64,000 nucleotides of DNA from an uncultured Elusimicrobia bacterium (GTDB lineage Bacteria; Elusimicrobiota; Elusimicrobia; 2-01-FULL-59-12). The position numbers and the translations under genes are program-made. Numbering within the stretch: the first letter of the stretch is position 1; each line of letters begins with the position of its first letter. Positions 1 to 64,000 of this stretch are shown in pieces. The notes under the pieces were generated by a model. That model saw nothing but the letters and a program-made list of their open reading frames with translations, was not told the origin of the DNA and ran no database searches. The DNA lies in assembly GCA_963702895.1 (NCBI GenBank), contig OY969767.1, forward strand, positions 2,496,001 to 2,560,000, in the 5' to 3' direction.

Positions 1-542
1 CAAAGACAACCTCACCTGCCGCATCACCGGACAGCAAGAAATTCCCTTAAAAAACGGCCTGTTGTACGATCGCACCATTGAGCTTACAGGCCCACGCACC
101 AAGACGAAATACAAGAAACCTTTACGACTCATCGGCTACTACGATGCCGACACCGCCATCACTTACCAGTTTATGACCAATAACTTCAAACTGGCCGCTT
201 TCACCATTGCCCAAATCTATAAGGCCCGTTGGCAGATCGAGCTGTTCTTCAAGTGGCTCAAGCAGCATCTCAAAATCAAAACGTTCCTCGGCACTTCCAA
301 AAATGCCGTCTTTACCCAAATCTGGGTGGCCTTGTGCTATTTCCTGCTCCTGGCCTACATCAAGTTCCAGACACGATTCCAGCGTTCGCTGTTCTTGCTG
401 CACCGGTTGGTTCAGAATACCCTTCTCGACCGGCTCAGTCTCATCGATCTATTGCGTATGCCCGAAAAGAATCTTTCAAAAGTTCGAACTATGGAGCCTC
501 AGCTATGGCTAAGCTTCGGCTAACTTTTACCGGACACCAGTG
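1..542 (+). mobile_element. IS4-family insertion sequence, right part (transposase C-terminus to 523, element end ...TTTTACCGGACACCAGTG)
   Basis: ORF contains the IS4 Y-x2-R-x3-E-x6-K signature (IYKARWQIELFFKWLKQ). The same sequence occurs inverted at 63656-64000, and identity stops after CAGTG at 542. Confidence 0.9.
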
Positions 543-574
543 GGCGAGGATGTAAAATCTATGATTCGAATCCA

Positions 575-1234
575 ATGAAACCCATCACCACCGCTCACAT
601 GCAGCGCGCGGACCGCTTGGCGAGCAAGCGCTACGGCATTCCGGTTCTTCTCCTGATGGAGAACGCGGGCCGCGCCGTCGCGCAAGCCGCCGTGCGCCGG
701 CTCAGGAAGCGGCGCGGCCCGGTCCTCGTCCTTTGCGGCGGCGGCCACAACGGCGGCGACGGTCTGGCCGCCGCCCGCACACTCCACAACCTGGGTTATC
801 GTGTGGATGTCTGGCTTCTTAAAAATCCGGCCGATTGGACGGGCGTGCTGGCGCAACACCACTTCATGGCCAAGCGAGCCGGCGTGCGGCTGAGACACTT
901 TGAAAAGATTCCGGCCAAACGCCAGCTCTCCGCATTGAAACGGGCGGCTCTGGTGGTGGACGCGCTCCTGGGAACAGGCACGAAAGGCGGCCTCCGCGGC
1001 CCTTATGCGGAAGCGATTGCTCTTATCAATAGGGCGAGGAGGCCTGTTCTTGCGGTGGATGTGCCGTCAGGGTTGGATGCCGATTCCGGAAAACCTCTTG
1101 GCCCCTGCGTGCGGGCCGCCGAAACCATCACCATGGCCGCACCGAAAACCGGCCTGGTGAAGCCCCGCGCCCGTCCTTACGTCGGCCGCCTCACGGTCGC
1201 CGAGATCGGGATCCCCCGTTCCCTTCTCGCCTAG
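575..1234 (+). CDS. nnrE: NAD(P)H-hydrate epimerase (YjeF N-terminal domain)
   Basis: LMENAG, CGGGHNGGDG, VDALLGTG and AVDVPSG motifs. Confidence 0.9.
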   Translation: MKPITTAHMQRADRLASKRYGIPVLLLMENAGRAVAQAAVRRLRKRRGPVLVLCGGGHNGGDGLAAARTLHNLGYRVDVWLLKNPADWTGVLAQHHFMAKRAGVRLRHFEKIPAKRQLSALKRAALVVDALLGTGTKGGLRGPYAEAIALINRARRPVLAVDVPSGLDADSGKPLGPCVRAAETITMAAPKTGLVKPRARPYVGRLTVAEIGIPRSLLA

Positions 1235-4200
1235 CCCGAACGCCCGGGAGGCTGCGTCTTCCGGCGGAGGGAACGCCAGCGCTCTTTGATGTCATCCAGG
1301 ATGACATACGCGATGGGAATCACAAAGAGCGTGAGCGGCATCGCGAAGGTCAGTCCCCAGGCGAGCGACAAGGCCATCGGCTGGACAAACGGTTCCAGCC
1401 CGCCAAAGCCATAGGCGGTCGGAAAGAGCCCCAGCAGGGTGGTGACGGAACTGGCCCAAATGGGCCGCAGGCGCGTGGCGCCCGCTTGCACGCAGGCCTG
1501 GCGGGCGTCGAGTCCTTCCCCGCGCGCCTGGTTGATGAAATTCACCAGCACAATCGCGTTATTGACCACCACGCCCGTCATCGCCACCACGCCGAGAAGC
1601 GCCATAAACGACAGGGGCTTGTTGTGCAGCACGAGCGCGTAGACCACCCCGGTCAGGCCGATCGGTACCGTGAGGAGAATGAGGAAAGGCTGGAGGTAGG
1701 AACCGAAGAGGGCCGCCACGATCACAAAAATGAGCAGGATGCAGACGCCAAAAGCGCGGAAGAGCGAATCGAGCGACTTCTGGGTGTCTTCTTCTTCGCC
1801 CCCAAAGATGATTTCATAGCCGGGATTTTCCCGCGGGACCGAGGCCAAGCGTTCCTTGAGAACCTTGTTGGCCTGCCGGGAGGTGATGGTTTGATCGTCG
1901 ACATTGGCGGAGACGGTGACCGTGCGCCGGTAGTTGTAGCGTTCGATGAACGGCGGCGCCTGGACTTCCTTCGCCTGCACGACCCGGCGGATCGGCACGG
2001 TATAGCCGCGGCTGTTGGCGACCTCGAGCTCCCCGAACGTCTCGATGCGGTTGGCCTGGTTTTCGGGAAGGCGAATCTTGATTTCCACTTCTTCGGTTGG
2101 CCGGCGGATTTTGGTGATCTCCCCGCCTTCATAGGCGAAGAGCAGGTGCCGCGCGACCGTTTCCACATTGAGACCCGCAAACGAGGCGGCCTCAGGCAGG
2201 ACGCGCACTTGCAGCTCGCCTTTCCCGCCTTCCCAGGTGGAGCGCACATCGCTCACGCCCGACAGGGCCGAGACTTCCCGCTTGACGCGCTCGACAATCC
2301 CATGGATCTTCTCCATGTCCCGCCCGCGCACGCGCAGGTAGATGGCCCTCCCCACCGGGGGGCCCGCGCGCAGTTTTTCAATTTCGAGCGTCTTCATGCC
2401 GGGCACCGACCCGATGCGCTGCCGGAGCTCGGCGATGATGGCGTCGGTTGAGCGCGGGCGCTTCTCTTCGGGCGTCAGGAACACGCGGGCCTGCGCGTAA
2501 TGCGTGCCGCGGCGGATATCATCGTCAAAGCCCATCAGGCCAATGGCGGTGCTCACGGTCTCGAGCTCCTGCGGCGGCAGGGCGAGCACCGCCTGCTCCA
2601 CCGGCGCGAAGCGCTTTTCGCTTTCGCTCAAGGAGGTCCCCGGCGTGAACTCGACCTTGATGAAGAATTGGTCAATGAGTCCCGCGGGGAACATGATGAT
2701 CTTCAGGCGCAGCGCGGCGACCCCGATCGTGATGAGGCCGAAACCCGCCAAAATCAAGGCGGTCTTCCAGCGATGGTGGAGCAGCCAGTCCAAGGTCTTC
2801 CGGTAAGTCGCGACGACCGCCGTGTACCAGCGCCCGGAGGAGGATTCCCGGTTGATCGGCTTCCCAAAGTGGCTCATCTCCACCACGTGGGCCGGCAGGA
2901 TAAAGAAGGCTTCGAGGAGCGAGGCGATGAAGCACAGAATGATCACGACCGGGATGATGATCATGAATTTCCCCGTGATCCCGGAGACCATGGCAAACGG
3001 GAGAAACGCCGCACATGCCGCGGCCACCGAACCCAGCACCGGCAGGAGCACTTCGCGCGCTCCATCAACAGCCGCCTGCTCGGCGGGCTTGCCCATTTCC
3101 ATGTGACGGTAGATGTTTTCGGCCACCACCACCGAATCGTCATCGAGCATGCCGAGAACGATGATAAAGGCCATGAGGCTCAAGAGGTTGATCGTTACGC
3201 CCATAAACGGGATGCCGAAGGCGAGCGCCGTCGCAAAGGAGATCGGCACCCCCCAGGCCGCGACCACCGCCAGGCGCCAGTCCAGGAAAATAAAGAGCGC
3301 GAGCATAATGAGTACGCCGCCCTGGAAAAAGTTGGAGCGCATGACGCCAAGGCGCCGTTTGACGAAATAGGAAATATCGTTCGAGAGGGTGAGGGTCATG
3401 CCCTGCGCCTGGGCCGCCGCGAGATGCGCTTCGCGGACCTGCTTGACCTGCTCGGCGAGATGGATCGTGTCCCCCTTGCGCTGTTTGCGAACGAGGAGAT
3501 TAATCGCGGGGCGCCCGTCGGATTTGAAGATCACGCGCCGTTTGGCAAAGGTTTCGCGCACCCGGGCCACGTCCCGGACGCGGACAAAGGTCCGGTCGTC
3601 ATTGCCCCGGACAATGAGCTCGCCCACCTGGTCGGGCGTGTCGAGCATCCCATCGGTGCGCACGAAGATTTCGCGCTCGCCGACCTCGATCGGCCCTCCC
3701 GGCAGGTTCATGTTGTTGGCGCGGATGGCCTCGGCCACCTGCGCGATGGAGAGCCGCAGCTCCCGCAGGCGCGCCGTGTCGACCTCGACCCAGATCTCGC
3801 GCGGCACGTCGCCCTCCGGCTCCACTTTGGAAACCCCGGGGATGTCTTCGAGCGTGTCCTGGAGCTCCTCGGCGAAACGGTCGCGCGCCTCTTCCGTACC
3901 GCCGGCGACGCTCAAGGTGATGAGCGGCCGGTCGCTCGAGACCTCCCGGGCGATCGGACGATCGACTTCCTCGGGGAGGTCTTTGACGCGGTTGACCGCC
4001 TGCTGGATTTCCTGGACCGCCTTGTCGACTTCGCGCGCGCGAAGGTCCTCATCGAGCCAGATGATGATCTGGGTCCGGTCCTCCAGCGACCACGACTGGA
4101 CCTTGTCGATGCCGTTGACGCCGCGCAGCTCGTCTTCGATGGGGGCGGTCACCAGGCGCTCGACTTCCTGGGGGCTGGCGCCGGGATAGAGGGCCTCAAC

Positions 4201-4332
4201 GATCACGATGTCAAAGGAAAAATCCGGGAAGGCCTCGCGGCGCACACGGACAAATTGATAGGCCCCCACCACAATCAGGAAAACGGTGAGCAGGTTGGAG
4301 AGGATTTTCCGCTTGAGGAAAAACTCGATCAT
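1231..4332 (-). CDS. RND efflux permease (AcrB/AcrD/AcrF family)
   Basis: 1033 aa with RND TM pattern; YPGASPQEVE, GMLDDDSVVVAENI and RLRPI motifs. Confidence 0.93.
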   Translation of the reverse strand: MIEFFLKRKILSNLLTVFLIVVGAYQFVRVRREAFPDFSFDIVIVEALYPGASPQEVERLVTAPIEDELRGVNGIDKVQSWSLEDRTQIIIWLDEDLRAREVDKAVQEIQQAVNRVKDLPEEVDRPIAREVSSDRPLITLSVAGGTEEARDRFAEELQDTLEDIPGVSKVEPEGDVPREIWVEVDTARLRELRLSIAQVAEAIRANNMNLPGGPIEVGEREIFVRTDGMLDTPDQVGELIVRGNDDRTFVRVRDVARVRETFAKRRVIFKSDGRPAINLLVRKQRKGDTIHLAEQVKQVREAHLAAAQAQGMTLTLSNDISYFVKRRLGVMRSNFFQGGVLIMLALFIFLDWRLAVVAAWGVPISFATALAFGIPFMGVTINLLSLMAFIIVLGMLDDDSVVVAENIYRHMEMGKPAEQAAVDGAREVLLPVLGSVAAACAAFLPFAMVSGITGKFMIIIPVVIILCFIASLLEAFFILPAHVVEMSHFGKPINRESSSGRWYTAVVATYRKTLDWLLHHRWKTALILAGFGLITIGVAALRLKIIMFPAGLIDQFFIKVEFTPGTSLSESEKRFAPVEQAVLALPPQELETVSTAIGLMGFDDDIRRGTHYAQARVFLTPEEKRPRSTDAIIAELRQRIGSVPGMKTLEIEKLRAGPPVGRAIYLRVRGRDMEKIHGIVERVKREVSALSGVSDVRSTWEGGKGELQVRVLPEAASFAGLNVETVARHLLFAYEGGEITKIRRPTEEVEIKIRLPENQANRIETFGELEVANSRGYTVPIRRVVQAKEVQAPPFIERYNYRRTVTVSANVDDQTITSRQANKVLKERLASVPRENPGYEIIFGGEEEDTQKSLDSLFRAFGVCILLIFVIVAALFGSYLQPFLILLTVPIGLTGVVYALVLHNKPLSFMALLGVVAMTGVVVNNAIVLVNFINQARGEGLDARQACVQAGATRLRPIWASSVTTLLGLFPTAYGFGGLEPFVQPMALSLAWGLTFAMPLTLFVIPIAYVILDDIKERWRSLRRKTQPPGRSG

Positions 4333-5786
4333 CGCGCCGCCCCCGGCCGCAGGGATTCACCGATGGCATAGCGCAAGCCGATCTCGCTTAAGGCCAGCTC
4401 CTCTTCAGCTCCCGCCAGGCGCCGCCGGGCGGTGCGGGCGTCTTCCTGGAAACGGATGAACTGATCGGTCGAGGACCGGCCGCGGGACACCTCCCGGCGC
4501 TCCTCCGCGAGTTTCGCGGACTGGGCTTTCGCCACGCGCTCATACGCCTCGTACTTGGCGCGCACCGCCCGCCAGTTCTCCCAGGCGGTTCGCACCTCGC
4601 GCTCCACGCGCTGGCGCAGCGCGTCCAGGCTCGCCTGCTCAACCGCGACGCGGTAGTGGGCGGCTTGGCGATCGATGCGCTCCCGCCGGAAACTCATCGG
4701 GACCGAGAGGGAAAGGCCCGTCCGGAACACCGGATGGTCCCCGGAGAACGTGTCATCCCAGGACTCCTGATGCTGCGTGTCCAGCCCGGTCCATCCCAAA
4801 CCGGCGGAGAGGTCCAGCCGCGGGAGCACCTGAAGTTTGGCGAGGCTCAGCGCATGGTCGGCCGCCTTCGCGCGCGCGCGGGCCGCCTGGACATCCGGCC
4901 GGGTTTCCCAGGCCCGGGCAACGGCCTCCTTCAGGCCGGGCGGTGTCCATTGCGGCGTGTAGAGGGAAACGGGATTCACCTTGTCTTCCGGGGGGAATTG
5001 ATCCAGGATGCCCATGGTCTCCAGAAGTGCGAACTGCTGGTTCCAGATCAGGTTCTCGATCACCACGAGATCCGCTTCATAGACCGCCTTGGCCGCGTCG
5101 GCCTGGAGCACATCGGATTCCAGGGCGGTCCCATAGCGCTTCTTTTCCTGCTGTTTGGTGAGCAGTTTGCGGGCGTCCGCAAGCGCCTCTTGCTCGATCG
5201 AGAGAAGCCGGTAGCCGATCCTCAGCCGCCAGTAATTTCGTGACGCTTCGGCCGAGAGCGTGTCCTCCAATCGCCTGAGGTCACCTTCCGCCGCGGTGGT
5301 GGCTTCCCGCTCGCGGCCGCGGATGGCCCGGTCGGGACGGCCCCAGAAGTCACGCAAGAGAGACTGCGACAGCGTGAGCGCAAGGGAGGAGGCCACGGCG
5401 GGGTTGACCGGGCGCAAGGCGGCGTTGGAATCGGCGTCGTTGGAGAGCCAGTCGAGTGAGACCTGGGTCCCTGTGACCAGAGCCTGAGAGAGGCCGAGCC
5501 CCCATTCGCTCGTGATGTTTCGGTTTCCCTGGAAGGGCACGACCGGCGAGGTTTGGTCCTTGAGATAGTCATAGCGCGCGGACAACTGGGGATCTTGGAT
5601 GGAAAGATAGCGCGCTTCGCCGAGGGCCACGATGTCGCTCTGTCGTGCCGCTTCGCGCAGCACGGCGCTGTTTTGGAGCGTTTGCGTGATGGCCTCTTCG
5701 ATGGTGAGCTCGCGCGCGACCGCTCCCGCTGGACCCGTCAGTCCCAGCGCACACCCAAGAAGCACCGCCCCGAAAATCTGCCTCAT
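4329..5786 (-). CDS. TolC-family outer membrane efflux protein
   Basis: Signal peptide, 'LTIEEAI', 'RPDV..A', 'LPRLDLSA', two helical repeats; overlaps the RND start by 4 bp. Confidence 0.88.
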   Translation of the reverse strand: MRQIFGAVLLGCALGLTGPAGAVARELTIEEAITQTLQNSAVLREAARQSDIVALGEARYLSIQDPQLSARYDYLKDQTSPVVPFQGNRNITSEWGLGLSQALVTGTQVSLDWLSNDADSNAALRPVNPAVASSLALTLSQSLLRDFWGRPDRAIRGREREATTAAEGDLRRLEDTLSAEASRNYWRLRIGYRLLSIEQEALADARKLLTKQQEKKRYGTALESDVLQADAAKAVYEADLVVIENLIWNQQFALLETMGILDQFPPEDKVNPVSLYTPQWTPPGLKEAVARAWETRPDVQAARARAKAADHALSLAKLQVLPRLDLSAGLGWTGLDTQHQESWDDTFSGDHPVFRTGLSLSVPMSFRRERIDRQAAHYRVAVEQASLDALRQRVEREVRTAWENWRAVRAKYEAYERVAKAQSAKLAEERREVSRGRSSTDQFIRFQEDARTARRRLAGAEEELALSEIGLRYAIGESLRPGAAR

Positions 5787-5813
5787 ATTCTTTCAGTATA
5801 CGAAAGCACTCTG

Positions 5814-6095
5814 CTATTCGGCCGTTGTATCGACGTACGGCTTTGAGGTTGGCGGGGCATTTTGCTTCGTCAGTTGCTGGCCCCATCGGCGGATGAGAAG
5901 GGCCGCAACGACCATCAGAAAGTCATCCAGGAAGCCAACAAGTCCGGTGAGCGCTTCGGGGAAAAGATCGATCGGAGAAAAGACGTAGGCCAGAACGGTG
6001 ATCAAGAGGAGCACGGGATGCCGCTCAAAAAAACGGGCCAGGCCCTCTGCCGCCCATCGTAGGATGGAAGCCTTCGCGCTCATCGCTGGCATCAT
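5814..6095 (-). CDS. DUF1232/YkvA-family membrane protein
   Basis: AYVFSPIDLFPE...GFLDD motif. Confidence 0.8.
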   Translation of the reverse strand: MMPAMSAKASILRWAAEGLARFFERHPVLLLITVLAYVFSPIDLFPEALTGLVGFLDDFLMVVAALLIRRWGQQLTKQNAPPTSKPYVDTTAE

Positions 6096-6126
6096 ACACC
6101 TGGAGGGAGGGTCCTCACAAACGCAA

Positions 6127-6205
6127 GTATCGGGGTAAGGGGGTATCGGGGTAACAGAGTATCGGAGTAACGGGGTAACGGGGTAACGGGGTAACGGGGT
6201 AACGG
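6127..6205. repeat. Intergenic 8-bp tandem repeat (CGGGGTAA/T), about 10 units
   Basis: gtatcggggtaagggggtatcggggtaacagagtatcggagtaa(cggggtaa)x4 read directly. Confidence 0.9.
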
Positions 6206-6392
6206 TGGATCCGCTTTGACTTGACTCCGGTGCGCCGATACTCCGTTACGCGAATAGCTATCAGCGGCCGCAGGCGGGGCAGGCGGAATCCTGTTGGACA
6301 CGGATGGTCTGGAAATCGGCAGACTCACCGTCCCAGAGGAGGAGCTCCCCCTTGAAGGGCCGGCCGATGCCTGCGAGCCGCTTGCGAGGGAG

Positions 6393-6587
6393 TCAGCCTG
6401 ACCCTTTGGGTTTGTCTGTATTGATGCCGAAGAGTGTCCAGAGGGGGCAGAAGCGGAAAAAGCCCGTTGCCAGCGGCACCAAGCCAACCAAGCCCCACCA
6501 GCTCTGCCACAGCGCTCCCGCCACAAGAATAAGAGCGCCCGCGACGATACGGATTTTGCGTTCAGCCCCACCAACATTGCATGTCAT
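6393..6587 (-). CDS. DUF2892/YgaP-like membrane protein
   Basis: MTCNVGGAERKIR...RFCPLWTLFGINT. Confidence 0.85.
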   Translation of the reverse strand: MTCNVGGAERKIRIVAGALILVAGALWQSWWGLVGLVPLATGFFRFCPLWTLFGINTDKPKGSG

Positions 6588-6648
6588 GAGAAGCCTCCTT
6601 AGGAGATATCCGTCTGGCAAAACGATGGCCGCCCAGGTGGAGCGCTGT

Positions 6649-7314
6649 CTATTTCTTGTCCAGCAAGCGGTTCAGGAGGGAAGAGGCAAAGCCTGTCCCA
6701 CCGACACCGAAGGCCAACACAAAGGTAATGCAAAGGGTCACATACGTCACGCCAAGAACCATCAAGAGAATCTCCCGAGGAACGCCGATATGAAACATGC
6801 AAGCCAGGGCGGTGGAAATGAGCACCACCCATTTGGCGCCGTCAGCCAGAAGATCCGGTTTCGCATAGCCAGCGCTCGCCGCCGCCCCGCGGATGACCCG
6901 ATGGACCAGCATGCTCAAGAAAAGACCGGCCATGCCAACGACGGCCACCACCAGCACGGCAATCGTATAACCCACAATCATGTCGATCTGAAACGACACG
7001 TTTCGGAGTTTGAGCCGCTCCAGGGCCATGACCGCGACCGAAACCACAATCAGCCAATAGACGACCGTGGCCACGTATTGATGCGGGGGCCTGCTTTCCT
7101 CGTCCGGTAGGAGCCGTATGGATTTCGAGAACCGGTCAAAACCCACCGATCTTAAAAAGGCCCGGAGGAAGACCTGCACCAGAAGCGCCGCGGCCACGCC
7201 CATCGCCATGATGAAAAAGGCAGAAATGAGATTGGGTAAAAAAGTGACGACACTGCGCCCGATGTCTAAGACTGGAGTGATGAGAAGCTGATACCAATCC
7301 AAGGGTTGCTCCAT
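6649..7314 (-). CDS. Membrane protein with conserved TM-helix repeats (CmpX/MscS-associated type)
   Basis: FLPNLISA, GFDR and LAFGVGG motifs; about 5-6 TM segments. Confidence 0.7.
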   Translation of the reverse strand: MEQPLDWYQLLITPVLDIGRSVVTFLPNLISAFFIMAMGVAAALLVQVFLRAFLRSVGFDRFSKSIRLLPDEESRPPHQYVATVVYWLIVVSVAVMALERLKLRNVSFQIDMIVGYTIAVLVVAVVGMAGLFLSMLVHRVIRGAAASAGYAKPDLLADGAKWVVLISTALACMFHIGVPREILLMVLGVTYVTLCITFVLAFGVGGTGFASSLLNRLLDKK

Positions 7315-7477
7315 GTGCAGGCCTCCTTTTGACGATTTCTCGAGATACCGCTTCTTGACTTGATGAGGAGCGCCCTCCTGGGGAGCGCCGTCACCGTTTT
7401 CATGCTACAAAAATCTGTCGCCTTTGCGCACCCGCGAAGGAACATCCCGGGTCGCCTGGGTCGGTCACAAAAGATAA

Positions 7478-7505
7478 GCCCCCCGCCACTTCCGTGGCGG
7501 GGGGC
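7478..7505 (-). terminator. Probable intrinsic terminator
   Basis: 12-bp stem gccccccgccac/gtggcggggggc followed by a T-rich tail on the minus strand, downstream of the 7542 gene. Confidence 0.6.
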
Positions 7506-7541
7506 CTGCTCGGTTAAGCTAGGGGCCTCCGAGATTTTTCT

Positions 7542-8033
7542 TTAGAGCCTGGCCATCGGCAACGTCACATCCAGCGGGGCCAGCGCTTCATCGATCAGGA
7601 TCTGCCGTCCTTGCACAGTACTTGTCTGGAGTTCGAGGGAGGTCCCCGTAATTTCCCAGCTCAGGGCGGTGTTCGGTTCTCCTTGAACAGACACGGCGAT
7701 ACGGTAGCGGCCATTTTCATCGGCCCTGCTATGGAAAGAGCGTACCTCGAGGCTGGACATCACCCGAAGCTCGATCCGGGCATTCGGACAGGGTCTGTCT
7801 TCATGAAGAGCTTCCCCGGAAAATACGTACTTATAAGTACGTAAGAGCGACGCCGTGGAATTCTTTCGGCGGACATTGTTCATCCGCTCCGGCAGAGCTG
7901 TGATATCTCGGACCGCGGTCGGGGCGGCGAGCGTGACGGGCTGGTGTGGTGAGCGACTTGTCGAGAGGCTGCTTGAACCGAAGGAGCTTATGATCGAGGC
8001 GATAAGCGCAATCGGGAGGTAGATGGCTTTCAT
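7542..8033 (-). CDS. Hypothetical secreted protein with a beta-rich C-terminal domain
   Basis: MKAIYLPIALIAS signal-like N-terminus; purine-rich RBS-like sequence upstream. Confidence 0.55.
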   Translation of the reverse strand: MKAIYLPIALIASIISSFGSSSLSTSRSPHQPVTLAAPTAVRDITALPERMNNVRRKNSTASLLRTYKYVFSGEALHEDRPCPNARIELRVMSSLEVRSFHSRADENGRYRIAVSVQGEPNTALSWEITGTSLELQTSTVQGRQILIDEALAPLDVTLPMARL

Positions 8034-8173
8034 GGTTTTGGGGCCCCTATTCTCCCCTCCCTGCGACATTCTATGAGTACCTGGAATAGCAAAAATGTGA
8101 AATAGGGCCCCAGGGCCGAAATACGGTCCTGATAGGCCTATGAAATTCCTGGGCCCGTTATTGACTTTGGGTG

Positions 8174-9561
8174 GAGTTCTTGTCAAATGTACTGGAAATA
8201 GGGCAACGCCCCTTTCGTTGAATGTCTCTTAGGCCGCGACCTCCAGCTTCTCTCTTTCCACAAATAGTACTTCAACCAATTCCGGCTTTGCGATCGGCTT
8301 CCAGAACTGCGCTAAACGCTCAATGACCTTGTAGACGAATGCCACGCCTGTTCGGGATTTCTGGAACCGGCGCACGACTCGCGTCCGCAACCGCACTCCC
8401 GCGAAGACCGACTCAATCGGATTGCTCGTCTTCAAATGGACCCAGTGCTCCTTCGGAAAGTCGAAGTACCTCAGCAACGTGTCATGATCCTTGCGCACAC
8501 AAGCCGCAGCCTTCGGATAGCGAATTTCAAGATCCTCAGCCAACAAGGCCAACTGGTTCTCCGCGTCTTCGCGGCGCTCCGCCTGATAGGCCACCCGCAG
8601 GCGATTGAGGACTTCATCCTGCTTAGCCTTCGGCACTTTATCCACGACGTTGCGCATCTTGTGCTTCCAACACCGTTGATCCTTCGCCGAGGGATACACC
8701 TCTGCCACCGCCTCCCAGAGCCCTCCGATCCCGTCGCCGATGACCAACAGCGGAGCAGGCATACCGCGCTCCGCGACCCCTCTCCAGATTTCCTTCCAGG
8801 AATCCCGGCTCTCCCGGTAGCCTTCCATCAGCGCGATCAGTTCCTTCTGGCCTTTCGCGTTGACGCCCACCAGAACCAGAAGCGCTGTGTTCTCTTTTTC
8901 CAGCCCCGCTTTTAAATACACGCCGTCTGCCCAGACATAGGCGTAACGCGTCTCCGATAGGTCCCGGCGACTGAACGTAGCCAGGTCCGACTGAAACTTC
9001 GCCGATAGACGCAGGATCGTGCTGGCTGATAAGGTGGCTCCATCCCCGATCAGTGCTCGCAACGCCGGCTCAAAGTCCCGACTCGAGAGTCCCTCCAGGT
9101 ACAGCCGCCGGAATAACTCCTCGACCCCTTCCGTCCGCCGCTGGTAGGGCCGCAAGATGCTCGACTCAAACTCGCCTCCGTCCACCTGGGGCACCGATAG
9201 CTTCAGCCCCGCCCCCAACACCGTCACCTTCCGCTCCCGCGTTCCGTTCCGATAGCCTTTCTCCAGATTCTTCGCCCGTTCATAGCGCCGACGCTCTAAA
9301 TACATCGTCACTTCTTCTTCCAGGGCCTCCACCAGCATCTTGCGCGCTCCTTCACGGGCCAGATAATCCACCATGCTCTCGCCTTTGTGCTGAGTCCCTT
9401 TCTCGTTTACAATGGTTTCCATAACGGCGTCTCCTTTTCGTTTATTGTCCGCTCGAACGGACAGGTTTGTGTGTTTCAACGAAAGGGTACGCCGTTTCTA
9501 TTTCCTAAGGCAAATCCTTCCTTGCCTTAAAACCTATTTCCAGCACTTTTGATGGTAACTC
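8174..9561 (-). mobile_element. IS256-family element with 29-bp imperfect IRs and 8-bp target duplication TTTGGGTG
   Basis: IRs gagttcttgtcaaatgtactggaaatagg and gagttaccatcaaaagtgctggaaatagg; TTTGGGTG at 8166-8173 and 9562-9569. Confidence 0.9.
8229..9422 (-). CDS. IS256-family (Mutator-type) transposase
   Basis: GYRNG, WADG, IGDG, QRCWKHKMRN and TSNPIES motifs. Confidence 0.93.
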   Translation of the reverse strand: METIVNEKGTQHKGESMVDYLAREGARKMLVEALEEEVTMYLERRRYERAKNLEKGYRNGTRERKVTVLGAGLKLSVPQVDGGEFESSILRPYQRRTEGVEELFRRLYLEGLSSRDFEPALRALIGDGATLSASTILRLSAKFQSDLATFSRRDLSETRYAYVWADGVYLKAGLEKENTALLVLVGVNAKGQKELIALMEGYRESRDSWKEIWRGVAERGMPAPLLVIGDGIGGLWEAVAEVYPSAKDQRCWKHKMRNVVDKVPKAKQDEVLNRLRVAYQAERREDAENQLALLAEDLEIRYPKAAACVRKDHDTLLRYFDFPKEHWVHLKTSNPIESVFAGVRLRTRVVRRFQKSRTGVAFVYKVIERLAQFWKPIAKPELVEVLFVEREKLEVAA

Positions 9562-9575
9562 TTTGGGTGGAAAAA

Positions 9576-10703
9576 TCATCCTTTTGTGCCCATGTCCAGC
9601 CAGAACAGCTTGCTGGTGTCGACACCGGCCAGTTGAAGCGGCGACTTGCCTTTGATGTGCCGATACGCTTTGGACGGGTTGTCGAATTGATGAAATCGAT
9701 AGAATAAGACGAGCAGCTTGACGATCGCCCAGGCGGCCTCGCGCGCATGAAAGCGGTCCATGGGCGTTAAGCGCCGGTCCATAAAGCGGAAGAGGTTTTC
9801 GATCAAGTTGTTGGTTCGCGGCATGCCGGGATGAAAGAACGCCGGAATGATTTGTGGGAGCGTACGAAGAAACAAATCCCGTGCCGGCTTGAACATCGGC
9901 CTTTGGAACGAAGGATAGTGCAGAAAGAACCGCACCCACTCCTTGGCCTGGTACCAGTGCGCCGCGCTGACAAACTGGTGATAGGCTTTTTGAAAGCGTT
10001 CGTATTCGGTGGGCAACTGCGGGTAGGTCGCGAAGCGAGGCTCGAGCAACGCGTCTAAGTTGCGCTGAAAATGAACCGTGCAACGCTGATGGATGCCTTT
10101 CGGATAGACGCTCTTGTAGGCGAGAAGGATGGCGCTGTCTCCGTCGGAAGTCAGCCCCTTGAGCGGATAGCTCAGCTCCTTGAGTTGCCCGAATAATTCC
10201 CGATAATTGACCTCCGTTTCGCGCCCCAGAATCACGCCCGGAACGTCCCGTGTGTTGGCATCGAAGGCCGCCAGAATGGAGACATCCATCCCTTCCACCG
10301 GAATCCGGTCGCCATCGACCTGCAGCCAGCCGGACCATTTCGGATCCAGCCGTTGGCTCACGGTAAAAGGATCGGCGCAGCGGTGCCCCATGTCTTGAAT
10401 CCACTGCCAGACCTGGTAGGTCTGCACATGCGGCAGTCCCCATTGATGCAGTTGCCGCATCACCGCCCGGTAGGAGCCTCCGGTATCGATGTAGAGAATC
10501 GTTGATTGTTCTTTGACCTCCTGGTCGTAGGACGTCATCGAGTCGCGCTTTTGCTCGACCGGAATAAATGGCTTGTTGCACGCGACGCAGAACCATCGTT
10601 GGTATCCTTTCGATTCCACTCCTGACAAACTGATCTTCCGGTACGTCCGAAAATCGTGACGGTGTGTGTGGCTGCTGCCACAGCGCGGACATTCGGGTGT
10701 CAT
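9576..10703 (-). CDS. DDE transposase with an N-terminal IS1-like Zn ribbon (family uncertain)
   Basis: CPRCGS...QRWFCVAC; QVDG, TSDG, HQRCTVH and RTNNLIE motifs. Confidence 0.8.
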   Translation of the reverse strand: MTPECPRCGSSHTHRHDFRTYRKISLSGVESKGYQRWFCVACNKPFIPVEQKRDSMTSYDQEVKEQSTILYIDTGGSYRAVMRQLHQWGLPHVQTYQVWQWIQDMGHRCADPFTVSQRLDPKWSGWLQVDGDRIPVEGMDVSILAAFDANTRDVPGVILGRETEVNYRELFGQLKELSYPLKGLTSDGDSAILLAYKSVYPKGIHQRCTVHFQRNLDALLEPRFATYPQLPTEYERFQKAYHQFVSAAHWYQAKEWVRFFLHYPSFQRPMFKPARDLFLRTLPQIIPAFFHPGMPRTNNLIENLFRFMDRRLTPMDRFHAREAAWAIVKLLVLFYRFHQFDNPSKAYRHIKGKSPLQLAGVDTSKLFWLDMGTKG

Positions 10704-11031
10704 GGCGGGCCTCCTTTTCCACCCATCGGGTGGATTTAGAGACCCTACTGCTTCACGATTGCATTGATATTACGCGGCGGCTCAACTATTCACACCCTTC
10801 ATTTCCCACCCAAAACCGATAACAGCCCAAAATTCCTGGGCCCCGCGCAGCCCCGGGCTTAGAGTACACCTCAGCATAGCGCGGGCTTCTGCCTTGTGCT
10901 TTGCGCCGGCGTATCGATGGGTCTTTTGGCTCCGTAAGTTTACGCTCGCGTAACATTCAATTAACACAGGTGAAACCTAGAGAAGGCATCCTTAGAGTGC
11001 CAAGGATCGTCGTACGACAAGGGAGATCGGG

Positions 11032-12234
11032 ATGGACCTTGAACTCAAGAATGTCACCCAGCGCCTCGTGAACGTTTGTTTTGCGCTTTTTCTCCTGTGC
11101 GGCGCCTCCGCCGTCGCGTCCGCAAGGGAAAATTACACAGGAAACCATACCCCGGGCCAATACGTTCCCCTTGATCCAACTTTCGCGGGTGCCTACCTAG
11201 GTCAATTAAACGAACAGCTTCAGCAGGGCCTTATCTCGTACGAGGAATATGAGCAGGCCATGACGCAAGCCAGTAAAGGCGCTCGGCCTTCAGAGAGGCG
11301 CCAGCGGCCCCCGCGTGCCCCTCAAGGCAACTCTCTAAATACTCCTTCTACACCTGCTACGCCCCGACCTTCTGGGTCCAATACTTGCGACAACATCACA
11401 GGCTGTGGAGCGTGTTTTTTGACCGCGAACAACAGCTGGGATAATAGCCGGTGCGTCCCTGGAGATCCCAGCGTATTCCTTGGTTGTGACTTTAAGGCCT
11501 GTGGGGCGGTCTCGGACGGGTACGCCTGTGGCACGAGCCAACCCGGCCCTTCAGGCTATGACTGGCCCTGCAAATCGGGATCGGTTTGTGCGGGCCCGAG
11601 TCCGGGCGGCAATTTCACGGGCGTCTGCCGCCCGGCAAGCGAGGCGGGACAGCTCGCGGGAACTGCTTTCATGTCAGGGTTTGATACAGCCAAACTGAAC
11701 AATCCAGCCCACAAAACACCGAAATATATCTTTGCTCGCACCGTCTTGGAACTCGGCCTGAGCGCCTCCGCCTCGCGGGACCATCTCCAGCCGCTGGTTG
11801 ACGTGCTTCGCCAACGGGGGTTGCCCAACGCGAAAGTCGCTGGCGATGACAAAATTGATTTTGGCAAGGGCGTCGGCGTGGTCGATGTGATCACCCGCGA
11901 TGGCGTTTGGTGGTGGGGGCCCGAGTCGAGCCTCGAAAACGATTCCGCCGCGGCGGTCTCTGCGTCTTCGCCTTTCATGGAAGGCTTCGATACAGCCAAA
12001 CTGAACAATCCGGCCCACAAGACCACGAAATATATCTTCGGTCGCACCGTTCAGGAACTTGGCGTGAGCGGTTCCTCCTCGCGGGACCATCTCCAGCCGC
12101 TGGTTGACGCGCTTCGCCAAAAGGGTTTAACCGACGCGAAAGTCGTGGGCGATGACAAGATTGATTTTGGCGCTGGCGTCGGCGTGGTTGATGTGATCAC
12201 CAGTAAGGGCACCTGGTGGTGGGGAACGCCGTAA
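11032..12234 (+). CDS. Secreted hypothetical protein with a 10-Cys region and two tandem ~84-aa repeat domains
   Basis: Signal peptide ending ASA; repeats FMxGFDTAKLNNPAHKT...KIDFG.GVGVVDVIT...WWWG. Confidence 0.8.
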   Translation: MDLELKNVTQRLVNVCFALFLLCGASAVASARENYTGNHTPGQYVPLDPTFAGAYLGQLNEQLQQGLISYEEYEQAMTQASKGARPSERRQRPPRAPQGNSLNTPSTPATPRPSGSNTCDNITGCGACFLTANNSWDNSRCVPGDPSVFLGCDFKACGAVSDGYACGTSQPGPSGYDWPCKSGSVCAGPSPGGNFTGVCRPASEAGQLAGTAFMSGFDTAKLNNPAHKTPKYIFARTVLELGLSASASRDHLQPLVDVLRQRGLPNAKVAGDDKIDFGKGVGVVDVITRDGVWWWGPESSLENDSAAAVSASSPFMEGFDTAKLNNPAHKTTKYIFGRTVQELGVSGSSSRDHLQPLVDALRQKGLTDAKVVGDDKIDFGAGVGVVDVITSKGTWWWGTP

Positions 12235-12436
12235 AGAATCACCCTCCTGAAGTATCTTTCTCCAACAAACAACGTCATCGGGCCTCTCGGCCTGGCTCCG
12301 TTCGCCAGGCCGCTCTGGCACAACAGATGCTCGACGTTCTTCCCCTCTGTTAGACACGGTCCTGTCCGTCGACATTCGCCTTCCATAGATAGCATGTTGA
12401 CAAGCAGCACAATTCGTGCCAGATATTGGACAGATT

Positions 12437-14026
12437 ATGAAGCGCCCCTCCCGGATCCTTCGCTCTTGGCAGGCGTTCTGGAACCGCATGTTCCGGTCTT
12501 CCGTTCACGACGATGCTCTGCTGCGGCTGACTGAGAAAATGGAGGCCGAATTCGCCGAGCGACGAAAAATCGAGCGGGAGTTGGCGCACTTGGCCTCCTT
12601 CGCGGAGATGGACCCCAATATCATTATTGAAACGGACATGACGGGCAACGTCCTGTACCGCAACATCGTGGCCCAGGAGGAGTTTCCCGATCTGGAAACA
12701 CGGGGGCGGGAACACCCTCTGCTGGACGGGTTGAAAGCGGTGGTGGAGGTGTTTCGAAACGAAAAAAAGTCCTTGTTGAGTCGCCTTCTCAAGGTCGGGG
12801 AGAGGGTCTTCAGGCAACAAATCACGCTGATCGACCAGGGCGCGCGCCTGCGGATCTACGTCACGGATGTGACGGAACTGAAGCGGCTGGACCAGCTGAA
12901 AACGGAGTTCGTCAACACGGTCTCCCATGAGCTCCGCACGCCGCTGACCGGCCTGCAGGCCTCGGTCCGGATGCTCCAGTCGGACATGCTCGGACCGACG
13001 ACGCCCGACCAGCAGGCGGCGCTGACGCTGGCGGTGTCCGGCATCCAGCGGCTGGCCCGGCTCGTCAGCAACCTCTTGGACATCTCCAAGATCGAAGCCG
13101 GCAAATTGGACCTCCATTACGACGAGGCGGACCTGGCGGAGGTGGCCAGCGAAATCGCCCGCAGTGTCGAGCCTCTCGCGCGTGAGCGCGGCCTCGAGAT
13201 CCGGCTCCGCCTGCCACCCGAGCCGCTGCGGGTGTTCATCGACCGGGACAAGATCCTGCAGGTCTTCTCGAACCTCGTCAGCAACGCCTTGAAGTTCTCG
13301 CGCCATGGTGCCGTGGAAATCGAGGTCGCCGTGCGCGGCGAGGAGGCTCTTTGCGCCGTGAAGGATACGGGGCCGGGCATCGCGCCCAACGACCTGCCCA
13401 AACTCTTCGGGAAGTTCCAGCAGATCGGCCAGCCGTCGGGCAGTGTCGAGAAGGGCACCGGGCTGGGGCTTTCGATCTGCAAGGGTATCGTGGAACTGCA
13501 TCAAGGCAAGATTTGGGTGGAGAGCCGGCTGGGAGAAGGGACGCACTTTTTGTTCACCCTCCCGCGGGTCAGCGCCGAAAACATATTCCGGGACCAGGCG
13601 CTCCGGCTCTTCGAACAGGCGGTGGCGGCGTCCAAACCCCTGTGTTTGTTCGCATTCCATCTGCAGAACTGGCCGGACATCACGCAGAGGCTCAGCCGGG
13701 AGCAAGCCGACGCCCTGATGGATCGTTTTGAAATCCTTGTGCGCTCGACCTCGCGCGGGGAGCACGACCCCCTGGTCAAAACGCCAGGCCGAATTTGGCT
13801 CGCCGTGCCGGGAGCGGACAAAAACCAGGCCCGCCAGGTGGCCGATCGCATCGAACTGGCATCGCAGGACTATGCATTCCAGGCCGGCGCGCAAACACCT
13901 CTTGCCGTCGAGTACGGCCTGGCGGCTTATCCGGAAGACGGCAAGGTTGCCGAACAACTCCTGGCCACGGTCCTCCAGTTTCCTTCCACCCCAGCAGCGC
14001 CGTTCGCCCCAAACCCCAAACCTTAA
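12437..14026 (+). CDS. Sensor histidine kinase (PAS-like, HisKA, HATPase, degenerate GGDEF-like C-terminus)
   Basis: VSHELRTPL, NLVSNALKF, DTGPGI, GTGLGLSI; C-terminal 'VEYGLAAYPEDG'. Confidence 0.9.
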   Translation: MKRPSRILRSWQAFWNRMFRSSVHDDALLRLTEKMEAEFAERRKIERELAHLASFAEMDPNIIIETDMTGNVLYRNIVAQEEFPDLETRGREHPLLDGLKAVVEVFRNEKKSLLSRLLKVGERVFRQQITLIDQGARLRIYVTDVTELKRLDQLKTEFVNTVSHELRTPLTGLQASVRMLQSDMLGPTTPDQQAALTLAVSGIQRLARLVSNLLDISKIEAGKLDLHYDEADLAEVASEIARSVEPLARERGLEIRLRLPPEPLRVFIDRDKILQVFSNLVSNALKFSRHGAVEIEVAVRGEEALCAVKDTGPGIAPNDLPKLFGKFQQIGQPSGSVEKGTGLGLSICKGIVELHQGKIWVESRLGEGTHFLFTLPRVSAENIFRDQALRLFEQAVAASKPLCLFAFHLQNWPDITQRLSREQADALMDRFEILVRSTSRGEHDPLVKTPGRIWLAVPGADKNQARQVADRIELASQDYAFQAGAQTPLAVEYGLAAYPEDGKVAEQLLATVLQFPSTPAAPFAPNPKP

Positions 14027-14363
14027 ATAACCCGTCTCTCGAAACCTGAACGACGCTGGATTCTCCGCCTGCGACAGGCACCCAGGAGTGACAGACACCC
14101 ATCACAATCGATTCAGATGTGAAATGAGAACACGGACTCTTTTTTCTTCTCTTTTCTCTTCTGACACATTACGTTACACGAAATCGAGACGAACGCAGTG
14201 TAAGAACACGCTATTTATTCGATGCGAAATCGACTTCGGATAAATTTACAAAAATTAATTCACATGGATGTCATCTTCGTTTGATAATATTCGTCGAGTA
14301 TCTAAACGCTGAACGCCGGCTGATAGCCCGGCGATCGCGCAAAAAACAAAGGAGATTATTAAT

Positions 14364-14612
14364 ATGAAAAGTGTGGTTCGATTCTTGGCAGTGTTGTCTG
14401 TCGTTTTCGCAATCGGTGGAGTTCGCACAAGCTTCGCAGAGGACCCGCACATCTGTGCGTCTCTTGTCTACAATTGCGAAACAGCAACTCAAGCGTACTC
14501 AGATTGTCAATGGCCTTACGGTGAGCCTTTTACGGGGTATTGTGCGGGGAAAAAAGCGGATATGGATTCAGTTTGTGAGGCCCGTCGGCTCATTTGTCCT
14601 CACATTAATTGA
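14364..14612 (+). CDS. Small secreted 6-Cys protein
   Basis: AAGGAG RBS, signal peptide ending SFA, six Cys, downstream terminator. Confidence 0.65.
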   Translation: MKSVVRFLAVLSVVFAIGGVRTSFAEDPHICASLVYNCETATQAYSDCQWPYGEPFTGYCAGKKADMDSVCEARRLICPHIN

Positions 14613-14635
14613 TTGAAGTTGCTATAGAGTAGAAC

Positions 14636-14677
14636 AAGCCCCTCGGATCTGCCTCAGGCATGTTCGAGGGGCTTTTT
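14636..14677 (+). terminator. Intrinsic terminator, possibly bidirectional
   Basis: aagcccctcg...cgaggggctt plus T-run, between convergent genes. Confidence 0.7.
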
Positions 14678-14804
14678 ATGCCCAGTCAAATCATCTTTGC
14701 CGGGATGTTCCGCGGTGTAATAGCTTGTGGTTCCTTTCACAAAGGACGAACTGAGCGTACCGTTGTGCCAGGCGCTTCTCCTATGGCCCCGCGAACGGCC
14801 GGGC

Positions 14805-15668
14805 CTACAGTTTGGGTGCAAGAGTCGTAATGTCGTGGAGTTCGGCGGTGTCTTGACCGAGGTCTTTGAGGTTGCCTTTCCGCCGCACAATGGCGGAGGA
14901 GACGGTTTGATACGAACTGGGCGGATCGTCGCTGATCACTTGTGCGGCCCGGATCGGTAGAAGGGCTTGATCCTTGTCCGTCTGCGTCGCTGACGGGGTG
15001 ACTGGATGGTTGGGAGGCTCGATCTTAAATGTTTCGAGCATCATCTCGGCTACGCGTGCCGCCGCGGGGTATTCCGTGACCGTAATGCCCTCCAGTAAGA
15101 GCCCCGATCTTGGGGGATTGCCGGTGGGCGTTGTGCCAAAATGGGCGCCGAAGTGAATGGCCATTCCCTCCCAGGGCGGATACGTGGTCGGCGCAATAGC
15201 GATGGAGAGCGCCATCGATTCTCCTGATGAGACATCGAATGTTTTATTGAGTTTTATGCTGGATGTCTGCGGATGCTGTGTGATGGCGATGGTTCGAAGG
15301 CCATCGAGCGCCTTGACACGAAGATCGATCTGGCAGCCTTTGGTGCAATCCAGCTTGTGACCCACCGCGTCTGCAAAAAGGATCCCGAAGGAGCTCCACG
15401 AATAACCCCAGTTGTATTGGCGAAATACGATGCCATTGGATTGTGTGCTTTTGTTGGTGTCCCCGAATGGCGTCCAATACCGCGCGTGCGCCGAATCTCC
15501 AAGATTGTACGTGTAAGAGACGACGGGGGGTATGGGCGCGGGGGTTATGGGCGCTGTCCCGCCCGTTGACCCCGAGCTGCTCCCGCCTTTTTTACACCCT
15601 GTGATCAATAAAGGGAGAACTCCCAGGGCCACCCACATCACCGCCGACAATAGTTTTCGTTGAGCCAT
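14805..15668 (-). CDS. Hypothetical lipoprotein
   Basis: Lipobox-like LITGC, Gly/Ser/Pro linker, beta-rich domain. Confidence 0.65.
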   Translation of the reverse strand: MAQRKLLSAVMWVALGVLPLLITGCKKGGSSSGSTGGTAPITPAPIPPVVSYTYNLGDSAHARYWTPFGDTNKSTQSNGIVFRQYNWGYSWSSFGILFADAVGHKLDCTKGCQIDLRVKALDGLRTIAITQHPQTSSIKLNKTFDVSSGESMALSIAIAPTTYPPWEGMAIHFGAHFGTTPTGNPPRSGLLLEGITVTEYPAAARVAEMMLETFKIEPPNHPVTPSATQTDKDQALLPIRAAQVISDDPPSSYQTVSSAIVRRKGNLKDLGQDTAELHDITTLAPKL

Positions 15669-15792
15669 CGCAGCACCTGCGTATAGCGTAAGCGATCCGT
15701 CGGTGCTATTCCATGGGCCTTCCGGGCCAAAATCGATGCCTGAAAGGTATCGCGGGTGTCTGGGCCTCCCCCTTCATGCTGACCATGAGCCC

Positions 15793-16554
15793 TTATTTTT
15801 GAGAAATGACAAGCATTTCAAAATCTTCGGTGGTCAGTTTGTCGTTTCTTGAGTAAGCCCCAAGTTTGGCACCCAAGATATCGATGGTTCTGAACCCGAG
15901 CGTTTTCAAGAGCCACGTGATCTCGCTGGGCACGTAATAACGCTCGTTGCACTTGAGCTCCCTTTTCTGGCCGGAATCATCCTCCATAACAACGGTGTTA
16001 TGATCACGGAACGTCATCAGATCAAAGGAACACTCCTTACATTGGGACTGTCCTTCTTTCTGCGCCGACTTATAGAATTCATTGACAGAATGAAACAGCG
16101 GGAACAATCCGTTTAAGGCGGTGAAAATGAGCTTGCCTGTATCGTTCAGTGCTTTGGTTGCGTTCTTGAGGATCTCAAAGTTCATCTCATCGGTTTCCAT
16201 GAGAGAAAACCCGCCTTCGCAGAGCATGATGGCCAGGTCAAATTCACCGTCAAACGGAAGATGGCGCGCATCTTGGATTTGGAAGTCGATGGTCACCCCT
16301 GCCTCTTTTGCTTTTTCCCTTGCCCTTTTGATCTGATTCTCGGAAAGATCCACGCCGGTCACATGATATCCCCTCTTGGCGAGCTCGATCGCATGGCGGC
16401 CGGTGCCGCATCCGATATCGAGAATCTTGATGGACTTGTCTCGCCCGACCTCCTGTTCGATGAAATCGCATTCGCCCATGGTCCCTTGGACAAAACATTC
16501 CTGGTCATATTTCCTGGCGTAATTTTCAAATAGGGACTCGTACCATTGTTTCAT
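15793..16554 (-). CDS. Class I SAM-dependent methyltransferase
   Basis: ILDIGCGTGRH, GVDLS and FDLAI motifs. Confidence 0.92.
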   Translation of the reverse strand: MKQWYESLFENYARKYDQECFVQGTMGECDFIEQEVGRDKSIKILDIGCGTGRHAIELAKRGYHVTGVDLSENQIKRAREKAKEAGVTIDFQIQDARHLPFDGEFDLAIMLCEGGFSLMETDEMNFEILKNATKALNDTGKLIFTALNGLFPLFHSVNEFYKSAQKEGQSQCKECSFDLMTFRDHNTVVMEDDSGQKRELKCNERYYVPSEITWLLKTLGFRTIDILGAKLGAYSRNDKLTTEDFEMLVISQK

Positions 16555-16635
16555 GGCTGACTCCTTTGTTTTTTGATGCCTGTCACAAAGGGAGAACGTA
16601 GGTTATTCCCTGGGACCGGCACCCGTCACCCGCGA

Positions 16636-17160
16636 TCAACGGATTCGTTTCAGCTCGGTCATGAACACCTCGCCGTTGATCACGAGGTTGAGGGACGTCT
16701 CGGTGGCTTCCCCGATCATGTCGTTCTGTTCCTGGATGAGCCGGCTCCAGCGGTCATACTCCCCGGGCGCAAACGACCAGATCTCGACGCGGCGAATCCC
16801 ATCACTTTCAAGTGACTCCGCCATCTGCTCCCCTTCACGGGGGAGAGCGGTGAGCATGACGATGCGGGCATTCCGGAAGCGTTTGGTCGCCTTGTCCAGC
16901 TTATGAACGGTGGTCTTGCCGCATTCGATCCAGAGGGTCACCTGGTTGGTGTCGTCGATGTGGATGAGATCAGGCGCAAAATCCTGTCCGGCGAGCGCGG
17001 AATGCTGCTGGGGGCTTGAGACCACGACCGGCTCGTAGGCGTGATAAAACAGGGAGGCCGCCAGCTTCAGCTCCAAATGTTCATCGGTCTCGGAAAGGAT
17101 CGGGAACAGCTGAAGCGCGAAGGACTTCTCGCCGAGGTGGACGGCAGATCGAATCTTCAT
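16636..17160 (-). CDS. yaeQ: YaeQ-family protein
   Basis: SETDEHL..KL, PDL and LWIECG motifs. Confidence 0.75.
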   Translation of the reverse strand: MKIRSAVHLGEKSFALQLFPILSETDEHLELKLAASLFYHAYEPVVVSSPQQHSALAGQDFAPDLIHIDDTNQVTLWIECGKTTVHKLDKATKRFRNARIVMLTALPREGEQMAESLESDGIRRVEIWSFAPGEYDRWSRLIQEQNDMIGEATETSLNLVINGEVFMTELKRIR

Positions 17161-17393
17161 CGCCCCTGATGATAACAAACACCCAGGCGCGGGATCCCAC
17201 GGGGTGGCTAGCCCGAATTGTTCGGTTGCCCAGGATCTCCCTTTCCCGCGGAACGTGGGAGAAGGGACTCAAAAGTGCAGCCGGCTTAGACGGACAGAGC
17301 CGCTTTGCTGAAGATTTTGGGTTAATTAGTTAGGACCGTCCCTGATCCCCAGGCTCTCGCCCGACTGTTGTGTGTCGGGCGAACCCATCTCGC

Positions 17394-17510
17394 TGGCGGA
17401 GGGAACAGGATTCGGGCCGCTTTCATTATCAAGTTGTGGCGACCCTACCCCAAGGCCGGCAGGCCGGCTGGGGTGCGAACCTGCGGCACCCTTTCGGATA
17501 CGCCTGTTTT
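17394..17510 (-). pseudogene. tRNA-Ser 3' half with two hairpins inserted in the T-loop
   Basis: Removing 17415-17476 gives AAAACAGG-CGTATCC GAAA GGGTGC-CGCAGG TTCGAAT CCTGT-TCCCTCCGCCA (long variable arm, T arm, CCA). Confidence 0.85.
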
Positions 17511-18734
17511 TTATTGCCCATTCGTTGTTATCCCGTCCTCTTCACCCACATTGACACCCGCAAACCCAAAGGTGCGGTCGTGGTTGCGGAACCAGTCGAT
17601 CTCGCCAATGAGCTTGCGGATTTTAGGAACAGCTTTGGGATTTGATCGGCGGGCTGCCTTCAGGAGCTCACGGACCTTGGATTCCAGCACGTCTGCGGTC
17701 GCCGGGAGGTTTAACCGTGTCATGTTAAAAAAGTCGGCGCCGAAACGGCAGACCTTATGGCGCACCATGCCGTCCGGGTCTTGAAGACCTTCAAGAATGA
17801 AGTCGATGCATTCTTCAGAAAAATCGTCCAGAACAAAGCTGAACTGAAGTCCCGGCAAGGCGCATAAGGCCGCGCGCCTGTAGACGGGATCGGGATGCCG
17901 GAGCACTCCACGAACGCCATCCCAGTACGCCAGGAGGTCCTTGCTCGCCTGCCAGTTGGATTCAGGCGCCCGGCCCCACCGTTCGTCCACGCTCCGATGG
18001 CGGAGCTTTTCAAGCTCCTTCCGGGCGGCCTTGCGCTCGGGTTCATCGGAGGAGCAAATCCGCTCGACGAAGCGATCGAAGATACTTTTGCTTTCAGGCG
18101 TGACGCGCCTTTCAATGACGTTCTTGATTCTCCACGCTTTTTGGGACTCCGCTATGGATTGATCGCCATCGCCCGGAAGCGGCGTATGCATCAGGAGCAC
18201 CTGCAGGAGCGGGACCAGCTCATAGATCTTCATGTTGTCGCCCCGGGTGGGCCCTCCCATCAGAAGCATCGGGACGGCCGTGGGATGTTCGGCGCGGCGC
18301 AGAAGCTTCTGAACGGCCCGGCGTTGGAACCAGGGGACCGCAAGCTCGGCGGCTTTGCGGTCATACTCTTCGAAAGCGGCACGGGCAAGAGGCGCTGATG
18401 TCAAAGGAATGTCCTCGTCTGGGCAGGCGGCGATGATCGCCTCCACGAGCTTCGGCCATTGCCGGCTCAATGCGTCCAATGCCCGCGCCAGGCCGGGCGC
18501 GATCTCACGATACTCCCGGGCAGGCAGGGTCTGTCCAGATCCCGATAAACGCTTAACCAGAGCCTCAAGCTCCAGGACTCGGCCTATAAATTCGTCTGCC
18601 AACGGATGCCAGCCCTCGCCGGGCTTACGGCCGAACTGATCGAGACCTTTGACCAGTTCCTGATAATCGGCCAGGGTCTTTTTCCCCACCCGCTTCATCT
18701 CCGCCAAAGACGGCTTTTCGCTCAAAGTTTCCAT
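17511..18734 (-). CDS. Hypothetical alpha-helical protein with a HEAT-like C-terminus
   Basis: Long ORF; 'LRHPDPVYRRAAL' and 'LQDPDGMVRH' HEAT-like units. Confidence 0.6.
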   Translation of the reverse strand: METLSEKPSLAEMKRVGKKTLADYQELVKGLDQFGRKPGEGWHPLADEFIGRVLELEALVKRLSGSGQTLPAREYREIAPGLARALDALSRQWPKLVEAIIAACPDEDIPLTSAPLARAAFEEYDRKAAELAVPWFQRRAVQKLLRRAEHPTAVPMLLMGGPTRGDNMKIYELVPLLQVLLMHTPLPGDGDQSIAESQKAWRIKNVIERRVTPESKSIFDRFVERICSSDEPERKAARKELEKLRHRSVDERWGRAPESNWQASKDLLAYWDGVRGVLRHPDPVYRRAALCALPGLQFSFVLDDFSEECIDFILEGLQDPDGMVRHKVCRFGADFFNMTRLNLPATADVLESKVRELLKAARRSNPKAVPKIRKLIGEIDWFRNHDRTFGFAGVNVGEEDGITTNGQ

Positions 18735-18741
18735 GGTGTTC

Positions 18742-19137
18742 TCACGCCGGGCGCCCCCGTGCTTTGTCATTGAGCGAGCGGAGGTGCTCGTGGAAAGCTT
18801 CATCGGATTGTTTCTTAGCTTCCTCATATTGGATCAGCCGCCGCAGCACCGCGCGGCGCTGGCGGGTGGTCATTCGTTTCTCCGCGCGGGAAAGACTCCC
18901 ATAGAGCCAAAGAAAAGGGTCCCGATAGCTCTCACGCCCTTGCCGTATCATCGCCAACCCATGGTCCGGACGGTCGTCCCCCGCCATGGCGTCTGAAACA
19001 TGGTGACAAAAGAGCGCCAGGGTAGAGAGGAAGGCTTTCGGCACTCGAATGCGCACGGAATCCCGTGATACCTTTAGGGCAACTCTGCTGAAGCGGTCGT
19101 TCGCTCTGCGAAAGGCTTGCCGTGTACGCGTCTTCAT
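18742..19137 (-). CDS. Hypothetical basic protein
   Basis: ATGA coupling to the fic stop; same strand as both neighbours. Confidence 0.5.
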   Translation of the reverse strand: MKTRTRQAFRRANDRFSRVALKVSRDSVRIRVPKAFLSTLALFCHHVSDAMAGDDRPDHGLAMIRQGRESYRDPFLWLYGSLSRAEKRMTTRQRRAVLRRLIQYEEAKKQSDEAFHEHLRSLNDKARGRPA

Positions 19138-20318
19138 GCCGGGCGCTCTGTCCCTTCGTTGAGGATTTTTAGATAGGGCTCATAGGCAAAGACGCGGTAG
19201 GTCTGCTTGCCGGTCAGTTCGCGCACGAGCCCAAGTTTCTCCAAATTGGCCATCGCTTTGTTGATGGCCGGATAGGACATCTTAAGCTCGCGCTGCGCCA
19301 CGACAGGCGCCACCAGGACCCGGCGCTGGAGTAGAGTATGGACGCGCTCGGCGGACAAACCGACCCGGCCTAAGGTTCGAATCTTGGTTTGATGCTCCTG
19401 AAACATCGCTGCGAGTCTTCGAGCGGTCTCGCTCGCTTGGTTTCCCACTTCTTCGATGCCCTTCAAGTAAAAAGCCAGCCATGCTTCCCAGCCGCCCTCG
19501 GTGCGAATTCCTTGCAGTGCGTCGTAGTATTCGGTCCGATGCGCCTTGAAGTAGAGACTCAGATAGAGCAACGGCGTGGATATGACGCCATCGGCCAGGA
19601 GGATCAAGGTGATCAACAAACGCCCCAAGCGCCCATTGCCGTCCAGGAATGGATGGATCGTCTCGAACTGCGGATGGGCCAGACCGGCCTTGATCACAGG
19701 TGAGGTCCTCACCGGATCGTCATGCAGAAATTTCTCCAGAGCAGACATCGCTGGGATCACTTCATGGGGAGGCGGCGGGACATAGCGGGCGTTGCCGGGC
19801 CGTGAGCCGCCAATCCAATTTTGAGAGCGGCGAAATTCGCCGGGTTCTTTATCGCTCCCTCGACCGCCCTTGAGCAGCACGTTGTGCATCTCGCGGAGAA
19901 GCCTCAAACTTAATGGGAACCCTTCCTGGATTCGCCGGATGCCGTACAGAAGAGCCGCCACGTAATTGGAGACTTCCTGAACGTCATTCACGGGCACGCC
20001 AGGGGCCGCTTCGTTTTCGAACAGCAGCAGCTCGGAGAGCGAAGATTGCGTCCCTTCTATCTGCGAAGAGAGGACCGCTTCTTTGCGGATATAGGAATAG
20101 AGGAAAAGATTGGGGTCAGGCAGGAGCGCCGTGACTCCGTCCAAGCGGCCAAGCGCCCGATTGGCCCGTTCGAGAAGATCCTGAAGCTCAGCGTCAAAAA
20201 TAATCGGGGGATGGGGCGGCAGGGGTGCGGGGATGAATACGCGATAGGATTCCTCCGGCATTGAAACCAGCTGCCAGTGGCCCGCCCGAAGATTTTCCGT
20301 CTTCTCTAATTCACTCAT
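19134..20318 (-). CDS. Fic-family protein with C-terminal HTH
   Basis: EAVLSSQIEGT; canonical HPFLDGNGRLGR. Confidence 0.92.
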   Translation of the reverse strand: MSELEKTENLRAGHWQLVSMPEESYRVFIPAPLPPHPPIIFDAELQDLLERANRALGRLDGVTALLPDPNLFLYSYIRKEAVLSSQIEGTQSSLSELLLFENEAAPGVPVNDVQEVSNYVAALLYGIRRIQEGFPLSLRLLREMHNVLLKGGRGSDKEPGEFRRSQNWIGGSRPGNARYVPPPPHEVIPAMSALEKFLHDDPVRTSPVIKAGLAHPQFETIHPFLDGNGRLGRLLITLILLADGVISTPLLYLSLYFKAHRTEYYDALQGIRTEGGWEAWLAFYLKGIEEVGNQASETARRLAAMFQEHQTKIRTLGRVGLSAERVHTLLQRRVLVAPVVAQRELKMSYPAINKAMANLEKLGLVRELTGKQTYRVFAYEPYLKILNEGTERPA

Positions 20319-20573
20319 ATATTTCTCATTAAGCGATACGGCTGTACCGCTTAATTATACATGAACTTATGAAATTCAGCTTAACTAAACATAATCGTAT
20401 CTATAAATAGAATTGGTTATCTATTCGTTAATTCTAGATTGACTCGAATCAACACCTCCGACCGCCTTCCTTCTTCAAATTTTCTAGGAACGAGGTATGA
20501 CGTGCCAGGGCTTGAAAGCCCTGAAGCATGCAGAAGATGTATGGTTGCCTGCCGATCAATCAGGAAATCAAAA

Positions 20574-20768
20574 TGGAGGGAGAGGTCCGCCGCACTCCCG
20601 GCGGATCCGCCGGACGTCTGGCGGAGATTCGTCCGCCACTGAGTCGCTGGCGGACCCGCCTACGTCTTAGTGGCGGGGAACCTTCGGTACGCCCTCCACT
20701 CACCTGGCGGGCGTCCGCCTGTAGTGTGGCGGACGGTTTCCCGCACAATGCTTTTCAAGAGCATCGCC
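20574..20768 (-). pseudogene. tRNA-Ser(UGA) 3' part carrying six inserted hairpins (partner of the 5' half at 38556-38594)
   Basis: Removing the hairpins gives GGCGATGCTCTTGAAAAGCATTGTGCGGGAAACCGTACCGAAGGTTCGAATCCCTCTCCCTCCA; 16 bp shared with 38556-38571. Confidence 0.85.
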
Positions 20769-20789
20769 TCGTGGCGCTTGTGTAGGTCG

Positions 20790-20852
20790 TGAGCGGAGGG
20801 AGAGGGATTCGAACCCCCGGTACAGTTTCCTGTACACCTGTTTTCAAGACAG
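20790..20852 (-). pseudogene. tRNA-Ser(UGA) 3' half, integrase-proximal att junction
   Basis: CTGTCTTGAAAACAGGTGTACAGGAAACTGTACCGGGGGTTCGAATCCCTCTCCCTCCG; 13-bp core shared with 37294-37306. Confidence 0.9.
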
Positions 20853-20957
20853 CTCACCCTCTGTTTCGACGGTTGCTTGATTCAGTTTGATTTATGGAAG
20901 AGAAACGCTGATTGGATTCGTCCCATTTCCATCTCCATTTACAGCCCGATTTACAAC

Positions 20958-22013
20958 TTATGCGATTACGGGTGGCTTTGGCAAGGTCAAAACCCCTTCG
21001 ATGTTGTGAATTTCATCGGTCAGGTCCTTCCTATCCAAGTGCCCGTAATGTTGCTCCGTGACGACCGAAGTGGAATGCCCCAATATCTTTGAAACCTTAT
21101 ATATCGGGGTACCCCCGCTCAGCATCCGTTGCGCGAATGTGTGACGCAGACAATGGAAAGTGAAATCCATCACTTGCGCATCCTTACAACAGTCCTTAAA
21201 CCATTCGCTAACTGTAGTGCAGTGAACGGCATCCAGCAAACGCGTCTCTGGATCTCGGCCAATGGCACGCTGAGACACGACTTCCGCCACTTCTCGCGTG
21301 AGTGGCACATGACGACTGCGCTGAGTCTTCGAATTCGGAACGAAGATGTAGGGCTCCGGGTAAGGGATGAAATCTCTGACCCTTGTCGCCCATATTTCCC
21401 CGATCCGCATTCCGGTATGAATCGCGATGACGTAGTAAGGCCAGAGCCGTGTATGCTTTGCCACGATCGGCGTTAGCCTTTTTTCCTCATCAGGTGATAG
21501 ATACCGGACTCGCGCTTTCGGAACTTTGGCCATCGGGACACCCCAAGCGGGATTGTCTCCGAAATACATCCGGCGTTTCTTGACCCAATTGATAATCGCC
21601 TTTAATCCGGCGTGATACCGGTTCACGCTGTTCAGCGAAATGTGGGGGCTCGAAATGCCGGGGATTGTCTTTTCGACAAACCTACGGAAACCCTCCACAT
21701 CTTTTGGGCCTATGTCTCGTATGCGCCGATTGCCGAAGTAACGCTTTATCCCCTTGATGTATGCCCTATCTCCCTTCCAAGTCCTCTTAAAGGGCCGGGC
21801 GTATTCATCAAAGAACTCGTCACAGGCATCACTCAACTTCAAGTTATCGTTGCCCAATTGGCCTGTCGCCATGCGCTTGAGCATTTCTGACTTCTTGTGT
21901 GTCTCCGCTTTTGCGGCATTACCGCGCGTCTTGTAGCCTTGCTTCCATTTCGTCTGTTTGCCGACTTGGAAGCGGTAACACCATTCTCCGCTTGGCAGTT
22001 GTCTGACCGACAT
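20958..22013 (-). CDS. Tyrosine integrase
   Basis: TGMRIGE, HCLRH, LGH and HY catalytic set; N-terminal arm-binding-like segment. Confidence 0.95.
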   Translation of the reverse strand: MSVRQLPSGEWCYRFQVGKQTKWKQGYKTRGNAAKAETHKKSEMLKRMATGQLGNDNLKLSDACDEFFDEYARPFKRTWKGDRAYIKGIKRYFGNRRIRDIGPKDVEGFRRFVEKTIPGISSPHISLNSVNRYHAGLKAIINWVKKRRMYFGDNPAWGVPMAKVPKARVRYLSPDEEKRLTPIVAKHTRLWPYYVIAIHTGMRIGEIWATRVRDFIPYPEPYIFVPNSKTQRSRHVPLTREVAEVVSQRAIGRDPETRLLDAVHCTTVSEWFKDCCKDAQVMDFTFHCLRHTFAQRMLSGGTPIYKVSKILGHSTSVVTEQHYGHLDRKDLTDEIHNIEGVLTLPKPPVIA

Positions 22014-22051
22014 TTAAGCCTCCTGTCGGCCAAACCTACCGCACGGGTACA

Positions 22052-22261
22052 TTATAGATCCCATTTGAGATTGTGTGGGTTGTTGGCCGCGAGCCATTTC
22101 TCAATATCAATTCGACGAAAAATGACCCTTCTACCGACATGAATGAACGGAATTCGCGCATTACTGGTCATTTTTCGGATCGTTGACTTCTTAATCCGAA
22201 GCAATTCAGCCAACTCCGTAACGTTCAAGAAATCTCGCGGACTCTCAATCGGTGTCGTCAT
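22052..22261 (-). CDS. Excisionase-like HTH protein
   Basis: FLNVTELAELLRIKKSTI...IPFIHVGRRVIFRRIDIEKWL. Confidence 0.88.
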   Translation of the reverse strand: MTTPIESPRDFLNVTELAELLRIKKSTIRKMTSNARIPFIHVGRRVIFRRIDIEKWLAANNPHNLKWDL

Positions 22262-22297
22262 AAGATTATTTTTCAAAAACAAACCCAATCGAAGCCC

Positions 22298-22963
22298 TTA
22301 TTCATCGCTTGGCTCCGAGCCGTGTGTCTCATCCGCAGAATCAGGAGACCGAGCATACTCCGGCCCTTTTCTTCTGGCCTGTAACCGTTCCAGTTCATGG
22401 ATGCACCTGAGGAGCTTCCGTTCGATGCTCGTTTCATACTGGGATAGCAGTTGAAGGCTCTCCTGCACTGTCTGGAATGAAAGACCGGGCACAACATCTG
22501 CTCCCCCAGTCATTCGGCTGAGGCGGTCGATCTGTTTCTGAGCACGCGCCTTTCCCTCTGGGTCAAGAATCTGCTCGAATGGCTCACATAATTTATCCTC
22601 CATGGGGTTCACTATTGCGACATATCGCTTCGCTTTTTCCCGTGCCTCTACCAGCCATTGCGTCAAAAGGCCTCTCATCAAAAGTCCATGTTCCGCATTT
22701 TCTGACCGTCGGAGCCTCCACATCAAACTCGCGACTCTATCAGTCATGAATTGTTCCATGGAACCCTCCGGCTTGTATAAATGATGGACCCCTTCGCTCA
22801 GTTGTTCACATTCTTGGGGATCTTCGTTCGGCAGGACTGCACGTTCCGATGTAAGGCCGTGCTTCAAGGCATTCCTCGCGATAATTGCTTTGCCCGCCAG
22901 ACTTTTTACACCTCCTGCTTTCGCATTGATCCGATTGGCTTGATTTTGCTTTTCAGTGGCCAT
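22298..22963 (-). CDS. Hypothetical mobile-element protein
   Basis: MATEKQNQANRINA...ARNALKHGL...WRLRR pattern; GGGGG RBS. Confidence 0.7.
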   Translation of the reverse strand: MATEKQNQANRINAKAGGVKSLAGKAIIARNALKHGLTSERAVLPNEDPQECEQLSEGVHHLYKPEGSMEQFMTDRVASLMWRLRRSENAEHGLLMRGLLTQWLVEAREKAKRYVAIVNPMEDKLCEPFEQILDPEGKARAQKQIDRLSRMTGGADVVPGLSFQTVQESLQLLSQYETSIERKLLRCIHELERLQARRKGPEYARSPDSADETHGSEPSDE

Positions 22964-25445
22964 ACTGACCCCCCCTTTGGACTTCAAATAGTGAAGGCTG
23001 TGAACTTGGTGAACCATTTTCGACGTGCTCAGGATTAGGGATGTCCGTTTCTCGGGGTCCATTAAGTACAACATCGGGCTGGCCGAGGTTCACAGGGTTC
23101 ACAGGTTCACTGAGTGAAATGAGTTTCCACTGCTTTGCCCGTTGCTTTGATCCGGCCAGTAGCACACGGAATTCATCGAATTGCCGGTCACGGAGTTTCA
23201 TGAGTTCTTGACCCATCTTGGTTCGACGGCTTTTCTCCTGACCCAGTCCAAGGTTTATGGGTTCTTCCAACTTCTCGTTCAGATCAAAGAGTTCCGCCAC
23301 CCCTACCTCAGCGTCGCCATGGACTTCCCACCACCTCTGTATAAATCCCCGTAAGATGTTGCCTTCCTCATCAGATGCGCCGTAGAAGTCGTTGAGATTG
23401 CCAAGGAATCCGGGCACACCGGCAACCGATAGGACTCCACCCATGGTCTTTGACCAAGATTCGAACATTCCCAGACTTACACCCTTGAAAGGAGGCCTTC
23501 CTTGAGCGATCCACCCCTGAATGATGGTCAGAGCGGCCCAGATAATCTGCGGACGCTTTTCTCTTGCCCAGCACATAAGGTCTGGATGTCGAAATCTGTC
23601 GCGCAACCATGGGCGGTCAGCTTTGGCATCCATTCTTATTCTGATCGAGCGGCGGGACATTTCGTTGGATAAAGCTGGATTATTTCCATTGGCAACCCAA
23701 GCGCATCTCACTGGCAAGGAGATGACTTTTGAGAACCCTAGAATCCGATCCTCCCAACAAGGCGAAGTGATGGCTGACGCGAGTGCGGACGAGTCCAGCC
23801 GTCTTCTGATGTTGTCGATGAGCAGGATGTCGGGTCTTTCCATGAGTTTTGACGTGAGTCTTTTTCGCCATTCGTCAGAATCCCTCCCCTCACTCATAGT
23901 CGATACGGGCCGACCCAGAGAAGCAAACGCCACAGCGTTGATCAGAAGCGTTTTCCCAGTTCCGGGCGATGGGGCTTCTACGAGGTGAAGCGGTGTCGCT
24001 CCATTAATCAGATCCCTCGCAAATGGAAGCAACAAAAGCGCAAACGCATGGGCACGCTCCGCCTCTCCTGTAAACGGGAACTCCCCGATCAGTTCATCTA
24101 GGATCAGGCCGCGAGCTCCTTGCAGTTCGTCATGGCTCGGTACTGCGGCGACCTCAGGAATCTCTCTGGGATCAGAATGAAAAAGGTATGTCTGGCTTGC
24201 TGGGTGGTAGCCAGATGATGTTTGCAATAGCCCTTCCGGAGAAAATACCGGAGCTTCCACGATGCGGGTCAATATTGGCAGGGGTAATTCGGGAGATGCC
24301 AGCATGTCTTTGACAACATGCATCGGAGGTAGCACGGGATAGACTTCTCCTTGGTAAACGCGATACCAATCCGCAGAGCGAGCCAAAACATGCCGCATCT
24401 TGTCCTGAACCAATTCCCTCAAACGCGGGTATCCCTTATCGTCTTTTTCGATTCGAACCGGCAGACCTCCTGAGCGGAACAGTGTGGGGGGCCGATTGAA
24501 TTGCTCAACCGCTTCCCATGCCAAAGGCGTAATTCTCTTGAGTTCAAAGTCTCCTGCATCGATGTGCGGAAGTGAATCAGCGCTCTTGCCGATCTCATGA
24601 GAGACTATAGGCAACATTAAGGCCTCTGCTGAATCTCGCGCCGCAGAAAAGCGGCTTGAGAACTCATTGGGATATTTAAGATGCAGGTCGCTGAGGTCCT
24701 TGGCATCACTCAGCTTGATTAGTTTGAGGATTCCATGCCATTCAAGGTTCTGCACACGGGAGGAAATCCCATCGGCAAATACCTCGCCGCCTCTATCGGG
24801 CTCTTGGATCACACAGAGTTCCTCGAACGCCCGGATATGTTCAGCGTTAAGCTTTTTGGCCATATCGGCACCCGGAAGTCCCAGCACGGGCAATTGATGA
24901 AACCAACCCGTTAAGACATCGGTCTCGCCTTCTACGAGCACCAGATACTTCTCAGATGCAAATTCTTGCAACCTCCACAGCCCGTATGGAACCGATGACC
25001 CTGACCCACTCGACCACCTACTCCCTTCCTTGGCAACTAAGGAAGTCCGAATCCTCTGGCGGGAGGCTTTACTGCCGTCCATCAATCGATAGGTTATTCT
25101 TGCGCCCTTGAATGGAATATCCTCCACGCCGTGTTGTCTAAGAAACTGCGAAGGCAGGTGCTTGTGCTGGGCAATCGCCTCTACAGTTACCAGCACCCGG
25201 TGCTTCGGTTCTGTGGTAGGGACTTGGGCAAAGAGCGTTTCTAACGGAAGTCTTAACGCTTTGCGAATGTTCTCAAAGGGGCACCCCGCAAAGCATTTGA
25301 AAAGGATTTTCCCATCGTTCCCAATCCCGACTGATAGGCTCTGTTGTCGGTCCTCGTGCGACGGACAAAGTGCAGTCCACTGGGATTCTCCGTTCTTTTT
25401 GACACCTTTGAGGCGAGACAACACAAGTTCGACACTCATTGCCAT
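22953..25445 (-). CDS. Primase-helicase-like replication protein (Zn finger, TOPRIM, P-loop ATPase)
   Basis: CPSHED...CFAGC; LVEGETD, EPD; SPGTGKT, LLIDN. Confidence 0.85.
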   Translation of the reverse strand: MAMSVELVLSRLKGVKKNGESQWTALCPSHEDRQQSLSVGIGNDGKILFKCFAGCPFENIRKALRLPLETLFAQVPTTEPKHRVLVTVEAIAQHKHLPSQFLRQHGVEDIPFKGARITYRLMDGSKASRQRIRTSLVAKEGSRWSSGSGSSVPYGLWRLQEFASEKYLVLVEGETDVLTGWFHQLPVLGLPGADMAKKLNAEHIRAFEELCVIQEPDRGGEVFADGISSRVQNLEWHGILKLIKLSDAKDLSDLHLKYPNEFSSRFSAARDSAEALMLPIVSHEIGKSADSLPHIDAGDFELKRITPLAWEAVEQFNRPPTLFRSGGLPVRIEKDDKGYPRLRELVQDKMRHVLARSADWYRVYQGEVYPVLPPMHVVKDMLASPELPLPILTRIVEAPVFSPEGLLQTSSGYHPASQTYLFHSDPREIPEVAAVPSHDELQGARGLILDELIGEFPFTGEAERAHAFALLLLPFARDLINGATPLHLVEAPSPGTGKTLLINAVAFASLGRPVSTMSEGRDSDEWRKRLTSKLMERPDILLIDNIRRRLDSSALASAITSPCWEDRILGFSKVISLPVRCAWVANGNNPALSNEMSRRSIRIRMDAKADRPWLRDRFRHPDLMCWAREKRPQIIWAALTIIQGWIAQGRPPFKGVSLGMFESWSKTMGGVLSVAGVPGFLGNLNDFYGASDEEGNILRGFIQRWWEVHGDAEVGVAELFDLNEKLEEPINLGLGQEKSRRTKMGQELMKLRDRQFDEFRVLLAGSKQRAKQWKLISLSEPVNPVNLGQPDVVLNGPRETDIPNPEHVENGSPSSQPSLFEVQRGGQYGH

Positions 25446-25466
25446 ACCTCTTGAAGGTAATGTCGA

Positions 25467-25733
25467 TTATTTCGATGCCAAGGGGCTATTTCCATATCCA
25501 TCGCTCCTATGAATGAGATCTTTGATTCGTCTTTGTGAGTCAGAGAAATCGCGAATGTTGCCCACAAGGTCGCCGCGCAGGAAGGCCTCAATCAGACTTG
25601 CGGCTTGGTCAGATGACTTAAATTGGAAATGACATACGCCGCGATCCCGCAGAACGGTAATCAGCGGAATGCGAAACGCGAGAAGAAGCGCGGCTTCGTT
25701 AAAATCTTTCGTGGAGAAGGGTTGCATGTTCAT
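25467..25733 (-). CDS. Small hypothetical protein (DUF5659-like)
   Basis: 'TKDFNEAALL' pattern; directly upstream of the primase. Confidence 0.55.
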   Translation of the reverse strand: MNMQPFSTKDFNEAALLLAFRIPLITVLRDRGVCHFQFKSSDQAASLIEAFLRGDLVGNIRDFSDSQRRIKDLIHRSDGYGNSPLASK

Positions 25734-25823
25734 TCCATGTGATGCTTTGCATGGAATTATTATGCGGAATGCAAATTACCCGAAAGGGCGTATACGCCCT
25801 TTATGCGATGGAAATTAGGTAAT

Positions 25824-26324
25824 TTATTTCTGGGATAGGATCTTGCGAATAGTGTTTCCGCTAAGGCAAGGGAATGACTCACCACTCTCGGCTGAAAGAT
25901 TCAGATTATGATCTTCGAGTCGATCCGTCAGGATGCGAGCGGCTTCACGTCTTGTTATTTTCGAGTTGTGTGTTTTCATCTCATCGAATTGGTTCCAGAG
26001 CCATTGATGTAGTGCTTTGGATCTTTGTCTTCTGCGAGGCTTCTGAGTTGCAGATCTGTATTTGGATTTGACTTGTCCGTGCACCTTCCTTAGCTGTCGA
26101 GTCGTTCTATCAAGCTTGCTATAGGGGAAGAACCGCTCCCCTTGTTTCTCCTTCGCTTCATAGGATCTCCACACCGATGCGACGTGCTTTTGCACTTCAC
26201 GCAAACTCCAAATCAAAGGAATCTTTAGAACAATTCGTTTCTGCTTCCCGGATGCTTCCTCATGTACAGAGAATGAAGTTGGGGGAAGTGGTCGATACGA
26301 TTCCTTTGATTTATCCATTTCCAT
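25824..26324 (-). CDS. Hypothetical basic protein
   Basis: ORF on the island strand; C-terminal helix 'SGNTIRKIL'; start uncertain. Confidence 0.45.
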   Translation of the reverse strand: MEMDKSKESYRPLPPTSFSVHEEASGKQKRIVLKIPLIWSLREVQKHVASVWRSYEAKEKQGERFFPYSKLDRTTRQLRKVHGQVKSKYRSATQKPRRRQRSKALHQWLWNQFDEMKTHNSKITRREAARILTDRLEDHNLNLSAESGESFPCLSGNTIRKILSQK

Positions 26325-26355
26325 GTCAATACTTGCTAGACGAGCTAAGCCGGTG

Positions 26356-29166
26356 TCACTCCTCCTCAAATTCGGCGATATTGAATCGCAAGGTGTTGGC
26401 ATTTTCCTGAACGATTCGGCGGGTGGAGTCCGAGACTCCGCCGGGTGACTCGGCCTCGATCTCCATCGTAATCTTGACCTTGGTTCCGTACTGGCTGGTG
26501 AAATGCTGAACGACCTCATCAGCGATCCGAGCGGCCTCGATCCCCATCTTGACCGGATCGAGGGGCACGGAACCGTGGAACCGCTTCATTGGCTTGGATT
26601 GAGGAGCTGATGTGCCCGGCAATCCCCCGGCGATTGGAGTCTTTCCACTTGGTGTGACCTCTGGTGTGGAAGGGGCTGTACCGTCCTTGACCATCCCGGC
26701 CTGCCGAGCGAGGGCTTCTCTCTCAATCTGGGCTTTGGCGGCGACCGGGTTGATGAGAATGCTGACCTCATCCTTGTAAACCGTGCCCTGTTTTCCGAAC
26801 AGGAGTCCCAAGTACCGTCCATCCTCTTTCCCGGTTGCGAAGGCGAAAAAGTCCTGACTGCCTATCCCGGCAGAAATCGTTTCAAAGAGCACATGGGTAT
26901 CCACAAGGCGAGGTAAGTATGGATAACAGCAAACCGCTTTCCACACTTCCTTGACGGTAACCTCCGGGCGGTCATCCTTCCAGAACCACTCCCGGAGCAT
27001 ATCGCGCAGATGAATTGGTGACCACCGGGGATAGATGAACTCATTTTCGACGCAGAGCTTCTCTATCGCTTCCATCGGATTGGACCCGGCGGATTGAAGG
27101 CTCTTTTCCCCCCAGAACACATCCTTGGCTCCACCCTTCGAATTGGCTTCCTGCGCCGGAACCAGAACCCATCTGTACACTTCCTTCACGGCGGCGCTGA
27201 CCCTGCCGTCAGCCTCATCCCGGTTGTCCTTCGATTCCTTGATCTGGTGCTGATCCAGATTCAGAAGCGCCGTGTCATTGACGATGCTGTCCCACGCCAT
27301 AAACCTTTTGACCTGATCCCAAAGGTGGGTGCTCGCATCCTCGTCCGCCGCCAAAAAGACGAGCCTGTTCTGGTTCTGGCGTGGCTGTTGACCTCTCTGC
27401 GTGTTGATCGTGGAAGCGGCATCCACGGCCCTCGATTTCGGAGTCTTGCCACGGTGCGGCGCGGCTGGCGACAAAACGACAAGCCGTACGGATTCGTCGT
27501 CCGGGATGTCCTCATGTCCCGTGAAAACATGGACTCCCGAAAAGGGACCGCCCCGGACAAGATTCCGCACACGATTCTGTATCTCCGGGATCAGATGCTC
27601 GTCCCGTTGGAACCGGGACAGCCTGTCCTCCATCTCACGCCTCAAATTCGGACGAGTGTCGTACCAATACCTGTCGTTCCCGGTGTAGAGATGATGAAGC
27701 TGGTCCTCCAAATGCTTCAAGGCATCGTCATATCGTCCGATCTGTTGTCCGGGCTGGGCACATCCCAGCCGCACGCGCTGGGCATTCACGCCCCGCACTC
27801 TCTGGGCCGCGACCGACGGAGCGCTTCCCAAGAAGATCGTCCGGGCGACGCGCCGCGCCGCCTGCACGCTCCCTCCAAGGGGGTTTTTCTTGTCCATTTC
27901 GGTGGGTACAGCTTCATCGCCATCAATATCGTTCTCAATGACTGCGTCCCAACCCTGTGGGAGATACCGATTCAGTTCATTGTCCACCTGCGGATCATAA
28001 AGCGGAAACGAGCCGGGCATAACGAGCAGGTCTGTGTTCCCATCAGCCCAAAGCCGATGAATGACCATCGCCATGAGCCGGAGTACGCCTCGCGTGCGCT
28101 GAAAGTGTTCAAGGCTGGCCCAATCCTTGTATAAGCGCTCAAAGACTTCCGGGTGGATCGGGTAGGAATCCGTCAGTTGGGTCAGGTAGGCGGCTTCAAC
28201 GGTTTCAGATGGAAATTGCCCCTTGTTCTCGACGTATAGATCAGCAAAAGCGCGGGAGACGGCATCCCTCGTCTTTGTGTCTTTGATCTTTCCAAAAAGC
28301 CGTCGCCGGACGATCTCAAACCCTTCATGCGTTGCCACGGGCTTCCAAATGGCTTCCTTGCGGCCAAAAATCTTCTGGATTTGCGCGAGCGCGACCTTCC
28401 CTCTCTCGCCACCGACTTCCATATCCGATTCTGGTAGCGATGCCAAGAGCACCATGTTGGTCTGCTCCGCCGACTCCGTCAAAGCCTGAAAAAATGACAG
28501 GTTCGAGTCAAAAGTCCCGCCAGAATACTGTTTGCCATCCTCAAACTGGCGGAGGTATGCCACGGTTTCGTCAATGAGAACGACGCATGGAGAGTATTTC
28601 GTGAACAGCTCGACCAATACTTTCTTGCCCGGCGATGTCCCGTCACGGTCAGATGCTTCGACCAACTTGTAACCCTGATCGCCACCCAGTTGCCATCCCA
28701 GCTCCCCCCAAAGTGTTTTAACTTCAACGCCATCGCGCTTTCTTGTGTGAGACGGACTGAGAGCGTTTCCGTCAATGATGGCAACCCGCGCACGGGGAGA
28801 TTCTTTTATGCCAGCTTGGTCCAAAATCTTTGGGATTCCGGCCAGCTCCTTGGCCGGGCGTTTGGATGTCACCAAGTGATAGACAGCGAGCATGGCGTGA
28901 GTTTTTCCGCCGCCGAACGCGGTTTGGAGCCGGATCACCGGATCACCACCCTTGCCTGCCAGCCTGCGTAGAACGCTATCGAGAAGCAGGTGCATTCCCT
29001 CGGTAATGAACGTCCGATCAAAAAAGGTTGCTGGGTCTTGGTATTCCGGGGAGGCTTTTCCTTCGGCGACCTTACTGAGGTCTGCGGCGAACTCAGACTC
29101 CTGAAAAGTCCCTTCAAGCACATCGCTGTTAGGTGGTATCACGTCTCGCCACGGTTTAAGGCTCAT
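26356..29166 (-). CDS. DUF499 AAA+ ATPase
   Basis: [32 protein letters not shown] and [12 protein letters not shown]. Confidence 0.92.
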
Positions 29167-29182
29167 AAGTTTGCTCCCGCTC

Positions 29183-32026
29183 TTAGATGTTTAATTCCGT
29201 CTGCTCGTTGACGTGCCCAACCTTGTGGCTGGTTTCGCTCACGCCGTGCCAGCTCACAATCAGCTCGTTGTAAATCCGAGCTTCCTCGGCCCAACCTTTT
29301 TTTTCGCAAAGGGTATAGAGTCGGTATGCCAACTGCCGTATGCGTTCCGTTTTTTCTGGCATCTTGGCAAGAAGCGCTCCGGCTTCGGATTCACTTACAC
29401 GCAATGCTCGGCTCAACTGATGGCACGCCTCCCAGATAGGAACCCTTGCGTCTTTCTCTGGATTCCATTCGGCAGAATACTCAGAGACTTTGAGGAGCCG
29501 TACTTTACCAGCGCCAGCTTCCACCACACCCGCGTCTGATAGTCCACCCACGCTTGTTCCTTTGGCTCTGGCAAGTACATCAGCCTCCCCATAAGCTCCT
29601 GCCTTAAAACCATATTGCTGAAACCAATCAATACAGAATCGGGTGTCCGAATCCATATCGCTCTCAGCGTGAGTGAAATACTCCTCGATGGCTTTGTTGA
29701 TGAGTTTGAGAACGGTATGGACTGACATTGACTTTCCATCAGCTTCCAAAACGGCGGGATATTGAGAGAACACAGCCATGCCCGGACCGATAGCCGCTTG
29801 TGCGAGGTCAACAGGTGCAATGGGACTCGCCCCCTCTGTGCCGCCGATCATTGCCTCAAGCGCTTCCGGGAGTGATTCATCGAGTTCACGAAGGAATTGT
29901 TTTCTCGGAACGGTGGGAGTATCGGCAGGGCGTTTTCGACAGACAAGAACAATGGATGATGCCAATGCGTTTGTGTCCGCACCCACCATTCTGTTGCTAA
30001 GTTCCGTACGCATGGGCCATGTTCCTGTGATCGCAAAGCCTGATCGGATCACCGCCTCAAGAAATGTTTCCCAGCCAGTAGATGTTGTCCCTTCGCTGTC
30101 TGTCTCTGCCTGCTTGAAGGCATAGTAAATCGTCACTGGAATAGCCGGGTGACTTACCGTCTCTATGTTGTGAACAGCTTGAGACATTCCATTAATAAAA
30201 AAGGTTTCCGCGTTATCTTTCCCGCCATGCCTGAAAGGACTCGCAATAAGTTCCTGAGCCTTCGGAACTAATAATGTCGAAAATAGCTCAGGGAATATTG
30301 AGCGCAATGAGCGACGCAACCAAACATAGAAGAAGTCAGAAAGATCAGCGTAACCAATATTGTCGTAATAGGGTGGATCGGTTGAAATTATTGCTCGATT
30401 CACATAGTTTTCAAATGGAGCCATCGCATCGCGCTGAGTGACCGAGGCCGAACGATAGACGGGCAGATTAAGGATAGCTTCACTTATTGATGATAACGAC
30501 ACCACAAAATCGCCTGCCGCTCCTGCGAAGGGATTTACATCAGGAAAATCCCATGTCATCGGGATTGCTTGCCTCGCAAAAGCGGTCACAGTTTGTTCTC
30601 TGCTTGATGTCCACCTTGCTATCGTGCATAGTGTATTTGCCATTCGACTGACACCCATCGACAAATAGATGGCAATCGCCTCGGCATAGGCTTTAGCACC
30701 GACCCCATTTTCCATGAGTCCTTTACTACCATCAGATGGATTTAAGGTCTTAGCATCTGACATTATCTTCTGTCGCACCTCTGACACCAAATCTGAGAAA
30801 GTGGACATAGCAACTAATTGGCGGGACGTAAACAGATGCCGATGTTTCGTCATGCCATATTCCTGTATACGGAAGCCCAGTGCTTTCTTGGGGAGATCGG
30901 TGTCTGGGATGTCCCGTGGATCGGCAGACTTAGCAATGCGTTCCATATCGTCGCTTGCTGGCAGATAAATACGGCCTGATTTGCATTCGACAACAACAGC
31001 CATCAACCGTTGGCTCATACGGCCAGCCTTTGCTTCTGAGCGGATGTAATTAAACGGGACAGGAGTCTGAGACAGGAGACATATAGCTCCATTTCGATTG
31101 ACAGTGCCTTCAATCGTCGGTTTTCCCTTGCCAGCTCGGATTACAAATGAGTAACTCATCTTGTCCTTAGCAATTTGAGGTTCAATCCATACTTTCTTGT
31201 CATCCTTCGTCGATAGCCAGAATGAACGCACCAAAGGAATGTGTACGCCTTTGCAGGCAGGGTTCGGACTTGCAACAGTCCGTGCCCAAAGCCACGCAAT
31301 TACGTTCGCTTTTCCTGCACCATACTCTTTGGGTAGATCGACCTGTGGGTAAAGGTAACCAATCCGTTTGAAAGCTTCGTCACGCATCCATCTACCATAG
31401 CGACGCACATCTTCGGCCAATCCTTTTGCCCCGGACCAATCCTCCATTGCGTCGATCTGTTCCTTTTCATTCAGAGGAATTGGGCCGATTGGTTTGCGTC
31501 CAGCGAATTTTGGTGGAATTTCTAAGAGTGCTTTGCTGATCATTACGGCCACAGGGTTCAAATCGGAAGCATGAGCTTCAAGACCTAGTCGCTGGGCCTC
31601 AAGCGGTATAGAACCACCTCCTGCAAAAGGATCGAGGAAGGGTGGCAATTTGTCTGGGTTCTCGCCTGTAAGCTTGCAGGTTTCTACCCACGATTTACGA
31701 ATCTCAGTGCGTGCTTGTTCCAACACTTTCTCGTTAGTCGTGCTCTCCCATTTCACCAGCTCCCTGACAATAGCGAACAGCCGCTCTCTCTCTTTGAGCG
31801 CATCTGCTTTGGTTTGGCCGGGATAAGCGCCATAACCCCTCTCGCCGCCGGGATCGTTCACCATTTGGGCAAATAGAACGGCTCTCGCCGCCGCTAAAGG
31901 CCGTCTTGCCCACCAGAGATGGAGGGTTGAGGGGTGTCCATGTCGGATGGACTTCTCCCGGACACAAGCCTCGTTAATGTCGTCAAGGGGCAAGGCCACT
32001 TCGATCAGCTTCTTGGGGTATTTCAT
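29183..32026 (-). CDS. DUF1156 amino-DNA methyltransferase
   Basis: [20 protein letters not shown] and TDPPYYDN. Confidence 0.92.
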
Positions 32027-35000
32027 TCGCGTGTCGCCATCTTCAATAGTGCCTTGATCTCGTAATTCATGCTTTCTACTCCGAAAGGGGCTTCATCCTT
32101 GAACGCGCCGCGAACGTAGAATGGGCCTTCCGTTCGTTCTCCGTCCACCAGAACGATGGCGAGCGCAAATCGGTCCGGCTGGTTGAACCCGGTCAGAATC
32201 TCGTTCTTCGTGACCGTTACGGTTTGCGCGTCCTTGGCGCGGCCTTTAACCTCAACAAACTTCAAGTCACCGCTTTTCAATTTGGAAGTGATGTCCCAGC
32301 CGCATTTCTGTTTGGAAACGTCTTGAGGAGTGTTGTTCAGCGATAGTTCATGGCGCATGACCGCTTCCATCGCCATCCGTTCGATCTTCTCGCGGACGGC
32401 AGGGTCCTGCGTCATCAGATCACCAGACCCCATTTTCTGGCGCAAGAGGCCCGCCGGAATGACCAGAGCGCCGCCCACCACACGCGGAGTGGCAGATATG
32501 ACGTGGCGACGGGCTTCCAAGTCGGTTTGCCGTTCTTTGAGCCTCTGGTCCAGCTCCTCAGCCCGTTTGCGGGCATTGTCTGGTTGAAGGCGGGGTTGCT
32601 TGCCCAAAGAAACCTGTTCCTGCAACTGGGCGGCACGCTTCTGCCAGTATGTGATTTCCTTGACCAAGCGCTCCTGAACGGCCTGCAAGGTCGCATCAAT
32701 TAGCCGCTCTTGCCTCGATTGGACCTCACGGAGGTGCTCTGGCACTATGGTTTGCGCGGCATGGGCAATAATCAATGGCTCAAGGTCTTTGTGTAGCCAT
32801 TGCTCTTGCAAAATGTCCTTGATGTGCTCACGTTCCTCATCCTTGAGCGGTCGATAATCCAGATAGGGGGCATAGCCACCTTGCGCCACTTGCCCCTTCC
32901 GATCCACCTGCACAAACTGCAATCGCTCAGAAATCGGTCTTTGCTTCCCGTGTCGGTCCACCGCCCCATCACGAATCTGGTGTTCAAGGATAAACATGAC
33001 TCTCGGCTCCACTCCATCGTCGGCGCTGTCCACCAGAACGGTTCCGCGTTTAAGCAGGTCGCGGTACTTCTCGACAACGAGATCGAGTACTGAATCCATT
33101 AAGGGATGACCGGGGCATATTAAAACGGCTGGGGGCTTGCCGTTTTGTCGTATCTTGCTTTTCTCAAAACAGATACGTTCGTACTTTGGCGTAACCGGAT
33201 GCCCGCGTCCGATGACTTTGTCTCTATTGCGGATTACTGATGGGACGTGGGTGATCTCATAGCGACCTGATTCGCGTTGATGGATCTGCCCACCAAAGCA
33301 GGAAAATCCTTCGAGGAAGAATGCGCGGATAAAGTGTGGTTGGAGTTTCCGGGCTTCGGCCTTTTCCATATCGTCTTTGAGTGCGAAGACTTTGCTCGAA
33401 TCCATGTGCTCGGTTGCCAATGCGACGCGATCCATAATATCGCGCAACCGTTCCCGGTCAAGTGCCCCTTCGACCTTCTGATGCAGTCTGGCCTTGGCTT
33501 CCGGTGTTTCTCCTTCCCGGATGGCCTCGATAAGCAACTCGCGTAATGCAACTCCGCTAAAGACTTCACCCAGAATGTCGAATACACGGCCACCAAGCGC
33601 CTGCCGCTCGATATCGAGCTTCTGCAATAGCCTCTCGAACACATCGCCTTCGCGTGTTTCCTTCGCCACCATGTTCCAGCAATGACAGATTTCTTCCTGC
33701 CCGATGCGATGGATGCGGCCAAAACGCTGTTCGAGACGGTTGGCGTTCCACGGAAGGTCATAATTTATCAGCAGGTTGGCCCGTTGAAGATTGATACCTT
33801 CACCTGCCGCATCGGTGGCGACAAGGATCAAAACGTCTTTCTGGTTTGTGAACATCTCTTGGGTTTTGCGCCTCTCATCCCGATTCATGCCGCCATGAAT
33901 CGTCACAACCGCATCGTCGTTACCCATCAAGCCTTTGATCTTGTCCACCAGATAGCGCAGAGTATCTCGATGCTCGGTAAAAACGATCAGCTTGCGGCGG
34001 TTGCCGAACGAATCCTTCATCTCCGGGGTGTCTTGGAGCAGGCGGGAGAGTTCTTCCCATTTTTTATCCTCTCCCGATACTCGGACTTGATGTGCCTGCT
34101 TTTCCAGCCTCTTTAGGCTCTCGATCTCTCCTCCCAGCTCCGTGATGGTCTGAGCCGCTGTCGCCTGATCGACGACCTTTTCTTCGAGCGCCTCGACCTC
34201 AGAGTCCGGCGCGTCATCCAGAAAGTCGGCTATATCTTCTTCGGAGAAAGCCGGAAGATCAGGCTTTGCTACTGGGACGGTCTGCCCGCGTTTGCTGGAT
34301 AGCTCCTCTAACCGACCCTCCAAATTCTTGCGACGACGTTCGAGAGAGCGGAAGATCGCCTCCGGGGAAGATGCCAGTCGCCGTTGAAGCGTAGTCAATG
34401 CAAACCCGACCGTACCTCGACGATTGGTATCGAGTTTGTCGGCGCGGTCCATTTCGCCACGGACGTAGCTGGTCACCGCCTCATAAAGAGCCGATTCCTG
34501 TGCTGAGAGCTTGTAATTGGCCGTGTAGGCTTTGCGTTCCGGGAAAAGGGGTGTTCCTTCGAATGTGAGTAGCTCCTCCTTAATCATGCGACGCATCAGG
34601 TTAGTCACATCAGGTTGAACGTCTTTCTCTCTCGGTTTCCCGTAGAAACGATCTGGGTCCAAGAGAGCCATGAACAGATGGAAGTCCTCCGGCTTGCCGT
34701 TGTGCGGTGTGGCTGTCATCAGCAAGAGATGGCGTGTGATCCGGTCAAGCAATTTGCCGAGGTTGTACCGCTTCGTCGCCTTGATCTCGTTGCCGTAATA
34801 GGTCGCGGACATCTTGTGTGCTTCATCAACCACGATCAGGTCCCAGTCACTGTGGCTGAGACGAGCTTCTAATTCTTCGTCGCGGCTTAGTTGATCCAGA
34901 CGGCAGATTAGAAGGCTGTAACGCGGATCAGCGAAGATTTCTCCGGCGTGGCTGGAATTGTCCAGTTCCCGGCCAAAGATGTCGAAGACAAGGCCGAACT

Positions 35001-35517
35001 TCTCCTCAAGCTCATCCTGCCATTGTTCGACAAGCATCCCCGGCGCGATGATGAGACATCGCTTCACGTCTCCCCGGAGCATCAATTCCCGGATGAACAG
35101 CCCAGCCATGATGGTTTTGCCCGCGCCGGGGTCATCGGCTAAAAGGAATCGCAGGGGTTGTTTGGGAAGCATGGCATCATAGACAGCGGTAATCTGATGC
35201 GGCAAAGCCCGTACGTTGCTGGTATGAATCGCCATCAGTGGGTCAAACAGGTGGGCAAGCTGAATCCGTTGGGCTTCGGCGACAAGCCGGAAAGTCTGAC
35301 CATCCCCGTCAAAGGTCCACGGTCGACCTCCCATGGCGACAGAAAGCTTGTCCTCGTCCTGTCGGAACAGCATCCTCTCGCCCGTTCCACCAGCATCGTC
35401 ACGGTAGAACACACTGACCGCGTCGGTCCCGACCGGATTGACAGCAACGACCTTAGCCGCTTGATGCGGCAGAATCCCCCAGACAAGGGTTTCAGGTTTC
35501 AGTTCTTCGAGTTTCAT
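32023..35517 (-). CDS. SNF2-family helicase with C-terminal DUF3883 nuclease-like domain
   Basis: [32 protein letters not shown]-terminal GWDI...VEVKG. Confidence 0.93.
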
Positions 35518-35519
35518 TC

Positions 35520-35612
35520 AAAAAAAGACGAGGTCCCGGAAACCATTGGGTGGCAAAACCGGGACCTCAAAAACATAGAAATGGCGTTATCCTGCCAGCG
35601 TCCCAATGGTTT
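35520..35612 (-). promoter_or_regulatory. Structured leader (terminator/antiterminator-like) of the helicase operon
   Basis: 10-bp stem gaggtcccgg/ccgggacctc with a T-run just before the ATG; its loop is complementary to 35593-35612. Confidence 0.5.
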
Positions 35613-35661
35613 TTTCATTCACGCTCCCGCTCAGTTCAGCATGTGTAGAGCACACCTGTTT

Positions 35662-36270
35662 TCACAATTGAGTTTCTTTTCTAGCTGAATGTAACAATCC
35701 CAGATGACTCAAGGCTGTTTCAACTGCTTCCGTGGCTTCTGATGCAGAGCAACAGAAGACTTCTCCAAATGGAGCTTGCTTATCGTGACGCTCCGCTAAG
35801 ATTTTATGCGTTAGGTATTCAACCTTCTCGACACCTTCCGTATAAAAAGCGGCCATAAATTGCCACTCTCCCACTGGTCGAGGGTAGTGACGATACCTTT
35901 CTATTCGCTTTTCAAGAGTATTCACTATCCGAACGGCTGAATTTCTTTCACTACCGGAAAGTTGGCCGAGACGACTAATAATATTCTCTCGATAGGACTC
36001 AGCAAGCGCCACATCTTTTTCAAGGGGTAACGCGTTGCCCCCCGAACAACCTCTGCCACTTTTAACATGTTGAGGAACAAGCCCCATGATGTTAAGTAAA
36101 CGACCGCCACAAACCTGACAAGTGACCTTTCGCTCTAGCCACATATCATTGAAAGTTCGAAGCCGATCCGCTACATCATTAACTCCAATAGCAGTCATTC
36201 CGATTTTCACGCGCTGAACTGCGGAGTTTTCAAAAATATATACAGCACCGTGGTAGAGAAAATCGCGCAT
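35662..36270 (-). CDS. GIY-YIG/T5orf172-like nuclease with a Cys/His insert
   Basis: GAVYIF...VKIGMT...RL; CQVC...H...C; E..H..L, GEVF. Confidence 0.7.
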   Translation of the reverse strand: MRDFLYHGAVYIFENSAVQRVKIGMTAIGVNDVADRLRTFNDMWLERKVTCQVCGGRLLNIMGLVPQHVKSGRGCSGGNALPLEKDVALAESYRENIISRLGQLSGSERNSAVRIVNTLEKRIERYRHYPRPVGEWQFMAAFYTEGVEKVEYLTHKILAERHDKQAPFGEVFCCSASEATEAVETALSHLGLLHSARKETQL

Positions 36271-36322
36271 TTAACGTTAAGCTATCCCGAGTGACAACAT
36301 AGCGATTCCGCCAACAAAAGAA

Positions 36323-36412
36323 TGGCGGAGGGTGAGGGATTCGAACCCCCGATAAGCTTTCGCCTATAACGCTTTTCAAGAGCGTCGCCTTCAACCGCTC
36401 GGCCAACCCTCC
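36323..36412 (-). tRNA. tRNA-Ser(UGA), intact, 90 nt with encoded CCA
   Basis: GGAGGGTTGGCCGAGCGGTTGAAGGCGACGCTCTTGAAAAGCGTTATAGGCGAAAGCTTATCGGGGGTTCGAATCCCTCACCCTCCGCCA folds as a full class II cloverleaf. Confidence 0.96.
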
Positions 36413-36425
36413 AAATCTATTCGAC

Positions 36426-37178
36426 TCAGGTCGCATGGGCGACATTTCGCCATGCCCCATCTTTCAACTGCACATAATGCATAACGATCTGTTCAGTTGC
36501 GTTTTGAATGTCTATGGTCAGATCAAAAATATCCTTCCATAAATCATCAATTTTCATTTCGGTTAAATCTCCGAGGACCTGCTGTGCCGCGCCATCCGCA
36601 AAATGGTATCTGGTCGAACCAGCCGTGGCTCCCCTTGATATATAGGGCGTTCTCTTCTCCTCTGGTTCAACTAAATCAAAACGATTCCTAAAGCCTCTCA
36701 ATAACTCGGCGGGGTCGTAATGGAAAGTGACTTTATTTCGAATTCGTAACAGGACCTTATATGTCCTGCTGTTGGCCTTCCCACCAACAGCGAACGCGAC
36801 AAATTCTTTCCACTTGGCTCGCGCTCGCTTATTCATTTTGTCTACTATCTTTTTCATGAGCGGATGTTTCAGCGCATTTTCGTTGTCGACAATGTAGTCA
36901 ACGACGCTAAAGATCAGGCTAATATATTGACGCTGTAGGTGATAAATCAGGCCCCCATATTCACCCCATTCGGGAGTCGCCGCCCACTCGCCCTTAGGTG
37001 TCTGCTTTTTCAAAGTCTCCCATGCCGCCGCAACATCAGCTAAGTCATTATGGGCCAGAGCAAAACTAAGCACCAAACCAGCGACCCCGCTCTCATCTGG
37101 ATCAATCTTCGTAAAGACCTGAGCACTAAAACTCTCCAAGTCGGCCAGCTTGAATTCTCTGATTTCACCGATGCTCAC
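36426..37178 (-). CDS. Hypothetical protein, possible HEPN-like RNase
   Basis: Helical protein with RNKVTFH (RN-x4-H). Confidence 0.55.
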   Translation of the reverse strand: MSIGEIREFKLADLESFSAQVFTKIDPDESGVAGLVLSFALAHNDLADVAAAWETLKKQTPKGEWAATPEWGEYGGLIYHLQRQYISLIFSVVDYIVDNENALKHPLMKKIVDKMNKRARAKWKEFVAFAVGGKANSRTYKVLLRIRNKVTFHYDPAELLRGFRNRFDLVEPEEKRTPYISRGATAGSTRYHFADGAAQQVLGDLTEMKIDDLWKDIFDLTIDIQNATEQIVMHYVQLKDGAWRNVAHAT

Positions 37179-37293
37179 ATTTACAACTCCCTACGGCCTC
37201 ATTTACAACCTGCCCATAAAAACAGGGCTATCTCTGTCATCCATCGTATCACTCGCTCCGTCGAACAGGTGCGGTAGGTTGGCCGGTTTATTG

Positions 37294-37334
37294 GTTTTCA
37301 AGACAGGCTCCTTAAGCCGCTCGGACATCCCTCC
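37294..37334 (-). pseudogene. tRNA-Ser(UGA) 5' half, distal att junction
   Basis: GGAGGGATGTCCGAGCGGCTTAAGGAGCCTGTCTTGAAAAC, then non-tRNA sequence; acceptor and anticodon stems pair with 20790-20852. Confidence 0.9.
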
Positions 37335-37360
37335 GCTGCCAATCCTTCCCTTGCGCAACG

Positions 37361-37378
37361 CCACTCTCCCAACCCTCC
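37361..37378 (-). pseudogene. Short tRNA-Ser 5' relic
   Basis: GGAGGGTTGGGAGAGTGG. Confidence 0.55.
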
Positions 37379-37471
37379 GCTGATCGCTTTCCTCATTTTG
37401 TCACTACGTCCAACCTTCCTTGACTCTAACAGGTTGGGACAATCCTCCCGCTCTATCATGGCGGGAGGACG

Positions 37472-37724
37472 CCTTCGGTACCCTTACGGGCACAGCTGTT
37501 TTCCCCTCCACTACATTGTTGGAGGGCCCGCCTAAGCCGGAGTGGCGGGAAGACATCCGGATCCCTCCTGCCCATTCCTTAAGGAGGAGGACCGCGCGCC
37601 AGTTACGCATCGGCGCGAGGTAAACCTCCGCCACATCCGACACACGTCAGTCGGATCCGCCCGAAGTGTGGCGGACGACAGGCGGAGAGCGCCTGTCGTG
37701 TGGCGCTCACTCTCCCAAGCCTCC
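37472..37724 (-). pseudogene. tRNA-Ser(UGA) pseudogene with eight hairpin insertions
   Basis: GGAGGCTTGGGAGAGTG|GTTTA|ATCCGGATGTCTT|GAAAACAGCTGTGCCCGTAAGGGTACCGAAGG after removing 37626-37707, 37563-37620 and 37504-37549. Confidence 0.85.
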
Positions 37725-37739
37725 GAAACGTGGATAAGA

Positions 37740-38093
37740 TCATTTATCTGCTTTCGGTGGGGGCACGGTATGCTCAAGGCATTGGATAAGGGATGGAAGA
37801 TCCTTCATGACTGTGTCCCAAACAATCTCAAGATCAATATCATCATAGTCATGAATCAAAACGCTGCGAATACCGATCATCTGCTGCCAGGGAATATCCG
37901 CCAGAGCCGCCCGCGTCTCGGGCGAAATGCGACGAGACGCTTCCCCAATAACTTCCAGCCGCCGTATAACAGCATCCTGGCATTGCGAATCGGACAGAAA
38001 GGTTTCGTAAGAATGATGGACCAGATACTGGCGGGCTCCTCGAGCCGCGTTCAGGATATCGAGCAGATACCCCGCATCACGCGGCGGCAGCAT
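37740..38093 (-). CDS. HepT-like (DUF86) ribonuclease toxin
   Basis: AVIRRLEVIGEA, IPW, RSVLIHDY. Confidence 0.9.
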   Translation of the reverse strand: MLPPRDAGYLLDILNAARGARQYLVHHSYETFLSDSQCQDAVIRRLEVIGEASRRISPETRAALADIPWQQMIGIRSVLIHDYDDIDLEIVWDTVMKDLPSLIQCLEHTVPPPKADK

Positions 38094-38394
38094 AGAGAGA
38101 CTGCGCTGTGGAGAGGATTTCAGTCCGTCGCAAATAATTGGCGCTTCGCTCCAGCCCTCGACGGCTAACCAAATCGACAGGACGCTGGAACAACCTGCTC
38201 AATTCCTCTTGCATCTGGACGAAATCGAAGAGTGTAGGGTGCGACTGTGGCTTGAATGTCACTAACAAATCGATATCGCTCGTATCGGAAAAATCCGGAC
38301 GCAAAGCAGACCCAAAAAGAAATAGTTCCTCGATTCCCTTTTGACGGCAAAACTGAGCAAGACGCTCACGATCAATGTTTATCTTCGGGCTCAT
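38077..38394 (-). CDS. MNT nucleotidyltransferase antitoxin
   Basis: LFGSALRPDFSDTSDIDLLV, RPVDLV. Confidence 0.9.
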   Translation of the reverse strand: MSPKINIDRERLAQFCRQKGIEELFLFGSALRPDFSDTSDIDLLVTFKPQSHPTLFDFVQMQEELSRLFQRPVDLVSRRGLERSANYLRRTEILSTAQSLYAAAA

Positions 38395-38555
38395 AGCTTC
38401 TAGATTATATGTCCTGTACCCACAGCTTTCCACAAAAGGTTTAGACCTTCATACGCCCGACTTTACAACAACAGGACACAAAAGTGTAAAACTCGGTACA
38501 ACTCCGTACAAGTCCTTTGAATGAAAAACTGCGCGACGTTTGGCCGTAGGGTAAC

Positions 38556-38594
38556 TTTCAAGAGCATCGCCCTATACCACTCGGCCATCCCTCC
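38556..38594 (-). pseudogene. tRNA-Ser(UGA) 5' half, att junction
   Basis: GGAGGGATGGCCGAGTGGTATAGGGCGATGCTCTTGAAA, then non-tRNA sequence. Confidence 0.88.
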
Positions 38595-38632
38595 TAAATC
38601 AGTATGCAGAGCATCCATCGACGCCACTGATT

Positions 38633-39190
38633 TCATTTGACGATCGGTTCATAACGGATCGTCGTTGTGCTCCATTTCACGAAATCCATTCTAATTCGGT
38701 CGACTTTCTCTCCGCCATCCAGATAATACCCTCTCGGATTCGATAACTTGCCGCCTTTAAAATCATACGTTCCACCTGCACATGTCCCTGAGTGCGAGTA
38801 TGTTACAGGAGCGCCGTTTAATTTCTCGAGTTCCTTCAGACTTGTCCCTAGCGTGATACCGTTTTGTAACTGCCATAAGCTCTTATCCCCGGAAATAGTG
38901 AATGATACGAGCATGGCATTCTCGCCCCATTTATCGATTTCGACCTCGGCTTTCTTTAATTTATCATCCGGAAAGATTACTATTCCGGGTTCTGTCTCTT
39001 CAGGACCAACTGCGGCACCAATTACGTTCTTCTTGCCTAGGCGTTCTTCTAATACGCTCACAGAGGTCTGGGCCGTAATCCATCCTGCACGTATGCCCGG
39101 CACAAGCTTCCAGTCATCCTGTTCAGCGGTACTGATCGAACAAAGAAACATCAGTATGCTGCCGATACTGGCAGTTTTACGAAGTCCCAT
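38633..39190 (-). CDS. Hypothetical secreted protein
   Basis: GGAGG RBS, signal peptide, 'GITLGTSLKELEKLNG'. Confidence 0.65.
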   Translation of the reverse strand: MGLRKTASIGSILMFLCSISTAEQDDWKLVPGIRAGWITAQTSVSVLEERLGKKNVIGAAVGPEETEPGIVIFPDDKLKKAEVEIDKWGENAMLVSFTISGDKSLWQLQNGITLGTSLKELEKLNGAPVTYSHSGTCAGGTYDFKGGKLSNPRGYYLDGGEKVDRIRMDFVKWSTTTIRYEPIVK

Positions 39191-39249
39191 AATCCCTCCT
39201 ATTCGTGCGGTGAGACTATATGCAATTAAGCTTGCCATATAGACGACCG

Positions 39250-39690
39250 TTGACAACTTCATTGACGGCCACACCATCTATTTCAGGCTATGCCCGCCAA
39301 CCTCTGTCTCACTCACCCTGTCGTCCCGGTCCCCCATTTAATTTAACCGGCCGGGACGTACCGACTAAGATTCGCTCGCCGGAGGCTCGCTTCACGGTCG
39401 AACGGTACGAACAGGTGCGGCCGCCTTATCGGCCCTCCGAAGCCTTGGCGAAGGAGGGTAGGTCGCCAGACTTCCGGCGACTTCCGCCACAAGACGGGCG
39501 GACTCGACGGCTGTGTGTCGAGCACCGGACGGCTTGGCGAGTTGGCTGGTTTATTGGTTTTCCCACCTTCGCAACAACGCGCTGCCGCGCCGCTACGGTG
39601 GGCAAGCAAGACATCCAGATCCCTCCTTCCCATTCTTTAAGGAGGAGGGCCGCGCGCCAGTTACGCATCGGCGCGAGGTAAACCTCCGCG
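39250..39690 (-). repeat. Degenerate att junction: tRNA-Ser D-loop/anticodon relic fused to a homolog of the 37180-37300 arm, with several hairpin insertions
   Basis: 39608-39689 nearly matches 37550-37631; gttggctggtttattggttttc matches 37278-37299; cgaacaggtgcgg is also shared. Confidence 0.8.
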
Positions 39691-40035
39691 TGATAGTCCT
39701 TTGATCTGACGATGGAGGGCAGGAATTTCATGCGCAATGACATCCCAAATGATGTGCACATCGAGCCCAAAATATTCGTGGGCAATCACATCGCGCAGTC
39801 CGGCAATTTTCCGCCAATCGACTTCCGGGTATTTATCCTTTAAGGATGGAGAGAGTCGCTTGACCGCCTCACCGATGATCATCAGATTGTGGAACACGGC
39901 CTGTGATGTCTTTGGGTCCGCGAAGAAAGCTTCTTTGGAAAAGCCTGCGGAAAACTCAAGAATCCTTTCGCAGGATTGTTGGATGTCTTTTAAGAACAGC
40001 GCGTCTTCACGCGACACGGCGGGCGTCTTCTTCAA
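39661..40035 (-). CDS. Second HepT-like (DUF86) toxin; C-terminus runs into the tRNA relic
   Basis: AVFHNLMIIGEA, VDWRKIAGLRDVIAHEY. Confidence 0.88.
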   Translation of the reverse strand: MKKTPAVSREDALFLKDIQQSCERILEFSAGFSKEAFFADPKTSQAVFHNLMIIGEAVKRLSPSLKDKYPEVDWRKIAGLRDVIAHEYFGLDVHIIWDVIAHEIPALHRQIKGLSRGGLPRADA

Positions 40036-40318
40036 TGAAGGGCCGAATTTCAGGACGAATAGCCGGGCGAGTCAGCAGATCAACGGGGCATCCGAGCAGG
40101 TCCTCCAGATAGAACTTGAGCTTCATGTATTGGTCATAGGTCGGCGGTTTGATGAAATCCACAAGCAGATCCAGGTCACTGTCTGAGCGTTCGTCGCCGC
40201 GAGCAACGGACCCAAAGACATGAAGGGCGGCCACCCCAAAATCCTTCAGGTCTGGTTGAATGTTGTTCATGCGGCTCTTAACCTGTGCAAGATTCACAAT
40301 GGCCCCATTATACTCCAT
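40007..40318 (-). CDS. Second MNT antitoxin
   Basis: VFGSVARGDERSDSDLDLLV, PVDL; start uncertain. Confidence 0.88.
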   Translation of the reverse strand: MEYNGAIVNLAQVKSRMNNIQPDLKDFGVAALHVFGSVARGDERSDSDLDLLVDFIKPPTYDQYMKLKFYLEDLLGCPVDLLTRPAIRPEIRPFIEEDARRVA

Positions 40319-40334
40319 CCCTCATCCAGCCACG

Positions 40335-40367
40335 CACTCGGTACGCCCACCACACACCCACCCCTCC
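40335..40367 (-). pseudogene. tRNA-Ser 5' relic with insertion
   Basis: GGAGGGGTGG[insert]CCGAGTG; same leader (GGGTCGTGAGC) as the relic ending at 42353. Confidence 0.6.
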
Positions 40368-40407
40368 GCTCACGACCCTTCTTGTGCGCCATGCACCGAT
40401 GCACGAC

Positions 40408-40818
40408 TTACCCTTTGATGCGGCCTGCCCAGCTTTCAACCTTGAGTGAGCTGCGATCTGCCAGCCGGTCAAAGTCTCTGTCCGCGTGCAGAAGCGTAAG
40501 CCCATTCTGTAAAGCTTTAAAGGCAATGAGAAGATCCATCGATTTCGCGGACACTCCTTTTCGTGCCAGCCGTGCCCCCCACTCCGCCGCTTCGCTCCAA
40601 TCCGTTTCTAAAAACGGCAATACCTGCAAGCTCCGCAACCGGTGCTTCAGATGCTCCGCTTCCTTGGGGGTCCGGACACCCCGAAGAATCTCAAACAGGA
40701 TGGGGGGGGTGGTCGCTGCCTGATTGTCCAGCACGAGCGAGCCCACGCGATCTTTCAACAAGTCATGCGGCTTGGGACCCAGAACAAATAACCAGGCTGA
40801 TGTGTCGATTAAGAACAA
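40408..40818 (-). CDS. vapC: PIN-domain VapC-family toxin
   Basis: LIDTSAW, E, DLLIA and DRDF acidic tetrad. Confidence 0.9.
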   Translation of the reverse strand: MFLIDTSAWLFVLGPKPHDLLKDRVGSLVLDNQAATTPPILFEILRGVRTPKEAEHLKHRLRSLQVLPFLETDWSEAAEWGARLARKGVSAKSMDLLIAFKALQNGLTLLHADRDFDRLADRSSLKVESWAGRIKG

Positions 40819-40821
40819 GTG

Positions 40822-41019
40822 TCAGGCCCGCGAGCGCGAGAGCTTGCTGGTCGTCCAGTTGAGTCGGTATCGGCTAAACTCCTTGACGAACGTCTTACGC
40901 TCGATCTCCGCAAGGATGTTCCGGAGACCCGCCTCAAGGGCTTCTCTCTGGGAAGCCGCTTTCATGGCGCGCATCGCTTGAACCAAAAGGCGTTCATCGA
41001 TATTGGTCGTAATTTTCAT
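40822..41019 (-). CDS. vapB: VapB-family antitoxin
   Basis: MKITTNIDERLL RHH-like start, directly upstream of the PIN gene. Confidence 0.8.
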   Translation of the reverse strand: MKITTNIDERLLVQAMRAMKAASQREALEAGLRNILAEIERKTFVKEFSRYRLNWTTSKLSRSRA

Positions 41020-41102
41020 TTCATCCTCCTGATTCACTTGAGTATGGCTATACTTGCCATAAAGTATATGGCATCTGTTGCCATATTTCAACAGATGGGC
41101 GC

Positions 41103-41181
41103 CCACTCGGCCTGAGCGCTCTACGTTTATGGCGCTCAGGTGCCGCCTCCTTTGAGAAATAGGATGCGGCGCCATCTCTCC
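41103..41181 (-). pseudogene. tRNA-Ser 5' relic with two hairpin insertions
   Basis: GGAGAGATGG[41111-41171]CCGAGTGG, followed by a possible degenerate TTGAAA arm at about 41081-41102. Confidence 0.65.
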
Positions 41182-41240
41182 AAGATTTTGGCCCGTTCAA
41201 TGTAATCTAGAGGCCATGGTGCATGGACAATTTTTATTGT

Positions 41241-41654
41241 TTATCGAGAGGGCGCAATGAGCGCGATGACAACTCCGGCGAGCAAACATTGAACCATGCC
41301 CCCCACAAACCAGCCCACGGCCATCGAGACCGGAATCGGCACCATAAAATACGTCCCCAGGCTCATGCCCGAGGCCATCAGAAGCCCGATGAGCGCGCCA
41401 AACCGCAAACCCTGTCCGACACGCGCTTTTTGAGGTTCGAAGCCTTTCAGATAAAGAACGGGCAGTATGGCGGCATCGATGAGATACATCACCCACATGG
41501 TCCACATCAGCGCTTGCATCTCTGCCATCGGCCGCCATACGCTCGCTGTCGCTTCATACGCGCTTTTCATGAGAACACCGTGAATCACGAAATCCGTTAC
41601 AAAAAGAACCCCCGCCACCGCCGCCACCGCCGCCAACCATCGTTTCATCGTCAT
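41241..41654 (-). CDS. Four-TM membrane protein
   Basis: Hydrophobic segments, GLRFG motif, AGGAGG RBS. Confidence 0.7.
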   Translation of the reverse strand: MTMKRWLAAVAAVAGVLFVTDFVIHGVLMKSAYEATASVWRPMAEMQALMWTMWVMYLIDAAILPVLYLKGFEPQKARVGQGLRFGALIGLLMASGMSLGTYFMVPIPVSMAVGWFVGGMVQCLLAGVVIALIAPSR

Positions 41655-41673
41655 GTCAAGTTCCTCCTTTTCT

Positions 41674-42057
41674 CTAAATATTGATCGATCCCCCGTTTGC
41701 GCGATTTGGGAATGATACTTCTAAGACGACGCACCCCACGTCCGTTTGGAACGGGCCATGAACCTCTCCGGGTGGCCGACTTGCATAGTGTCCGCTCTCA
41801 AGCCAAAGGTCAAAGGCTTTGTCATAAAGTCTGCCACTGACTACAAATATTTCTTCAGGATAATCGTGGCTCTTTCCCCCCAATGGAGTCGTGTCAGCGC
41901 CAGGGAGAAAACGTGTCAGCCGCGTATACTCTCCCGTTTCCTTGTCGATGCTAAGGGTCACCTCCTCGGCCATTCCCTCAATACCTTGGACGGGGGACCA
42001 ACGAGCGTTTTGAGCCGGTCTCAAGGAGTTCCAGTAAGCGGTTGTTGATTTCGACAT
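41674..42057 (-). CDS. ChrR-like cupin-domain protein
   Basis: HDYPEEIFVVSG...YASRPPGEVHGPF. Confidence 0.85.
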   Translation of the reverse strand: MSKSTTAYWNSLRPAQNARWSPVQGIEGMAEEVTLSIDKETGEYTRLTRFLPGADTTPLGGKSHDYPEEIFVVSGRLYDKAFDLWLESGHYASRPPGEVHGPFQTDVGCVVLEVSFPNRANGGSINI

Positions 42058-42134
42058 GCCGTTTTACTCTTGATCAAAATGTCCTGGGTCAAACCCAGGA
42101 CTTCCCAACTCCATACCACTCCGTTTACAACCTA

Positions 42135-42353
42135 CCTGGGAAACTCCTTACCACATCGTCAACGCCCGACACACGTCCGTCGGATCCGCCCGAAGTGTGG
42201 CGGACGACGGGCGGAGAGCGCCTGGTGTCTGGCGCTCGCGCGGCCCCGTCTCTTGCATCGTTCGTCCCTGGCGAACTTATTGGTCGGGACCGTCCCGGCT
42301 ATTATCGCTCACAATCGCGAGCGTGATAAAGAGGATAGGACGGCCACCCCTCC
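42135..42353 (-). pseudogene. tRNA-Ser 5' relic with multiple hairpin insertions
   Basis: GGAGGGGTGGCCG at 42353-42341; the hairpin block at about 42165-42236 closely matches 37636-37707. Confidence 0.65.
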
Positions 42354-42355
42354 GC

Positions 42356-42631
42356 TCACGACCCTTCCTGGTTTTCGATCGCCTCGAGCGACTGGGCCAC
42401 GGACGCATTGTCGCTGGGCAGGCAAATCACGCGCTCGCGGCCAACCTCGGTCCGCAAAACGGTCAGGACCTCGTCGAGCCAGGACGGGCCGACGGCCAGG
42501 ACCCCGCTGAAGTCGAGCTCGATCCGGTCCCCCGGAGCGGGTTTGAAATAGGCCTTGATGGCGAGCCCCGCTTCCCGGCCGGATGGCCGAGAGGTCAGGA
42601 TTTCCCCGAATTTACGGACTTCGACTTTCAT
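42356..42631 (-). CDS. STAS-like DUF4325 protein
   Basis: LTSRPSG, LDFSGV, SWLDE. Confidence 0.8.
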   Translation of the reverse strand: MKVEVRKFGEILTSRPSGREAGLAIKAYFKPAPGDRIELDFSGVLAVGPSWLDEVLTVLRTEVGRERVICLPSDNASVAQSLEAIENQEGS

Positions 42632-43461
42632 GCGATCCTCCCGTCCGCTATTTCCGCTTCGGCGGGCCCGGCGGCGTTTAACTTATCGCCGCAGGGCCAG
42701 AGCATCAGCGTGACCGTGCCCTTCGTATGATGAAACCGTTTATCCAGCAGCTTGGCGCACCGCTCCCCTTGTTCTCCGTAGGAAACGCGGCCTGTCCCGG
42801 AAATGCAGGCGATGCCCCCGCCCGGAGTCTTCACCATGGTGTTTTTGACAAACTTTAATCCATTCCCCCGCCGCTCCGGCGCCCGGCCGGAAATGATCGT
42901 GTCGAACGCCGCGGTCAAAGCGGCCTGCTCATCCGGCAGTTCGGGATGGACTTTCATCAACGATTGATAGACGCCCTGGCCCCGGTCGGCGATGCAAATC
43001 CAAAGATGACGCCCGGTGACTTGTGATTCAAACCAGCAGCCGGGAACATCCCGCCATTGTCCGAGGTTGTGGTCGAACGAGTTGTTTCCGACTTCGCCCG
43101 CCGTGGAAATCACGAGCGGCAGAAGATTCTCGGGCAGCCCGTTCCTGAGAAAGGATTTTAAATGGGGCAGCCGGGCGGTGAAAATTTCCCGCGTTTCGCT
43201 GACCGACGCCTCCGGGCTTTGGGGCGCCGCCGGGGCGTTCGCCCAACGCGACGCCGCTTCGAAATCCGGTACCCCGGCCAGCGCGTAATAGACAAGCGGG
43301 GCCGACCCTTTGATCTCAAGAAGCCCCTGCTGGGTCAGAGTACGAAGATGGCGATGAATTACCTGAGGAGAGATTTTCAGGATATTTCGCAACTCAAAAG
43401 GACGGATCTTCCCGCTTTTCTCAATGATTTGAAGTATTTTGCCTCGCGTCTCTGTCTTCAT
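42628..43461 (-). CDS. wHTH plus HATPase-like protein, partner of the STAS-like gene
   Basis: N-terminal wHTH; EVGNNSFDH, IADRGQG, RGNGL. Confidence 0.8.
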   Translation of the reverse strand: MKTETRGKILQIIEKSGKIRPFELRNILKISPQVIHRHLRTLTQQGLLEIKGSAPLVYYALAGVPDFEAASRWANAPAAPQSPEASVSETREIFTARLPHLKSFLRNGLPENLLPLVISTAGEVGNNSFDHNLGQWRDVPGCWFESQVTGRHLWICIADRGQGVYQSLMKVHPELPDEQAALTAAFDTIISGRAPERRGNGLKFVKNTMVKTPGGGIACISGTGRVSYGEQGERCAKLLDKRFHHTKGTVTLMLWPCGDKLNAAGPAEAEIADGRIA

Positions 43462-43585
43462 TGTTTATAGTTTACAGTAAACTATAGACTATAGCAATAT
43501 CAGTTTTTCGCCCCCGCCTTGTAAAGGCTCAACCTTGAATCGGTCGAACGTTCAGGCGTATTGTACAACGGCTGTCGGCTGGCGC

Positions 43586-43849
43586 TTAGCGCCGACGGCA
43601 AGCGAGCCGGATGGCGAGAAACGGCGTGAGGAAAAACACGATCACCAGAATCTTGGCAAGCCCGATCCCGCCGTAGGCCATGAGCGCGCATTCATGCGGC
43701 GTGAGGCCAAACCACGCGCCCTGCCGAACGATGAGATCCCGCGCACCGACAAAGGCCGCAAACCACACGAGGACGAAAAAGAATCCGATGAGGATGCACC
43801 AACCCAAGATCTGGCGGATGGTGTTTAAGGTTCCATGGAGAGGATTCAC
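43586..43849 (-). CDS. Small membrane protein (DUF6868-like)
   Basis: LGWC...WF, WFGL, K...FFLTPFLA. Confidence 0.6.
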   Translation of the reverse strand: MNPLHGTLNTIRQILGWCILIGFFFVLVWFAAFVGARDLIVRQGAWFGLTPHECALMAYGGIGLAKILVIVFFLTPFLAIRLACRRR

Positions 43850-44370
43850 GGTGTTTCTCCTTTCGCTTCATAGCGTCCGTAGCGTTCCCAGTGGAGGACC
43901 TCGACGAGCGCGCGTTTGGGTGTGCGAGCCGTCGTGCCGGCTTCGTAGCCCAAGGCGACGAGCGACACCAGCCGGTAATCCTTGGGTGCACCCAGCTTCC
44001 GAACAATCTCTCCGGCATAGGATTTTTTGTCGCCAGCGACCCAGCAGGACTGGACCCCGAGCGCTTCGGCGGCGACGAGCATGTTCTGGGTCGCCGCCGA
44101 GCCGTCTTCGAGATAATACTTCGTGTCCAGGCACAGGACCGCAATGCAGACGGGGGCTTCCGCGATATGCTTGCCGTACTCGGTGAGACCGGCAATCTCG
44201 CTCTTACACTCCGGAGAGGTGATCACGATGAAGTCCCAGGGCTGGACATTGCGGGCGGTGGCGGCCCAGCGCCCCGCGTCGACGATCTGTTCAAGAATCT
44301 CCCGAGGGACGGGATCGGGCCTGAAGCGGCGTACGCTGCGGCGCCGCTGGATCGCCGTTAAGGCATCCAT
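43846..44370 (-). CDS. Nitroreductase-family protein
   Basis: RRRSVRRF, NVQPWDF, QNMLVAAEALGVQSCW, ALGY. Confidence 0.9.
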   Translation of the reverse strand: MDALTAIQRRRSVRRFRPDPVPREILEQIVDAGRWAATARNVQPWDFIVITSPECKSEIAGLTEYGKHIAEAPVCIAVLCLDTKYYLEDGSAATQNMLVAAEALGVQSCWVAGDKKSYAGEIVRKLGAPKDYRLVSLVALGYEAGTTARTPKRALVEVLHWERYGRYEAKGETP

Positions 44371-44386
44371 GGCAGAGGGGACTCCA

Positions 44387-44650
44387 TCATAGGCCGCAGC
44401 CGCCGGGCGAGTCCGCCCCACTGCAGGCTGCGGCACACGAGTCCGCTCGGGCGCAGGCTTCGGCGGACGAGTCCGCGCCTGATTTCGAGGGTTTCGCGCG
44501 ATACTCTTTGGCGCTTTGGTGGCACTCGGGACAAGAGGCGGTGTACTCGCAGCAAGGCCCGTAGAGGGAACTCGTCCATGCTTCGAGCTTGCCTTCCGCT
44601 TCAAAGCGCCGCTCACAGGCCGTGCATTCGAACAATAAAAGTGATTTCAT
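44387..44650 (-). CDS. FmdB-like zinc-ribbon protein with a Cys/Gly tail
   Basis: FECTACERRFE, CPEC, C-terminal ACSG...GGCGL. Confidence 0.65.
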   Translation of the reverse strand: MKSLLLFECTACERRFEAEGKLEAWTSSLYGPCCEYTASCPECHQSAKEYRAKPSKSGADSSAEACARADSCAAACSGADSPGGCGL

Positions 44651-44701
44651 CGGCGGCTCTTTTCTGGGAATGATTTTATCCAAAATCCCGGGAACCGTGC
44701 T

Positions 44702-45292
44702 CTATTCGTCTTCGGCCAGCGCATGGGGATTATGACAAGCGATGCAATCCATTTCCGCCCCTTCAAGAGCCGCATGGGGCTCCAGGCGCCGGAAAGCCCG
44801 GTTGTTGCGGTGGCATTGGAAGCAAAGCTCTTGGATCGTGGGCCGGATCCACAAATGGGGGTTTTTGCCCGCACCGTGTATGGAATGACACGCCAGACAG
44901 GAGATGTCCCGCGTCTCATGGATGCTGCCGACCCATTTGGTCCGCGCGCTCTTCTCGTGGCACTGGAGGCAGAAACGGTTGAGCGCGGCAGAGGACCATT
45001 TCGCCGGTTTGCGGATTTTGGCGAAATCCGGATTCCGTTTGTCCCCTCCCGCGCCGGCATGGAGCGCCCCTGGACCGTGACAGAATTCGCAGGTGTTCTG
45101 GAAATCGATCTTCTTCGCCTTGGGCATGGCCTTGCCGTGCGGGGAATCCTTGAAGCCCGCCATCGACTCATGGCAGGCCAGGCAAGCGTCGGCACCCACC
45201 GACTCCTCACTTGCTGGCGAAGCGGCGCGGGCCCAGCTTGCCGCGAGCAGGGCCACAACACTTAGGATGCGAAACGAGAATGCTTTATTCAT
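44702..45292 (-). CDS. DmsE/MtrA-like multiheme cytochrome c with six CxxCH motifs
   Basis: Signal peptide; CLACH, CEFCH, CLQCH, CLACH, CFQCH, CIACH; HGPG and CHNPH patterns. Confidence 0.85.
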   Translation of the reverse strand: MNKAFSFRILSVVALLAASWARAASPASEESVGADACLACHESMAGFKDSPHGKAMPKAKKIDFQNTCEFCHGPGALHAGAGGDKRNPDFAKIRKPAKWSSAALNRFCLQCHEKSARTKWVGSIHETRDISCLACHSIHGAGKNPHLWIRPTIQELCFQCHRNNRAFRRLEPHAALEGAEMDCIACHNPHALAEDE

Positions 45293-45297
45293 TTGTT

Positions 45298-46662
45298 CTA
45301 CCAGTGATAGCGGATGCCAAGGTCCATCGTGGTCACGTGGACATGCTCCTGGGTCGAAAAGGTGGCGCCCGTGTCCAGGTCCCACTGGCGGGACAGTCGC
45401 CAGGTTAAGCGCGCCGATTCGTCATTATTCTTCCACTTTTTCACGTCGTTCGGGCGTCCGCTGTAGCGGAAGTTCCAGTTCAGGCGTGCCATGAGTTTTC
45501 CCTCCCAGAACGGGAGATCACCCGAGAGCCCTCCGCCATAACCGTCCCCTTCGGCGTCGCTCAGGTTAAACCAGGATGCCGTCAAGAGCGCCCCGCGGAG
45601 CTCCAGGAGCCCTTGGCGACTGAGACTGATTCTCCACAGCGTTGGCGAAAGAGACTCTGGCGACTGGAAAAAGGAGACGTCCCCGTCAGCTCGCAAACCC
45701 CAGGGCAACTTTTCGGATCCTCCCACCCAGTAGCGCCAGGAGCCGCTCGTGAAGTTGTCCGGACCTCCTGCGGCCCGCTCGGCCCGGGTGTCGGGACGTT
45801 CATAATGACTCATGCCGCCGCGCAGCTGAAGGAAAGGGGTGACGGGAGAGAGGCCATAGAGATTCAGCTGCGTGAAGCGCGGCCCCCGGTCAAGCACCGC
45901 TCCTCCAGAATCAAAGTTCAGCTTTGCGGAGACGAAAAGATTCATGAAGCGCGTGAGGTCCGCGCGCTGGTCGTAGAGCAGGGCCAGTTCGTCCGCCTCT
46001 CCTTTGTAGAGCGTCTGCAAAAAACCCAGTGTCCCTGTGTAATACATGTTCCCGCGCGTGCCGGCGTGCGCGGTCGCATAGGCGGAGCCCATCACTTCAT
46101 CACCGGAAACGCTCATGTCCTTTCGGTCAGGTCGGGCGCCCGCCGCCGCTCCAACGCGGAAGGTTGGCGAGGCGACCGTCTCGAGCTGTATTCCATCCAA
46201 GTAACCAAGGCTAGGCAGTTCGACTGGGGCCAGGCGACCCAACCGCGTGAAGCCCTCTTTCTCCCCCTTTCGCGAGAACATGAAGCGTCTGAGGTAGAGC
46301 TTGGGATCGCGGAAATCGGTCGAGACCGAACTAACATTCCCGTCACGATAGGAGACATTGCCTGCCCAAACGAAGGACCAGGGACTTCCGCCCAGCCGTT
46401 CGACGCTGCCGTCTGATACGGCGCGACCTGTCCAATAGTGGGACTCAGGCTGATTCACGGAGTGATACAAGTTCCAGAGCTGCAGCGAGCCGTGTGAGAT
46501 ATTGGAGGACCTACTCGTCACGACGCGTGGGGCATAGGGAGCCAAAAGCGGTGTGAACACATCGTTATCTGTTTCCGCAGCAAAGGAGCTCGCGACCGCG
46601 AACAAGATCGGCGCGAACAACCGATAGGCCCTGACTAGTCTGCTTCTCCGTTGCGGTGACAT
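45298..46662 (-). CDS. Probable outer-membrane beta-barrel (porin)
   Basis: Signal peptide, alternating amphipathic strands, C-terminal LGIRYHW. Confidence 0.7.
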   Translation of the reverse strand: MSPQRRSRLVRAYRLFAPILFAVASSFAAETDNDVFTPLLAPYAPRVVTSRSSNISHGSLQLWNLYHSVNQPESHYWTGRAVSDGSVERLGGSPWSFVWAGNVSYRDGNVSSVSTDFRDPKLYLRRFMFSRKGEKEGFTRLGRLAPVELPSLGYLDGIQLETVASPTFRVGAAAGARPDRKDMSVSGDEVMGSAYATAHAGTRGNMYYTGTLGFLQTLYKGEADELALLYDQRADLTRFMNLFVSAKLNFDSGGAVLDRGPRFTQLNLYGLSPVTPFLQLRGGMSHYERPDTRAERAAGGPDNFTSGSWRYWVGGSEKLPWGLRADGDVSFFQSPESLSPTLWRISLSRQGLLELRGALLTASWFNLSDAEGDGYGGGLSGDLPFWEGKLMARLNWNFRYSGRPNDVKKWKNNDESARLTWRLSRQWDLDTGATFSTQEHVHVTTMDLGIRYHW

Positions 46663-47696
46663 GAATAGCATGCAGGGGAGCTGTAGGAATAACCGGGGAC
46701 ACCTCCGTGGTGACCATCCGTGACAGGCTTGGCATGGCAACCTAGACAGCTGAAATTCGAGGGTGTCCCACCCTGGTGGCACTGCATACAGGTGGACCCT
46801 TTATGGTTTTGCGGGAAAGGGTGATTGAGGCTTGCGCCCGACCAGCTGCCGCCAGCCGTATGGCAGGAGCCACAGGTTGTCGGAAAGCCCACCGTGCTGT
46901 GGTTTGGCGCGCGGTTATAGTCGTCTGCATGACAGGCGTAACAGTTGGGATTGGGGCCTAGGCCACTGTGATCAAAACGGGCCCCGCTGAAAGACACGGT
47001 GCTGTGGCACTTCCAACAAACCGTCGAATAGCCATTGGCGACATGGCTCGGCCCGCGCTGGAAGTCGACCGCATGGCAGGCATAACACTCCGTGGGCGTC
47101 CCCCGGTAGTCGCCGGCCGCGGCGCGACTGTGACATTCCTCGCATTGAAGCGTGCGGTGACGTCCGGATAGAGGAAATGGCGTCCGGGCATGCACATCAA
47201 TCACATTGTCCACCCGCCAGCTATTTTGATTGTGGCAGCGCAAGCAGTCGAGCCCGTTGGACCCGCGGTGCGGGTCGAGGTGGCACCCGGCACATCCACG
47301 CGCCGTATAACCCTTAACGGGTCCACGATCGTTGTGGCAGCGCAGACACACGGCGGAGGCATGCCCGCCCTCCAGGGCAAAACCGGTTTCCTTTTTATGG
47401 TCAAACCGAAAGTCTTCGCGCAGCACGCCCCAGTTTTTGGCGGTGTGGCAAAGACCACAGTCTTTTGGGAACTGTTTGTGAGAGATGACGGGACCCCATT
47501 TTTTGCGGTCCCAGCGGACCCGTTCATCGGCCGCGCTCGCGTGAAGGGAGAGCCCTACGGAGACCATCGTTAGCACGCCTAGCCACGCCGGCTTTCTGCG
47601 CGCAGGCGACGGGCTTGATACGACGATGGGGAGAATCAGTGGCGGCCTCCTGTAGTATCCGGCAGTAAGTCTATTCGTAATTACAGGAACTTCCAA
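46635..47696 (-). CDS. Multiheme cytochrome c with twelve CxxCH motifs (start uncertain)
   Basis: Twelve CxxCH motifs counted; FDH..TGF.L.G.H repeats. Confidence 0.88.
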   Translation of the reverse strand: MEVPVITNRLTAGYYRRPPLILPIVVSSPSPARRKPAWLGVLTMVSVGLSLHASAADERVRWDRKKWGPVISHKQFPKDCGLCHTAKNWGVLREDFRFDHKKETGFALEGGHASAVCLRCHNDRGPVKGYTARGCAGCHLDPHRGSNGLDCLRCHNQNSWRVDNVIDVHARTPFPLSGRHRTLQCEECHSRAAAGDYRGTPTECYACHAVDFQRGPSHVANGYSTVCWKCHSTVSFSGARFDHSGLGPNPNCYACHADDYNRAPNHSTVGFPTTCGSCHTAGGSWSGASLNHPFPQNHKGSTCMQCHQGGTPSNFSCLGCHAKPVTDGHHGGVPGYSYSSPACYSCHRNGEAD

Positions 47697-47751
47697 GGCT
47701 TATTTTGCTTAAGCGGCACCCTAAAATCTGGCGTGGCCAGCCTTCCGGTCT

Positions 47752-47844
47752 CTACTCCGGCTTGACGGGTTCGTTCCAGCGGATGGCGGCGACTTGGCCC
47801 TGCCGGGCGTAGTCGGCGGCCTCCCCCAGGATCCGCGCCGCTTC
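47752..47844 (-). repeat. Duplicated 93-bp 3' end of nrfA
   Basis: 62 bp (47783-47844) identical to 55955-56016; encodes [30 protein letters not shown]. Confidence 0.92.
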
Positions 47845-47913
47845 ATGAAGAGCCTCTTCTCTCTAGCCTAAAAGTTCAGTCGCGATCGACTCCATTTCGC
47901 GGAGTCTTGCCTG

Positions 47914-49578
47914 TCAGCCGTTGAAGTGGCGTTCGACGACCATGTGTCTTTCTTTATTGAGTTGGATCAGTTCTTCGGCGGACAGAACAGAGGAAGAACT
48001 TTCTAATTCATAGAGCTGAAAGTACTGGCTCTGCGGGACGTGACGTGTCATAAAATCTGCGCCAAGCGTCATGTGAGCGATGCGATGATCTTTCTCGAGT
48101 CTGAGCGTGTCGCTCAGGCTTATGCCGCGATTTCCGAAGGTACACCGTCGGAGAAATCGAATAGGGACAACTCCTGACCGAAGAATGATAACGCGCCTGA
48201 TCCATCTTTTGAGCCAGTGGCATAATCTCGGGCTCCACCCTAAGACCAAAAGAGTTGCTCGGAAAAGGAAGAAGGTCAGGGGTGTAAAACGTTTGTTGGC
48301 GGGTATGACATGTAAGCAGCCGGCGACCTCCCAACCATTTTGATCAATTGAGATTTGGTACGTTGGATCAACCCACTGAGAGGAAACAAGTTCCCCCGAT
48401 ACCAGTTGTGCCAGAAAGCCCGCATCATTGATCAAAAGATTTCCCGTTGTTCGATCAAACAATTTGAGGACTCCGCCCTTCGCTAAGCTCGCAACCGTAT
48501 ACGAGGCCTCCCGATTCACAACATGTATCCCCGCCTGTGGAAAATATCGGGTGAACGGTTTTTGCTCGTATGGAAGCGCGGGCCATTCTGCGGGGCGCTG
48601 AGCATAATCTCGATAGGACAGAAGATATTCGGGGAGGCGATAGGCCATATAACGGTCCGGCATGATCTCGGGAGGAACGAGCTTTCCTTGTTCCAAGGAG
48701 GACAGCATTTTCTCTGAAATGGAGGCTGCCAACGGGATCTGTTTTGCCATGACCTCAAAACCATGCGGGTAAAAGTGCCGCGTGTTTCGGCTCCCCACAG
48801 AGCCGGCATAGAACCCATCGGGATAGACGAAATAGCTGCAGAATTGGATGGACTGGTCTAAGATACGGAAGACAGAAGGGTCAGGATTGCACTGGTAGAG
48901 CTTCGCAAGAAATGACACGGTCGCCGACAGATAGCCGGGATCAGGTCCGTCGTATTCTCGCGACCATCCTTCATCGTTATTGTGGTACGAAAGAAAACCT
49001 TTCCAAAGCCGCTCGTATCCTCTGACGAGGTTCGGATCTCCAAGAACTTCATAGGCTTTCCAAACGGCTAGACAGGCCATGGCGTGATGGTTCGCTAAAT
49101 GATCGTCCTCGGCCTGTCCATGAGTGAGATAACGGGCCGCTTGGCGAATGGTTTTGCAGATGCGCTTGGCAGCAGCTGGTGGAATTTCGTCTTTGAGCAA
49201 TTGATAGGCTTCGGCACAAGCGTAGGCAGAAAAACCTGTCGGGCCCACCCAGCCATGCTCGAAGGGATAATGTTCATCGAAGGAACCGTCTCGATGCTGA
49301 CGACTCGCCCAAAAATCCATCGCCGCGATTGCCCAATCGAGTATCGTCCTTTGACCCTTAAAAGGGTTCTCAGGGAAATCATGTTTATAAACCAGCGCAA
49401 GTGCCAGTACGCCGAATTGATGGTCCATGTCGGAGAAATCAGAGGTTTTATCATGCCAATAGGCTCTGTCAAATGACCCAAACGTTGTCGAAAGGGGGTT
49501 GCGGTCAAGAGAGCTAAGAAGACGATGCATTTGCCCCATCGCCTTTCTTGCGTAGGTTTCACGGGCAGCGCTTAGCAT
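47914..49578 (-). CDS. Hypothetical protein, possibly alpha/alpha-toroid glycan-modifying
   Basis: FDRAYWH, DGSFDEHYP, NH and EYDGPDPGY motifs; located in a glycan cluster. Confidence 0.6.
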   Translation of the reverse strand: MLSAARETYARKAMGQMHRLLSSLDRNPLSTTFGSFDRAYWHDKTSDFSDMDHQFGVLALALVYKHDFPENPFKGQRTILDWAIAAMDFWASRQHRDGSFDEHYPFEHGWVGPTGFSAYACAEAYQLLKDEIPPAAAKRICKTIRQAARYLTHGQAEDDHLANHHAMACLAVWKAYEVLGDPNLVRGYERLWKGFLSYHNNDEGWSREYDGPDPGYLSATVSFLAKLYQCNPDPSVFRILDQSIQFCSYFVYPDGFYAGSVGSRNTRHFYPHGFEVMAKQIPLAASISEKMLSSLEQGKLVPPEIMPDRYMAYRLPEYLLSYRDYAQRPAEWPALPYEQKPFTRYFPQAGIHVVNREASYTVASLAKGGVLKLFDRTTGNLLINDAGFLAQLVSGELVSSQWVDPTYQISIDQNGWEVAGCLHVIPANKRFTPLTFFLFRATLLVLGWSPRLCHWLKRWIRRVIILRSGVVPIRFLRRCTFGNRGISLSDTLRLEKDHRIAHMTLGADFMTRHVPQSQYFQLYELESSSSVLSAEELIQLNKERHMVVERHFNG

Positions 49579-51515
49579 GATGCTGGCTTTGAACGCAGCA
49601 TTGGAGTGAGACCTGTCCCATCCACGAAGGTCTGAAACCACAATTCGAGAATGACAAGCGCTATGATGCGCTTGCTCTGCAATAATTCTTGCGTTTCGAG
49701 CGAAGCGAGCGTTTGCCTCAAAAAATCAGGGGTCAGTATCCCCCGTTCCATACAACGCCTTGTGCCGAGGATGTCCCTCACAAACTGCCGGTAGCCTTCT
49801 CCAAAGACGCTCTGAACAGGAAAGTAAAAGGCCCGCTTCCGTCTTCCGGAAAGATATTGGGGCAACACCTTTGAGGCGGCTTTTCTTAAGAGACGCTTCG
49901 TGATCAGTCCCTTGATCTTAAAGGCGTCAGGCTGCTGCATGGCAAACTCCACAATGCGGTGGTCGAGGTATGGAACTCGAATCTCCAGCGAATTGGCAAA
50001 CCCGATCTTATCCTGCCTGAAAAGTGTGTAGTTCGGCAACCAGTTATTCATATCGAGGCTGATGGTGTTCTCCAGCAGGCTTTGATCCGTGTGGTAATAG
50101 CCCTCCAGCAGTTTTTCTAAAGCGTTATTCGAACCTAATGCGTTGGAAAAACCAGCGGTGTAAATTCCTTTCTTCTCATCAGGTCGGTACAACGAGGCGA
50201 GAGCGAGGTATTCGGCACCAGACTTGCCACAGGCATGATGGAGCAAGTATTGGCTGAGAACTTCCTGTCCCTGCACCCCGAGTGCGGCTGGATAAGGGAA
50301 GAAATAATCAATCAAAGCCCGAGGCGTCATACGAGTCATTTTTCCAGCCAGCCTCGACCATGAACGTGGAAGGTAGTGATCGAAGACTCCCATCGTGTTC
50401 AACGCAAGATGATGAATATAGCCGCCCCAGACTTCATCAGCTCCTTCGCCGGAAGTGACGACCTTGACCGCCCTGGCCGCTGCCTGAGATAGCCGAAAAT
50501 TCGGGATGATAATGGAATCGCCGATAGGCTCATCCAGATGCCAGACGATCTTGGGGAGCAGTTCATAATCATTTTTTTCGATCATGATTTCATGATGATC
50601 GGTCTGCTCGCGGGCGGCCGTTTTCCTGGCTTCTTCGAGTTCGTCCGTCTCCAGCCCGAACCCAATGCTGAATGTTTTGATAGGCCCCGTGTTCAGTTGT
50701 CGCATAAGGCCCACAATGAGGCTCGAGTCTATTCCCCCGCTTAAGTAGGCGCCCACGGGAACGTCTGCGCGAAGCCTTATATTCACGGAGTCTTTCAGGA
50801 GGCTCAGGAGTTCCTCGGCTGCGCTGTTGAGATTACTCCTCGGTGGTGGCGAAGGCTGAGGCAACGTCCAATAAGGGCGAATCTGCAGTTCGCCATGGGT
50901 GAATAAGAGAGTGCACCCGGGTTTGAGCTTCTGGATGTTCTTAAAGAAGGTCTTCTCTTCGGGGACATACCGAAGCGCAAGATACGCGTCGATGGCTGCA
51001 GGATCAAGCGACCGATCCACTTTCTCCCAGCAAAGAAGGCTTTTCAATTCAGATGCGAAGGCCATCTCACGGCCGACGATCGTGTAGTACAAAGGGTGCA
51101 CCCCGAAACGATCACGTGCCAGTAGTAGCCTTGCCTGGGTGTCATCCCATAAGGCAATGGCGAAATCACCATTTAATTTCTGACAAAAGTCAGCTCCATA
51201 TTCTTCATACAAATGAGCAAGGACTTCTGTGTCGCCCCGAGACGCCAGACGGTGTCCTTTTCCTTTGAGCTCTGTTTGAAGTTCTCGGTAATTAAAGATT
51301 TCGCCGTTTTGTATGACGGTGATTGTTTTGTCTTCATTGAAGGTCGGTTGGTGCCCGCCGGCGATATCGATAATGCTGAGCCTGCGGGCCCCCAGGCTCG
51401 CCTGGGCTCCATAAAAAAAACCGCAGTCGTCAGGACCGCGGTGTGTAAGAATTGCCGTCATTCGTTCAAGGAGCTGGCGATCCGTGAAGCCTACAAAACC
51501 ACAAATACCGCACAT
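49572..51515 (-). CDS. asnB: Asparagine synthase (glutamine-hydrolysing)-family amidotransferase
   Basis: MCGICG, HRGPD, NGEIFN, LSGGIDSS, SGEGADE, RVPYLD. Confidence 0.93.
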   Translation of the reverse strand: MCGICGFVGFTDRQLLERMTAILTHRGPDDCGFFYGAQASLGARRLSIIDIAGGHQPTFNEDKTITVIQNGEIFNYRELQTELKGKGHRLASRGDTEVLAHLYEEYGADFCQKLNGDFAIALWDDTQARLLLARDRFGVHPLYYTIVGREMAFASELKSLLCWEKVDRSLDPAAIDAYLALRYVPEEKTFFKNIQKLKPGCTLLFTHGELQIRPYWTLPQPSPPPRSNLNSAAEELLSLLKDSVNIRLRADVPVGAYLSGGIDSSLIVGLMRQLNTGPIKTFSIGFGLETDELEEARKTAAREQTDHHEIMIEKNDYELLPKIVWHLDEPIGDSIIIPNFRLSQAAARAVKVVTSGEGADEVWGGYIHHLALNTMGVFDHYLPRSWSRLAGKMTRMTPRALIDYFFPYPAALGVQGQEVLSQYLLHHACGKSGAEYLALASLYRPDEKKGIYTAGFSNALGSNNALEKLLEGYYHTDQSLLENTISLDMNNWLPNYTLFRQDKIGFANSLEIRVPYLDHRIVEFAMQQPDAFKIKGLITKRLLRKAASKVLPQYLSGRRKRAFYFPVQSVFGEGYRQFVRDILGTRRCMERGILTPDFLRQTLASLETQELLQSKRIIALVILELWFQTFVDGTGLTPMLRSKPASC

Positions 51516-53423
51516 TCAAGCACGCCCATGGACGCGGTAGAGCGTGGATTGCGTGGTGCGGTGCTCGACCTCAAAATAGGGAGCGGACAGAGGAGGAACC
51601 CAAAAGCTCAGCTTGGGGTAGGACGTGTAATGCCAATGACCATCTGACCTCACCTCAAATTCACTCTGCACCAAGAGCACATGAGTGATGTGTGCCGCTT
51701 GGAGTGACAAGGCCAACTCCTTGGTGGATTTCCTGAAATGCGCCGGCGAAAATGCGGTCAAAGGCACAAAATCGCACTCCGCATAGTAGAAGAGGGGCAG
51801 CGTCGGGGCCATCCCCAAAACCAAGAAGCGACTGGGTGGCCGGTGATGCGTGCGAAGATACTGCATCATCGGATAGCCTTCACTACCGAGATACTGTTGC
51901 ATTAAATATTGCTCCTCGGATTGAAATCCAAAGAAATAGGGGATGCGCTTGAGCCCATAGTAAGCGCTCAGGGCAAAATTGGGGACGAGAAGCAAGAAGG
52001 CGATCCAGAGTGCAGCAGCCGTTTTGAGCCGTCGTGAGGCACCCTCAAACCACAAGAAGAGTCCTTGGCTCGCGAGGATAGCAAGCAAGGGGAGGGCAGC
52101 AGAGTAGTACCTTGGGCTCATCCATGCCCAAGGAATGAAATGCGTGATGACGAGGGTGACAAGAACGAGAATAATAATTTTCTTCATTCCTTGAGAATTT
52201 CGTGAAAGCCATGCCAAGGGGGCGAGCACCATCGGCAACAGCCCGAAAGACCAGATCAGCATGCCTCCGGAAACAAAGTACGGAAGCCGCACGAGCGTGG
52301 TTAGAAAGCTTCGCCACGTTACCTCTGGTCTCATGGTCATGTGGAGCGGATCCGAAGCGGCACCAGCCCAGAGCGCAGAAGGATAAAAGGGATTGCCGGT
52401 GATTGCATAATTTCGGAGGGGCCAGGGTAAGGCGACGATCGCCGTGACAAGCCCCACCATCAGTGCCGCTTTCGGCTTACGGTCGAAGACCATCATCACC
52501 AACAAGAGTGCCCCGATCCAATTGACAGAATAATTACGAAATCCGACCGATGCTCCAGTCAGGATGCCTATGATGACCAAATAGGATTTCCGTTGGCTTT
52601 GTGTCCACTCCCAGTACAACGAAAGAACGACCATTTCCAAAAACAAACTGAAATGGTCTACGGAAGTCGTGCCATGCAAGGAAGTCATCACAGGAGACGT
52701 ATAGACCAAGGCGACGGCCAAAAGCGTTGATGTGCGGTCCAGTCGGGCATAACGTCGAGAGAAGTTATAAAGGGCCAGCACATACAGAATGCCCATGACC
52801 CACACCATCGCTTTGACAGCGAAGAAGTCGCGCAAGAGAAGGATCGCTGTATGAAAGAGCTCCCCGTTCAAGTAGAAGAAACTTTCAAACATGGTCGGGA
52901 CGGAACCCATACGCCCCATCTTGACGTAGAGAGCAGGCAGACTGATGTGGTAGACCAGCTCATCGTCTGCGGTTGGCGGTGCATAGCCAAACCAGAATTT
53001 GAAAATGGCAGAACACACGAGAAGACCCAACAGCAACACTTCAAGACGTGTCAGCCTCATCGATGGGGGTTCTCCGAAAAGCGCGCGAAGACATTCTCGC
53101 AAGGGCTGAAAGCCAATGAACACCATCGCGACAAGAACGGAGCCCGTGATCGCAGGATGAAGGAGACCGCATACGCCCAAGAGAAAATGGAGATAAGAAA
53201 AGAAGAATAAGCCCAGACTGCACGCCGTCAGGATTCTCATGCGAATATCCAAAAGGTAAGTCTTCAGTGGCGCAATGAATAAGCCCGTACAGGACAACAC
53301 CAGCAGAAGATCAAACCCGAGGCTTAACGGTAGATGAGATGCTGGCATCGGTTTAGGACTTTCGTGAGCGCGGGATCTTTTCTGTAGTGGTGGAACGCAT
53401 AAAGATGGAGACTGAGAAACCAA
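51516..53423 (-). CDS. Multi-TM GT-C-type glycosyltransferase-like protein
   Basis: Many TM segments; DELVYH, PWPLRNY..TGNPFYP, PRY. Confidence 0.7.
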   Translation of the reverse strand: MVSQSPSLCVPPLQKRSRAHESPKPMPASHLPLSLGFDLLLVLSCTGLFIAPLKTYLLDIRMRILTACSLGLFFFSYLHFLLGVCGLLHPAITGSVLVAMVFIGFQPLRECLRALFGEPPSMRLTRLEVLLLGLLVCSAIFKFWFGYAPPTADDELVYHISLPALYVKMGRMGSVPTMFESFFYLNGELFHTAILLLRDFFAVKAMVWVMGILYVLALYNFSRRYARLDRTSTLLAVALVYTSPVMTSLHGTTSVDHFSLFLEMVVLSLYWEWTQSQRKSYLVIIGILTGASVGFRNYSVNWIGALLLVMMVFDRKPKAALMVGLVTAIVALPWPLRNYAITGNPFYPSALWAGAASDPLHMTMRPEVTWRSFLTTLVRLPYFVSGGMLIWSFGLLPMVLAPLAWLSRNSQGMKKIIILVLVTLVITHFIPWAWMSPRYYSAALPLLAILASQGLFLWFEGASRRLKTAAALWIAFLLLVPNFALSAYYGLKRIPYFFGFQSEEQYLMQQYLGSEGYPMMQYLRTHHRPPSRFLVLGMAPTLPLFYYAECDFVPLTAFSPAHFRKSTKELALSLQAAHITHVLLVQSEFEVRSDGHWHYTSYPKLSFWVPPLSAPYFEVEHRTTQSTLYRVHGRA

Positions 53424-53451
53424 GCAAGAAAAAGAAAGCGAGCTGCGAGCC

Positions 53452-54456
53452 TCATTTGTTTTGGTCTTCTGCGTCCTGGGTCCTCAAGCGGTGATGCAGC
53501 TGATCGACACGCAATTTGATGAGCGCTCCGATCTCGGAGAGAAATCCGAGTGTGAAAAGTTGAATCCCGGTTAACACCAACATGGAAATACACAATAGCG
53601 CAGGGAGTCGAACAAAGATGCGCGCAACTTGAAAATGGGCCTGAGCCATCACAACCCAGAACCCGATGAGACCGGCCGCGATCAGGGCAAAGGAAAGACC
53701 ATACGTCCAGCGGATATGATTGCGCGATCGGATAATGAGAACAGGCAGCGTATACATGATGTACCGCACAATGGACTTGACGACCTTGGATTCCCCGTGA
53801 ACTCGTTGGCGCCATACGGAAGCAATCTCTTTAACTCGAAATCCCTTTTCATGGGCATCAATAATGGATTCCTGGACGTAGGTGTGGGTCCCAATGATAT
53901 CGATCGATTCGACCACCTCCACGCGCATGGCACGTAACCCACCATGGGAATCGGTCAGGGGAAGACCGGTGATGGTTCTTAAGATCCAGCTTAAGACGAT
54001 CGTCCCAAAGCGATTGAGGAACGGATACGGATACTGAATTAATCCCGGTTCCAAGAAGCGCGAGCCCACCACCATATCCGCTTCACGCTTGGCGATGGGA
54101 TCGAGAACTTTCATGATTTCTCTGGGATCTGATTGGCCATCGGCATCCAGGCTGACAATCACCTCAGGACGGAAAGCGATAGCAGCTTTGAGCCCTTTGA
54201 GCATGGCAAAGCCGAGTCCCTGTCCGCCCCCGATGACCACATGGACGCCGAGCGTGCGGGCAAGATCTCGCGTGCTGTCATGCGAGTCATCCGCGATGAG
54301 AAGAATGGGTTCTTGCAACCCTTTGTCTTGAAATGCTGAGCGAATCTCGCCCACCACATCGGCGAGGGTCACCGTTTCATCCCGTGTAGGAAGAACCACG
54401 GCGATCTTCCACTGTCTTGGATCATCACTCACTGGCAGGCGAGGAGAGCGCAGCAT
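53452..54456 (-). CDS. GT2 glycosyltransferase (polyprenol-phosphate type)
   Basis: LPTRDE, DADGQ, VVGSRF, TDS; two C-terminal TM segments. Confidence 0.9.
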   Translation of the reverse strand: MLRSPRLPVSDDPRQWKIAVVLPTRDETVTLADVVGEIRSAFQDKGLQEPILLIADDSHDSTRDLARTLGVHVVIGGGQGLGFAMLKGLKAAIAFRPEVIVSLDADGQSDPREIMKVLDPIAKREADMVVGSRFLEPGLIQYPYPFLNRFGTIVLSWILRTITGLPLTDSHGGLRAMRVEVVESIDIIGTHTYVQESIIDAHEKGFRVKEIASVWRQRVHGESKVVKSIVRYIMYTLPVLIIRSRNHIRWTYGLSFALIAAGLIGFWVVMAQAHFQVARIFVRLPALLCISMLVLTGIQLFTLGFLSEIGALIKLRVDQLHHRLRTQDAEDQNK

Positions 54457-54459
54457 GGC

Positions 54460-55806
54460 TTAGGACTTCCCCGCCAAGTTTTGAATTTGCACAAGATCTT
54501 CCAGATGCAAAACGCGGGGCTTCTGCGACCCCTGAGGGATTTGACGTGTGAGGTCAAGAACGACGCAGCGGGCAGGGAACTGATCAGCCACAGAGTGTGA
54601 AGCAAGGAGGATCTTTCCAACGATCAGAAGCTCCGCATGCTGCGCCACTTCGTTAAAGTCTGAATGCAGCGCTTGGGCAAGATGCGGCAACTTGCTTCTT
54701 ATATAACTCAGATTTTGGCCATGGATCTTCTTTAAGTCAATATCAGGGTCATAAATCGCGAGTTCAAAACCTTTGCCGATGAGTCTCTCCGCGAGTTCCA
54801 CCAATGGACTGTTGCGAAAGTCATCGGTACCGCCCTTGAATGTTAAGCCTATGAGACCCACTTTGCGAAGCCCATAATCATCAATCGCTTGTACTGTTTT
54901 TTCGATGAGCATGCGGTTGCTTTTCTCAATGGAGTCCAAAAGTGGCGTGCTAATGGCGGAAAGCGCCGATAAACGCCCTAATGTTTTCAAGTCTTTCGGG
55001 AGGCAAGACCCACCAAAAGCATAACCAGGTCGCAAATAGGCGCGCGAGATGTTCAGGGCTGTGTCCTGGCAAAACAAATCCATGGTTTGATTGGCATCCG
55101 CACTGAAAAGGGGCGACAAGCTAGCGATCTCATTGGCAAACGTGATTTTGAGCGCATGGAAGGCGTTGCAGGCATATTTCAGAAGACTTGCAGCGCCTAG
55201 AGAAACGATATGGAAGGGAGCTTCGATACCCTTGTAGAGGGCCTGAAGGGCCTCCGAGGCTTGAGGATGATCTGTTCCGATCACGACGAACGGCGGGTGC
55301 CGGAAGTCCTCGAGGGCCTTGCCTTCTCTTAAGAACTCTGGATTAAAAGCAAAAAAGAGACTCTTGCCAAAACGCTGCGGCAGCGCCTGCTCGAGAGCTG
55401 GAAGAATGGAGGATTGGATCATGGGGTAAGGCATCGTGCTTCGCAGAACGACGACATACGGCGAAGTTTTCTTCAGCAGATCCTGATTGATCTGCTGGCA
55501 AACTGTCAGGACTTGTCGAATATCTGTTGTACCGTCCCCCAGGCTAGGAGTCCCGACGCATAGGAGAGCCAAATCCGTGGCATGCACTGCCTCCTCCGAT
55601 GATCCGGTCGGAAGAATTTTTTCTTGCTTTATGTGTTCGGAAAGCAACTCTTCAAGGCCCGGCTCAACCACAGGGCATTGTGAGCGTTGAAGAAGGGAGA
55701 GTTTGCTTGGAGAGGATTCCACAAGCCATACGGTATGGCCCAGAGAAGCCAAACTCGCTGCGGTGACACAGCCAACGTACCCGGCACCAAAAACGGATAC
55801 TTTCAT
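54460..55806 (-). CDS. UDP-glucose/GDP-mannose dehydrogenase family
   Basis: GAGYVG, CVGTPS, NPEFLREG, GGSCLPKD, DDFRNSP. Confidence 0.93.
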   Translation of the reverse strand: MKVSVFGAGYVGCVTAASLASLGHTVWLVESSPSKLSLLQRSQCPVVEPGLEELLSEHIKQEKILPTGSSEEAVHATDLALLCVGTPSLGDGTTDIRQVLTVCQQINQDLLKKTSPYVVVLRSTMPYPMIQSSILPALEQALPQRFGKSLFFAFNPEFLREGKALEDFRHPPFVVIGTDHPQASEALQALYKGIEAPFHIVSLGAASLLKYACNAFHALKITFANEIASLSPLFSADANQTMDLFCQDTALNISRAYLRPGYAFGGSCLPKDLKTLGRLSALSAISTPLLDSIEKSNRMLIEKTVQAIDDYGLRKVGLIGLTFKGGTDDFRNSPLVELAERLIGKGFELAIYDPDIDLKKIHGQNLSYIRSKLPHLAQALHSDFNEVAQHAELLIVGKILLASHSVADQFPARCVVLDLTRQIPQGSQKPRVLHLEDLVQIQNLAGKS

Positions 55807-55923
55807 CGTCGGCATCCTACTAATTTTATTCTGCTGAACCAAATGGGGGTAGACGCCTCCCACAAGTCGCTGATGAACAGAAAAAAGCTGCCCAGGGACA
55901 CTTTTGGGAGGCCCGCAGTTTGG

Positions 55924-57366
55924 TTACTCCGACTGGGGGGGTTCCTTCCAGCGCATGGCGGCGACTTGGCCCTGCCGGGCGTAGTCGGCGGCCTCCCCCA
56001 GGATCCGCGCCGCTTCTTGCGGGGCGTGGAACCCCATGGAGTTTTCCGCCGCCACAAAATCGAGTCTCCACTGGGCTTTGCGCTGCAAGTCTAAAGAGGC
56101 GGCCAATTGGGCGTCGGTCGCGCCTTCTTGTCGAGCTCTCTTAACGGCATCGAGCTGGTCCATGAGAGCGGCGGCGCTTCTTTGCAGGAGTTCATGATTG
56201 CGCACCTGAATCGACTCGACACGCGCCCTGATCTCCTCCTCCGGGAAGTGGTGGCAGCTCTGGCAGGCGCGGTTGATGTTCAAGAGCGGACTTCTCACCC
56301 AGTGGTCGGAGACTTTGGTGGCGCCGTCGCGCATGTATGGCATGTGGCAATCCGCGCAGGCGACGCCGCTTCGGGCGTGAATGCCCTGGCTCCACATCTC
56401 ATACTCCGGGTGCTGGGCTTTCAAGAGCTTGGCGCCGGATTCCGCATGCGCGAAGTCGAAGAACGGCGTGCCATCGGGGAACTTAGACTCGTTCCAGAAC
56501 GCTTCTAAGTTTTCGGCCTTGAGACCTTTCCCCCAAGGGTAGCTCAGCGGCTGTTTGGACGAACAGTAGTACTCGACATGGCATTGCCCACACACAAAAG
56601 ACCGCATCTCGGTCTGGGAAGCTTCTTCGTTGGGTTCATACGGTTTCTTGCGGTTGCCTGCCCTCCATTGCTCGATCGAAGGAATGTGGGGCACCGGCGC
56701 TTTGGATTCGGCCAGCATTCGGATGCCCTGGATGAACCCGGGCCTCGTCACGCGAAGGCGCATGCTTTTGGGATCGTGGCAGTCCACGCAGGACACCGGG
56801 TGGGCGTGGCCCATCTCATGAAGCATCTTGTCCAGTTCCTGGAAGCTGAACTTGTAGCTGGCCTCAAGGCCTTTGGCGGCGTCGCCGTCTCCCAACTTCC
56901 GGTAGAGCGGCATGACCGAAGCATGGCAATGCAAGCAGGACCCCGTTTGCGGCTTGGTGAGGCGCTGGGTCTTTTCTTGATCGGACAGCATGTAGGCATG
57001 GCCTCTCCGGTCACGGTAATCGATCGAGAAGGCGTATCCCAGAAACATCCGTTTGAGCCAAGGGTCACGCTCAATTTTCTCGGCCGGCATGGCTTCGCTG
57101 CCGCCGTGCCCGCCAAAGCGCGTTCGCGTCGTGATGGCCGTCTTCTTGTAAGACCCGTATTCCCTGGGCCAATTGACGCCCCATCGGGCCGGATCCGTAT
57201 CCTCCTCCGTGACTTCGACCAGTCGCACGTAGGGGTTTTTGGCTTCACTTTTCCTTTCAAAAATATTCACGAGCAGCGCCGTGACGAGCGCCGTGGTCAG
57301 CGCAATTCCGATCGACAGGACAGCATAGAGTCTGAAACTTTTCAAACGTTCCAACAAGGTTTTCAT
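55924..57366 (-). CDS. nrfA: Ammonia-forming cytochrome c nitrite reductase, CXXCH variant
   Basis: [38 protein letters not shown]; five heme motifs. Confidence 0.93.
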
Positions 57367-57863
57367 GATGGTTCCCCTTCCTTTGGATCATATCGGCCCA
57401 TCCCTGTGGTTTCGCCGTGCCCAACGCTTGCGTGACAATGCGCACAACGCAAGGCATCGGGATCCTTGCGAGTGACGGGCGCCAGCCCATGCGTGAGTTG
57501 CTCGTGACACCGCAGACAGTTGGCGTTTAAGATCCGGCTGTTGCGCGGCGTGATCATGATGGGTTCGTTAAAATTCTGAAGCGTAAAGCCTTTGGAATGC
57601 CGGTAGCCGTTGTCCGCTTTGGACAGGTACTTCGGGATCAAGCTGTGCGGCAAATGACAATCGACGCAGGTGGCCGCGCTGTGGTGGCTGGCCTTTTGCC
57701 AGGAGCTGAATTCCGGGTTCATGATGTGGCAATTGACGCAGGCGCGCGGGTCTTTGCTTAGATAAGAAAACCCGTGGGCATAATGAAAGGTAAAAGCGCC
57801 AACCCCAACGAGGACGCCGATCAGCGCGGCGGTAAAAAATTCCCACGGCGATATCGGTTTCAT
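57363..57863 (-). CDS. nrfH: Cytochrome c nitrite reductase small subunit
   Basis: N-terminal [18 protein letters not shown], four CxxCH motifs. Confidence 0.93.
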
Positions 57864-57886
57864 GGCGCCAAGAAGTGCTGCGGGGC

Positions 57887-58714
57887 TTACTCGTTCGATC
57901 CGAAGAGGCGCTCGATCAGGGGTTTGTTCACAGGAGGGCTGTCCGGCACCACGCGCAGGCGTTGAATTTGTTCATAAATCCAGCGCAGGCGCTGCCGGCC
58001 TTCCTCAAAGTAGAGCGCGAGGGTCAAGGCCTTCTCTCGGAGTTCGGAAAACTGCGTGCGTTGAAAAGCCAAGCCCGTCATGAATTCGTCTTTGTTGGAC
58101 TCAAAATAGCCGGGGCTCTGCTCGGCCTTCGCGAACACCCAAGCGTTCGCCTTGGTGAGCCGGTCCAGCATCCGATTGGCGGTCGAACGAATACTTTTCA
58201 TTCGCTGGGAGAGTTGCCCTTCTTCCTCTCTTTCCCGGAAGGCAAAATCCAGATAGGGTTGTTTTCTGGCCTTGGAGACCATGATCTCGGTGGTCTTGGC
58301 CGCTTGGCGATCTAAAAAGGAGCGCAAGTCCGCTTCCTGGGCCCTGAGCCGACCGTCCCACGCTTGAATGCGATGCATGGTGGCGGAAATGGTTTCCTCA
58401 AGCGCTTTCGCTCTGCGCTCAAGAGAAGCGCTGAAGTTGTCCGTGATGTCCTTCAGCCGTTCAAACCCGATCGCGCTTTCCTTCCAGGACCGAAGGGTGG
58501 CGCTTGAGCGCTTGATCTCAGCAGCTTCCTTCAGCCACTCTTCGAGGCGCCGCAGACGCTCTTCCCAGCTGGCCCAGACCGGGGTTCGCGCTTCCTTGAT
58601 TTGGGCGATATCTTCCACACGATGTTGCGTGAACTGCCCCCGGAGAGCCTCCAGATATTGTTTTTTGTCCGAGAGGCCGTCGAGCTGGATCGCGGCATCG
58701 CGACGAAGAAGCAT
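57887..58714 (-). CDS. Hypothetical coiled-coil protein (start uncertain)
   Basis: Long helical ORF on the operon strand. Confidence 0.55.
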   Translation of the reverse strand: MLLRRDAAIQLDGLSDKKQYLEALRGQFTQHRVEDIAQIKEARTPVWASWEERLRRLEEWLKEAAEIKRSSATLRSWKESAIGFERLKDITDNFSASLERRAKALEETISATMHRIQAWDGRLRAQEADLRSFLDRQAAKTTEIMVSKARKQPYLDFAFREREEEGQLSQRMKSIRSTANRMLDRLTKANAWVFAKAEQSPGYFESNKDEFMTGLAFQRTQFSELREKALTLALYFEEGRQRLRWIYEQIQRLRVVPDSPPVNKPLIERLFGSNE

Positions 58715-58781
58715 GCCTCGGTCGTTTAAGCGAGTCTGCGAGGTTTCGAGATAGGCGCTGGGGCCAGGCAAGGGGTGGTCC

Positions 58782-59429
58782 TCAGCCGTCCGCAGGTGCC
58801 GCGTGGTGGTAAATGAGGTCGGAAAGAACGGAAATCTGATAATCCAGGGCCTGAACACAGGCATAGACCAGTTCATCGGATTTGGAGGCGCGCTCTTGCA
58901 GCTGTGCGACGGTCGCCTGGAACTCCCTGAGTTGGCCCTCGAGGGTTTTAATCGTTTCGGGGGAAGGTTGAATCGCCCTTTCAGCCTCATTTTTCTCAAG
59001 CTGCGTGAGCTTTGTCTCAAGTTCTTGAACTTTGGATTCGAGTTCCTTGCGCTGCAAGGGCCAAGCGGACTGGGCCTCGGGGCCCCATTCCAGTTTGTCG
59101 CGCTGCCACGTATCATCGAGCTCGGTGAGCGCCCGTGCGGCGTTTTGCTCGGCCTGGGCCAGACGCGTCTCAAACTCAGACTTCATCTCAGCCAGGCGCT
59201 CCTCGTACGTCTTGCACTGGCGGGCCCATAATTCATCCTGTTCTTGCGCGGCCAGCTCTTTTCGCCCGATCAGGGAGTCAAACGTTTCCTTTTCGTTCGC
59301 CAAGGTGGCGTTCCACACCTGCGTCGCCTGCGAAAGCTCTTGCGCGAGTTTGTCTACGCGGGCTTGAACATCTTCAAGATTTTCGAGAATTTCTTTGGGG
59401 ACCGCGGTGGAGGAGGGCTCGGTGATCAT
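58782..59429 (-). CDS. Hypothetical coiled-coil protein
   Basis: E/Q/L-rich heptads. Confidence 0.65.
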   Translation of the reverse strand: MITEPSSTAVPKEILENLEDVQARVDKLAQELSQATQVWNATLANEKETFDSLIGRKELAAQEQDELWARQCKTYEERLAEMKSEFETRLAQAEQNAARALTELDDTWQRDKLEWGPEAQSAWPLQRKELESKVQELETKLTQLEKNEAERAIQPSPETIKTLEGQLREFQATVAQLQERASKSDELVYACVQALDYQISVLSDLIYHHAAPADG

Positions 59430-59468
59430 CGTGGCCAGCTAAGAGAATAATCTAATTTGGCAAAGCTG

Positions 59469-60653
59469 TCAAACCCCTTCATCCCAACGAGCGGGGATGG
59501 GCTGCCCTTGGGGAACGGCGGACGGCGTGGTCCATTCGATAATGGGGATCGAAAATTGCCACGCGGCCTGCAAATGAATGGCCGATTTCACGAACTGGGA
59601 GACCCCCTGGTTGTTCTCCCCGGCCAGGCCCGCCGTATAGCGTAAAAACAGGTTGAAATCTCTACCTAAAAGGATATCCCAGCGTCCCGTCAAGAGGTTG
59701 AGTTTTGGCAAGGTGAACCAGGGGTCTGAACCCTCATGAGAATAGGAAGAACTACTCCAATACTCGTAGCTGAATTTAAACCGCCTGATCCTCGTATAAA
59801 CTTCATAGAGGCGGGCGCACCCTTGGACATCGAGCGCCAGAGGAGAGTCCTCCAGCGAAGAGTCCTGGATTCGGCGCGAGCTGAGGTAGGACCACTTGGC
59901 GCCCACGATCCAAGACCTGTGCGGCTGAAATTGCATGCCGAGCCCGGCCAACTGGGCGGCATCGTTGATCGTGGCGATCGGGTGGGGATAAAGGGTCCCC
60001 CCTTCGTGGATCCAATGCGCCTGGTAATGAAAGCGCAAGAACTTCCAGGCGTTGCGATGGACAAAACCAATATCAAATTTTTCTGCGTGTTCGGGCGTAT
60101 TTTGAAGCCGATAATTAAAGAAGATATCGTCGTACCAGTTTTCCGTTTTCACCAGGACCTGGGCGCCGGTTTCCACGGGGCTCTCACGCACATAATTCAA
60201 CGACATGAACAAAGAGGGGTGATAATAGTGAGGCGTATTCAGGTTGCCGAGGAGGACGCTTACGGGCTTCACGGGCTGCCAAAGGAGTTGAATCCAGGGG
60301 TCGACCGACCCAAAGCCTTCTTCGTCACCATACCCTCTGAGGGCGACGAGGCCAATCTGGGTCCGGAACCGCTCGTTCCAGAGCACGGTCAGGGTGGGTC
60401 TTAAGGTGTCGGCAAGCCAAGTCCCGTCAATATAGCCGGGGGTGTCGTTGGTTTCGAAATTGTAGAAGTCGGTGATGTTGTAGAGGTCGAGAAAGAGGCG
60501 GTGATGCGGTCCGGGAGGCGTAAAATAGGCGGCGCTGGAAGCCGCCAGATCATAGTCCCGCCTCTCAAACTCATCCAGCTCGACAGCCTGCAAGTGATTC
60601 GTGCACAGGAAAGCCAGGGCGAACGCCAAGCTTCCGTGCGTGATGCGCATCAT
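59469..60653 (-). CDS. Hypothetical secreted, probably beta-barrel, protein
   Basis: Signal peptide; aromatic-rich alternating strands. Confidence 0.6.
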   Translation of the reverse strand: MMRITHGSLAFALAFLCTNHLQAVELDEFERRDYDLAASSAAYFTPPGPHHRLFLDLYNITDFYNFETNDTPGYIDGTWLADTLRPTLTVLWNERFRTQIGLVALRGYGDEEGFGSVDPWIQLLWQPVKPVSVLLGNLNTPHYYHPSLFMSLNYVRESPVETGAQVLVKTENWYDDIFFNYRLQNTPEHAEKFDIGFVHRNAWKFLRFHYQAHWIHEGGTLYPHPIATINDAAQLAGLGMQFQPHRSWIVGAKWSYLSSRRIQDSSLEDSPLALDVQGCARLYEVYTRIRRFKFSYEYWSSSSYSHEGSDPWFTLPKLNLLTGRWDILLGRDFNLFLRYTAGLAGENNQGVSQFVKSAIHLQAAWQFSIPIIEWTTPSAVPQGQPIPARWDEGV

Positions 60654-60672
60654 CACGGATCGGCAGGTATCG

Positions 60673-60873
60673 CTACTTGGCTTCGATCGTGCTCTGAAAA
60701 CCTGCTTTGGAGTGGGCCCCATCACAAGAGGGCTTTTTGGCCGAATGCCCACAACGGCAAAGCGCGACTTGCGAAGAGGATTGTAGAGTTTTTCCGTTGC
60801 TATCGAGAACGTCGATCGGGCCTTTGACTAACAGGGGCCCGTTCTTTAAGACTTGGATCTTGACTTCGGCCAT
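60673..60873 (-). CDS. CDGSH iron-sulfur domain protein
   Basis: NGPLLV...LCRCGHSAKKPSCDGAH; AGGAGG RBS. Confidence 0.9.
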   Translation of the reverse strand: MAEVKIQVLKNGPLLVKGPIDVLDSNGKTLQSSSQVALCRCGHSAKKPSCDGAHSKAGFQSTIEAK

Positions 60874-61657
60874 GGATAACCTCCTTATCGATATACCACC
60901 TGAGTTCCCCTTGCGCCGGTTGAACGAGACTGGCAGGCGCCTGAGGGTTGAGACCTTTTTGCACTTCTGAAAACGCTTCGGATTTTTTGGCACCCGTGAC
61001 CAAAAACCAGATGTGGCTGGCGGAGTTGAACACGGGATAGGTGAGCGTGAGGCGCACGGTCTGCAGCGAACGCACCACATTATGCACCACCCAGCGAGGC
61101 TGGGGGATGCTGTCCGAGTCCGCGTCTTGGGCTCGACGCTTTTCCGTCGACTCTTCCAAGTGCTGGCTGACCGCGGGCGTGCCTGGCATGAGCGAGGCCG
61201 TATGCCCATCCGGCCCCATGCCCAGAAAAACTAAATCAAATTGAGGCCAGACTTTCGCATCCCGAAAGAAGGACCGCATCTGGTTCTCATAATCCCGAGC
61301 GGCCTGAGGTGGCGGATCTTCGCCATGCATACGGATCACATGGGAAGGCGGTATGGGCACATGCTGAAGCAGGGCCTCCGCCGCCATACGGAAATTGGAG
61401 TCTTGGTGTTCCTTGGGGACACAGCGTTCATCCCCCCAAAAGAACCACAGCTTGGCCCAAGGGATAGCGGATTGATAGGGCTCCTTGGCCAGACGCGCGT
61501 AAAACTGCTTGGGCGTTTGTCCGCCGGCCAGCGCAATCGCGATACGCTGTCGATCCGCCAGGGTCCGCGTGATGAACTCGGAAAAATCGGTCGCGACGCG
61601 CTCCGCCAGCGCTTCCGGTGTGTCCGAGAGGATGATGTTGGGTTGGTTCATGCTCAA
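60800..61657 (-). CDS. pgl: 6-phosphogluconolactonase
   Basis: LAGGQTP, WGDERCVP, LGMGPDGHTASL. Confidence 0.92.
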   Translation of the reverse strand: MSMNQPNIILSDTPEALAERVATDFSEFITRTLADRQRIAIALAGGQTPKQFYARLAKEPYQSAIPWAKLWFFWGDERCVPKEHQDSNFRMAAEALLQHVPIPPSHVIRMHGEDPPPQAARDYENQMRSFFRDAKVWPQFDLVFLGMGPDGHTASLMPGTPAVSQHLEESTEKRRAQDADSDSIPQPRWVVHNVVRSLQTVRLTLTYPVFNSASHIWFLVTGAKKSEAFSEVQKGLNPQAPASLVQPAQGELRWYIDKEVIHGRSQDPSLKERAPVSQRPDRRSR

Positions 61658-61669
61658 GAAGGCACCGTC

Positions 61670-62782
61670 TTACCTTGACACGACCTTTAAGGCTTCGCGT
61701 TTTTGCTCAAGACTTTTCATGAGATCATCGTAGGCGTCCGTAAAGAGCTTAAGGCCTTCCACCTCTAGCTGTTGCGTGACCGATTCCATGGAGATCCCCC
61801 TCTGGCCCAGGTCATTCAACAAGCGGTCCGCTGCCGCGGCATCCCCCGGGAGGGCAAGCCGACATTGAGCGTGGTCCCGTGCGGCCTCAACCGTCGCCAG
61901 CGGCAGGGTGTTGACGGTATCGGCGCCAATGAGTTCTTCCACATAAAGAACATCCCGGTACTTGGGGTTTTTCGTGCTGGTGGAGGCCCAGAGGGGCCGC
62001 TGGACGCGGGCCCCCTTGGAGGCAAGGGCCTGGAAACGTGGGCTGTTCTTCACCTTCAAAAACATCGCATAAGCCAGACGGGCGTTCGCAATGGCGGCTT
62101 TGCCCAGGAGCGTCTCGTAGCCTGCCGGTTTCAGCTGTTCCAGAAGACCGTCCACGGCGCTATCGACACGACTCACGAAGAAACTGGCGACGGAGGCGAC
62201 GGAGGAAAGCGGCTGGCCTGATTGGCCCAGGCGCTCAAGGCCTGCGAGCCAAGCGTTCAGGACTTCCTCATAGCGCTTGAGCGCGAAGATCAACGTCACA
62301 TTGACAGGCACGCCTTCTCCGAGGAGTTGCTCGACAGCAGGCAGGCCTTCGCGCGTCGCGGGGACTTTGATCATGACGTTCGGGCGCGAGACCGCTTGGA
62401 AAAGACGCCGCGCCTCTTCCAGAGTGCCACGGGTATCGCGCGCCAAGTGAGGATTGACTTCGAGCGAAACGTAACCATCAACCCCGCCTGTCTGATCGAA
62501 GATGCCACGAAAGATATCGCAGGCTTTCTGGATATCCTCAATGGCGAGTGCTTCAAAGATTTGGCTGGAGCTTTGGCCTTTTCGAATCAGGGAAGAGATC
62601 GCTTCATCGTATTCCTGGCCCCCCGTGATCGCCTTTTGGAAGATCGTGGGGTTGGAGGTGACGCCCGTTAAACCATCCTGAGCGAGGAGCTGGGAAAGCT
62701 TACCCTCCGACATAAATTTCCGGGTAATAAAATCGAGCCAGAGGCTCTGGCCGGCCTGGTGGATTTGGAGGAGCGCATTCAT
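61670..62782 (-). CDS. tal: Transaldolase
   Basis: SLWLD, GVTSNPTIF, MIKVPAT, SFFVSRVD, LWASTSTK. Confidence 0.95.
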   Translation of the reverse strand: MNALLQIHQAGQSLWLDFITRKFMSEGKLSQLLAQDGLTGVTSNPTIFQKAITGGQEYDEAISSLIRKGQSSSQIFEALAIEDIQKACDIFRGIFDQTGGVDGYVSLEVNPHLARDTRGTLEEARRLFQAVSRPNVMIKVPATREGLPAVEQLLGEGVPVNVTLIFALKRYEEVLNAWLAGLERLGQSGQPLSSVASVASFFVSRVDSAVDGLLEQLKPAGYETLLGKAAIANARLAYAMFLKVKNSPRFQALASKGARVQRPLWASTSTKNPKYRDVLYVEELIGADTVNTLPLATVEAARDHAQCRLALPGDAAAADRLLNDLGQRGISMESVTQQLEVEGLKLFTDAYDDLMKSLEQKREALKVVSR

Positions 62783-63658
62783 TTACGGTCTCTCTTTCCG
62801 ATAGATGCGAATTTTCTGATCAACGCGAGGGACAATCGCGAGGAAATAGGGATGGCTCATGGGGGTCGTGCTGATTTGCGTCGTAGTGGCCGGCGCGGGG
62901 ACGGGCGGCGCCAGGATACGGTAAGGCGCTGACATGGCTCCCTCCATTTCTTCGATCACGCCAAGGTCGATCGACGCGCCCGGGGGGCTGGCGCCGGCGA
63001 AAATACCCAGAAGGAGTTTTGTGTTAAAGTCGATCGCGGGCCGTGGCCCTTGGAGGCCCATCTCTCCCCAAAGTTGTTCCCAGGCGTCCAAGCGCCTGAC
63101 GACCACCACGCGCGGTTCCTGTATGCCGCTGTCTGTGCCCTTGAGCGATTGGAGGACCGGCAACGTGAGCGGCGGTTTTGGCGGTTCGGGAGGCTTTACG
63201 GCTGGCACAGCTTTAGCCGTCGAAGAAGCTTCGGATTTCGGTGCTGTTGGTTCGGGAGGAACCGGTTCAGATTTCTCTAAGACGGGCTCGGATGGCTGTT
63301 GTTTTAATGACAAGTCCGAGGGAGCAGACTTCCTGTGCGTCTGCGCGCGCCGCGCGTAGCCCCAATACGCCAAACCGACTAAGGCAACGAGAAATACAAC
63401 AAGCTTCCATCTTCCTGAAGTGGCTGGGCTATTCATAAAAGATTTGCCTTGTCGCGCCAGAAAAAGGTTGGGTATTCGTTCCGGCGAGGCTTTCTTGAGC
63501 GCCTCACGATTGCTGCGCGCTTGCTTGGCGCGCGCCTTATTGAGCGCGGCCTGGCATTTCTCGCAGGCCACCGCATGGGCCTCAATCTGCCGACTGCGGC
63601 TCTCTGTAAGTCCTCCGGCCAGATAGACCGTAATCTCGGATTTAATGTGATCGTTCAC
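62783..63658 (-). CDS. zf-HC2 anti-sigma-like membrane protein with a Pro-rich linker and periplasmic domain
   Basis: HAVACEKC (H-x3-C-x2-C), one TM segment; the GTG start lies in the IS end. Confidence 0.7.
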   Translation of the reverse strand: MNDHIKSEITVYLAGGLTESRSRQIEAHAVACEKCQAALNKARAKQARSNREALKKASPERIPNLFLARQGKSFMNSPATSGRWKLVVFLVALVGLAYWGYARRAQTHRKSAPSDLSLKQQPSEPVLEKSEPVPPEPTAPKSEASSTAKAVPAVKPPEPPKPPLTLPVLQSLKGTDSGIQEPRVVVVRRLDAWEQLWGEMGLQGPRPAIDFNTKLLLGIFAGASPPGASIDLGVIEEMEGAMSAPYRILAPPVPAPATTTQISTTPMSHPYFLAIVPRVDQKIRIYRKERP

Positions 63659-64000
63659 TGGTGTCCGGTAAAAGTTAGCCGAAGCTTAGCCATAGCTGAG
63701 GCTCCATAGTTCGAACTTTTGAAAGATTCTTTTCGGGCATACGCAATAGATCGATGAGACTGAGCCGGTCGAGAAGGGTATTCTGAACCAACCGGTGCAG
63801 CAAGAACAGCGAACGCTGGAATCGTGTCTGGAACTTGATGTAGGCCAGGAGCAGGAAATAGCACAAGGCCACCCAGATTTGGGTAAAGACGGCATTTTTG
63901 GAAGTGCCGAGGAACGTTTTGATTTTGAGATGCTGCTTGAGCCACTTGAAGAACAGCTCGATCTGCCAACGGGCCTTATAGATTTGGGCAATGGTGAAAG
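63656..64000 (-). mobile_element. IS4-family element, partial, inverted copy of the left-end IS
   Basis: Reverse complement of about 198-542. Confidence 0.9.

What the first reader, a model, noticed from the sequence alone, without database searches (positions are those of the whole stretch)
17394..43461. tRNA-punctuated, integron-like cargo array built at tRNA-Ser(UGA)
Seen: all on the minus strand, eight 5'-side tRNA-Ser relics (ending near 37334, 37378, 37724, 38594, 39690, 40367, 41181, 42353), one intact tRNA-Ser(UGA) (36323-36412) and only three 3'-side relics (17394, 20574, 20790). The copies differ in sequence. Most begin within 60 bp after the stop of a 1-2-gene cargo unit (HEPN-like gene, MNT-HepT, secreted protein, VapBC, cupin plus membrane protein, ATPase-STAS), giving a repeating [arm - cargo - tRNA] unit. 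Only one integrase is present. Inference: repeated integration into the anticodon loop, each element supplying the next target tRNA. If the internal tRNA later recombines with the distal 3' half, the element body is lost, a hybrid tRNA is regenerated and the cargo stays. That would explain the excess of 5' halves, making tRNA genes the functional equivalent of attC sites. I know of no described system with this layout, but could not search.
Basis: partly seen in the sequence, partly recalled or inferred. Interest (0 to 1): 0.95.

Follow-up and report, generated by a model that had tools for sequence, protein, structure and literature searches.

The report
Stacked mobile islands at tRNA-Ser
The only serine tRNA(UGA) gene of this uncultured bacterium sits inside a pile of mobile-DNA insertions: one intact 16-kb defence island that split the older tRNA gene and brought its own replacement, plus remains of earlier small insertions, which is an unusual mirror-image form of a known way bacteria collect genes at tRNA genes.

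Summary
One intact tRNA-Ser(UGA) (36412..36323, minus strand) is preceded by two clear 5' halves broken in the anticodon loop (38594, 37334), one plugged whole pseudo-tRNA (37724), one N-type piece (39620) and four short stubs. Three 3' halves follow it (20863-20790, 20769-20574, 17512-17394).

Rejoined in silico, the halves at 37334 and 20863-20790 give a canonical tRNA-Ser(UGA). So a 16.4-kb element (37293..20853) sits between 13-bp repeats. It holds an integrase, a primase-like gene, an Hma defence system and the genome's only tRNA-Ser(UGA). It split the older tRNA without repairing it.

The halves at 38594 and 20769 form a second, outer pair. Integrase homologues normally sit just upstream of an intact tRNA. 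In two complete elements they duplicate its 5' half, so displaced 5' halves are expected.

A conserved ~135-nt arm follows four junctions here. It recurs in five metagenome contigs as [Ser 5' half | arm | small cargo | tRNA-Ser].

Close precedents exist: 5'-fragment tRNA islands, CIME accretion arrays, tycheposon islands and tRNA-dependent lysogeny. This scan has already noted integrase-less 5'-half cassette arrays in at least eight other genomes. Verdict: a new variant of a known kind.

The parts
36323..36412 (-). Live tRNA-Ser(UGA) 'C'. It is the only one in the genome and lies inside element E3, 13 nt after the stop of the 250-aa gene.
   Evidence: ARAGORN; Rfam 58.1 bits. It has no leader/trailer pairing, unlike many native tRNAs.
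20840..37306 (-). Element E3, with its two 13-bp direct repeats CTGTCTTGAAAAC at 37306-37294 and 20852-20840. About 16.4 kb lies between the repeats.
   Evidence: Direct repeats. Rejoining 37334..37294 to 20839..20785 gives a canonical tRNA-Ser(UGA).
37294..37334 (-). 5' half 'B' (q1-41) of the tRNA that E3 split. This is the left junction.
37164..37302 (-). Left (P') arm of E3. It has a conserved proximal block and GTTGTAAA-type repeats and ends at the start codon of the 250-aa gene.
   Evidence: Alignment with 6 arms from other DNA; nhmmer E=1e-36 (this arm is part of the profile); motif count.
36426..37178 (-). First cargo gene of E3, 250 aa, with no family match.
   Evidence: No match in Pfam, PADLOC, PHROGs or NCBIfam.
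26356..35517 (-). Hma defence system: HmaA helicase (32023-35517), HmaB methylase (29183-32026) and HmaC ATPase (26356-29166).
   Evidence: Full-length PADLOC matches with E=0; Pfam.
22953..25445 (-). Primase / primase-polymerase-like gene, 830 aa. This is the likely replication module of E3.
   Evidence: PHROG DNA primase and polymerase/primase families; CHC2 zinc finger.
20958..22013 (-). Tyrosine integrase, 351 aa, uninterrupted.
   Evidence: PF00589; phrog_1; homologues at 66% and 59% identity.
20853..20961 (-). Right (P) arm with arm-type repeats, followed by 'x'. 'x' is a shortened 5' half without a D arm that stands where homologues carry a full tRNA 5' half.
   Evidence: Alignment with L033 and L034; nhmmer repeat hit at 20961-20922; x plus B' is not called a tRNA.
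20790..20852 (-). 3' half 'B'' of the tRNA that E3 split. This is the right junction.
38556..38594 (-). 5' half 'A' (q1-39) of an older, A-type tRNA-Ser.
   Evidence: 37/39 identity to the intact tRNA of L074; a 16-nt repeat is shared with A' (15 of the 16 nt found by BLAST).
20574..20769 (-). 3' half 'A'' (q23-86), 20 nt after B', with three hairpin inserts.
   Evidence: 61 of 64 aligned nt are identical to the A-type tRNA. The inserts belong to a genome-wide repeat: 93 hits, 88 of them outside the window.
17394..17512 (-). Oldest 3' half 'Z'', diverged, with an insert in the T loop. It lies next to the conserved yaeQ-like gene.
   Evidence: YaeQ homologues are present in relatives.
17511..20318 (-). 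Three genes between A' and Z': a Fic protein, a 131-aa protein and a 438-aa HEAT-like protein. They have no integrase and are probably the right-hand body of an older element.
   Evidence: Pfam. They are not orthologous to the genes that follow tRNA-Ser in L033.
37361..37725 (-). Plugged pseudo-tRNA 'N' (37725-37472) of the same-genus native type, plus a second leader+q1-18 stub (37382-37361).
37740..38547 (-). Unit U5: a divergent arm (38547-37437 region; arm hit at 38547-38437), then MNT (38077-38433) and HepT (37740-38093).
   Evidence: Pfam; weak nhmmer hit, E=0.44.
38633..39620 (-). Unit U4. It holds the N-type tRNA piece q23-36 (39620-39607), a plugged loop, the proximal arm (39562-39541), the distal arm (39323-39239) and a 214-aa gene (38633-39277).
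   Evidence: nhmmer E=5.5e-5.
39661..40381 (-). Unit U3: stub J3 with its leader (40381-40358), MNT (40007-40318) and HepT (39661-40035).
40408..41181 (-). Unit U2: a weak stub J2 (41181-41172) and VapB/VapC (40822-41175 and 40408-40818).
41197..42367 (-). Unit U1: stub J1 with its leader (42367-42341), an arm (42185-42104), a cupin gene (41674-42057) and a small protein (41241-41654, or 41197-41538 in another frame).
   Evidence: nhmmer E=3.5e-5.
42356..43461 (-). Leftmost pair: a 277-aa wHTH protein and a 91-aa DUF4325 (STAS-like) protein. Its status as cargo is uncertain, because no arm or tRNA piece was detected upstream.
   Evidence: Pfam. The arm profile finds nothing at 43462-43600.

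Best explanation
The locus is an integration hot spot at tRNA-Ser(UGA). It is used by a family of Elusimicrobiota tyrosine integrases that cut in the anticodon loop and work on the 5' side of the tRNA gene.

Shown:
1. The newest layer is an apparently complete 16.4-kb element, E3. Read along the minus strand it holds the left arm, a 250-aa gene, tRNA-Ser(UGA), a T5orf172 gene, HmaABC, a primase-like gene, the integrase and the right arm.
2. E3 lies between the two halves (B, B') of an older tRNA-Ser gene.
3. E3's own att site keeps only a D-arm-less stump of a 5' half, so the split tRNA is not repaired.
4. E3 carries the cell's only tRNA-Ser(UGA).

Inferred:
5. An older layer did the same to an A-type tRNA (halves A and A'). 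This gives the nested order A > B > live tRNA > B' > A'.
6. The units further left hold VapBC, two MNT-HepT pairs, a cupin and a putative secreted protein. They are the left-hand parts (arm, first cargo, 5' part of the tRNA then in use) of still older insertions. Their integrases and right-hand bodies have been lost, so they resemble CIMEs in an accretion array.
7. A separate, genome-wide process has since riddled the dead tRNA pieces with small hairpin repeats. It probably also produced some cargo-less stubs (37378, N).
For: E3 and the B/B' pair:
- B plus B' gives an 88-nt tRNA-Ser(UGA) with perfect stems. x plus B' gives none. The live 5' half plus B' gives a malformed call.
- 13-bp repeats mark both ends of E3.
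- The anticodon stems pair only within A/A', B/B' and the live tRNA. Acceptor pair 7:66 is A-T in all relics and T-A in the live tRNA.
- A and A' each match the same A-type tRNA, at 37/39 and 61/64.

The integrase family:
- At 18 of 22 homologue loci an intact co-oriented tRNA lies 78-229 nt downstream of the integrase. At one locus it lies 795 nt away, at one it overlaps the end of the match, and at two there is none.
- G247:C1 and G247:C12 hold 18.8-kb and 13.7-kb elements bounded by 43-nt and 39-nt copies of the tRNA 5' half.
- Where homologues have a full 5' half, the window has 'x'.

The arm:
- The left arm of E3 aligns over about 135 nt with the G247:C1 arm and with five metagenome junctions.
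- A profile of that arm hits the 2.72-Mb genome only inside this array. The sole exception is one E=8.4 hit.
- GTTGTAAA occurs 6 times against 0.84 expected, and 5 of the 6 lie in arms.

Other:
- HmaABC is complete.
- There is only one tRNA-Ser(UGA).
- Hairpin inserts are genome-wide.
- Cargo-less nested replacement is seen at tRNA-Pro(CGG).
Against: - No excised circle or empty site could be shown. The one public run found holds only relatives' tRNAs.
- The unit between A and B has no right arm and only 20 nt between B' and A'. It therefore does not look like a decayed copy of E3.
- Three other contigs with the same arm (L067, L073, L074) show no 3' relics after the live tRNA. Nesting alone does not predict this.
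- Stubs J1-J3 are 10-13 nt long and cannot be assigned to a tRNA type.
- The native-type pseudo-tRNA N lies inside what I call an imported unit.
- No close relative was available to show gain or loss of whole units. Same-genus genomes are only about 65% identical in a flanking protein.
- Only the integrase is shared with the two complete G247 elements.
Confidence: 0.62

Rival explanations
1. Plain tandem accretion. Every unit was a canonical 5'-fragment element, or a composite moved en bloc, that repaired the tRNA with its own 5' half and later lost its integrase. On this view the 3' relics and the position of the live tRNA come from unrelated later events.
For: - This is the family norm.
- In L067 the outer relic matches the terminal tRNA at 39/40, while an inner relic has a foreign stem. 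That fits en-bloc transfer.
- L067, L073 and L074 lack 3' relics.
- The tRNA-fMet locus of this genome shows a canonical integrase-less unit with an exact copy of the promoter plus q1-34.
- CIME accretion is documented (PMC5704250, passages read).
Against: - The anticodon stems of A, B and the live 5' half (ATGCT, CCTGT, ACGCT) cannot all have paired with one constant 3' half.
- B plus B' is a perfect tRNA, and the two halves flank the live tRNA.
- The right end of E3 has no usable 5' half.
- The order of the five pieces is mirrored.
Confidence: 0.17
2. The [arm - cargo - tRNA] units are cassettes that are inserted and removed one at a time by an integrase supplied in trans. The tRNA acts as an attC-like site, and element bodies are shed by recombination between the internal tRNA and a distal 3' half.
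For: - The same conserved arm is joined to different cargo and different 5' relics in 5 metagenome contigs.
- No integrase homologue was found in the 20 kb of L074.
- The same 41-nt 5' relic is joined to two different arms in L067 and L073.
- The tRNA follows the cargo stop within 5-60 nt.
- Earlier notes of this scan describe integrase-less 5'-half cassette arrays in other phyla. These notes are unchecked.
Against: - The Ser units lack a right arm with arm-type repeats.
- No circle, and no population difference by whole units, was seen.
- The live tRNA is not a hybrid.
- The integrase is not of the integron type: 49 bits against a 265-bit cut-off.
- There are no attC-like folded sites.
Confidence: 0.13
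3. No integrase is involved in most of the array. On this view the short tRNA pieces are by-products of the genome-wide process that duplicates parts of tRNA genes and plugs them with hairpin repeats, and the cargo genes are ordinary neighbours.
For: - 36 of 48 tRNA genes have same-strand partial copies nearby.
- Hairpin repeats cluster at tRNA genes.
- Whole-tRNA nesting without cargo is seen at tRNA-Pro(CGG).
- N, the 37378 stub and B follow one another with no gene between them.
- Only two non-Xer integrase genes are present in the genome.
Against: - Integrase-type arms with repeats follow four junctions and occur nowhere else in the genome.
- The same arm stands next to an integrase-bearing element in G247:C1.
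- The cargo is of the typical mobile kind: toxin-antitoxin pairs and a defence system.
Confidence: 0.08

Closest known systems
Genomic islands in tRNA genes with a displaced 5' tDNA fragment (anticodon-loop sublocation). Islander lists 159 of 3919 islands of this kind (PMC4383910, Table 1 passage read). Zhao & Williams 2002 was seen only as a citation in PMC6563490.
   Same: A tyrosine integrase, a crossover in the anticodon loop, and a displaced 5' half on the far side of the element. Homologue elements are bounded by 39-43-nt copies of the 5' half.
   Different: Element E3 does not restore the tRNA. The locus has at least 6 layers, whereas Islander found only 4 arrays of three or more islands. 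Most layers here have no integrase.
tRNA-dependent lysogeny of actinobacteriophages (Guerrero-Bustamante & Hatfull 2024, PMC10865867; abstract and outline read).
   Same: [quoted passage not shown]
   Different: The element here is not a phage by the genes seen. It has an integrase, a primase-like gene and a defence system, and no virion genes were detected. The host is an Elusimicrobiota bacterium. Its relatives in the same integrase family do restore the tRNA. Nothing here has been tested by experiment.
CIMEs and site-specific accretion arrays at ICE/IME attachment sites (review PMC5704250, passages read).
   Same: Units that have lost integration genes, keep att-site remains, and sit in tandem with a functional related element.
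   Different: The units here are very small (0.3-1.3 kb, one or two genes). They keep a left arm but no right arm, and they are separated by 5' parts of a tRNA instead of 3' ends.
Tycheposon-seeded genomic islands of Prochlorococcus (bioRxiv 10.1101/2020.12.28.424599, passages read).
   Same: The tRNA acts as the seed. tRNA-specific tyrosine recombinases are used, with successive integrations, degenerate remnants, scattered partial tRNAs and defence cargo. Ser(UGA) is among the targets.
   Different: No sequence relation was tested. The passages read do not describe replacement of the whole tRNA or arrays of 5' halves.
Integrons.
   Same: Only the outline: a row of small, mostly one- or two-gene units in one orientation next to one integrase.
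   Different: There is no IntI-type integrase, no attI or attC, the integrase lies at the far end inside a 16-kb element, and the sites are tRNA halves with a 135-nt arm.

Membership tests
tRNA-gene islands of tyrosine integrases (Islander type, 5'-fragment class) | A tyrosine integrase gene lies inside the island. | tested here: met
   PF00589, E=2.5e-21; phrog_1, E=6.5e-60.
tRNA-gene islands of tyrosine integrases (Islander type, 5'-fragment class) | The crossover lies inside the tRNA gene, in the anticodon loop. | tested here: met
   The 13-bp repeat covers the loop. The 5' halves end at the loop.
tRNA-gene islands of tyrosine integrases (Islander type, 5'-fragment class) | The island's att site carries a tRNA fragment, so that integration restores a functional tRNA. 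| tested here: not met
   x plus B' is not called a tRNA and scores 30.2 bits on tRNA-Sec only. The feature is met in homologues G247:C1 and G247:C12.
tRNA-dependent lysogeny | [quoted passage not shown] | tested here: met
   13-bp core; no tRNA at the right junction.
tRNA-dependent lysogeny | [quoted passage not shown] | tested here: met
   tRNA-Ser(UGA) lies inside E3 and is the only one in the genome.
tRNA-dependent lysogeny | The element is a temperate phage. | tested here: not met
   No virion or terminase family was found among the E3 genes scanned. All 10 were scanned with Pfam and 7 with PHROGs.
tRNA-dependent lysogeny | The element-borne tRNA is required for stable integration. | not testable with these tools
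   This needs genetics.
CIME accretion array | The units lack integration and transfer genes. | tested here: met
   No integrase lies between 36426 and 43461.
CIME accretion array | The units keep both attL and attR. | tested here: inconclusive
   Left arms are detectable at 4 junctions. Right ends are only tRNA 5' parts, and no right-arm repeats were found.
Integron | An IntI-type integrase. | tested here: not met
   TIGR02249 scores 49 bits against a cut-off of 265.
Integron | Cassettes are bounded by attC sites. | tested here: not met
   The boundaries are tRNA halves plus a 135-nt arm. The hairpins present belong to a genome-wide repeat.
Tycheposons | Membership in the tycheposon recombinase clade and shared replication modules. 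| not tested
   No tycheposon sequence was compared. Only the architecture, read from passages, was compared.

The most novel reading that the evidence does not exclude
In this integrase family some elements have given up repairing the tRNA they cut. They hand the cell a complete replacement tRNA placed directly behind their first cargo gene. The only tRNA-Ser(UGA) then passes from element to element, each newcomer inserting into its predecessor's tRNA. The left-hand modules that stay behind ([arm - cargo - tRNA 5' part]) are kept, and can be moved in trans, because the arm and cargo are transcribed together with an essential tRNA. That would make a tRNA-anchored, integron-like collector of toxin-antitoxin and defence genes. 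It may be linked to the lineage's odd habit of renewing tRNA genes by nesting a new copy inside the old one.
Probability: 0.25. Interest if true: 0.8.

Novelty: new variant of a known kind. Interest (0 to 1): 0.55.

Why it matters
It gives a worked example of how an uncultured, small-genome bacterium gathers defence and toxin-antitoxin genes at one essential tRNA gene.

It suggests that 'replace the tRNA, do not repair it', so far described for actinobacteriophages, also occurs in a non-phage defence island of a different phylum.

It ties a recurring pattern of this scan, integrase-less cassette arrays marked by tRNA 5' halves, to a concrete integrase family and a conserved arm. Both can now be searched for and tested.

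Island finders that look only for a tRNA gene plus a displaced 3' fragment would miss or mis-bound such loci.

Tried and rejected
- Reads for circles or an empty site. One public run was found, holding 0.06 of the sampled words and kept as contigs only. When laid, the joints across 20816-20824 to 36325-38568 had sides of 20-28 nt at 85% likeness. They come from other organisms' intact tRNA-Ser genes, so they say nothing about excision here.
- Rfam in E-value mode did not score any relic as tRNA.
- The sigma-70 promoter scan found sites before two cargo operons and none in the E3 arm. It is uninformative for co-transcription with the tRNA.
- Synteny test. The Fic and HEAT-like genes after A' are not orthologues of the Fic and M1-peptidase genes after tRNA-Ser in L033.
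- The 250-aa cargo protein and the 194-aa cargo protein of L074 are unrelated.
- E3 backbone genes other than the integrase are not found in the two G247 elements.
- The two homologue loci without an adjacent tRNA (L038, L040) show no tRNA-like remnant. No second non-repairing case was found.
- Same-genus genomes. G003 has tRNA-Ser(UGA) about 1.4 kb from yaeQ but on its other side, and the contig ends 23 nt upstream of the tRNA. No empty-site comparison was possible.
- I suspected a possible further arm at 43462-43600 by eye. The arm profile did not detect it.
- Williams 2002 (PMC100330) is not held. PMC9897764 gave no usable passage.

Full report
WHAT IS THERE

The window is positions 2,496,001-2,560,000 of a single-contig 2.72-Mb genome. 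Earlier notes of this scan call it an uncultured Elusimicrobiota bacterium. ARAGORN and Rfam find one tRNA in the window, tRNA-Ser(UGA) at 36412..36323 on the minus strand. The whole genome has 48 tRNAs and only this one reads UCA.

- Two are unmistakable 5' halves that end in the anticodon loop. I call them 'A' (38594..38556) and 'B' (37334..37294).
- Three are 3' halves. 'B'' (20863..20790) has an intact T arm. 'A'' (20769..20574) starts 20 nt after B'. 'Z'' (17512..17394) lies next to a yaeQ-like gene that relatives also have.
- In a gapped alignment, A' matches an A-type tRNA-Ser at 61 of 64 aligned positions. Three inserts of 40-47 nt sit in its variable arm and T loop. Z' has one insert in its T loop.

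OTHER RELICS

The same-genus genome G003 has a tRNA-Ser(UGA) of a different sequence type. Using it as the query changed my reading of the remaining relics.
- The relic at 37724 is a nearly whole pseudo-tRNA of that native type (q1-16 at 15/16, q23-35 at 13/13, q36-67 at 31/32). Hairpin repeats sit in its D, anticodon and T loops.
- 37382-37361 matches leader plus q1-18 at 22/22.
- The relic placed at 39690 is really a hairpin repeat. It is followed by q23-36 of the native type (39620-39607, 13/14), a plugged anticodon loop and then an arm.
- The relics at 42353, 41181 and 40367 are only 10-13-nt stubs.
- The stubs cluster far beyond chance. GGAGRGNTGG occurs 8 times in the window against 1.5 expected, and 6 of the 8 lie on the minus strand within 6 kb. 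Two stubs share an identical 24-mer.
- The hairpin inserts belong to repeats spread over the genome, often beside tRNA genes. The 37724-37335 stretch has 41 hits, 37 outside the window. A' has 93 hits, 88 outside.

THE CURRENT ELEMENT, E3

B and B' share a 13-bp repeat that covers the anticodon loop. Three rejoining tests were run in a script.
- B joined to B' gives an 88-nt tRNA-Ser(UGA) with perfect stems.
- The sequence as it stands at the right junction ('x' plus B') gives no tRNA.
- The live 5' half joined to B' gives a malformed call.

The anticodon-stem strands pair only within A/A' (ATGCT/AGCAT), B/B' (CCTGT/ACAGG) and the live tRNA (ACGCT/AGCGT). Acceptor pair 7:66 is A-T in every relic and T-A in the live tRNA. 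The live tRNA therefore came in whole.

The 16.4 kb between the repeats forms one element. Read along the minus strand it holds:
- a left arm;
- a 250-aa gene of no known family;
- the tRNA, 13 nt after that gene's stop;
- a T5orf172 gene;
- a complete Hma defence system, with full-length HmaA, HmaB and HmaC matches;
- a primase-like gene;
- the integrase;
- a right arm.

The region is slightly poorer in G+C than its flanks, 0.49-0.55 against 0.56-0.61.

THE INTEGRASE FAMILY

Two homologues were found in public genomes at 66% and 59% identity. A phylum sample added more: 18 of 401 genomes had a match at E<=1e-30, counting G000. Of 22 homologue loci examined:
- 18 have an intact, co-oriented tRNA 78-229 nt downstream of the integrase;
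- one has it 795 nt away;
- one has it overlapping the end of the match;
- two have none.

The targets span many isotypes. An alignment of the integrase 3' ends shows arm-type repeats, about 60 nt of spacer and then a full tRNA in L033 and L034. At the same place the window has 'x', an acceptor-like stretch joined to the anticodon stem without a D arm.

In genome G247 two complete elements could be bounded.
- The first is 18.8 kb, with a 43-nt copy of the tRNA-Ser(UGA) 5' half at its far end.
- The second is 13.7 kb, with a 39-nt copy of the tRNA-Ser(GCU) 5' half.

So the family normally carries the 5' half, repairs the tRNA at its integrase end, and displaces the host's 5' half. This is the less common orientation, but it is documented.
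- Islander counts 159 islands with a 5' fragment among 3919 (PMC4383910, passages read).
[quoted passage not shown] I did not read the 2002 paper itself.

Displaced 5' halves are therefore what this family leaves behind, and no special deletion step is needed to explain their excess.

THE ARM AND ITS RECURRENCE

Directly after B comes a stretch that aligns over about 135 nt with the far-end junction of the G247:C1 element. A scan of metagenome contigs with a 23-nt degenerate pattern from this stretch gave 10 hits. Five are true junctions (L067, L071, L072, L073, L074) and five are chance matches.

All five true hits show the same layout: a tRNA-Ser 5' half ending in the loop, the arm with 3-5 GYYGTAAA-type repeats, and then a start codon. 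In three of them one or two small genes follow, and an intact tRNA-Ser(UGA) lies 5-27 nt after the stop. L067 and L074 hold further units and stubs upstream. L074 also has a plugged pseudo-tRNA just before the junction, as the window does.

No homologue of the integrase was found in these contigs, including the 20 kb of L074. The cargo is varied and mostly of unknown family.

A profile of seven arms, which includes the window's own, was run over the whole genome. It hits only this array: 37302-37164, 42185-42104 (E=3.5e-5), 39323-39239 (E=5.5e-5), 38547-38437 (E=0.44), 39562-39541 and the right-arm repeats. The only other hit has E=8.4. GTTGTAAA occurs 6 times in the window against 0.84 expected, and 5 of the 6 lie in arms.

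NESTED OR TANDEM?

Pure tandem accretion of 5'-half carriers keeps one 3' half for ever. It cannot explain three mutually incompatible stems, three 3' relics, or an element whose right end cannot repair the tRNA. The mirrored order A > B > live tRNA > B' > A' is what nesting predicts: each newcomer inserts into the whole tRNA brought by its predecessor.

Nesting alone leaves other things unexplained.
- It does not explain the absence of 3' relics in L067, L073 and L074.
- It does not explain the 20-nt 'body' between B' and A'.
- In L067 the outer relic matches the terminal tRNA at 39/40 while an inner relic has a foreign stem. That fits en-bloc transfer of composite arrays, a process known for CIME-ICE tandems (PMC5704250, passages read).

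I therefore take the locus as a mix. Nesting is shown for E3 and likely for the A layer. Older layers are undecided.

THE GENOME-WIDE BACKGROUND

- 36 of 48 tRNA genes have same-strand partial copies nearby.
- tRNA-Pro(CGG) is a whole gene with 25-nt and 23-nt flanks lying in the anticodon loop of an older copy. That older copy's tail carries a hairpin plug. Similar upstream pieces occur at six other tRNAs.
- 14 of 48 tRNA genes have a leader/trailer inverted repeat of at least 7 bp, against 3 of 938 mismatched control pairs.
- The live tRNA-Ser(UGA) has no such repeat, which fits a foreign origin. The G003 tRNA has 9 bp. The trailer of B' is the exact complement of the leader of stubs J1 and J3.
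- A second process, with no visible integrase, therefore also renews and scraps tRNA genes here. It probably made N, the 37378 stub and all the plugs.
- The genome has only four PF00589 genes. Two are Xer-like by length and score.
- A canonical integrase-less unit lies at tRNA-fMet. It holds one Sel1-repeat gene, arm repeats on both sides, and an exact copy of the promoter plus q1-34.

COMPARISON WITH WHAT IS KNOWN

- The non-repairing att site plus a replacement tRNA matches 'tRNA-dependent lysogeny' (PMC10865867, abstract read). The element here has no phage structural genes that I could detect.
- The row of integrase-less units beside a live element matches CIME accretion.
- It also matches the tRNA-seeded island model of tycheposons (bioRxiv 10.1101/2020.12.28.424599, passages read).
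- It is not an integron.
- This scan has already noted integrase-less cassette arrays bounded by tRNA 5' halves in at least eight other genomes of other phyla. Those notes are unchecked by me.
- New here are the cognate integrase in place, the conserved arm, and the replacement-tRNA variant.
- My literature searches did not turn up a non-phage island that replaces its target tRNA, or an array of this depth on the 5' side. These were three keyword searches in an open-access library, not a proof of absence.

LIMITS

- No reads, circles or sister strains were available.
- Relatives are distant.
- Stubs J1-J3 are too short to type.
- The leftmost gene pair (42356-43461) may be core rather than cargo.
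- Co-transcription of cargo and tRNA is only inferred from spacing.

Noticed in passing
G000:C1:909250-909640 (outside the window): tRNA-Pro(CGG) is a whole gene with 25-nt and 23-nt flanks. It is nested in the anticodon loop of an older copy of itself, whose T loop carries a two-hairpin plug. Upstream pieces ending at q36-50, 16-26 nt before the live gene, occur at six other tRNAs.
   Followed up: partly
Whole genome G000; the trailer of B' at window 20789-20780 and the stub leaders at 42367-42358 and 40381-40372: 14 of 48 tRNA genes have a leader/trailer inverted repeat of at least 7 bp that extends the acceptor stem. tRNA-Leu(GAG) has 15 bp. Only 3 of 938 mismatched control pairs reach 7 bp. 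The 14 genes include most of those whose split older copies I read, but the link was not counted. The live tRNA-Ser(UGA) has no such repeat.
   Followed up: partly
G000:C1:374560-376330 (outside the window): tRNA-fMet has an exact copy of its promoter plus q1-34 lying 1.46 kb upstream. Between the copy and the gene sit one Sel1-repeat gene and CCGATCA repeats on both sides. There is no integrase inside. A 211-aa integrase-family frame lies about 6 kb away.
   Followed up: partly
L024 (G003:C287) 2006-2950: In the same-genus genome a single 241-aa membrane-protein gene sits between tRNA-Ser(UGA) and a displaced copy of its tail (q70-85 plus trailer). This is a one-gene insertion on the 3' side. 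The contig ends 23 nt upstream of the tRNA.
   Followed up: no
G247:C1 223900-224053 and G247:C12 400406-400700: Both tRNA-Ser genes that follow integrase homologues are themselves followed by repeated copies of their tail plus trailer, interrupted by hairpin repeats. The tail-array habit is therefore shared across the class.
   Followed up: no
L067 4487-5494 and L074 10868-12040: A Y1 (IS200-like, RAYT-type) transposase gene lies 0.8 kb after the tRNA-Ser array in L067. An IS481-type transposase gene lies 58 nt after the tRNA in L074.
   Followed up: no
window 63058-63067: Another match to the tRNA-Ser 5'-end pattern lies on the minus strand, about 1.9 kb downstream of tRNA-Ser(GCU). That tRNA lies just beyond the window end, at G000 2560967-2561059.
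   Followed up: no
window 39661-39696: The last ~12 codons of the HepT gene of unit U3 run into the hairpin repeat that precedes the next junction. The gene's C-terminus is therefore repeat-derived.
   Followed up: no

Follow-up and report, generated by a model that had tools for sequence, protein, structure and literature searches.

Mobile elements that occupy or replace tRNA genes have been described in several forms, three of which are close to the locus reported here. In the tRNA-dependent lysogeny of actinobacteriophages (Fionnbharth K4, Cluster L; Guerrero-Bustamante and Hatfull 2024, PMC10865867), the consulted parts of the report describe an integrase site overlapping a tRNA gene, a short core (about 10 bp) and a tRNA that is rebuilt at neither junction, and its authors raise the speculation that the tRNA gene of a first plasmid may act as attB for a second. 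Islander islands (PMC4383910, in the portion consulted) have in common with our locus the tyrosine integrase, the crossover in the anticodon loop, the occurrence of several elements per tRNA locus and, in its relatives, a 5'-fragment type; they differ in that here the target is not regenerated, the intact gene lies inside the island and tRNA halves are found on both sides. In Sinorhizobium meliloti (PMC11476347), the phage-related substitution of tRNAs is likewise one in which an element-borne tRNA replaces the host gene; the word 'nested' does not occur in the consulted text of that report, where we saw no multilayer case, whereas here the layers are nested.

The innermost layer of the present locus, layer B, has the layout of the tRNA-dependent integration known from actinophages. 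Compared with the consulted account of the phage case (PMC10865867), the elements are 9-16 kb non-phage defence islands of Elusimicrobiota whose dependence on the tRNA is deduced from sequence; moreover, nesting is seen in a natural chromosome, and restoring and non-restoring members occur within one integrase family. A literature search confined for the most part to freely available papers gave no description of natural multilayer nesting.

Order of the tRNA-Ser(UGA) pieces

The window, that is, the whole stretch of 64,000 nt that was analysed, belongs to a genome assembled as one contig (2.72-Mb, 98% complete). On the minus strand the pieces are in the order 5'A, 5'B, intact tRNA-Ser(UGA) C, 3'B, 3'A and 3'D. 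The original prediction had placed all the tRNA pieces that it named correctly, and, as it claimed, pair A (38556-38594/20574-20768) encloses the inner pair B (37294/20852); its geometry stands, but it omitted the key piece, the intact tRNA C, which is inside both pairs. The 16-bp repeat attributed to 5'A and 3'A is exact (20753-20768 = 38556-38571) and has two occurrences in the 2.72-Mb genome, while the inner repeat is of 13 bp (20840-20852 = 37294-37306). Repeats of 16 bp averaged 0.7 in 20 Markov simulations of the window, so that by itself this one is weak evidence, and it is the tRNA context that carries the weight.

Further tRNA relics are present at about 37361-37378 and at 37472-37724, 39408-39620, 40350-40393 and 42341-42353, coordinates which were read off rulers with a possible error of one or two bases. 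Three integrase-type left junctions (F, A and B) are stacked, each followed by the next tRNA after about 1 kb (0.9-1.2 kb). A low-depth read joint 20816-38556, with 80% likeness, was set aside as probably deriving from the tRNA of another organism.

It is highly improbable that the order of the pieces is an assembly artefact produced by the tRNA repeats. The genome is a single contig, no repeat shared by the A, B and C pieces exceeds 16 bp, the inner layout recurs in three other genomes and six pieces of sequencing run X1 (151-211 nt) match int, hmaB, hmaA and fic without difference, even if no contig or read of this single run (share 0.10) bridges a junction.

Structure of island B

Layer B is a 16.4-kb island that splits its target without restoration. 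Its ends, and the tRNA that it carries, are the following:

37335-37360, minus strand: 26-base left arm of tRNA B (sequence reading, arm pairing)
37294-37334, minus strand: 5'B, 5' half of the split tRNA B, island attL (repeat, ARAGORN join, nhmmer)
37179-37293, minus strand: P' arm of island B, with a leader-complementary stretch and arm-type repeats
36323-36412, minus strand: tRNA C, the genome's only intact tRNA-Ser(UGA), inside island B (tRNA calling, Rfam)
20853-20957, minus strand: P arm of island B, with arm-type repeats
20794-20852, minus strand: 3'B, 3' half of the split tRNA B, attR, insert-free (Rfam, repeat, ARAGORN join)
20769-20794, minus strand: 26-base right arm between 3'B and 3'A

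No tRNA is called at either island-B junction, the core being the 13-bp repeat. tRNA C is the sole Ser(tga) among the 48 tRNA calls, and a rough count in long ORFs gives 4562 TCA codons out of 808,328; from the single copy and the use of the UCA codon, we infer that tRNA C is needed for the survival of integrants. No sigma-70 match was found directly upstream of it. Precise excision with re-formation of the tRNA would now be open to layer B alone. Presumably, a rule going from fragment to intact gene would put the left end of this island at C rather than at its true position, 5'B, and such elements would be misplaced by any island-finding rule for which one end must be an intact gene. The P and P' arms of island B share an 11-bp inverted repeat that the other islands did not show.

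The genes of the island are as follows:

36426-37178, minus strand: 250-aa ORF that matches no family
26356-35517, minus strand: hmaA-hmaB-hmaC defence genes, cargo (PADLOC HmaA, HmaB, HmaC, 1312-1792 bits)
22953-25445, minus strand: primase-polymerase-like protein (PHROGs 19930, 6088)
22052-22261, minus strand: excisionase-like HTH protein, 69 aa (PF12728, TIGR01764)
20958-22013, minus strand: tyrosine integrase, 351 aa, adjoining 3'B (PF00589)

The integrase is the only one of its family in the genome, and its residues R203, K229, H287, R290, H313 and Y323 are invariant in 42 relatives. Virion genes or families were not found among the island-B proteins scanned (int, HTH, primase and Hma cargo), three ORFs matching no family, and for their absence from these proteins the temperate phage was rejected as an identity of layer B.

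In silico rejoining of the tRNA halves

Joins were scored with ARAGORN and stem counts, which stood in for covariance scores. On the whole genome ARAGORN gave 48 tRNA calls, 47 of which score 115-129, the remaining one (101.2) being a duplicated Glu 5' part. Excision of layer B in silico joins 5'B and 3'B into a Ser(tga) tRNA with a score of 118.1 and complete stems (acceptor 7/7, anticodon 5/5). Excision of layer A gives a join of 5'A and 3'A that is not called as it is, but scores 120.6 once the six 20-24-nt hairpins are removed; its acceptor (7/7) and anticodon (5/5) stems are complementary, in agreement with the original prediction. Acceptor pairing does not discriminate, since it is 7/7 in the crossed joins too; in these (5'A+3'B and 5'B+3'A) the anticodon stem is lost and ARAGORN assigns no isotype. 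As for the intact gene, 5'A with 3'C pairs acceptably (117.9), and the hybrids 5'C+3'B and 5'B+3'C have broken anticodon stems. The outer 3'D fits 5'B (anticodon 5/5, ARAGORN 117.8) as well as 3'B does, and it does not fit 5'A. An Rfam scan matched tRNA C and, as a weak tRNA-Sec-like match, 3'B, and nothing else.

The insert-free and fully paired 5'B and 3'B are what one would expect also of a working split tRNA gene whose halves are joined by trans-splicing, as in some archaea. We regard this as scarcely credible: archaeal trans-spliced halves do not overlap and have no intact counterpart, whereas here the halves overlap by 13-16 bases, integrase arms flank them, an intact gene is present and 3'A is shredded. 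To our knowledge, Bacteria are without the archaeal splicing endonuclease.

Layer A and the outer pieces

The following features belong to layer A:

38556-38594, minus strand: 5'A, 5' half of an older tRNA-Ser(UGA), reaching as far as the anticodon loop; forms the left junction of layer A (nhmmer E 1.8e-7)
38461-38555, minus strand: P'-type arm after 5'A, with the family motif 11 bases past the loop, then short direct repeats resembling the arm type
37740-38433, minus strand: MNT-HepT toxin-antitoxin-like pair inside layer A (Pfam PF01909, PF01934)
37472-37724, minus strand: relic E, a whole hairpin-shredded tRNA-Ser, like the chromosomal gene of congener G003 (by eye)
37361-37378, minus strand: stub H, tRNA-Ser 5' end that breaks off in the D-loop, immediately ahead of tRNA B's left arm (sequence reading)
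20574-20768, minus strand: 3'A, tRNA-Ser from the end of the D-arm to the 3' end, with six 20-24 nt hairpin inserts

The nhmmer match of relic E is weak (37503-37472, E 0.39). The left end of layer A is an integrase-type junction, made of a 5' half and a P' arm whose motif spacing equals that in two relatives (G008 and G007). At the right junction, its own integrase and P arm are absent, and just 26 bases separate 3'B from 3'A; as 3'A has neither integrase nor arm and starts in the D-loop, it is more likely to be part of a small arm-flanked tRNA insert than an attR. It keeps nine target-stem bases, against a few at most in the P arms of complete split-and-replace islands. The H, B and 3'A junctions lack four bases of the D-loop, and H mismatches 3'A in the D stem. 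The age gradient that had been read from hairpins in the outer relics holds for the 3' pieces, but not for 5'A, which is free of hairpins, nor for the heavily shredded relic that lies inside layer A.

Small arm-flanked tRNA inserts are common in this genome. Of 47 tRNA genes, 10 are flanked on either side, at no more than 75 nt, by exact stubs of their own sequence; the break points vary and the D-loop is among them, and none of the ten has an integrase of the island-B family. By energy alone most arm pairs genome-wide fail to beat the 5% null, and their register beside the acceptor stem was judged by eye. For a hairpin transposase, the genome search gave just a weak partial Y1 match. At this locus, compact nests of arm-flanked tRNAs occur next to large integrase layers.

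Outside layer A there are five more features:

42341-42364, minus strand: second, shorter copy of the arm and 5' stub at 40350-40393
40350-40393, minus strand: arm and tRNA-Ser 5' stub; the right arm after 3'B finds its best complement in this arm
39408-39620, minus strand: F, hairpin-interrupted anticodon arm, then a P' arm of island-B type; third left junction
17511-20318, minus strand: Fic gene and two ORFs without clear family
17394-17510, minus strand: 3'D, 3' half with one 63-nt T-loop insert, whose anticodon strand fits 5'B

The third 3' half announced at 17394-17510 is real, but no outer 5' partner of it was demonstrated, and the 5' half it fits is that of B. It abuts the stop codon of the upstream ORF, with no arm. 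A second MNT-HepT pair separates the 5' end of F from its anticodon arm. The right arm after 3'B has a pairing energy of -31.1 kcal/mol with the arm at 40368-40393, outside 5'A, versus -18.4 kcal/mol with B's left arm, the latter being at about the 5% level of random sequence; this best pairing outside 5'A argues that the pieces were shuffled and leaves strict nesting unproven.

We considered as somewhat unlikely a strict Russian doll, the reading of the original prediction, namely three split-and-replace integrase islands (F/D around A around B), each placed in the tRNA that its predecessor had brought, the outer two of which lost cargo, integrase and right arm by deletion. Three P' arms are indeed stacked on the left, with the next tRNA 0.9-1.2 kb on as in complete islands; the right-hand order B, A mirrors the left-hand A, B; in congener G002 a type-A gene arrives whole behind a P' arm; and the 5' stub of F is in the arm family of B, and so F could have had a B-type stem fitting 3'D. 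Against this, integrase and arm are absent before both 3'A and 3'D; a deletion would have had to stop precisely where B's arm ends and at a D-loop position used by inserts in other relics; the nine stem bases of 3'A exceed what complete islands hold; and the present anticodon strand of F pairs with 3'D at just 3/5 positions, by eye.

Comparison with related genomes

The integrase family has 12 loci in 393 genomes. In 4 of the 12 (this genome, G008, G487 and G036) both ends were seen and the layout is 5' half, P', own whole tRNA, cargo, int, P and 3' half. Once the G487 island was removed in silico, the sequence aligned across the junction, at 91% over 231 nt, to the intact gene that congener G028 carries, an empty allele which, at the level of sequence, identifies the split gene, and not the internal one, as that of the host. 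Two other family loci, with both ends seen, restore the target via a 5' half, and two more have a whole tRNA after int; the restoring layout of Islander type was found at the two loci of G252.

These restoring members, together with G032 and G011, in which a 5' half and a P' arm are followed by the matching whole gene, would favour ordinary restoring islands lying unnested on either side of a host tRNA C, with 5' fragments upstream and 3' fragments downstream, the usual pattern in the consulted part of Islander (3760 islands with a 3' fragment, 159 with a 5' fragment; PMC4383910). We consider this very improbable. The broken anticodon stems of the C/B hybrids mean that neither could be an earlier host gene, the P' arm matching this integrase is at 5'B, outside C, and the empty G028 allele marks the split gene as the host's. 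For layer B these results contradict ordinary restoration, which may nonetheless apply to some of the stubs on the left.

At least two Ser 3' halves were found in 6 of 308 genomes: this one, G008 and G487, which are splits, G311 and G296, with two whole genes each, and G372, whose second match is not tRNA-like by eye. No second genome with two nested split pairs occurs among the 308, with a search pattern that misses hairpin-shredded halves. The original prediction had pointed to related genomes for intermediate states; none was found there. Congener G002 has a whole hairpin-shredded type-A gene behind a P' arm and an ORF, its likeness to the rejoined A being judged by eye. A scan of collections for the integrase gave one close locus (L169) among the matches listed, which were dominated by generic integrases; it is apparently the same element as G252 C1, and a scan of viral contigs for the P' motif gave no match. 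On a quick integrase tree the two layouts need 3 changes, no fewer than shuffles (306/500), so that the tree speaks neither for nor against a single origin of the non-restoring type.

Proposed order of events

The layout is that of a 16.4-kb island carrying the sole intact tRNA-Ser(UGA), bounded by older halves, within still older halves, and it is likely the outcome of several cycles of breakage and replacement of an essential gene, through two different kinds of insertion. An element of the same family would have recombined in the anticodon loop of tRNA A, leaving 5'A and its P' arm, and A was probably restored at the right end of the element through a carried 5' half, a route that four members of the family take or seem to take. 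Small arm-flanked tRNA B would then have entered the D-loop of the restored A, as at other tRNA genes here; A would have turned spare and gained hairpins, and the integrase end of the element would have been deleted between two similar tRNA 5' stubs. Finally, island B would have recombined in the anticodon loop of B with no restoration, and we propose that it survived because it carries tRNA C. Each replacement tRNA would become the next target. Of the claim of at least three successive insertions, each into the tRNA of the previous layer, what remains likely is several rounds of breakage and replacement; three clean integrase shells were not demonstrated. An integrase together with a matched right arm is present in layer B alone.

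We also put forward, tentatively and as a less certain idea, a self-renewing target: islands split tRNA-Ser(UGA) and bring their own, so that the next element finds a fresh target, in at least three successive layers within a single natural chromosome, and the essential gene is repeatedly swapped for a foreign one, with an RNA switch spanning attP by which integrase is produced mainly from the excised circle. If true, this would be a natural case in which the tRNA brought by one element is the attachment site of the following one, a possibility on which the tRNA-dependent lysogeny paper only speculated, and would extend the strategy to non-phage defence islands. An island with the sole copy of an essential tRNA would be lost by precise excision only, and, with outer layers decaying and the inner tRNA permanent, core tRNA genes would come to be replaced by foreign ones. 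The presence of restoring and non-restoring members in one family makes that paper's open question on evolutionary order testable.

Predicted RNA switch on integrase translation

The start of int has the following feature:

21990-22056, minus strand: -10-like box and leader of int, with a predicted hairpin over the first codons

The P' arm at 5'B is complementary to the int leader of the same island, 1 of 1000 shuffles being equally strong, and the P'-type arm after 5'A has a predicted pairing with the int leader of -29.7 kcal/mol; 5'B plus P' has no notable fold alone (z 0.31). On these predictions, the leader hairpin would block the first codons and the P' segment would open it. With the activating half of the switch across attP, we propose that integrase would be made mainly from the excised circle. 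No description of such an int leader switch was found in the literature searched, for the most part freely available papers.

In the sib retroregulation of phage lambda, int expression depends on a sequence spanning attP that integration separates from int. The dependence of integrase expression on sequence across attP, parted from int upon integration, would be alike in the two cases, and the sign would be opposite, the effect predicted here being the opening of a hairpin that blocks translation.

Order and rejoining of the tRNA pieces

The tRNA-Ser(UGA) of the congener G003 sits in the tal/pgl-yaeQ interval and, since the tRNA pieces of the window lie in the same interval, we considered the locus as the ancestral tRNA-Ser(UGA) locus, much expanded, in a genome of 2.72 Mb (one contig, completeness 98%). 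All the tRNA pieces are on the minus strand; those of the older split copies A, B and D and of the intact copy C are, in reading order:

38594-38556, minus strand, 5' half of A (5'A)
37334-37294, minus strand, 5' half of B (5'B)
36412-36323, minus strand, intact tRNA-Ser(UGA) (C)
20852-20794, minus strand, 3' half of B (3'B)
20768-20574, minus strand, 3' half of A (3'A)
17510-17394, minus strand, 3' half of D (3'D)

The order 5'A, 5'B, C, 3'B, 3'A confirms the original prediction that an outer pair of halves brackets an inner one, and we considered the feature as real and its layout as nested. Of the three successive layers proposed, the inner one is firm, while the outer ones have decayed and had some of their pieces shuffled; it is likely that a single essential tRNA was the site of three or more insertion events. 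The 16-bp repeat of the outer halves, located as predicted, and the 13-bp repeat of the B halves are both exact. The A 16-mer occurs twice genome-wide; as a mean of 0.7 repeats of this type is expected per simulated window, it is on its own little proof.

Precisely, ARAGORN was used to score 18 joins, in which each of three 5' halves was combined with each of six versions of the 3' side. The raw join 5'B+3'B was called Ser(tga) with a score of 118.1, whereas 5'A+3'A was uncalled until six hairpins of 20-24 nt were cut (120.6); intact C scored 123.4. The anticodon stem was lost in 5'A+3'B, in 5'B+3'A and in both B/C hybrids. The A/C hybrids were also called (5'A+3'C, 117.9; 5'C+3'A, 114.4), because the A and C sequences are close. 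The third 3' half is present beyond 3'A as predicted, but it pairs fully with 5'B once a 63-nt insert is removed (117.8), and not with 5'A or 5'C.

The inner island

The B halves enclose 16.4 kb, which we considered as a complete island. In reading order it consists of the P' arm (the integrase arm sequence beside the 5' half), a 250-aa ORF, tRNA C, a T5orf172-domain gene, hmaABC, an ORF, a primase-polymerase-like gene, an ORF, an excisionase-like HTH gene, a tyrosine integrase and the P arm (beside the 3' half). The integrase has the full catalytic set, and a close relative of it is recorded from an Elusimicrobiota bacterium; no virion families were found among the island proteins scanned. 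C is the sole Ser(tga) among the 48 tRNA calls of the genome, the other serine tRNAs reading UCG, UCY and AGY under standard decoding, and TCA codons are used (4562 of 808,328 in long ORFs), so that on these sequence grounds C is very probably essential.

The outer layer

The family P' motif lies 11 bases past the anticodon loop of 5'A and is followed by short direct repeats, with the spacing of the relatives G008 and G007; 5'A is thus a left junction of the integrase family of island B. In the congener G002 a P' arm and an ORF precede what is by eye a whole type-A gene, shredded by hairpins, so that A was formerly a real gene. The gap between 3'B and 3'A is of 26 bases, with no arm or integrase in it, and 3'A starts at the end of the D-loop, the position of inserts in G008 relics; the right side of layer A (the interval between the A halves) is therefore not an ordinary attR. 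The gap sequence resembles the complement of the 26 bases preceding 5'B, which come after a stub that breaks off in the D-loop.

An incomplete copy of itself lies within 600 bases of 32 of the 48 tRNA calls (on both sides in 9), a few being neighbouring tRNAs of similar sequence, and exact stubs within 75 bases on both sides flank 10 of 47 tRNAs, at least one probably by chance. The two-sided stubs are broken within the D-loop, the anticodon loop, the variable region or the T arm, or else past the D arm. The genome has 223 hairpins of the 3'A type, where one simulation gave 33, and 64 of the 223 have a tRNA or tmRNA gene no more than 1 kb away. No integrase of the island's family was found at the arm-flanked tRNA genes of this genome. 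Many of its tRNAs (e.g. at 813419, 817351, 909430, 1666702 and 2042520 of G000:C1) are intact, with short complementary arms, inside broken older self-copies.

Layer A might be an island that split its target and carried its own whole tRNA (split-and-replace), its right part then deleted, but we hold this rather unlikely. Given the arm-flanked tRNAs and hairpins of the genome, we read B instead as an arm-flanked tRNA that would have inserted into a restored copy of A and would subsequently have been split by island B, which is the probable course.

Departures from a clean nest

An arm at 40368-40393, outside 5'A, is the better partner of the right arm (the 26 bases after 3'B): pairing with it reaches -31.1 kcal/mol, compared with only -18.4 kcal/mol for the left arm of B itself (null 0.1%, -25.0; 5%, -17.2). 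The D stem of stub H is mismatched against 3'A, and F (39620-39408) is a third left junction, with a P' of B's type, whose anticodon strand pairs at 3 of 5 positions with 3'D. The greater age assigned to outer pieces from their hairpin load holds for the 3' pieces but not elsewhere, since relic E, inside layer A, is more decayed than 5'A.

In G008 C7 (L016:6150-9140, L017:4770-4980) four left junctions are stacked before an intact tRNA, against one clean 3' half; the split gene is also present as a whole copy with an interruption in its D-loop, and after it come restriction-modification-like genes, Fic and an integrase remnant. Among the 308 genomes searched, none besides this one showed two nested split pairs, and no read of one run spanned the layer junctions.

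Two MNT-HepT pairs (37740-38433; 39661-40318) are each followed by an 82-base hairpin-bearing tRNA-relic piece (37550-37631; 39608-39689; 95% identical); upstream of them are VapBC and other small modules, with tRNA stubs between.

Relatives of the integrase

A 42-integrase alignment was searched against 393 genomes of the class (E 1e-60 or better), giving 12 loci in 10 genomes, of which 9 were classed by layout and 3, more distant, left out. Both ends of a split-and-replace layout were seen in the window locus, G008 (14.7 kb), G487 (13.8 kb) and G036 (8.9 kb, tRNA-Thr); G480 has a 3' half after int and no other end seen. Two loci, both of G252, are restoring with both ends seen, the element carrying the 5' half of the target; in G406 and G411 int is followed by a whole tRNA, and the left end lies beyond the contig. 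The two layouts did not cluster in a quick integrase tree. After in silico excision of its island, G487 matches the intact gene and flanks of its congener G028 at 91% over 231 nt across the junction (flanks, 88% and 79%); this is a filled/empty pair for the split-and-replace layout, at another locus than the window's.

Among family members, G001 (L077:900-1200) and G009 (L078:1189-1410) have compact nests, with tRNA-Ser(UGA) within stubs of an older copy. The Ser gene of G007 (L073:5178-5266) comes after a P' arm and an ORF and has, by eye, an odd anticodon loop despite its ARAGORN call of tga.

Predicted integrase leader switch

In 6 of 8 family members the integrase leader (21990-22056 in the window) is predicted to form a hairpin that covers the first codons; no more than 6 of 300 shuffles were as stable. 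P' (37266-37293) is complementary to the 5' strand of the hairpin, as in 4 of the 6 two-ended elements (0-4 of 1000 shuffles), G487 and G036 lacking this complementarity. The pair of G252 C12 is unlike the others and self-matched (-34.8 versus -17 to -23 with other leaders). Co-folding of leader and P' is predicted to open the hairpin. An int transcript made from the excised circle and running through attP would extend into P' and might turn on its own translation, and integration separates the leader from P'; an attP-linked translation switch is thus possible on these folding models, and the same complementarity might conceivably be a DNA binding site.

Comparison with known systems

Of five features of tRNA-dependent lysogeny considered here (PMC10865867), layer B shares three, but it is not a phage and dependence on C is presumed. 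The authors of that paper speculate that a plasmid's own tRNA could serve as an integration target, and the relation of restoring to non-restoring systems is an open question there. In the other sources, the Islander principle presupposes restoration (PMC4383910), tRNA substitution by phage-related sequences is reported (PMC11476347) and tRNA fragments are taken as restoring scars (PMC9897764). No natural multilayer case was found in the literature searched.

Flanks of the locus

Two identical, inverted IS4-family copies (1272 bp), at 1-542 and 63656-64000 and both extending past the window, enclose the entire 63-kb region, and one adjoins tRNA-Ser(GCU). Compared with G003, yaeQ is oriented differently with respect to tal/pgl, which may reflect an inversion. 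A 400-aa ORF contains a 253-bp internal repeat (11666-12224), and an 8-bp tandem repeat lies at 6127-6214. A 95-bp repeat (47753-47847 and 55925-56019), the end of a cytochrome c552 (nrfA-like) gene, encloses an 8-kb block of glycosylation genes with lower G+C, possibly an insertion.

What the first reader, a model, noticed from the sequence alone, without database searches (positions are those of the whole stretch)
20790..37334. Integrative element that destroys its target tRNA and carries a complete replacement
Seen: joining 37334-37294 to 20852-20794 across the 13-bp core rebuilds a cloverleaf (GGAGGGA/TCCCTCC acceptor, CCTGT/ACAGG anticodon stem). No 3' tRNA sequence follows the 5' half, so the target is not restored. 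About 0.9 kb inside lies a divergent, intact tRNA with the same anticodon. Established: tRNA-targeting tyrosine integrases normally carry the 3' fragment in attP and regenerate the gene. Inference: the short att core could widen host range, and the replacement tRNA could make partial deletion of the element costly.
Basis: partly seen in the sequence, partly recalled or inferred. Interest (0 to 1): 0.88.

Follow-up and report, generated by a model that had tools for sequence, protein, structure and literature searches.

The report
Island splits tRNA, carries replacement copy
A 16.5-kb mobile defence island has cut this bacterium's only serine tRNA(UGA) gene in two without repairing it and supplies its own complete copy, a trick published in 2024 for phages but seen here in a non-phage island, with older layers of the same event stacked around it.

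Summary
A tRNA-Ser(UGA) gene on the minus strand is split into a 5' half (37334-37294) and a 3' half (20852-20794). They share a 13-bp core that occurs only twice in the 2.72-Mb genome. Rejoined, they fold as a valid tRNA. Neither junction holds a tRNA.

The 16.5 kb between them is one element: tyrosine integrase, primase-like protein, a complete HmaABC defence system and an intact tRNA-Ser(UGA) at 36323-36412. That tRNA is the only one with this anticodon in the genome.

The design recurs. In related Elusimicrobiota the same element arm abuts orphan tRNA-Ser 5' halves at 15 loci. An intact co-oriented tRNA-Ser(UGA) lies 0.7-2.6 kb inside in 9 of the 10 loci that can be assessed. One relative (G008) has a second full element.

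The window also holds an outer, older pair of halves bounded by a unique 16-bp repeat, so the split gene was itself an earlier replacement.

The principle is already published as "tRNA-dependent lysogeny" of actinobacteriophages (PMC10865867). New here are the non-phage defence island, the phylum, and the nested stacks, which imply rapid horizontal turnover of an essential tRNA. This scan has already noted similar islands on other genomes (8 earlier notes).

The parts
37294..37334 (-). Orphan 5' half of the split tRNA-Ser(UGA) 'A' (attL). The 13-bp core is 37294-37306.
   Evidence: Sequence. 90% identical to the 5' half of the same-genus G001 tRNA. Rejoined with the 3' half it is a valid tRNA.
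37180..37293 (-). Element arm next to attL (P' arm). It begins CCAATAAACCGGCC and carries the CTACCGCAC box 17 nt after the loop, then three GTAAA-type repeats.
   Evidence: Conserved in G002, G008, G010, L082 and L083 (alignment). Junction pattern search.
36426..37178 (-). 250-aa ORF between the arm and the cargo tRNA. Function unknown; weak lead to a HEPN AbiU2-like protein.
   Evidence: No Pfam, PHROG or PADLOC hit. Atlas feature score 0.92 to an AbiU2-like cluster, a lead only.
36323..36412 (-). Intact cargo tRNA-Ser(UGA) 'B' with encoded CCA. The only tRNA-Ser(UGA) in the genome.
   Evidence: ARAGORN. Rfam tRNA 58.1 bits. CCA comparison.
35662..36270 (-). T5orf172/MUG113 (GIY-YIG-like) domain protein, 202 aa.
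   Evidence: Pfam PF10544 8e-07.
32023..35517 (-). HmaA, SNF2/DEAD helicase of the Hma defence system.
   Evidence: PADLOC HmaA, E=0, 1792 bits, full length. Pfam helicase domains.
29183..32026 (-). HmaB, DUF1156 DNA adenine methylase.
   Evidence: PADLOC HmaB, E=0, 1458 bits. PF06634.
26356..29166 (-). HmaC, DUF499 AAA+ ATPase.
   Evidence: PADLOC HmaC, E=0, 1312 bits. PF04465.
22953..25445 (-). 830-aa primase/helicase-like replication protein with an N-terminal CHC2 zinc finger.
   Evidence: PHROG primase and polymerase/primase families, best 1.9e-84. PF01807 weak.
20958..22013 (-). Tyrosine integrase, 351 aa, catalytic residues present.
   Evidence: PF00589 2.5e-21. phrog_1 6.5e-60. R203, H287, R290, H313 and Y323 are invariant in the alignment with the 56-57% identical G008 integrase.
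20853..20957 (-). Element arm next to attR (P arm), with two GTAAA-type repeats and GAGGGT upstream of the core.
   Evidence: Alignment with the G008 attR region.
20794..20852 (-). Displaced 3' half of tRNA-Ser(UGA) 'A' (attR). The core is 20840-20852. No encoded CCA.
   Evidence: Sequence. 95% identical to the G009 tRNA at positions 45-88. Core identity.
38556..38594 (-). Older orphan 5' half 'C', joined at its anticodon loop to a degenerate arm of the same kind. The outer 16-bp repeat copy is 38556-38571.
20733..20768 (-). Remnant of tRNA 'C' (anticodon stem-loop plus variable arm, truncated), 24 nt downstream of A's 3' end. The outer 16-bp repeat copy is 20753-20768.
   Evidence: The 16-mer occurs only at these two places in the genome.
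37740..38433 (-). MNT (38077-38433) and HepT (37740-38093) toxin-antitoxin pair inside the older outer layer.
   Evidence: PF01909 3.9e-14. PF01934 8.4e-25.
39541..39564 (-). Third, oldest arm copy (AAAACCAATAAACCAGCCAAC), preceded by a decayed G003-type 5' portion.
   Evidence: Blast hit, 24 nt at 95.8%. Sequence.
37361..37503 (-). Debris of a tRNA-Ser(UGA) of the type that is intact at the syntenic site in same-genus G003. Positions 36-67 lie at 37503-37472 and positions 1-18 at 37378-37361.
   Evidence: Blast, 97% over 32 nt and 100% over 18 nt. Synteny.

Best explanation
Window 20853-37293 is one integrative, non-phage defence island. Its tyrosine integrase recombines an attP with only a short core against the anticodon loop of the resident tRNA-Ser(UGA) gene.

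attP carries no tRNA 3' half, so integration leaves two dead halves. The cell then lives on the complete tRNA-Ser(UGA) that the island carries about 0.9 kb inside its attL end, in the same orientation as the split gene.

The UGA anticodon is the only reader of UCA codons in this tRNA set. The island's tRNA is therefore essential while the island is in place. Precise excision would rebuild the old gene. Any other loss of the island must keep the tRNA.

The island's own tRNA still has an unprotected CTTGAAA loop, so it is the target for the next arrival. This gives nested layers and stacks of orphan 5' halves.

Shown: the anatomy, the uniqueness of the tRNA, recurrence in relatives, and the nested repeats. 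Inferred: the exchange point inside the loop, present-day mobility, expression of the cargo tRNA, and the selective consequences.
For: The split and the core:
- The two halves share a 13-bp core that is unique to these two places in the genome.
- The rejoined gene is a valid tRNA-Ser(tga).
- The 3' half pairs with the upstream orphan 5' half, not with the intact tRNA. Acceptor: GGAGGGA/TCCCTCC. Anticodon stem: CCTGT/ACAGG. The intact tRNA has GGAGGGT and ACGCT.

The tRNA is needed:
- It is the only tRNA-Ser(UGA) of 48 tRNAs.
- There are 2801 UCA codons in 854 long ORFs.

The element:
- The integrase is intact.
- All ten main ORFs lie on one strand.
- No phage structural family was hit among the ORFs scanned: ten against Pfam, seven against PHROGs.
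- HmaABC is complete.

A second full element in G008:C7:
- Its integrase is 56-57% identical.
- Its cargo is a type I R-M system, a reverse transcriptase and AbiE.
- It has an internal intact tRNA-Ser(UGA).
- Its attR 3' half (stem TCGTT) matches the decayed upstream 5' half (AACGA), not the cargo tRNA (CTCGA).

Recurrence of the junction:
- The junction CTTGRAAA-N17-CTAYCGCAC occurs at 10 places in 9 of 393 class genomes, against 0 for the reversed control.
- All 10 are preceded by a tRNA-Ser 5' half; one of them is decayed.
- With the hits there are 15 junction loci.
- In 9 of the 10 with enough contig, an intact co-oriented tRNA-Ser(UGA) lies 0.7-2.6 kb downstream.
- In 8 of these 9 the orphan half and the intact gene differ in the anticodon stem.

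Nesting:
- A unique 16-bp repeat pair (38571-38556 and 20768-20753) encloses the 13-bp pair.
- Contig L082 has four junctions in a row before one intact tRNA.

Turnover:
- tRNA-Ser(UGA) genes are 71-85% identical within the genus. The neighbouring tRNA-Ser(GCT) is 94-96% identical across genera.
Against: - No conspecific genome with an empty site, and no excised circle, could be found. The one sequencing run offered held only about 5% of the sampled words and gave no joints.
- One junction locus (G013:C51) has no tRNA within 17 kb.
- In G032 the orphan 5' half is 42/42 identical to the intact tRNA downstream. That fits an element carrying only a 5' half and regenerating the gene better than it fits a full replacement.
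- In five relatives no integrase follows the tRNA. These could be integrase-less cassettes rather than decayed islands.
- G004 and G010 show the junction but no integrase at E<=1e-20 with this query. Their contigs break at or near the junction.
- No sigma-70-like promoter was found upstream of the cargo tRNA, and no expression data exist.
- The relatives are metagenome-assembled genomes.
Confidence: 0.85

Rival explanations
1. Canonical integration. The intact tRNA at 36323-36412 is the regenerated target (host 5' half plus a 3' half supplied by the island), and the two 'A' halves are unrelated debris.
For: The intact tRNA lies upstream of the cargo and the integrase lies at the far end next to a tRNA 3' fragment, as at ordinary tRNA islands. 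The locus is full of other tRNA debris.
Against: The 3' fragment at attR is complementary to the orphan 5' half in both acceptor and anticodon stems, and not to the intact tRNA. The 13-bp repeat joins exactly these two halves and is unique in the genome. The element arm abuts the orphan 5' half, and does so in 15 loci. The same mismatch logic holds in G008.
Confidence: 0.03
2. Two units, not one. A small integrase-less cassette (arm, small gene, complete tRNA) is the real tRNA replacer and is moved in trans. The integrase and defence segment is a separate passenger, or the cassette's helper fused to it.
For: Small modules of just this make-up, without an integrase, occur in G032, G023, G007, G279 and G273. 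The window's own outer layer is about 1.3 kb: arm, MNT/HepT, tRNA 'A' and 24 nt, between 16-bp repeats, with no integrase. Earlier scan notes describe integrase-less cassettes of this kind in other phyla (unchecked notes).
Against: In the window and in G008 there is no att-like site between the tRNA and the cargo; the gaps are 52 nt and 9 nt. The only repeats flank the whole 16.5-kb or roughly 16-kb unit. The small modules can equally be what selection leaves when an island decays but its tRNA must stay.
Confidence: 0.1
3. Assembly or binning artefact: the split arises from a chimeric join of two populations.
For: Relatives are fragmented metagenome bins, and several contigs break at this very junction.
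Against: The window lies in a single 2.72-Mb contig. Both junctions and the 16.5-kb interior are contiguous. The same architecture is found in independent assemblies from other genera.
Confidence: 0.02

Closest known systems
tRNA-dependent lysogeny of actinobacteriophages (Fionnbharth/K4, Cluster L, Cain/K6, Gaia, Gordonia CQ2/DL; Guerrero-Bustamante and Hatfull, mBio 2024, PMC10865867; abstract and sections 10 and 11 read)
   Same: A tyrosine integrase, an attB inside an essential single-copy tRNA gene, and a common core too short to rebuild the tRNA (8-17 bp there, 13 bp here). The element carries a tRNA of the same anticodon. Putative arm-type repeats flank the core. A 5'-CTT at the left of the core is the best conserved part there, and the loop here begins CTT.
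   Different: The element here is not a phage. It has an integrase, a primase-like protein and an Hma defence system, with no structural or lysis genes. The host phylum is Elusimicrobiota and the target is tRNA-Ser(UGA). The window and its relatives show nested layers and stacks of orphan 5' halves and integrase-less remnants; I did not find these in the parts of the paper I read. No experiment was done here.
Lj965 prophage of Lactobacillus johnsonii, and tRNA substitution by phage-related sequences in Sinorhizobium meliloti (named in PMC10865867 section 11; PMC11476347 discussion passage; PMC12429752 passages)
   Same: Integration fails to rebuild the tRNA, and a cognate tRNA on the element could complement it. 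The S. meliloti authors note that a host tRNA gene is replaced by a foreign one, which diversifies tRNA genes.
   Different: These are prophages or phage-related sequences in other phyla. I saw only passages, not their data.
Canonical tRNA/tmRNA genomic islands (Islander; PMC4383910, abstract seen in the listing)
   Same: A tyrosine integrase, a tRNA gene as target, a displaced tRNA fragment marking one end, and defence cargo.
   Different: Canonical islands restore the gene with a fragment in attP. This one does not, and carries a whole gene instead.
Elements that reverse the usual orientation and supply the tRNA 5' part (Zhao and Williams 2002; recalled from memory, not retrieved)
   Same: An orphan 5' fragment is left upstream of an intact tRNA. 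The G032 locus, with 42/42 identity between orphan and intact 5' parts, looks like this.
   Different: In the window and in G008 the attR side has no 5' half, and the intact tRNA differs from the orphan in both halves.

Membership tests
tRNA-dependent lysogeny (as defined in PMC10865867) | Element-encoded tyrosine integrase | tested here: met
   PF00589 2.5e-21 and phrog_1 6.5e-60. R203, H287, R290, H313 and Y323 are present.
tRNA-dependent lysogeny (as defined in PMC10865867) | attB overlaps a host tRNA gene, and the short common core means no functional tRNA at attL or attR | tested here: met
   13-bp core. ARAGORN and Infernal find no tRNA at either junction. The rejoined halves give a valid tRNA.
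tRNA-dependent lysogeny (as defined in PMC10865867) | [quoted passage not shown] | tested here: met
   tRNA-Ser(tga) at 36323-36412 inside the element.
tRNA-dependent lysogeny (as defined in PMC10865867) | The disrupted tRNA is otherwise unique, and hence essential, in the host | tested here: met
   One tRNA-Ser(tga) among 48 tRNAs in the single-contig genome. UCA codons are in use. Essentiality itself is inferred from wobble rules.
tRNA-dependent lysogeny (as defined in PMC10865867) | The element is a temperate phage | tested here: not met
   No capsid, tail, terminase or lysis family was hit among the ORFs scanned (ten against Pfam, seven against PHROGs). The content is integrase, primase-like protein, HmaABC and T5orf172. 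It works like the family but is not a lysogen.
tRNA-dependent lysogeny (as defined in PMC10865867) | The element's tRNA is required for stable integration | not testable with these tools
   Needs genetics. Indirect support only: the tRNA is retained in 9 of 10 assessable junction loci.
Canonical tRNA-restoring genomic island | attP carries the tRNA 3' part, so an intact hybrid gene forms at attL | tested here: not met
   The sequence after the core at attL is the conserved non-tRNA arm.
Hma defence system (PADLOC) | Adjacent HmaA helicase, HmaB methylase and HmaC ATPase | tested here: met
   All three match full-length PADLOC models at E=0 and lie in a row on one strand.

The most novel reading that the evidence does not exclude
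In this Elusimicrobiota lineage the sole tRNA-Ser(UGA) gene has become a relay baton passed between mobile elements. Each arriving island or integrase-less mini-cassette (arm plus a small toxin-antitoxin or Abi-like gene plus tRNA) kills the current copy, installs its own, and thereby creates the only landing site for the next. An essential translation gene is thus inherited horizontally and turns over faster than its neighbours. The stacks of orphan 5' halves are a readable record of successive invasions. The mini-cassettes are moved in trans by the integrases of the large islands.
Probability: 0.35. Interest if true: 0.7.

Novelty: new variant of a known kind. Interest (0 to 1): 0.5.

Why it matters
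It shows that the "destroy the tRNA and bring your own" strategy is not confined to temperate phages of Actinobacteria. A non-phage defence island in a barely studied phylum uses it too.

Tools that map genomic islands by looking for a regenerated tRNA plus a displaced 3' fragment will miss or mis-bound such elements.

An essential tRNA gene can be replaced horizontally again and again. Here the copies are 71-85% identical within one genus. This bears on using tRNA genes as stable markers and on how mobile elements make themselves hard to lose.

The short-core integrases, which need little more than the anticodon loop, could also be of interest as integration tools.

Tried and rejected
- **Public reads for an empty site or excised circle.** One run was offered, holding about 0.05 of the sampled words. 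Laying it on 19500-38500 at 80% likeness gave only short pieces from other organisms over the tRNA parts, and no joints. No conclusion drawn.
- **19-mer arm pattern in genome contigs.** 16 stretches were returned. Only the 4 Elusimicrobiota contigs, with 5 sites, have a tRNA half or the rest of the arm. The other 11 are chance matches.
- **22-mer with up to 3 mismatches in 393 genomes.** Apart from the exact hits (G000, G004, G010) and the hairpin-interrupted hits (G002, and G008 twice), the remaining 16 rows look like chance. The reversed control pattern also hit about 20 genomes.
- **Model in which the element brings only a 5' half that fuses with the host 3' half.** Rejected for 8 of 9 loci because the orphan and intact anticodon stems differ. 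Kept open for G032.
- **Promoter and terminator scan of 36250-37750.** Nothing found. Uninformative for this phylum.
- **tblastn of the 250-aa ORF and other island proteins against relatives' loci.** Only the integrase (G008) and a Fic protein have homologues.
- **First guess that the organism was Dehalococcoidia.** Wrong: the record titles say Elusimicrobiota.


Full report
**The observation**

ARAGORN finds one tRNA in the 64-kb window, tRNA-Ser(tga) at 36323-36412 on the minus strand.

Read on the minus strand, 37334->37294 is a clean class-II tRNA 5' half: acceptor strand GGAGGGA, a 3-bp D stem, and anticodon stem CCTGT with loop CTTGAAA. 20852->20794 is the matching 3' half: ACAGG, a long variable arm, the T arm, TCCCTCC and a discriminator G, with no encoded CCA.

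Both junctions carry the 13-mer CTGTCTTGAAAAC. It occurs only at these two places in the 2,724,539-base single-contig genome.

A join of the halves at the core, made inside a script, is called by ARAGORN as an 88-nt tRNA-Ser(tga) with a full cloverleaf.

After the core at the 5' half comes non-tRNA sequence. Neither ARAGORN nor Infernal at a permissive threshold finds a tRNA at either junction. The only Infernal signal there is a 30-bit tRNA-Sec-like hit on the 3' half, below its gathering score.

**What lies between the halves**

All the main ORFs are on the minus strand. In tRNA direction, from the 5'-half junction, the order is:
- a conserved arm;
- a 250-aa ORF with no family match;
- the intact tRNA-Ser(UGA), 882 nt from the junction;
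- a T5orf172-domain protein;
- HmaA, HmaB and HmaC, each matching its PADLOC model full-length at E=0;
- a 231-aa ORF;
- a DUF5659 protein;
- an 830-aa primase/helicase-like protein (PHROG primase families, best 1.9e-84);
- a 258-aa ORF;
- a 351-aa tyrosine integrase (PF00589 2.5e-21; R203, H287, R290, H313 and Y323 present);
- about 105 nt of arm, and then the core.

No phage structural or lysis family was hit among the ORFs scanned. This is an integrative defence island with a replication module, not a prophage.

**Is the internal tRNA needed?**

ARAGORN on the whole genome gives 48 tRNAs and one tmRNA. The serine tRNAs have anticodons cga, gga, gct and a single tga, which is the island's. 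By the wobble rules (established knowledge) only UGA reads UCA, and 854 long ORFs hold 2801 UCA codons.

The island's tRNA encodes its CCA end. The split gene and the three other serine tRNAs do not (sequence). The island's tRNA is 79% identical to the rebuilt gene.

**It is a family trait, not a one-off**

The same arm abuts a tRNA-Ser 5' half directly at the loop (CTTGAAAA followed by CCAATAAACCGGCC...) in:
- G004 and G010, which belong to other genera of the family;
- two metagenome contigs, L082 and L083.

In G002 and G008 the same arm is present, but a palindromic repeat is inserted in the loop of the orphan half.

The 5' halves joined to this arm have different anticodon stems: CCTGT, AACGA and ATGCT. 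Only the loop is common to them.

Comparing more distant arms showed a constant design: the loop, then 17 nt, then CTAYCGCAC. That pattern hits 10 places in 9 of 393 genomes of the class, and the reversed control hits none. All 10 are preceded by a tRNA-Ser 5' half, one of them decayed.

Pooling searches gives 15 junction loci.
- Five cannot be assessed, because the contig ends at most about 1.6 kb after the junction: G004, G010, L083, G044 and G273:C128.
- Of the other 10, nine have an intact tRNA-Ser(UGA) in the same orientation 0.7-2.6 kb downstream: G000, G002, G008, L082, G032, G007, G023, G279 and G273:C47.
- One (G013:C51) has none within 17 kb.

**A second complete element**

G008:C7 holds, in order:
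- a decayed 5' half with the arm;
- an intact tRNA-Ser(UGA) 1.65 kb further on;
- type I restriction-modification genes;
- a Fic protein;
- a reverse transcriptase;
- AbiEi/AbiEii;
- an integrase 56-57% identical to the window's;
- a tRNA 3' half.

That 3' half (stem TCGTT, acceptor TCCCTCC) pairs with the orphan 5' half (AACGA). It does not pair with the intact cargo tRNA (CTCGA, GGAGGGT). The same logic in the window rules out the canonical reading, in which the intact tRNA would be the regenerated target.

**Older layers in the window**

Upstream of the orphan 5' half lie three further items.
- A second orphan 5' half at 38594-38556. It is joined at its loop to a degenerate arm and is followed by an MNT/HepT toxin-antitoxin pair.
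- A third arm copy at 39564-39541.
- Pieces of a tRNA-Ser(UGA) of the kind found intact in same-genus G003: 100% over 18 nt and 97% over 32 nt.

Twenty-four nt downstream of the displaced 3' half sits a truncated anticodon-stem-loop-plus-variable-arm fragment. Its stem (AGCAT) pairs with the second orphan's stem (ATGCT). The two share the 16-mer GGCGATGCTCTTGAAA, which occurs only at these two places in the genome.

So a unique 16-bp repeat pair encloses the unique 13-bp pair. The gene that the present island split was itself the cargo of an earlier element of about 1.3 kb with no integrase.

Synteny agrees. In G003 an intact tRNA-Ser(UGA) lies in 4.9 kb between homologues of the window genes at 16639-17268 and 57890-59182. 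These are 40.6 kb apart in the window. G003 shows no orphan 5' half there.

Stacks also occur elsewhere. There are two junctions in G008. Contig L082 has four in 2.5 kb, followed by one intact tRNA.

**Remnants without an integrase**

I scanned ORFs of at least 170 aa downstream of the tRNA in G032, G023, G007, G279, G273:C47 and G013:C51, sending 46 of the 52 listed. None has a phage-integrase domain at E<=1e-5, and housekeeping genes follow soon after.

In 8 of the 9 loci with an intact tRNA, the orphan half and the intact gene differ in the anticodon stem. The intact gene is therefore a whole replacement, not a new 5' half fused to the old 3' half.

G032 is the exception. Its orphan is 42/42 identical to the intact gene, with the identity starting exactly at tRNA position 1. 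This fits an element that carries only a 5' half.

I read the remnants as what is left when an island decays under selection to keep its now essential tRNA. I cannot exclude that they are small cassettes moved in trans.

**Turnover**

tRNA-Ser(UGA) genes of same-genus genomes (the two in G000, plus G001, G002 and G003) are 71-85% identical. G002's cargo tRNA is 97% identical to that of G008, which is a different genus. The neighbouring tRNA-Ser(GCT) is 94-96% identical between G000, G003 and G004. This is what repeated horizontal replacement predicts.

**Comparison with what is known**

A full-text search led to Guerrero-Bustamante and Hatfull 2024 (PMC10865867; abstract and sections 10 and 11 read). 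They define tRNA-dependent lysogeny as follows. A tyrosine integrase acts on an attB in a tRNA gene. The core is 8-17 bp, so no tRNA is rebuilt. A phage tRNA of the same isotype is needed for survival of the lysogen. They also name the Lj965 prophage as an earlier hint.

A passage in PMC11476347 notes substitution of host tRNA genes by phage-related sequences in S. meliloti.

The window meets every structural criterion except being a phage.

Of the 23 papers holding the phrase "tRNA-dependent lysogeny" (20 listed), I opened three, and none of those describes non-phage islands or nested stacks. A search for "replacement tRNA" together with "genomic island", "integrase" and "tRNA gene" found nothing. 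These searches cover open-access text only.

This scan's own earlier notes list eight similar cases on other genomes, including stacked cassettes without an integrase. They are unchecked AI notes and are not counted as evidence.

**Verdict**

The finding is real and correctly read, but the principle is published. It is a new variant: a non-phage defence island in a new phylum, with nested and stacked layers and fast turnover of an essential tRNA.

Open points are present-day mobility, expression of the cargo tRNA, the route by which the integrase-less remnants arise, and why some stacked 5' halves are identical to each other.

Noticed in passing
window 37504-37549; also G002:C197 (L076), G008:C7 6200-6270 and 7330-7398, L082 1200-1246, L083: A roughly 47-nt palindromic repeat (CCCGCCACT...GGCGGGCCCGCC...AGTGGCGGGG) is inserted exactly between CTT and GAAAA of the anticodon loop of orphaned tRNA-Ser 5' halves in four assemblies, and in the D loop in L083. 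The same repeat has dozens of copies in the genome, many just downstream of tRNA genes, often flanked by CTT and GAAC. It may be a REP/BoxC-like mobile hairpin with a target preference that the anticodon loop happens to match.
   Followed up: partly
window 37549-37630 and 39608-39689; G008:C7 24853-24920: An 82-nt direct repeat (95% identical) in the window consists of TTTACC followed by two hairpins. It is homologous to a 66-nt insertion in the D-loop region of an otherwise complete tRNA-Ser(UGA) gene in G008, and the stems differ by compensatory changes. It is either a structured insertion that inactivates redundant tRNA copies or something functional. Unexplained.
   Followed up: partly
L035 16113-16153 and 13841-13927 (G032:C7): The orphan 5' half is identical (42/42) to the first 42 nt of the intact tRNA 2.2 kb downstream, with no identity upstream of position 1 and no integrase nearby. 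This looks like a 2.2-kb cassette that carries a tRNA 5' half and regenerates the gene, the reverse of the usual orientation.
   Followed up: partly
L082 39-74 and 1165-1199; 1965-2006 and 3628-3667: Within the stack of four orphan halves, the first two are identical over 35 nt, and the third is 38/39 identical to the final intact tRNA. Simple serial replacement by unrelated cargo tRNAs does not predict this. Gene conversion, or re-invasion by relatives, may be involved.
   Followed up: no
window 19134-20318: A Fic/DOC protein just outside the island's attR side is 44% identical to a Fic protein carried inside the G008 element, between its type I R-M genes. The left flank of the window (17.3-20.7 kb) may therefore be the remains of an older island.
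   Followed up: no
L082 4451-5494; L117 2606-3589 (G007:C3): IS200-like Y1 transposase domain proteins (347 and 328 aa) lie within 1-2 kb downstream of the intact tRNA-Ser(UGA) in two relatives. They are possibly REP-associated transposases linked to the palindromic repeats.
   Followed up: no
G001:C39 1131-1148; G009:C3 1391-1408; G003:C287 2006-2021: Short (16-18 nt) copies of the tRNA-Ser(UGA) 3' end lie just downstream of the intact gene in three relatives. This is the usual signature of canonical islands that target the 3' end, so the same tRNA is also used by ordinary integrases.
   Followed up: no

Follow-up and report, generated by a model that had tools for sequence, protein, structure and literature searches.

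Complementarity between an integrase leader and the distal attachment arm in an Elusimicrobiota tRNA-Ser island and its relatives: a predicted retroregulation variant

In the DsrA–rpoS and crRNA/taRNA systems, an RNA pairs through an exposed end with the repressing arm of a leader hairpin and thereby frees the ribosome site. Integrase genes of mobile elements are also subject to control by sequences that recombination attaches to them or removes. In phage lambda, sib lowers the amount of int mRNA made from unintegrated DNA, and an int-only promoter lies inside xis, as far as the accessible text goes (PMC5300877). In ICEclc (Pcirc; PMC5812530) and ICEKp1 (PMC13023037), the excised form gives more Int, favouring integration; according to the accessible parts of both papers, att lies upstream of int and control is exerted through promoter and termination. 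The ICEKp1 paper also speculates on pairing between a leader stem-loop and a sequence of 15 bases at the junction (PMC13023037, in part). The transposase mRNA of IS200 (tnpA) and that targeted by IS10 RNA-OUT combine a buried ribosome site with a complementary RNA; art200 pairs upstream of the hairpin-buried Shine-Dalgarno sequence and still represses, as described in the available portion of PMC4513863. Finally, in the tRNA-dependent lysogeny of Fionnbharth and the cluster L mycobacteriophages, a short core lies in a tRNA gene, the tRNA is not rebuilt, and a same-isotype replacement is carried (PMC10865867, in part); the word "antisense" does not occur in the main text of that paper.

The locus described here lies in a window of 64,000 nucleotides (the whole stretch of DNA that was analysed) from an Elusimicrobiota genome of 2.72 Mb. 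It resembles lambda sib in that a sequence beyond att would act post-transcriptionally on int mRNA and is added or removed by recombination, and in its predicted int-only promoter in xis. Whereas sib, in the available description, is a self-contained negative element on a long transcript, the distal sequence found here shows complementarity to the 5′ leader, with which it covaries, and its predicted effect is activation. A sib-type hairpin with terminator and RNase III site was not found; the conserved feature is the leader complementarity. The system would thus be a variant of retroregulation that follows sib-type logic without a sib-type terminator hairpin and with the opposite predicted sign. 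A higher Int output of the excised form is expected as in ICEclc and ICEKp1; here, however, int points to att, the junction is downstream, circularisation sets no outward promoter upstream of int, and the predicted control is translational 5′–3′ pairing. Unlike art200 and RNA-OUT, which as far as described are encoded opposite the leader and repress, the complementary sequence is encoded across att, 15 kb away on the same strand, pairs imperfectly with a bulge, and is bound to element topology. What sets the locus apart from DsrA–rpoS and crRNA/taRNA is that the mRNA would be triggered by its own 3′ end, which site-specific recombination attaches or removes. As in tRNA-dependent lysogeny, no tRNA is rebuilt at either junction and the only tRNA-Ser(TGA) lies inside the element, but no virion genes were found, and in most relatives of this integrase the tRNA is restored, its 5′ half being provided by the element. 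Wulff and co-workers are said to have described in 1993 (Mol Microbiol) that the int promoter of phage P22 is constitutive and that int expression is lower from the prophage than from free DNA, a reversed retroregulation. Such a result would agree with the sign proposed below and lessen the novelty of the phenomenon, and may anticipate part of the model. The accessible parts of three further papers added nothing on the control of P22 int (PMC6379469, PMC7067206, PMC3573128). Mycobacterium tuberculosis ncRv12659, considered as a parallel, is a junction RNA of a different layout, as far as described (PMC3861185). A literature search, with subscription papers mostly outside its reach, returned no description of leader/att-arm pairing.

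The island covers 16.4 kb between two 13-bp cores and carries a tyrosine integrase gene and a directionality-factor-like gene at one end (Table 1). The closest named relative of the integrase is from Elusimicrobiota. When the flanks are rejoined at the cores, a complete tRNA-Ser(TGA) results, as expected for an island inserted in a tRNA gene. ARAGORN called no tRNA gene at either junction, i.e., the target tRNA is not rebuilt. The element's proteins gave no match to virion families, four of these proteins being without assignment.

Table 1. Features of the island and its surroundings (positions in the window).
Feature	Position	Strand	Remarks
3′ half of interrupted tRNA-Ser(TGA)	20793–20839	−	Partner of 37294–37334
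att core, int-proximal end	20840–20852	−	Preceded by degenerate tRNA 5′ remnant
Tyrosine integrase (int), 351 aa	20958–22013	−	PF00589, phrog_1; points at near core
Cis hairpin of int mRNA (predicted)	21990–22044	−	Shine-Dalgarno 22019–22024 in 11-nt loop; start codon 22011–22013 and codons 1–7 in stem
int leader segment	22027–22044	−	Predicted first 18 nt of int mRNA; 5′ arm of cis hairpin; putative target of arm sequence
−10 hexamer TATAAT of predicted int-only promoter	22051–22056	−	6 nt before motif; overlaps xis stop; spacing of 6–8 nt kept in homologues
xis-like HTH_17 gene, 69 aa	22052–22261	−	PF12728, phrog_66; ends 7 nt before hairpin
Primase-like replication gene	22953–25445	−	PHROG primase matches
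Cargo: Hma defence system (HmaA, HmaB, HmaC)	26356–35517	−	PADLOC
Replacement tRNA-Ser(TGA), element-borne	36323–36412	−	Sole intact TGA serine tRNA found in genome (1 of 49 ARAGORN calls)
Probable Int arm-type repeats, far arm	37179–37209	−	Partners 20937–20957; putative role from tyrosine-integrase att anatomy
Short quasi-palindromic motif	37258–37268	−	Inverted partner 20861–20872; distinct from anti-leader; probable protein site
Anti-leader in far arm	37269–37285	−	8 nt inside core; ~126 nt past int stop in excised circle
att core, far end	37294–37306	−	13 bp, anticodon stem-loop; direct repeat with 20840–20852
5′ half of interrupted tRNA-Ser(TGA)	37294–37334	−	Joined to 20793–20839 gives complete tRNA-Ser
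Older tRNA-Ser 5′ half and diverged anti-leader	38538–38594	−	Outer int-less element; partner repeat 20735–20770
Second old arm copy	39408–39562	−	Anti-leader interrupted by palindromic insert 39421–39540

An earlier note on this DNA had reported that a segment of the int leader is complementary to a segment of the distal att arm. This match is real: the two minus-strand segments are reverse complements save for one extra T in the leader, and the arm segment, referred to below as the anti-leader, begins, as described there, 8 nt past the core that closes the tRNA-Ser 5′ half. The perfect 12-mer shared by both occurs once per strand in the genome, only at 22033–22044 and 37269–37280. Dinucleotide shuffling of the arm gave a perfect run of 12 nt in none of 150 cases, and none of 60 shuffles equalled the local leader/arm duplex (−34.6 kcal/mol). 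In a loose scoring of the whole-leader duplex, 136 of 6000 random genomic 54-mers did equally well; as this energy is weak against random windows, the significance lies in the contiguous helix and not in total pairing energy, and the whole-leader energy test was replaced by helix-length tests. The older arm copy near 39410–39560, in which the same note had seen pieces of the motif, indeed contains both motif ends, with a 120-nt palindromic insert between them. A third, diverged copy with nine matching bases (38538–38546) is located behind another tRNA-Ser 5′ half (38556–38594). Rfam covariance models run over positions 14000–46000 gave tRNA-related matches only, so that the leader/arm feature falls into no known Rfam family.

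The leader motif forms the 5′ arm of a predicted hairpin with int codons 1–7 (−26.5 kcal/mol, z = −4.1 in this element), a structure the earlier note had missed, and the arm sequence would therefore target the repressing strand. The hairpin is kept in six close homologues, with 18 consensus pairs, two of which show changes on both sides. In the Endomicrobia-like clade, the alignment is poor and yields seven consensus pairs; each member for which both ends are available folds its own hairpin (−17 to −23 kcal/mol). The TATAAT hexamer lies 6 nt upstream of the motif, so that an int-only transcript would begin with the motif itself. A sigma-70 scan gave no promoter for int or the tRNA halves and no −35 box for int. 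In 9 of 15 Elusimicrobiota elements, the xis-type gene extends over the start of int.

Covariation among homologues, proposed earlier as a check on the pairing, was found. Both ends could be located for 15 Elusimicrobiota elements, which are inserted in tRNA-Ser, Glu, Leu, Arg, and Thr genes. The arm pairs with its own leader in 13 of them, although leader sequences differ between clades; the two without such pairing are G317 and G483 (G and L labels are ours). On the opposite strand of the arm, only runs of 4–7 were seen in these elements. An automatic screen provided 25 elements with both ends, and merging with the hand-found set resulted in 32, of which 22 contain an anti-leader complementary to their own leader. 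Excluded from this set were G536 (start unclear, arm run of 6), G062 (5′ end of int broken), and L092, which has a 14-bp match behind a different tRNA fragment; the far ends of G205, G181 C47, G407, G336, and G405 C71 were not found. The anti-leader accompanies a strong leader hairpin: it is present in 22 of 23 elements with a hairpin of −16 kcal/mol or stronger (the exception being G554) and in none of the nine with a weaker one (nominal p = 4 × 10−7, which is overstated since relatives are not independent). G534, a false positive of a loose aligner, was counted as negative; counting it as positive changes the weak-hairpin group to 1/9. In a 25 × 25 matrix, scores of at least 9 were obtained by 20 of 25 own pairs versus 18 of 600 cross pairs. 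Eight cross pairs reached 10, several of them between close kin, and the opposite strand never exceeded 8. Where an automatic −10 call was available, the pairing starts 6–8 nt past the hexamer in 15 of 17 positives. It ends 5′ of the Shine-Dalgarno sequence in every positive, the duplex end being only 0–10 nt short of it, and the linker opposite the Shine-Dalgarno sequence is unrelated and often A-rich. In a midpoint-rooted tree, the positives fall into two clades (Elusimicrobiota, and Nitrospirota with Kuenenia), with negative clades between them.

The same arrangement is directly visible in free phage genomes, in which the anti-leader lies past the int stop across attP. Nineteen phage records were picked for diversity, 4 of 29 from a search with this integrase and 15 of 230 from a search with the D3 integrase. 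Nine of them passed a shuffle test (1 of 40 or better), namely P22, HK542, D3, LC3I3, RSA1, Edno5, EhrS_59, BHUENT3, and Ssp-JY37; AP3 and BPM-V3 were borderline, and the other eight failed. In the phages that passed, the anti-leader is located 94–153 nt past the int stop, across attP and beyond the attP tRNA fragment. When one mismatch of any type was allowed, 11 of 16 distinct phages scored at least 10, which adds Medea1, Meifeng, and BPM-V3, whereas phiE202, AP3, Menos, LP-P111, and phiSP15-1 remained below 10. A compensated change distinguishes D3 from Medea1. The upstream ORF enters int by 94–133 nt in 8 of 11 phages. The phage −10 boxes were taken as the best match within 3–11 nt, so that their spacing is partly given by construction. 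A search of E. coli genomes with D3 int gave no match.

The integrated state of the same elements bears on the source of the RNA. Anti-leaders were found in 15 of 24 elements whose tRNA lies on the int strand and in 7 of 8 whose tRNA is encoded on the other strand; in these seven, six of which come from Nitrospiraceae genomes and one from Kuenenia, the anti-leader is still on the int strand, 22–50 nt inside the far core. The earlier note had assumed a chimeric half-tRNA/arm RNA transcribed from the host tRNA promoter. As no host tRNA promoter faces the anti-leader in these seven elements or in the free phages, such a promoter is not the common source. Common to all cases is that circularisation puts the anti-leader shortly past the int stop (28–159 nt in the 16 positives examined), i.e., downstream of int, beyond att, and joined to it only in the free form, which is the layout of retroregulation. 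The note's more general idea that the arrangement depends on the integration state is thus supported by the layout, with the anti-leader directly downstream of int in free phages. No intrinsic terminator was detected between the int stop and the core here or in the 23 of 25 others that were long enough to screen, the negatives being likewise without one, nor within 150 nt past the anti-leader here or in any of 25 elements. Among 174 integrase loci, no convincing circle form was found. For the present element, the pairing seed is predicted to be accessible in the transcript of the circle (0.1 kcal/mol) and sequestered in the chimera made from the host promoter (4.5–5.2 kcal/mol); G405 behaves similarly, the range for both being 4.5–5.2 versus 0.1–0.7 kcal/mol in the circle. 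The idea that the tRNA half masks the anti-leader in general was rejected, since the circle form is more open in only 8 of 15 same-strand elements. The tRNA half of this element can, according to the prediction, also pair on both sides of the Shine-Dalgarno sequence; this was discarded as a shared feature because it is absent in 12 other Elusimicrobiota positives. After integration, transcription from the host tRNA promoter should provide the 15 same-strand positives with an anti-leader in trans, and the switch would thereby be blurred; Int without Xis may then be harmless, or the chimera may be short-lived.

To estimate the sign of the effect, the cost of freeing a fixed window of int mRNA (−14 to +13) was modelled. 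For this element, it amounts to 18.5 kcal/mol in the free mRNA, 8.2 kcal/mol with the circle 3′ end, and 13.6 kcal/mol with the host-promoter chimera. In the models, the cost falls in 21 of 22 positives, 5 of 10 negatives, and 11 of 11 selected phages; it rises in G556a and drops by just 1–3 kcal/mol in G213, G249a, L119, Medea1, and AP3. This fall follows from the geometry and hence is no independent proof of activation. The geometry itself is that expected of an anti-antisense activator: in the predicted structures, the anti-leader pairs with the repressing arm and leaves the ribosome site free. The silencing of int proposed in the earlier note runs against this picture, because the pairing hits the repressing hairpin arm and spares both the Shine-Dalgarno sequence and the start codon, so that opening is predicted. 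The stronger argument for activation is that an int-only transcript, which has no upstream ribosome, would without an opener yield no Int alone for integration. The att-arm sequence is thus probably an activator and not a silencer of int, although a duplex so close to the Shine-Dalgarno sequence could hinder 30S loading.

Taken as a whole, the pattern leads us to favour, with some reserve, positive retroregulation in cis, in which the int 3′ UTR of the circle would open the leader hairpin and integration would remove the opener. A promoter inside the end of xis would start an int-only mRNA at the motif, and its hairpin, predicted and conserved, would bury the start codon and keep translation poor. 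In the excised circle, transcription would pass the int stop, cross attP, and enter the far arm, so that the anti-leader would become part of the 3′ UTR, pair with the 5′ end of the mRNA, displace the coding strand, and free the ribosome site. The opened hairpin would allow the production of Int without Xis and thereby integration. Integration moves the anti-leader to the opposite end of the element, a distance of 16 kb in the present case, and the hairpin would remain shut. Upon induction, ribosomes translating xis would reach or cross the hairpin and open it, giving Int together with Xis and thus excision; that xis translation can do so is suggested by xis ending at the int start and by the upstream ORFs that run into int. 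In the present element, the host tRNA promoter may also yield a half-tRNA/arm RNA as a side effect of the orientation of insertion; according to the prediction, this RNA masks its own seed. Somewhat more tentatively, at odds a little better than even, this may be a widespread and hitherto unrecognised riboregulator, by which many tyrosine integrases of Elusimicrobiota islands, Nitrospirota, Kuenenia, and phages including P22, HK542, and D3 would sense the circularity of their DNA through the 3′ end of int mRNA, with xis translation as a second key.

Other readings differ from this one in the molecule that is recognised, in its source, or in the sign of the effect. Judging from the sequence comparisons, arm and leader very likely pair as RNA, and the RNA-level complementarity put forward in the earlier note is supported by own-leader covariation and by an excess of G·U among the mismatches. 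Under a rule blind to mismatch type, internal mismatches were six G·U, one A·C, and two others in the elements, and six G·U, no A·C, and five others in the phages, in total 12, 1, and 7 (nominal p = 0.002); a looser aligner gave a noisy tally of 11, 7, and 53 that included one false positive. The same note had named a shared DNA site for Xis or Int as its alternative. Two inverted copies of such a site could mediate promoter autorepression at the leader, where one copy overlaps the predicted start site, and have a role in recombination in the arm, where the other adjoins the core, beside which accessory proteins bind. This is highly improbable, as the sequence is wholly different between clades yet always matches its own leader, bulges of 1–5 nt are common, and these as well as the ratio of G·U to A·C suit RNA. 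Moreover, the motif has no dyad symmetry, its orientation relative to the int strand is constant, and separate arm repeats and a separate conserved motif already account for protein sites. The model of the earlier note, in which a half-tRNA/arm RNA made from the host tRNA promoter after integration silences int, is also very improbable. The chimera should be transcribed here, and attP contains no intact tRNA half, so that the host promoter is a new input on integration. The supposition that the chimera pairs next to the ribosome binding site holds in so far as the tRNA half is predicted to pair with both flanks of the Shine-Dalgarno sequence; even so, opening the ribosome site costs less in the model with the chimera than in the free mRNA, the additional helix is not conserved, and the anti-leader is kept in the seven opposite-strand elements and the free phages, which no host tRNA promoter faces.

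The sign could instead be that of lambda, with the pairing of 3′ UTR and leader in the circle repressing or destabilising int mRNA by a 30S block or an RNase III cut, and thereby preventing re-integration after excision. The precedents are sib itself, which according to the accessible text lowers int mRNA from unintegrated DNA (PMC5300877), and art200, which as described represses although it pairs upstream of a buried Shine-Dalgarno sequence (PMC4513863); the duplex found here likewise adjoins the ribosome site. We nevertheless regard this as quite unlikely, because the int-only transcript would be left without any opener and the element without a route to Int in the absence of Xis, the pairing spares the Shine-Dalgarno sequence in every positive, and the anti-leader is found only where a hairpin exists to be opened. 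Activation might, on the other hand, occur in trans by a separate small RNA, transcribed from a promoter in the int-proximal arm across attP or, in same-strand elements, from the host tRNA promoter. In same-strand elements, transcription of the rebuilt tRNA has to be provided by the element, −10-like boxes were noticed by eye before the tRNA half in some elements, and modelled half-tRNA/arm RNAs bind the leaders (−8 to −22 kcal/mol) and cut the opening cost in 13 of 13 cases. No conserved promoter was seen from the int stop to the anti-leader, however; helices of 10–18 bp are short for action in trans without a chaperone, and the distance from the int stop is always short in elements and phages alike, which together make this reading unlikely, if still worth considering.

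Elements without a CII-like activator need Int on arrival, have to stop its synthesis after insertion, and must restart it together with Xis; positive retroregulation in cis would be a protein-free answer to this problem within the att site. As the layout is present in textbook phages, the proposal can be tested at once by compensatory mutations. It predicts that integration vectors in which int is separated from attP, or in which the arm is trimmed, change their Int output. The complementarity also offers a sequence rule for matching an integrase to its far att end in fragmented assemblies. If the model is true, the leader would act as a toehold switch of natural origin, with recombination adding or withdrawing the trigger.

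Several observations concern the relation of these elements to their target tRNA genes. In a broad group of integrases, it is the 5′ part of the tRNA gene, and not as usual the 3′ part, that comes from the element (L002, L003, L005, L007, L009–L011, L019–L023, and many of L044–L203), and 69 of 283 integrase ORFs, duplicates included, have a same-strand tRNA just downstream. Several relatives contain a degraded tRNA 5′ half at the int end (L001, L288, L289, L125, L128, and L004), and a replacement tRNA is carried by G405, G483, and G317, which suggests repeated shifts to tRNA dependence among relatives. An element of the same kind is present in a selenocysteine tRNA gene of a Nitrospiraceae genome (L416, 11688–11770). 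In the Acidobacteriota locus L092 (3330–3452), the 14-bp candidate anti-leader is located behind a tRNA fragment different from the int-side tRNA, possibly owing to a target switch. Tandem elements that share one tRNA-Glu gene have separate leader/anti-leader pairs (G249 C17: L033–L035, L338–L339; G119 C25). Three different pairs are present in a single genome, and such distinct pairs would prevent cross-talk. Two of the tandem elements are ~60 kb in size. In L354 (G396), a copy of the int −10 region directly precedes the far-end tRNA half and is perhaps the scar of an earlier tandem element.

The surroundings of the present island contain a nested series of tRNA-Ser(TGA) sequences (20735–20770, 37294–37334, 38556–38594, and 36323–36412). 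An outer int-less remnant appears to have broken one tRNA-Ser(TGA) and carried a second, which the present element broke while bringing a third. Between 37550 and 40318, there are two MNT-HEPN toxin-antitoxin pairs, behind each of which come an 82-nt repeat (95% identity) and a copy of the att arm, and a PIN/VapB pair and a Fic gene are located nearby. A family of GC-rich palindromic repeats with ~12 loci genome-wide is clustered at the element ends (20586–20735, 37624–37723, 39421–39540, and 42153–42252); its copy at 39421–39540 is the one that splits the old anti-leader. A 253-nt repeat is present in two copies (11666–12224; 85% identical, 306 nt apart), and the ends of the window (198–566 and 63632–64000) form a 369-nt inverted repeat of 97% identity.
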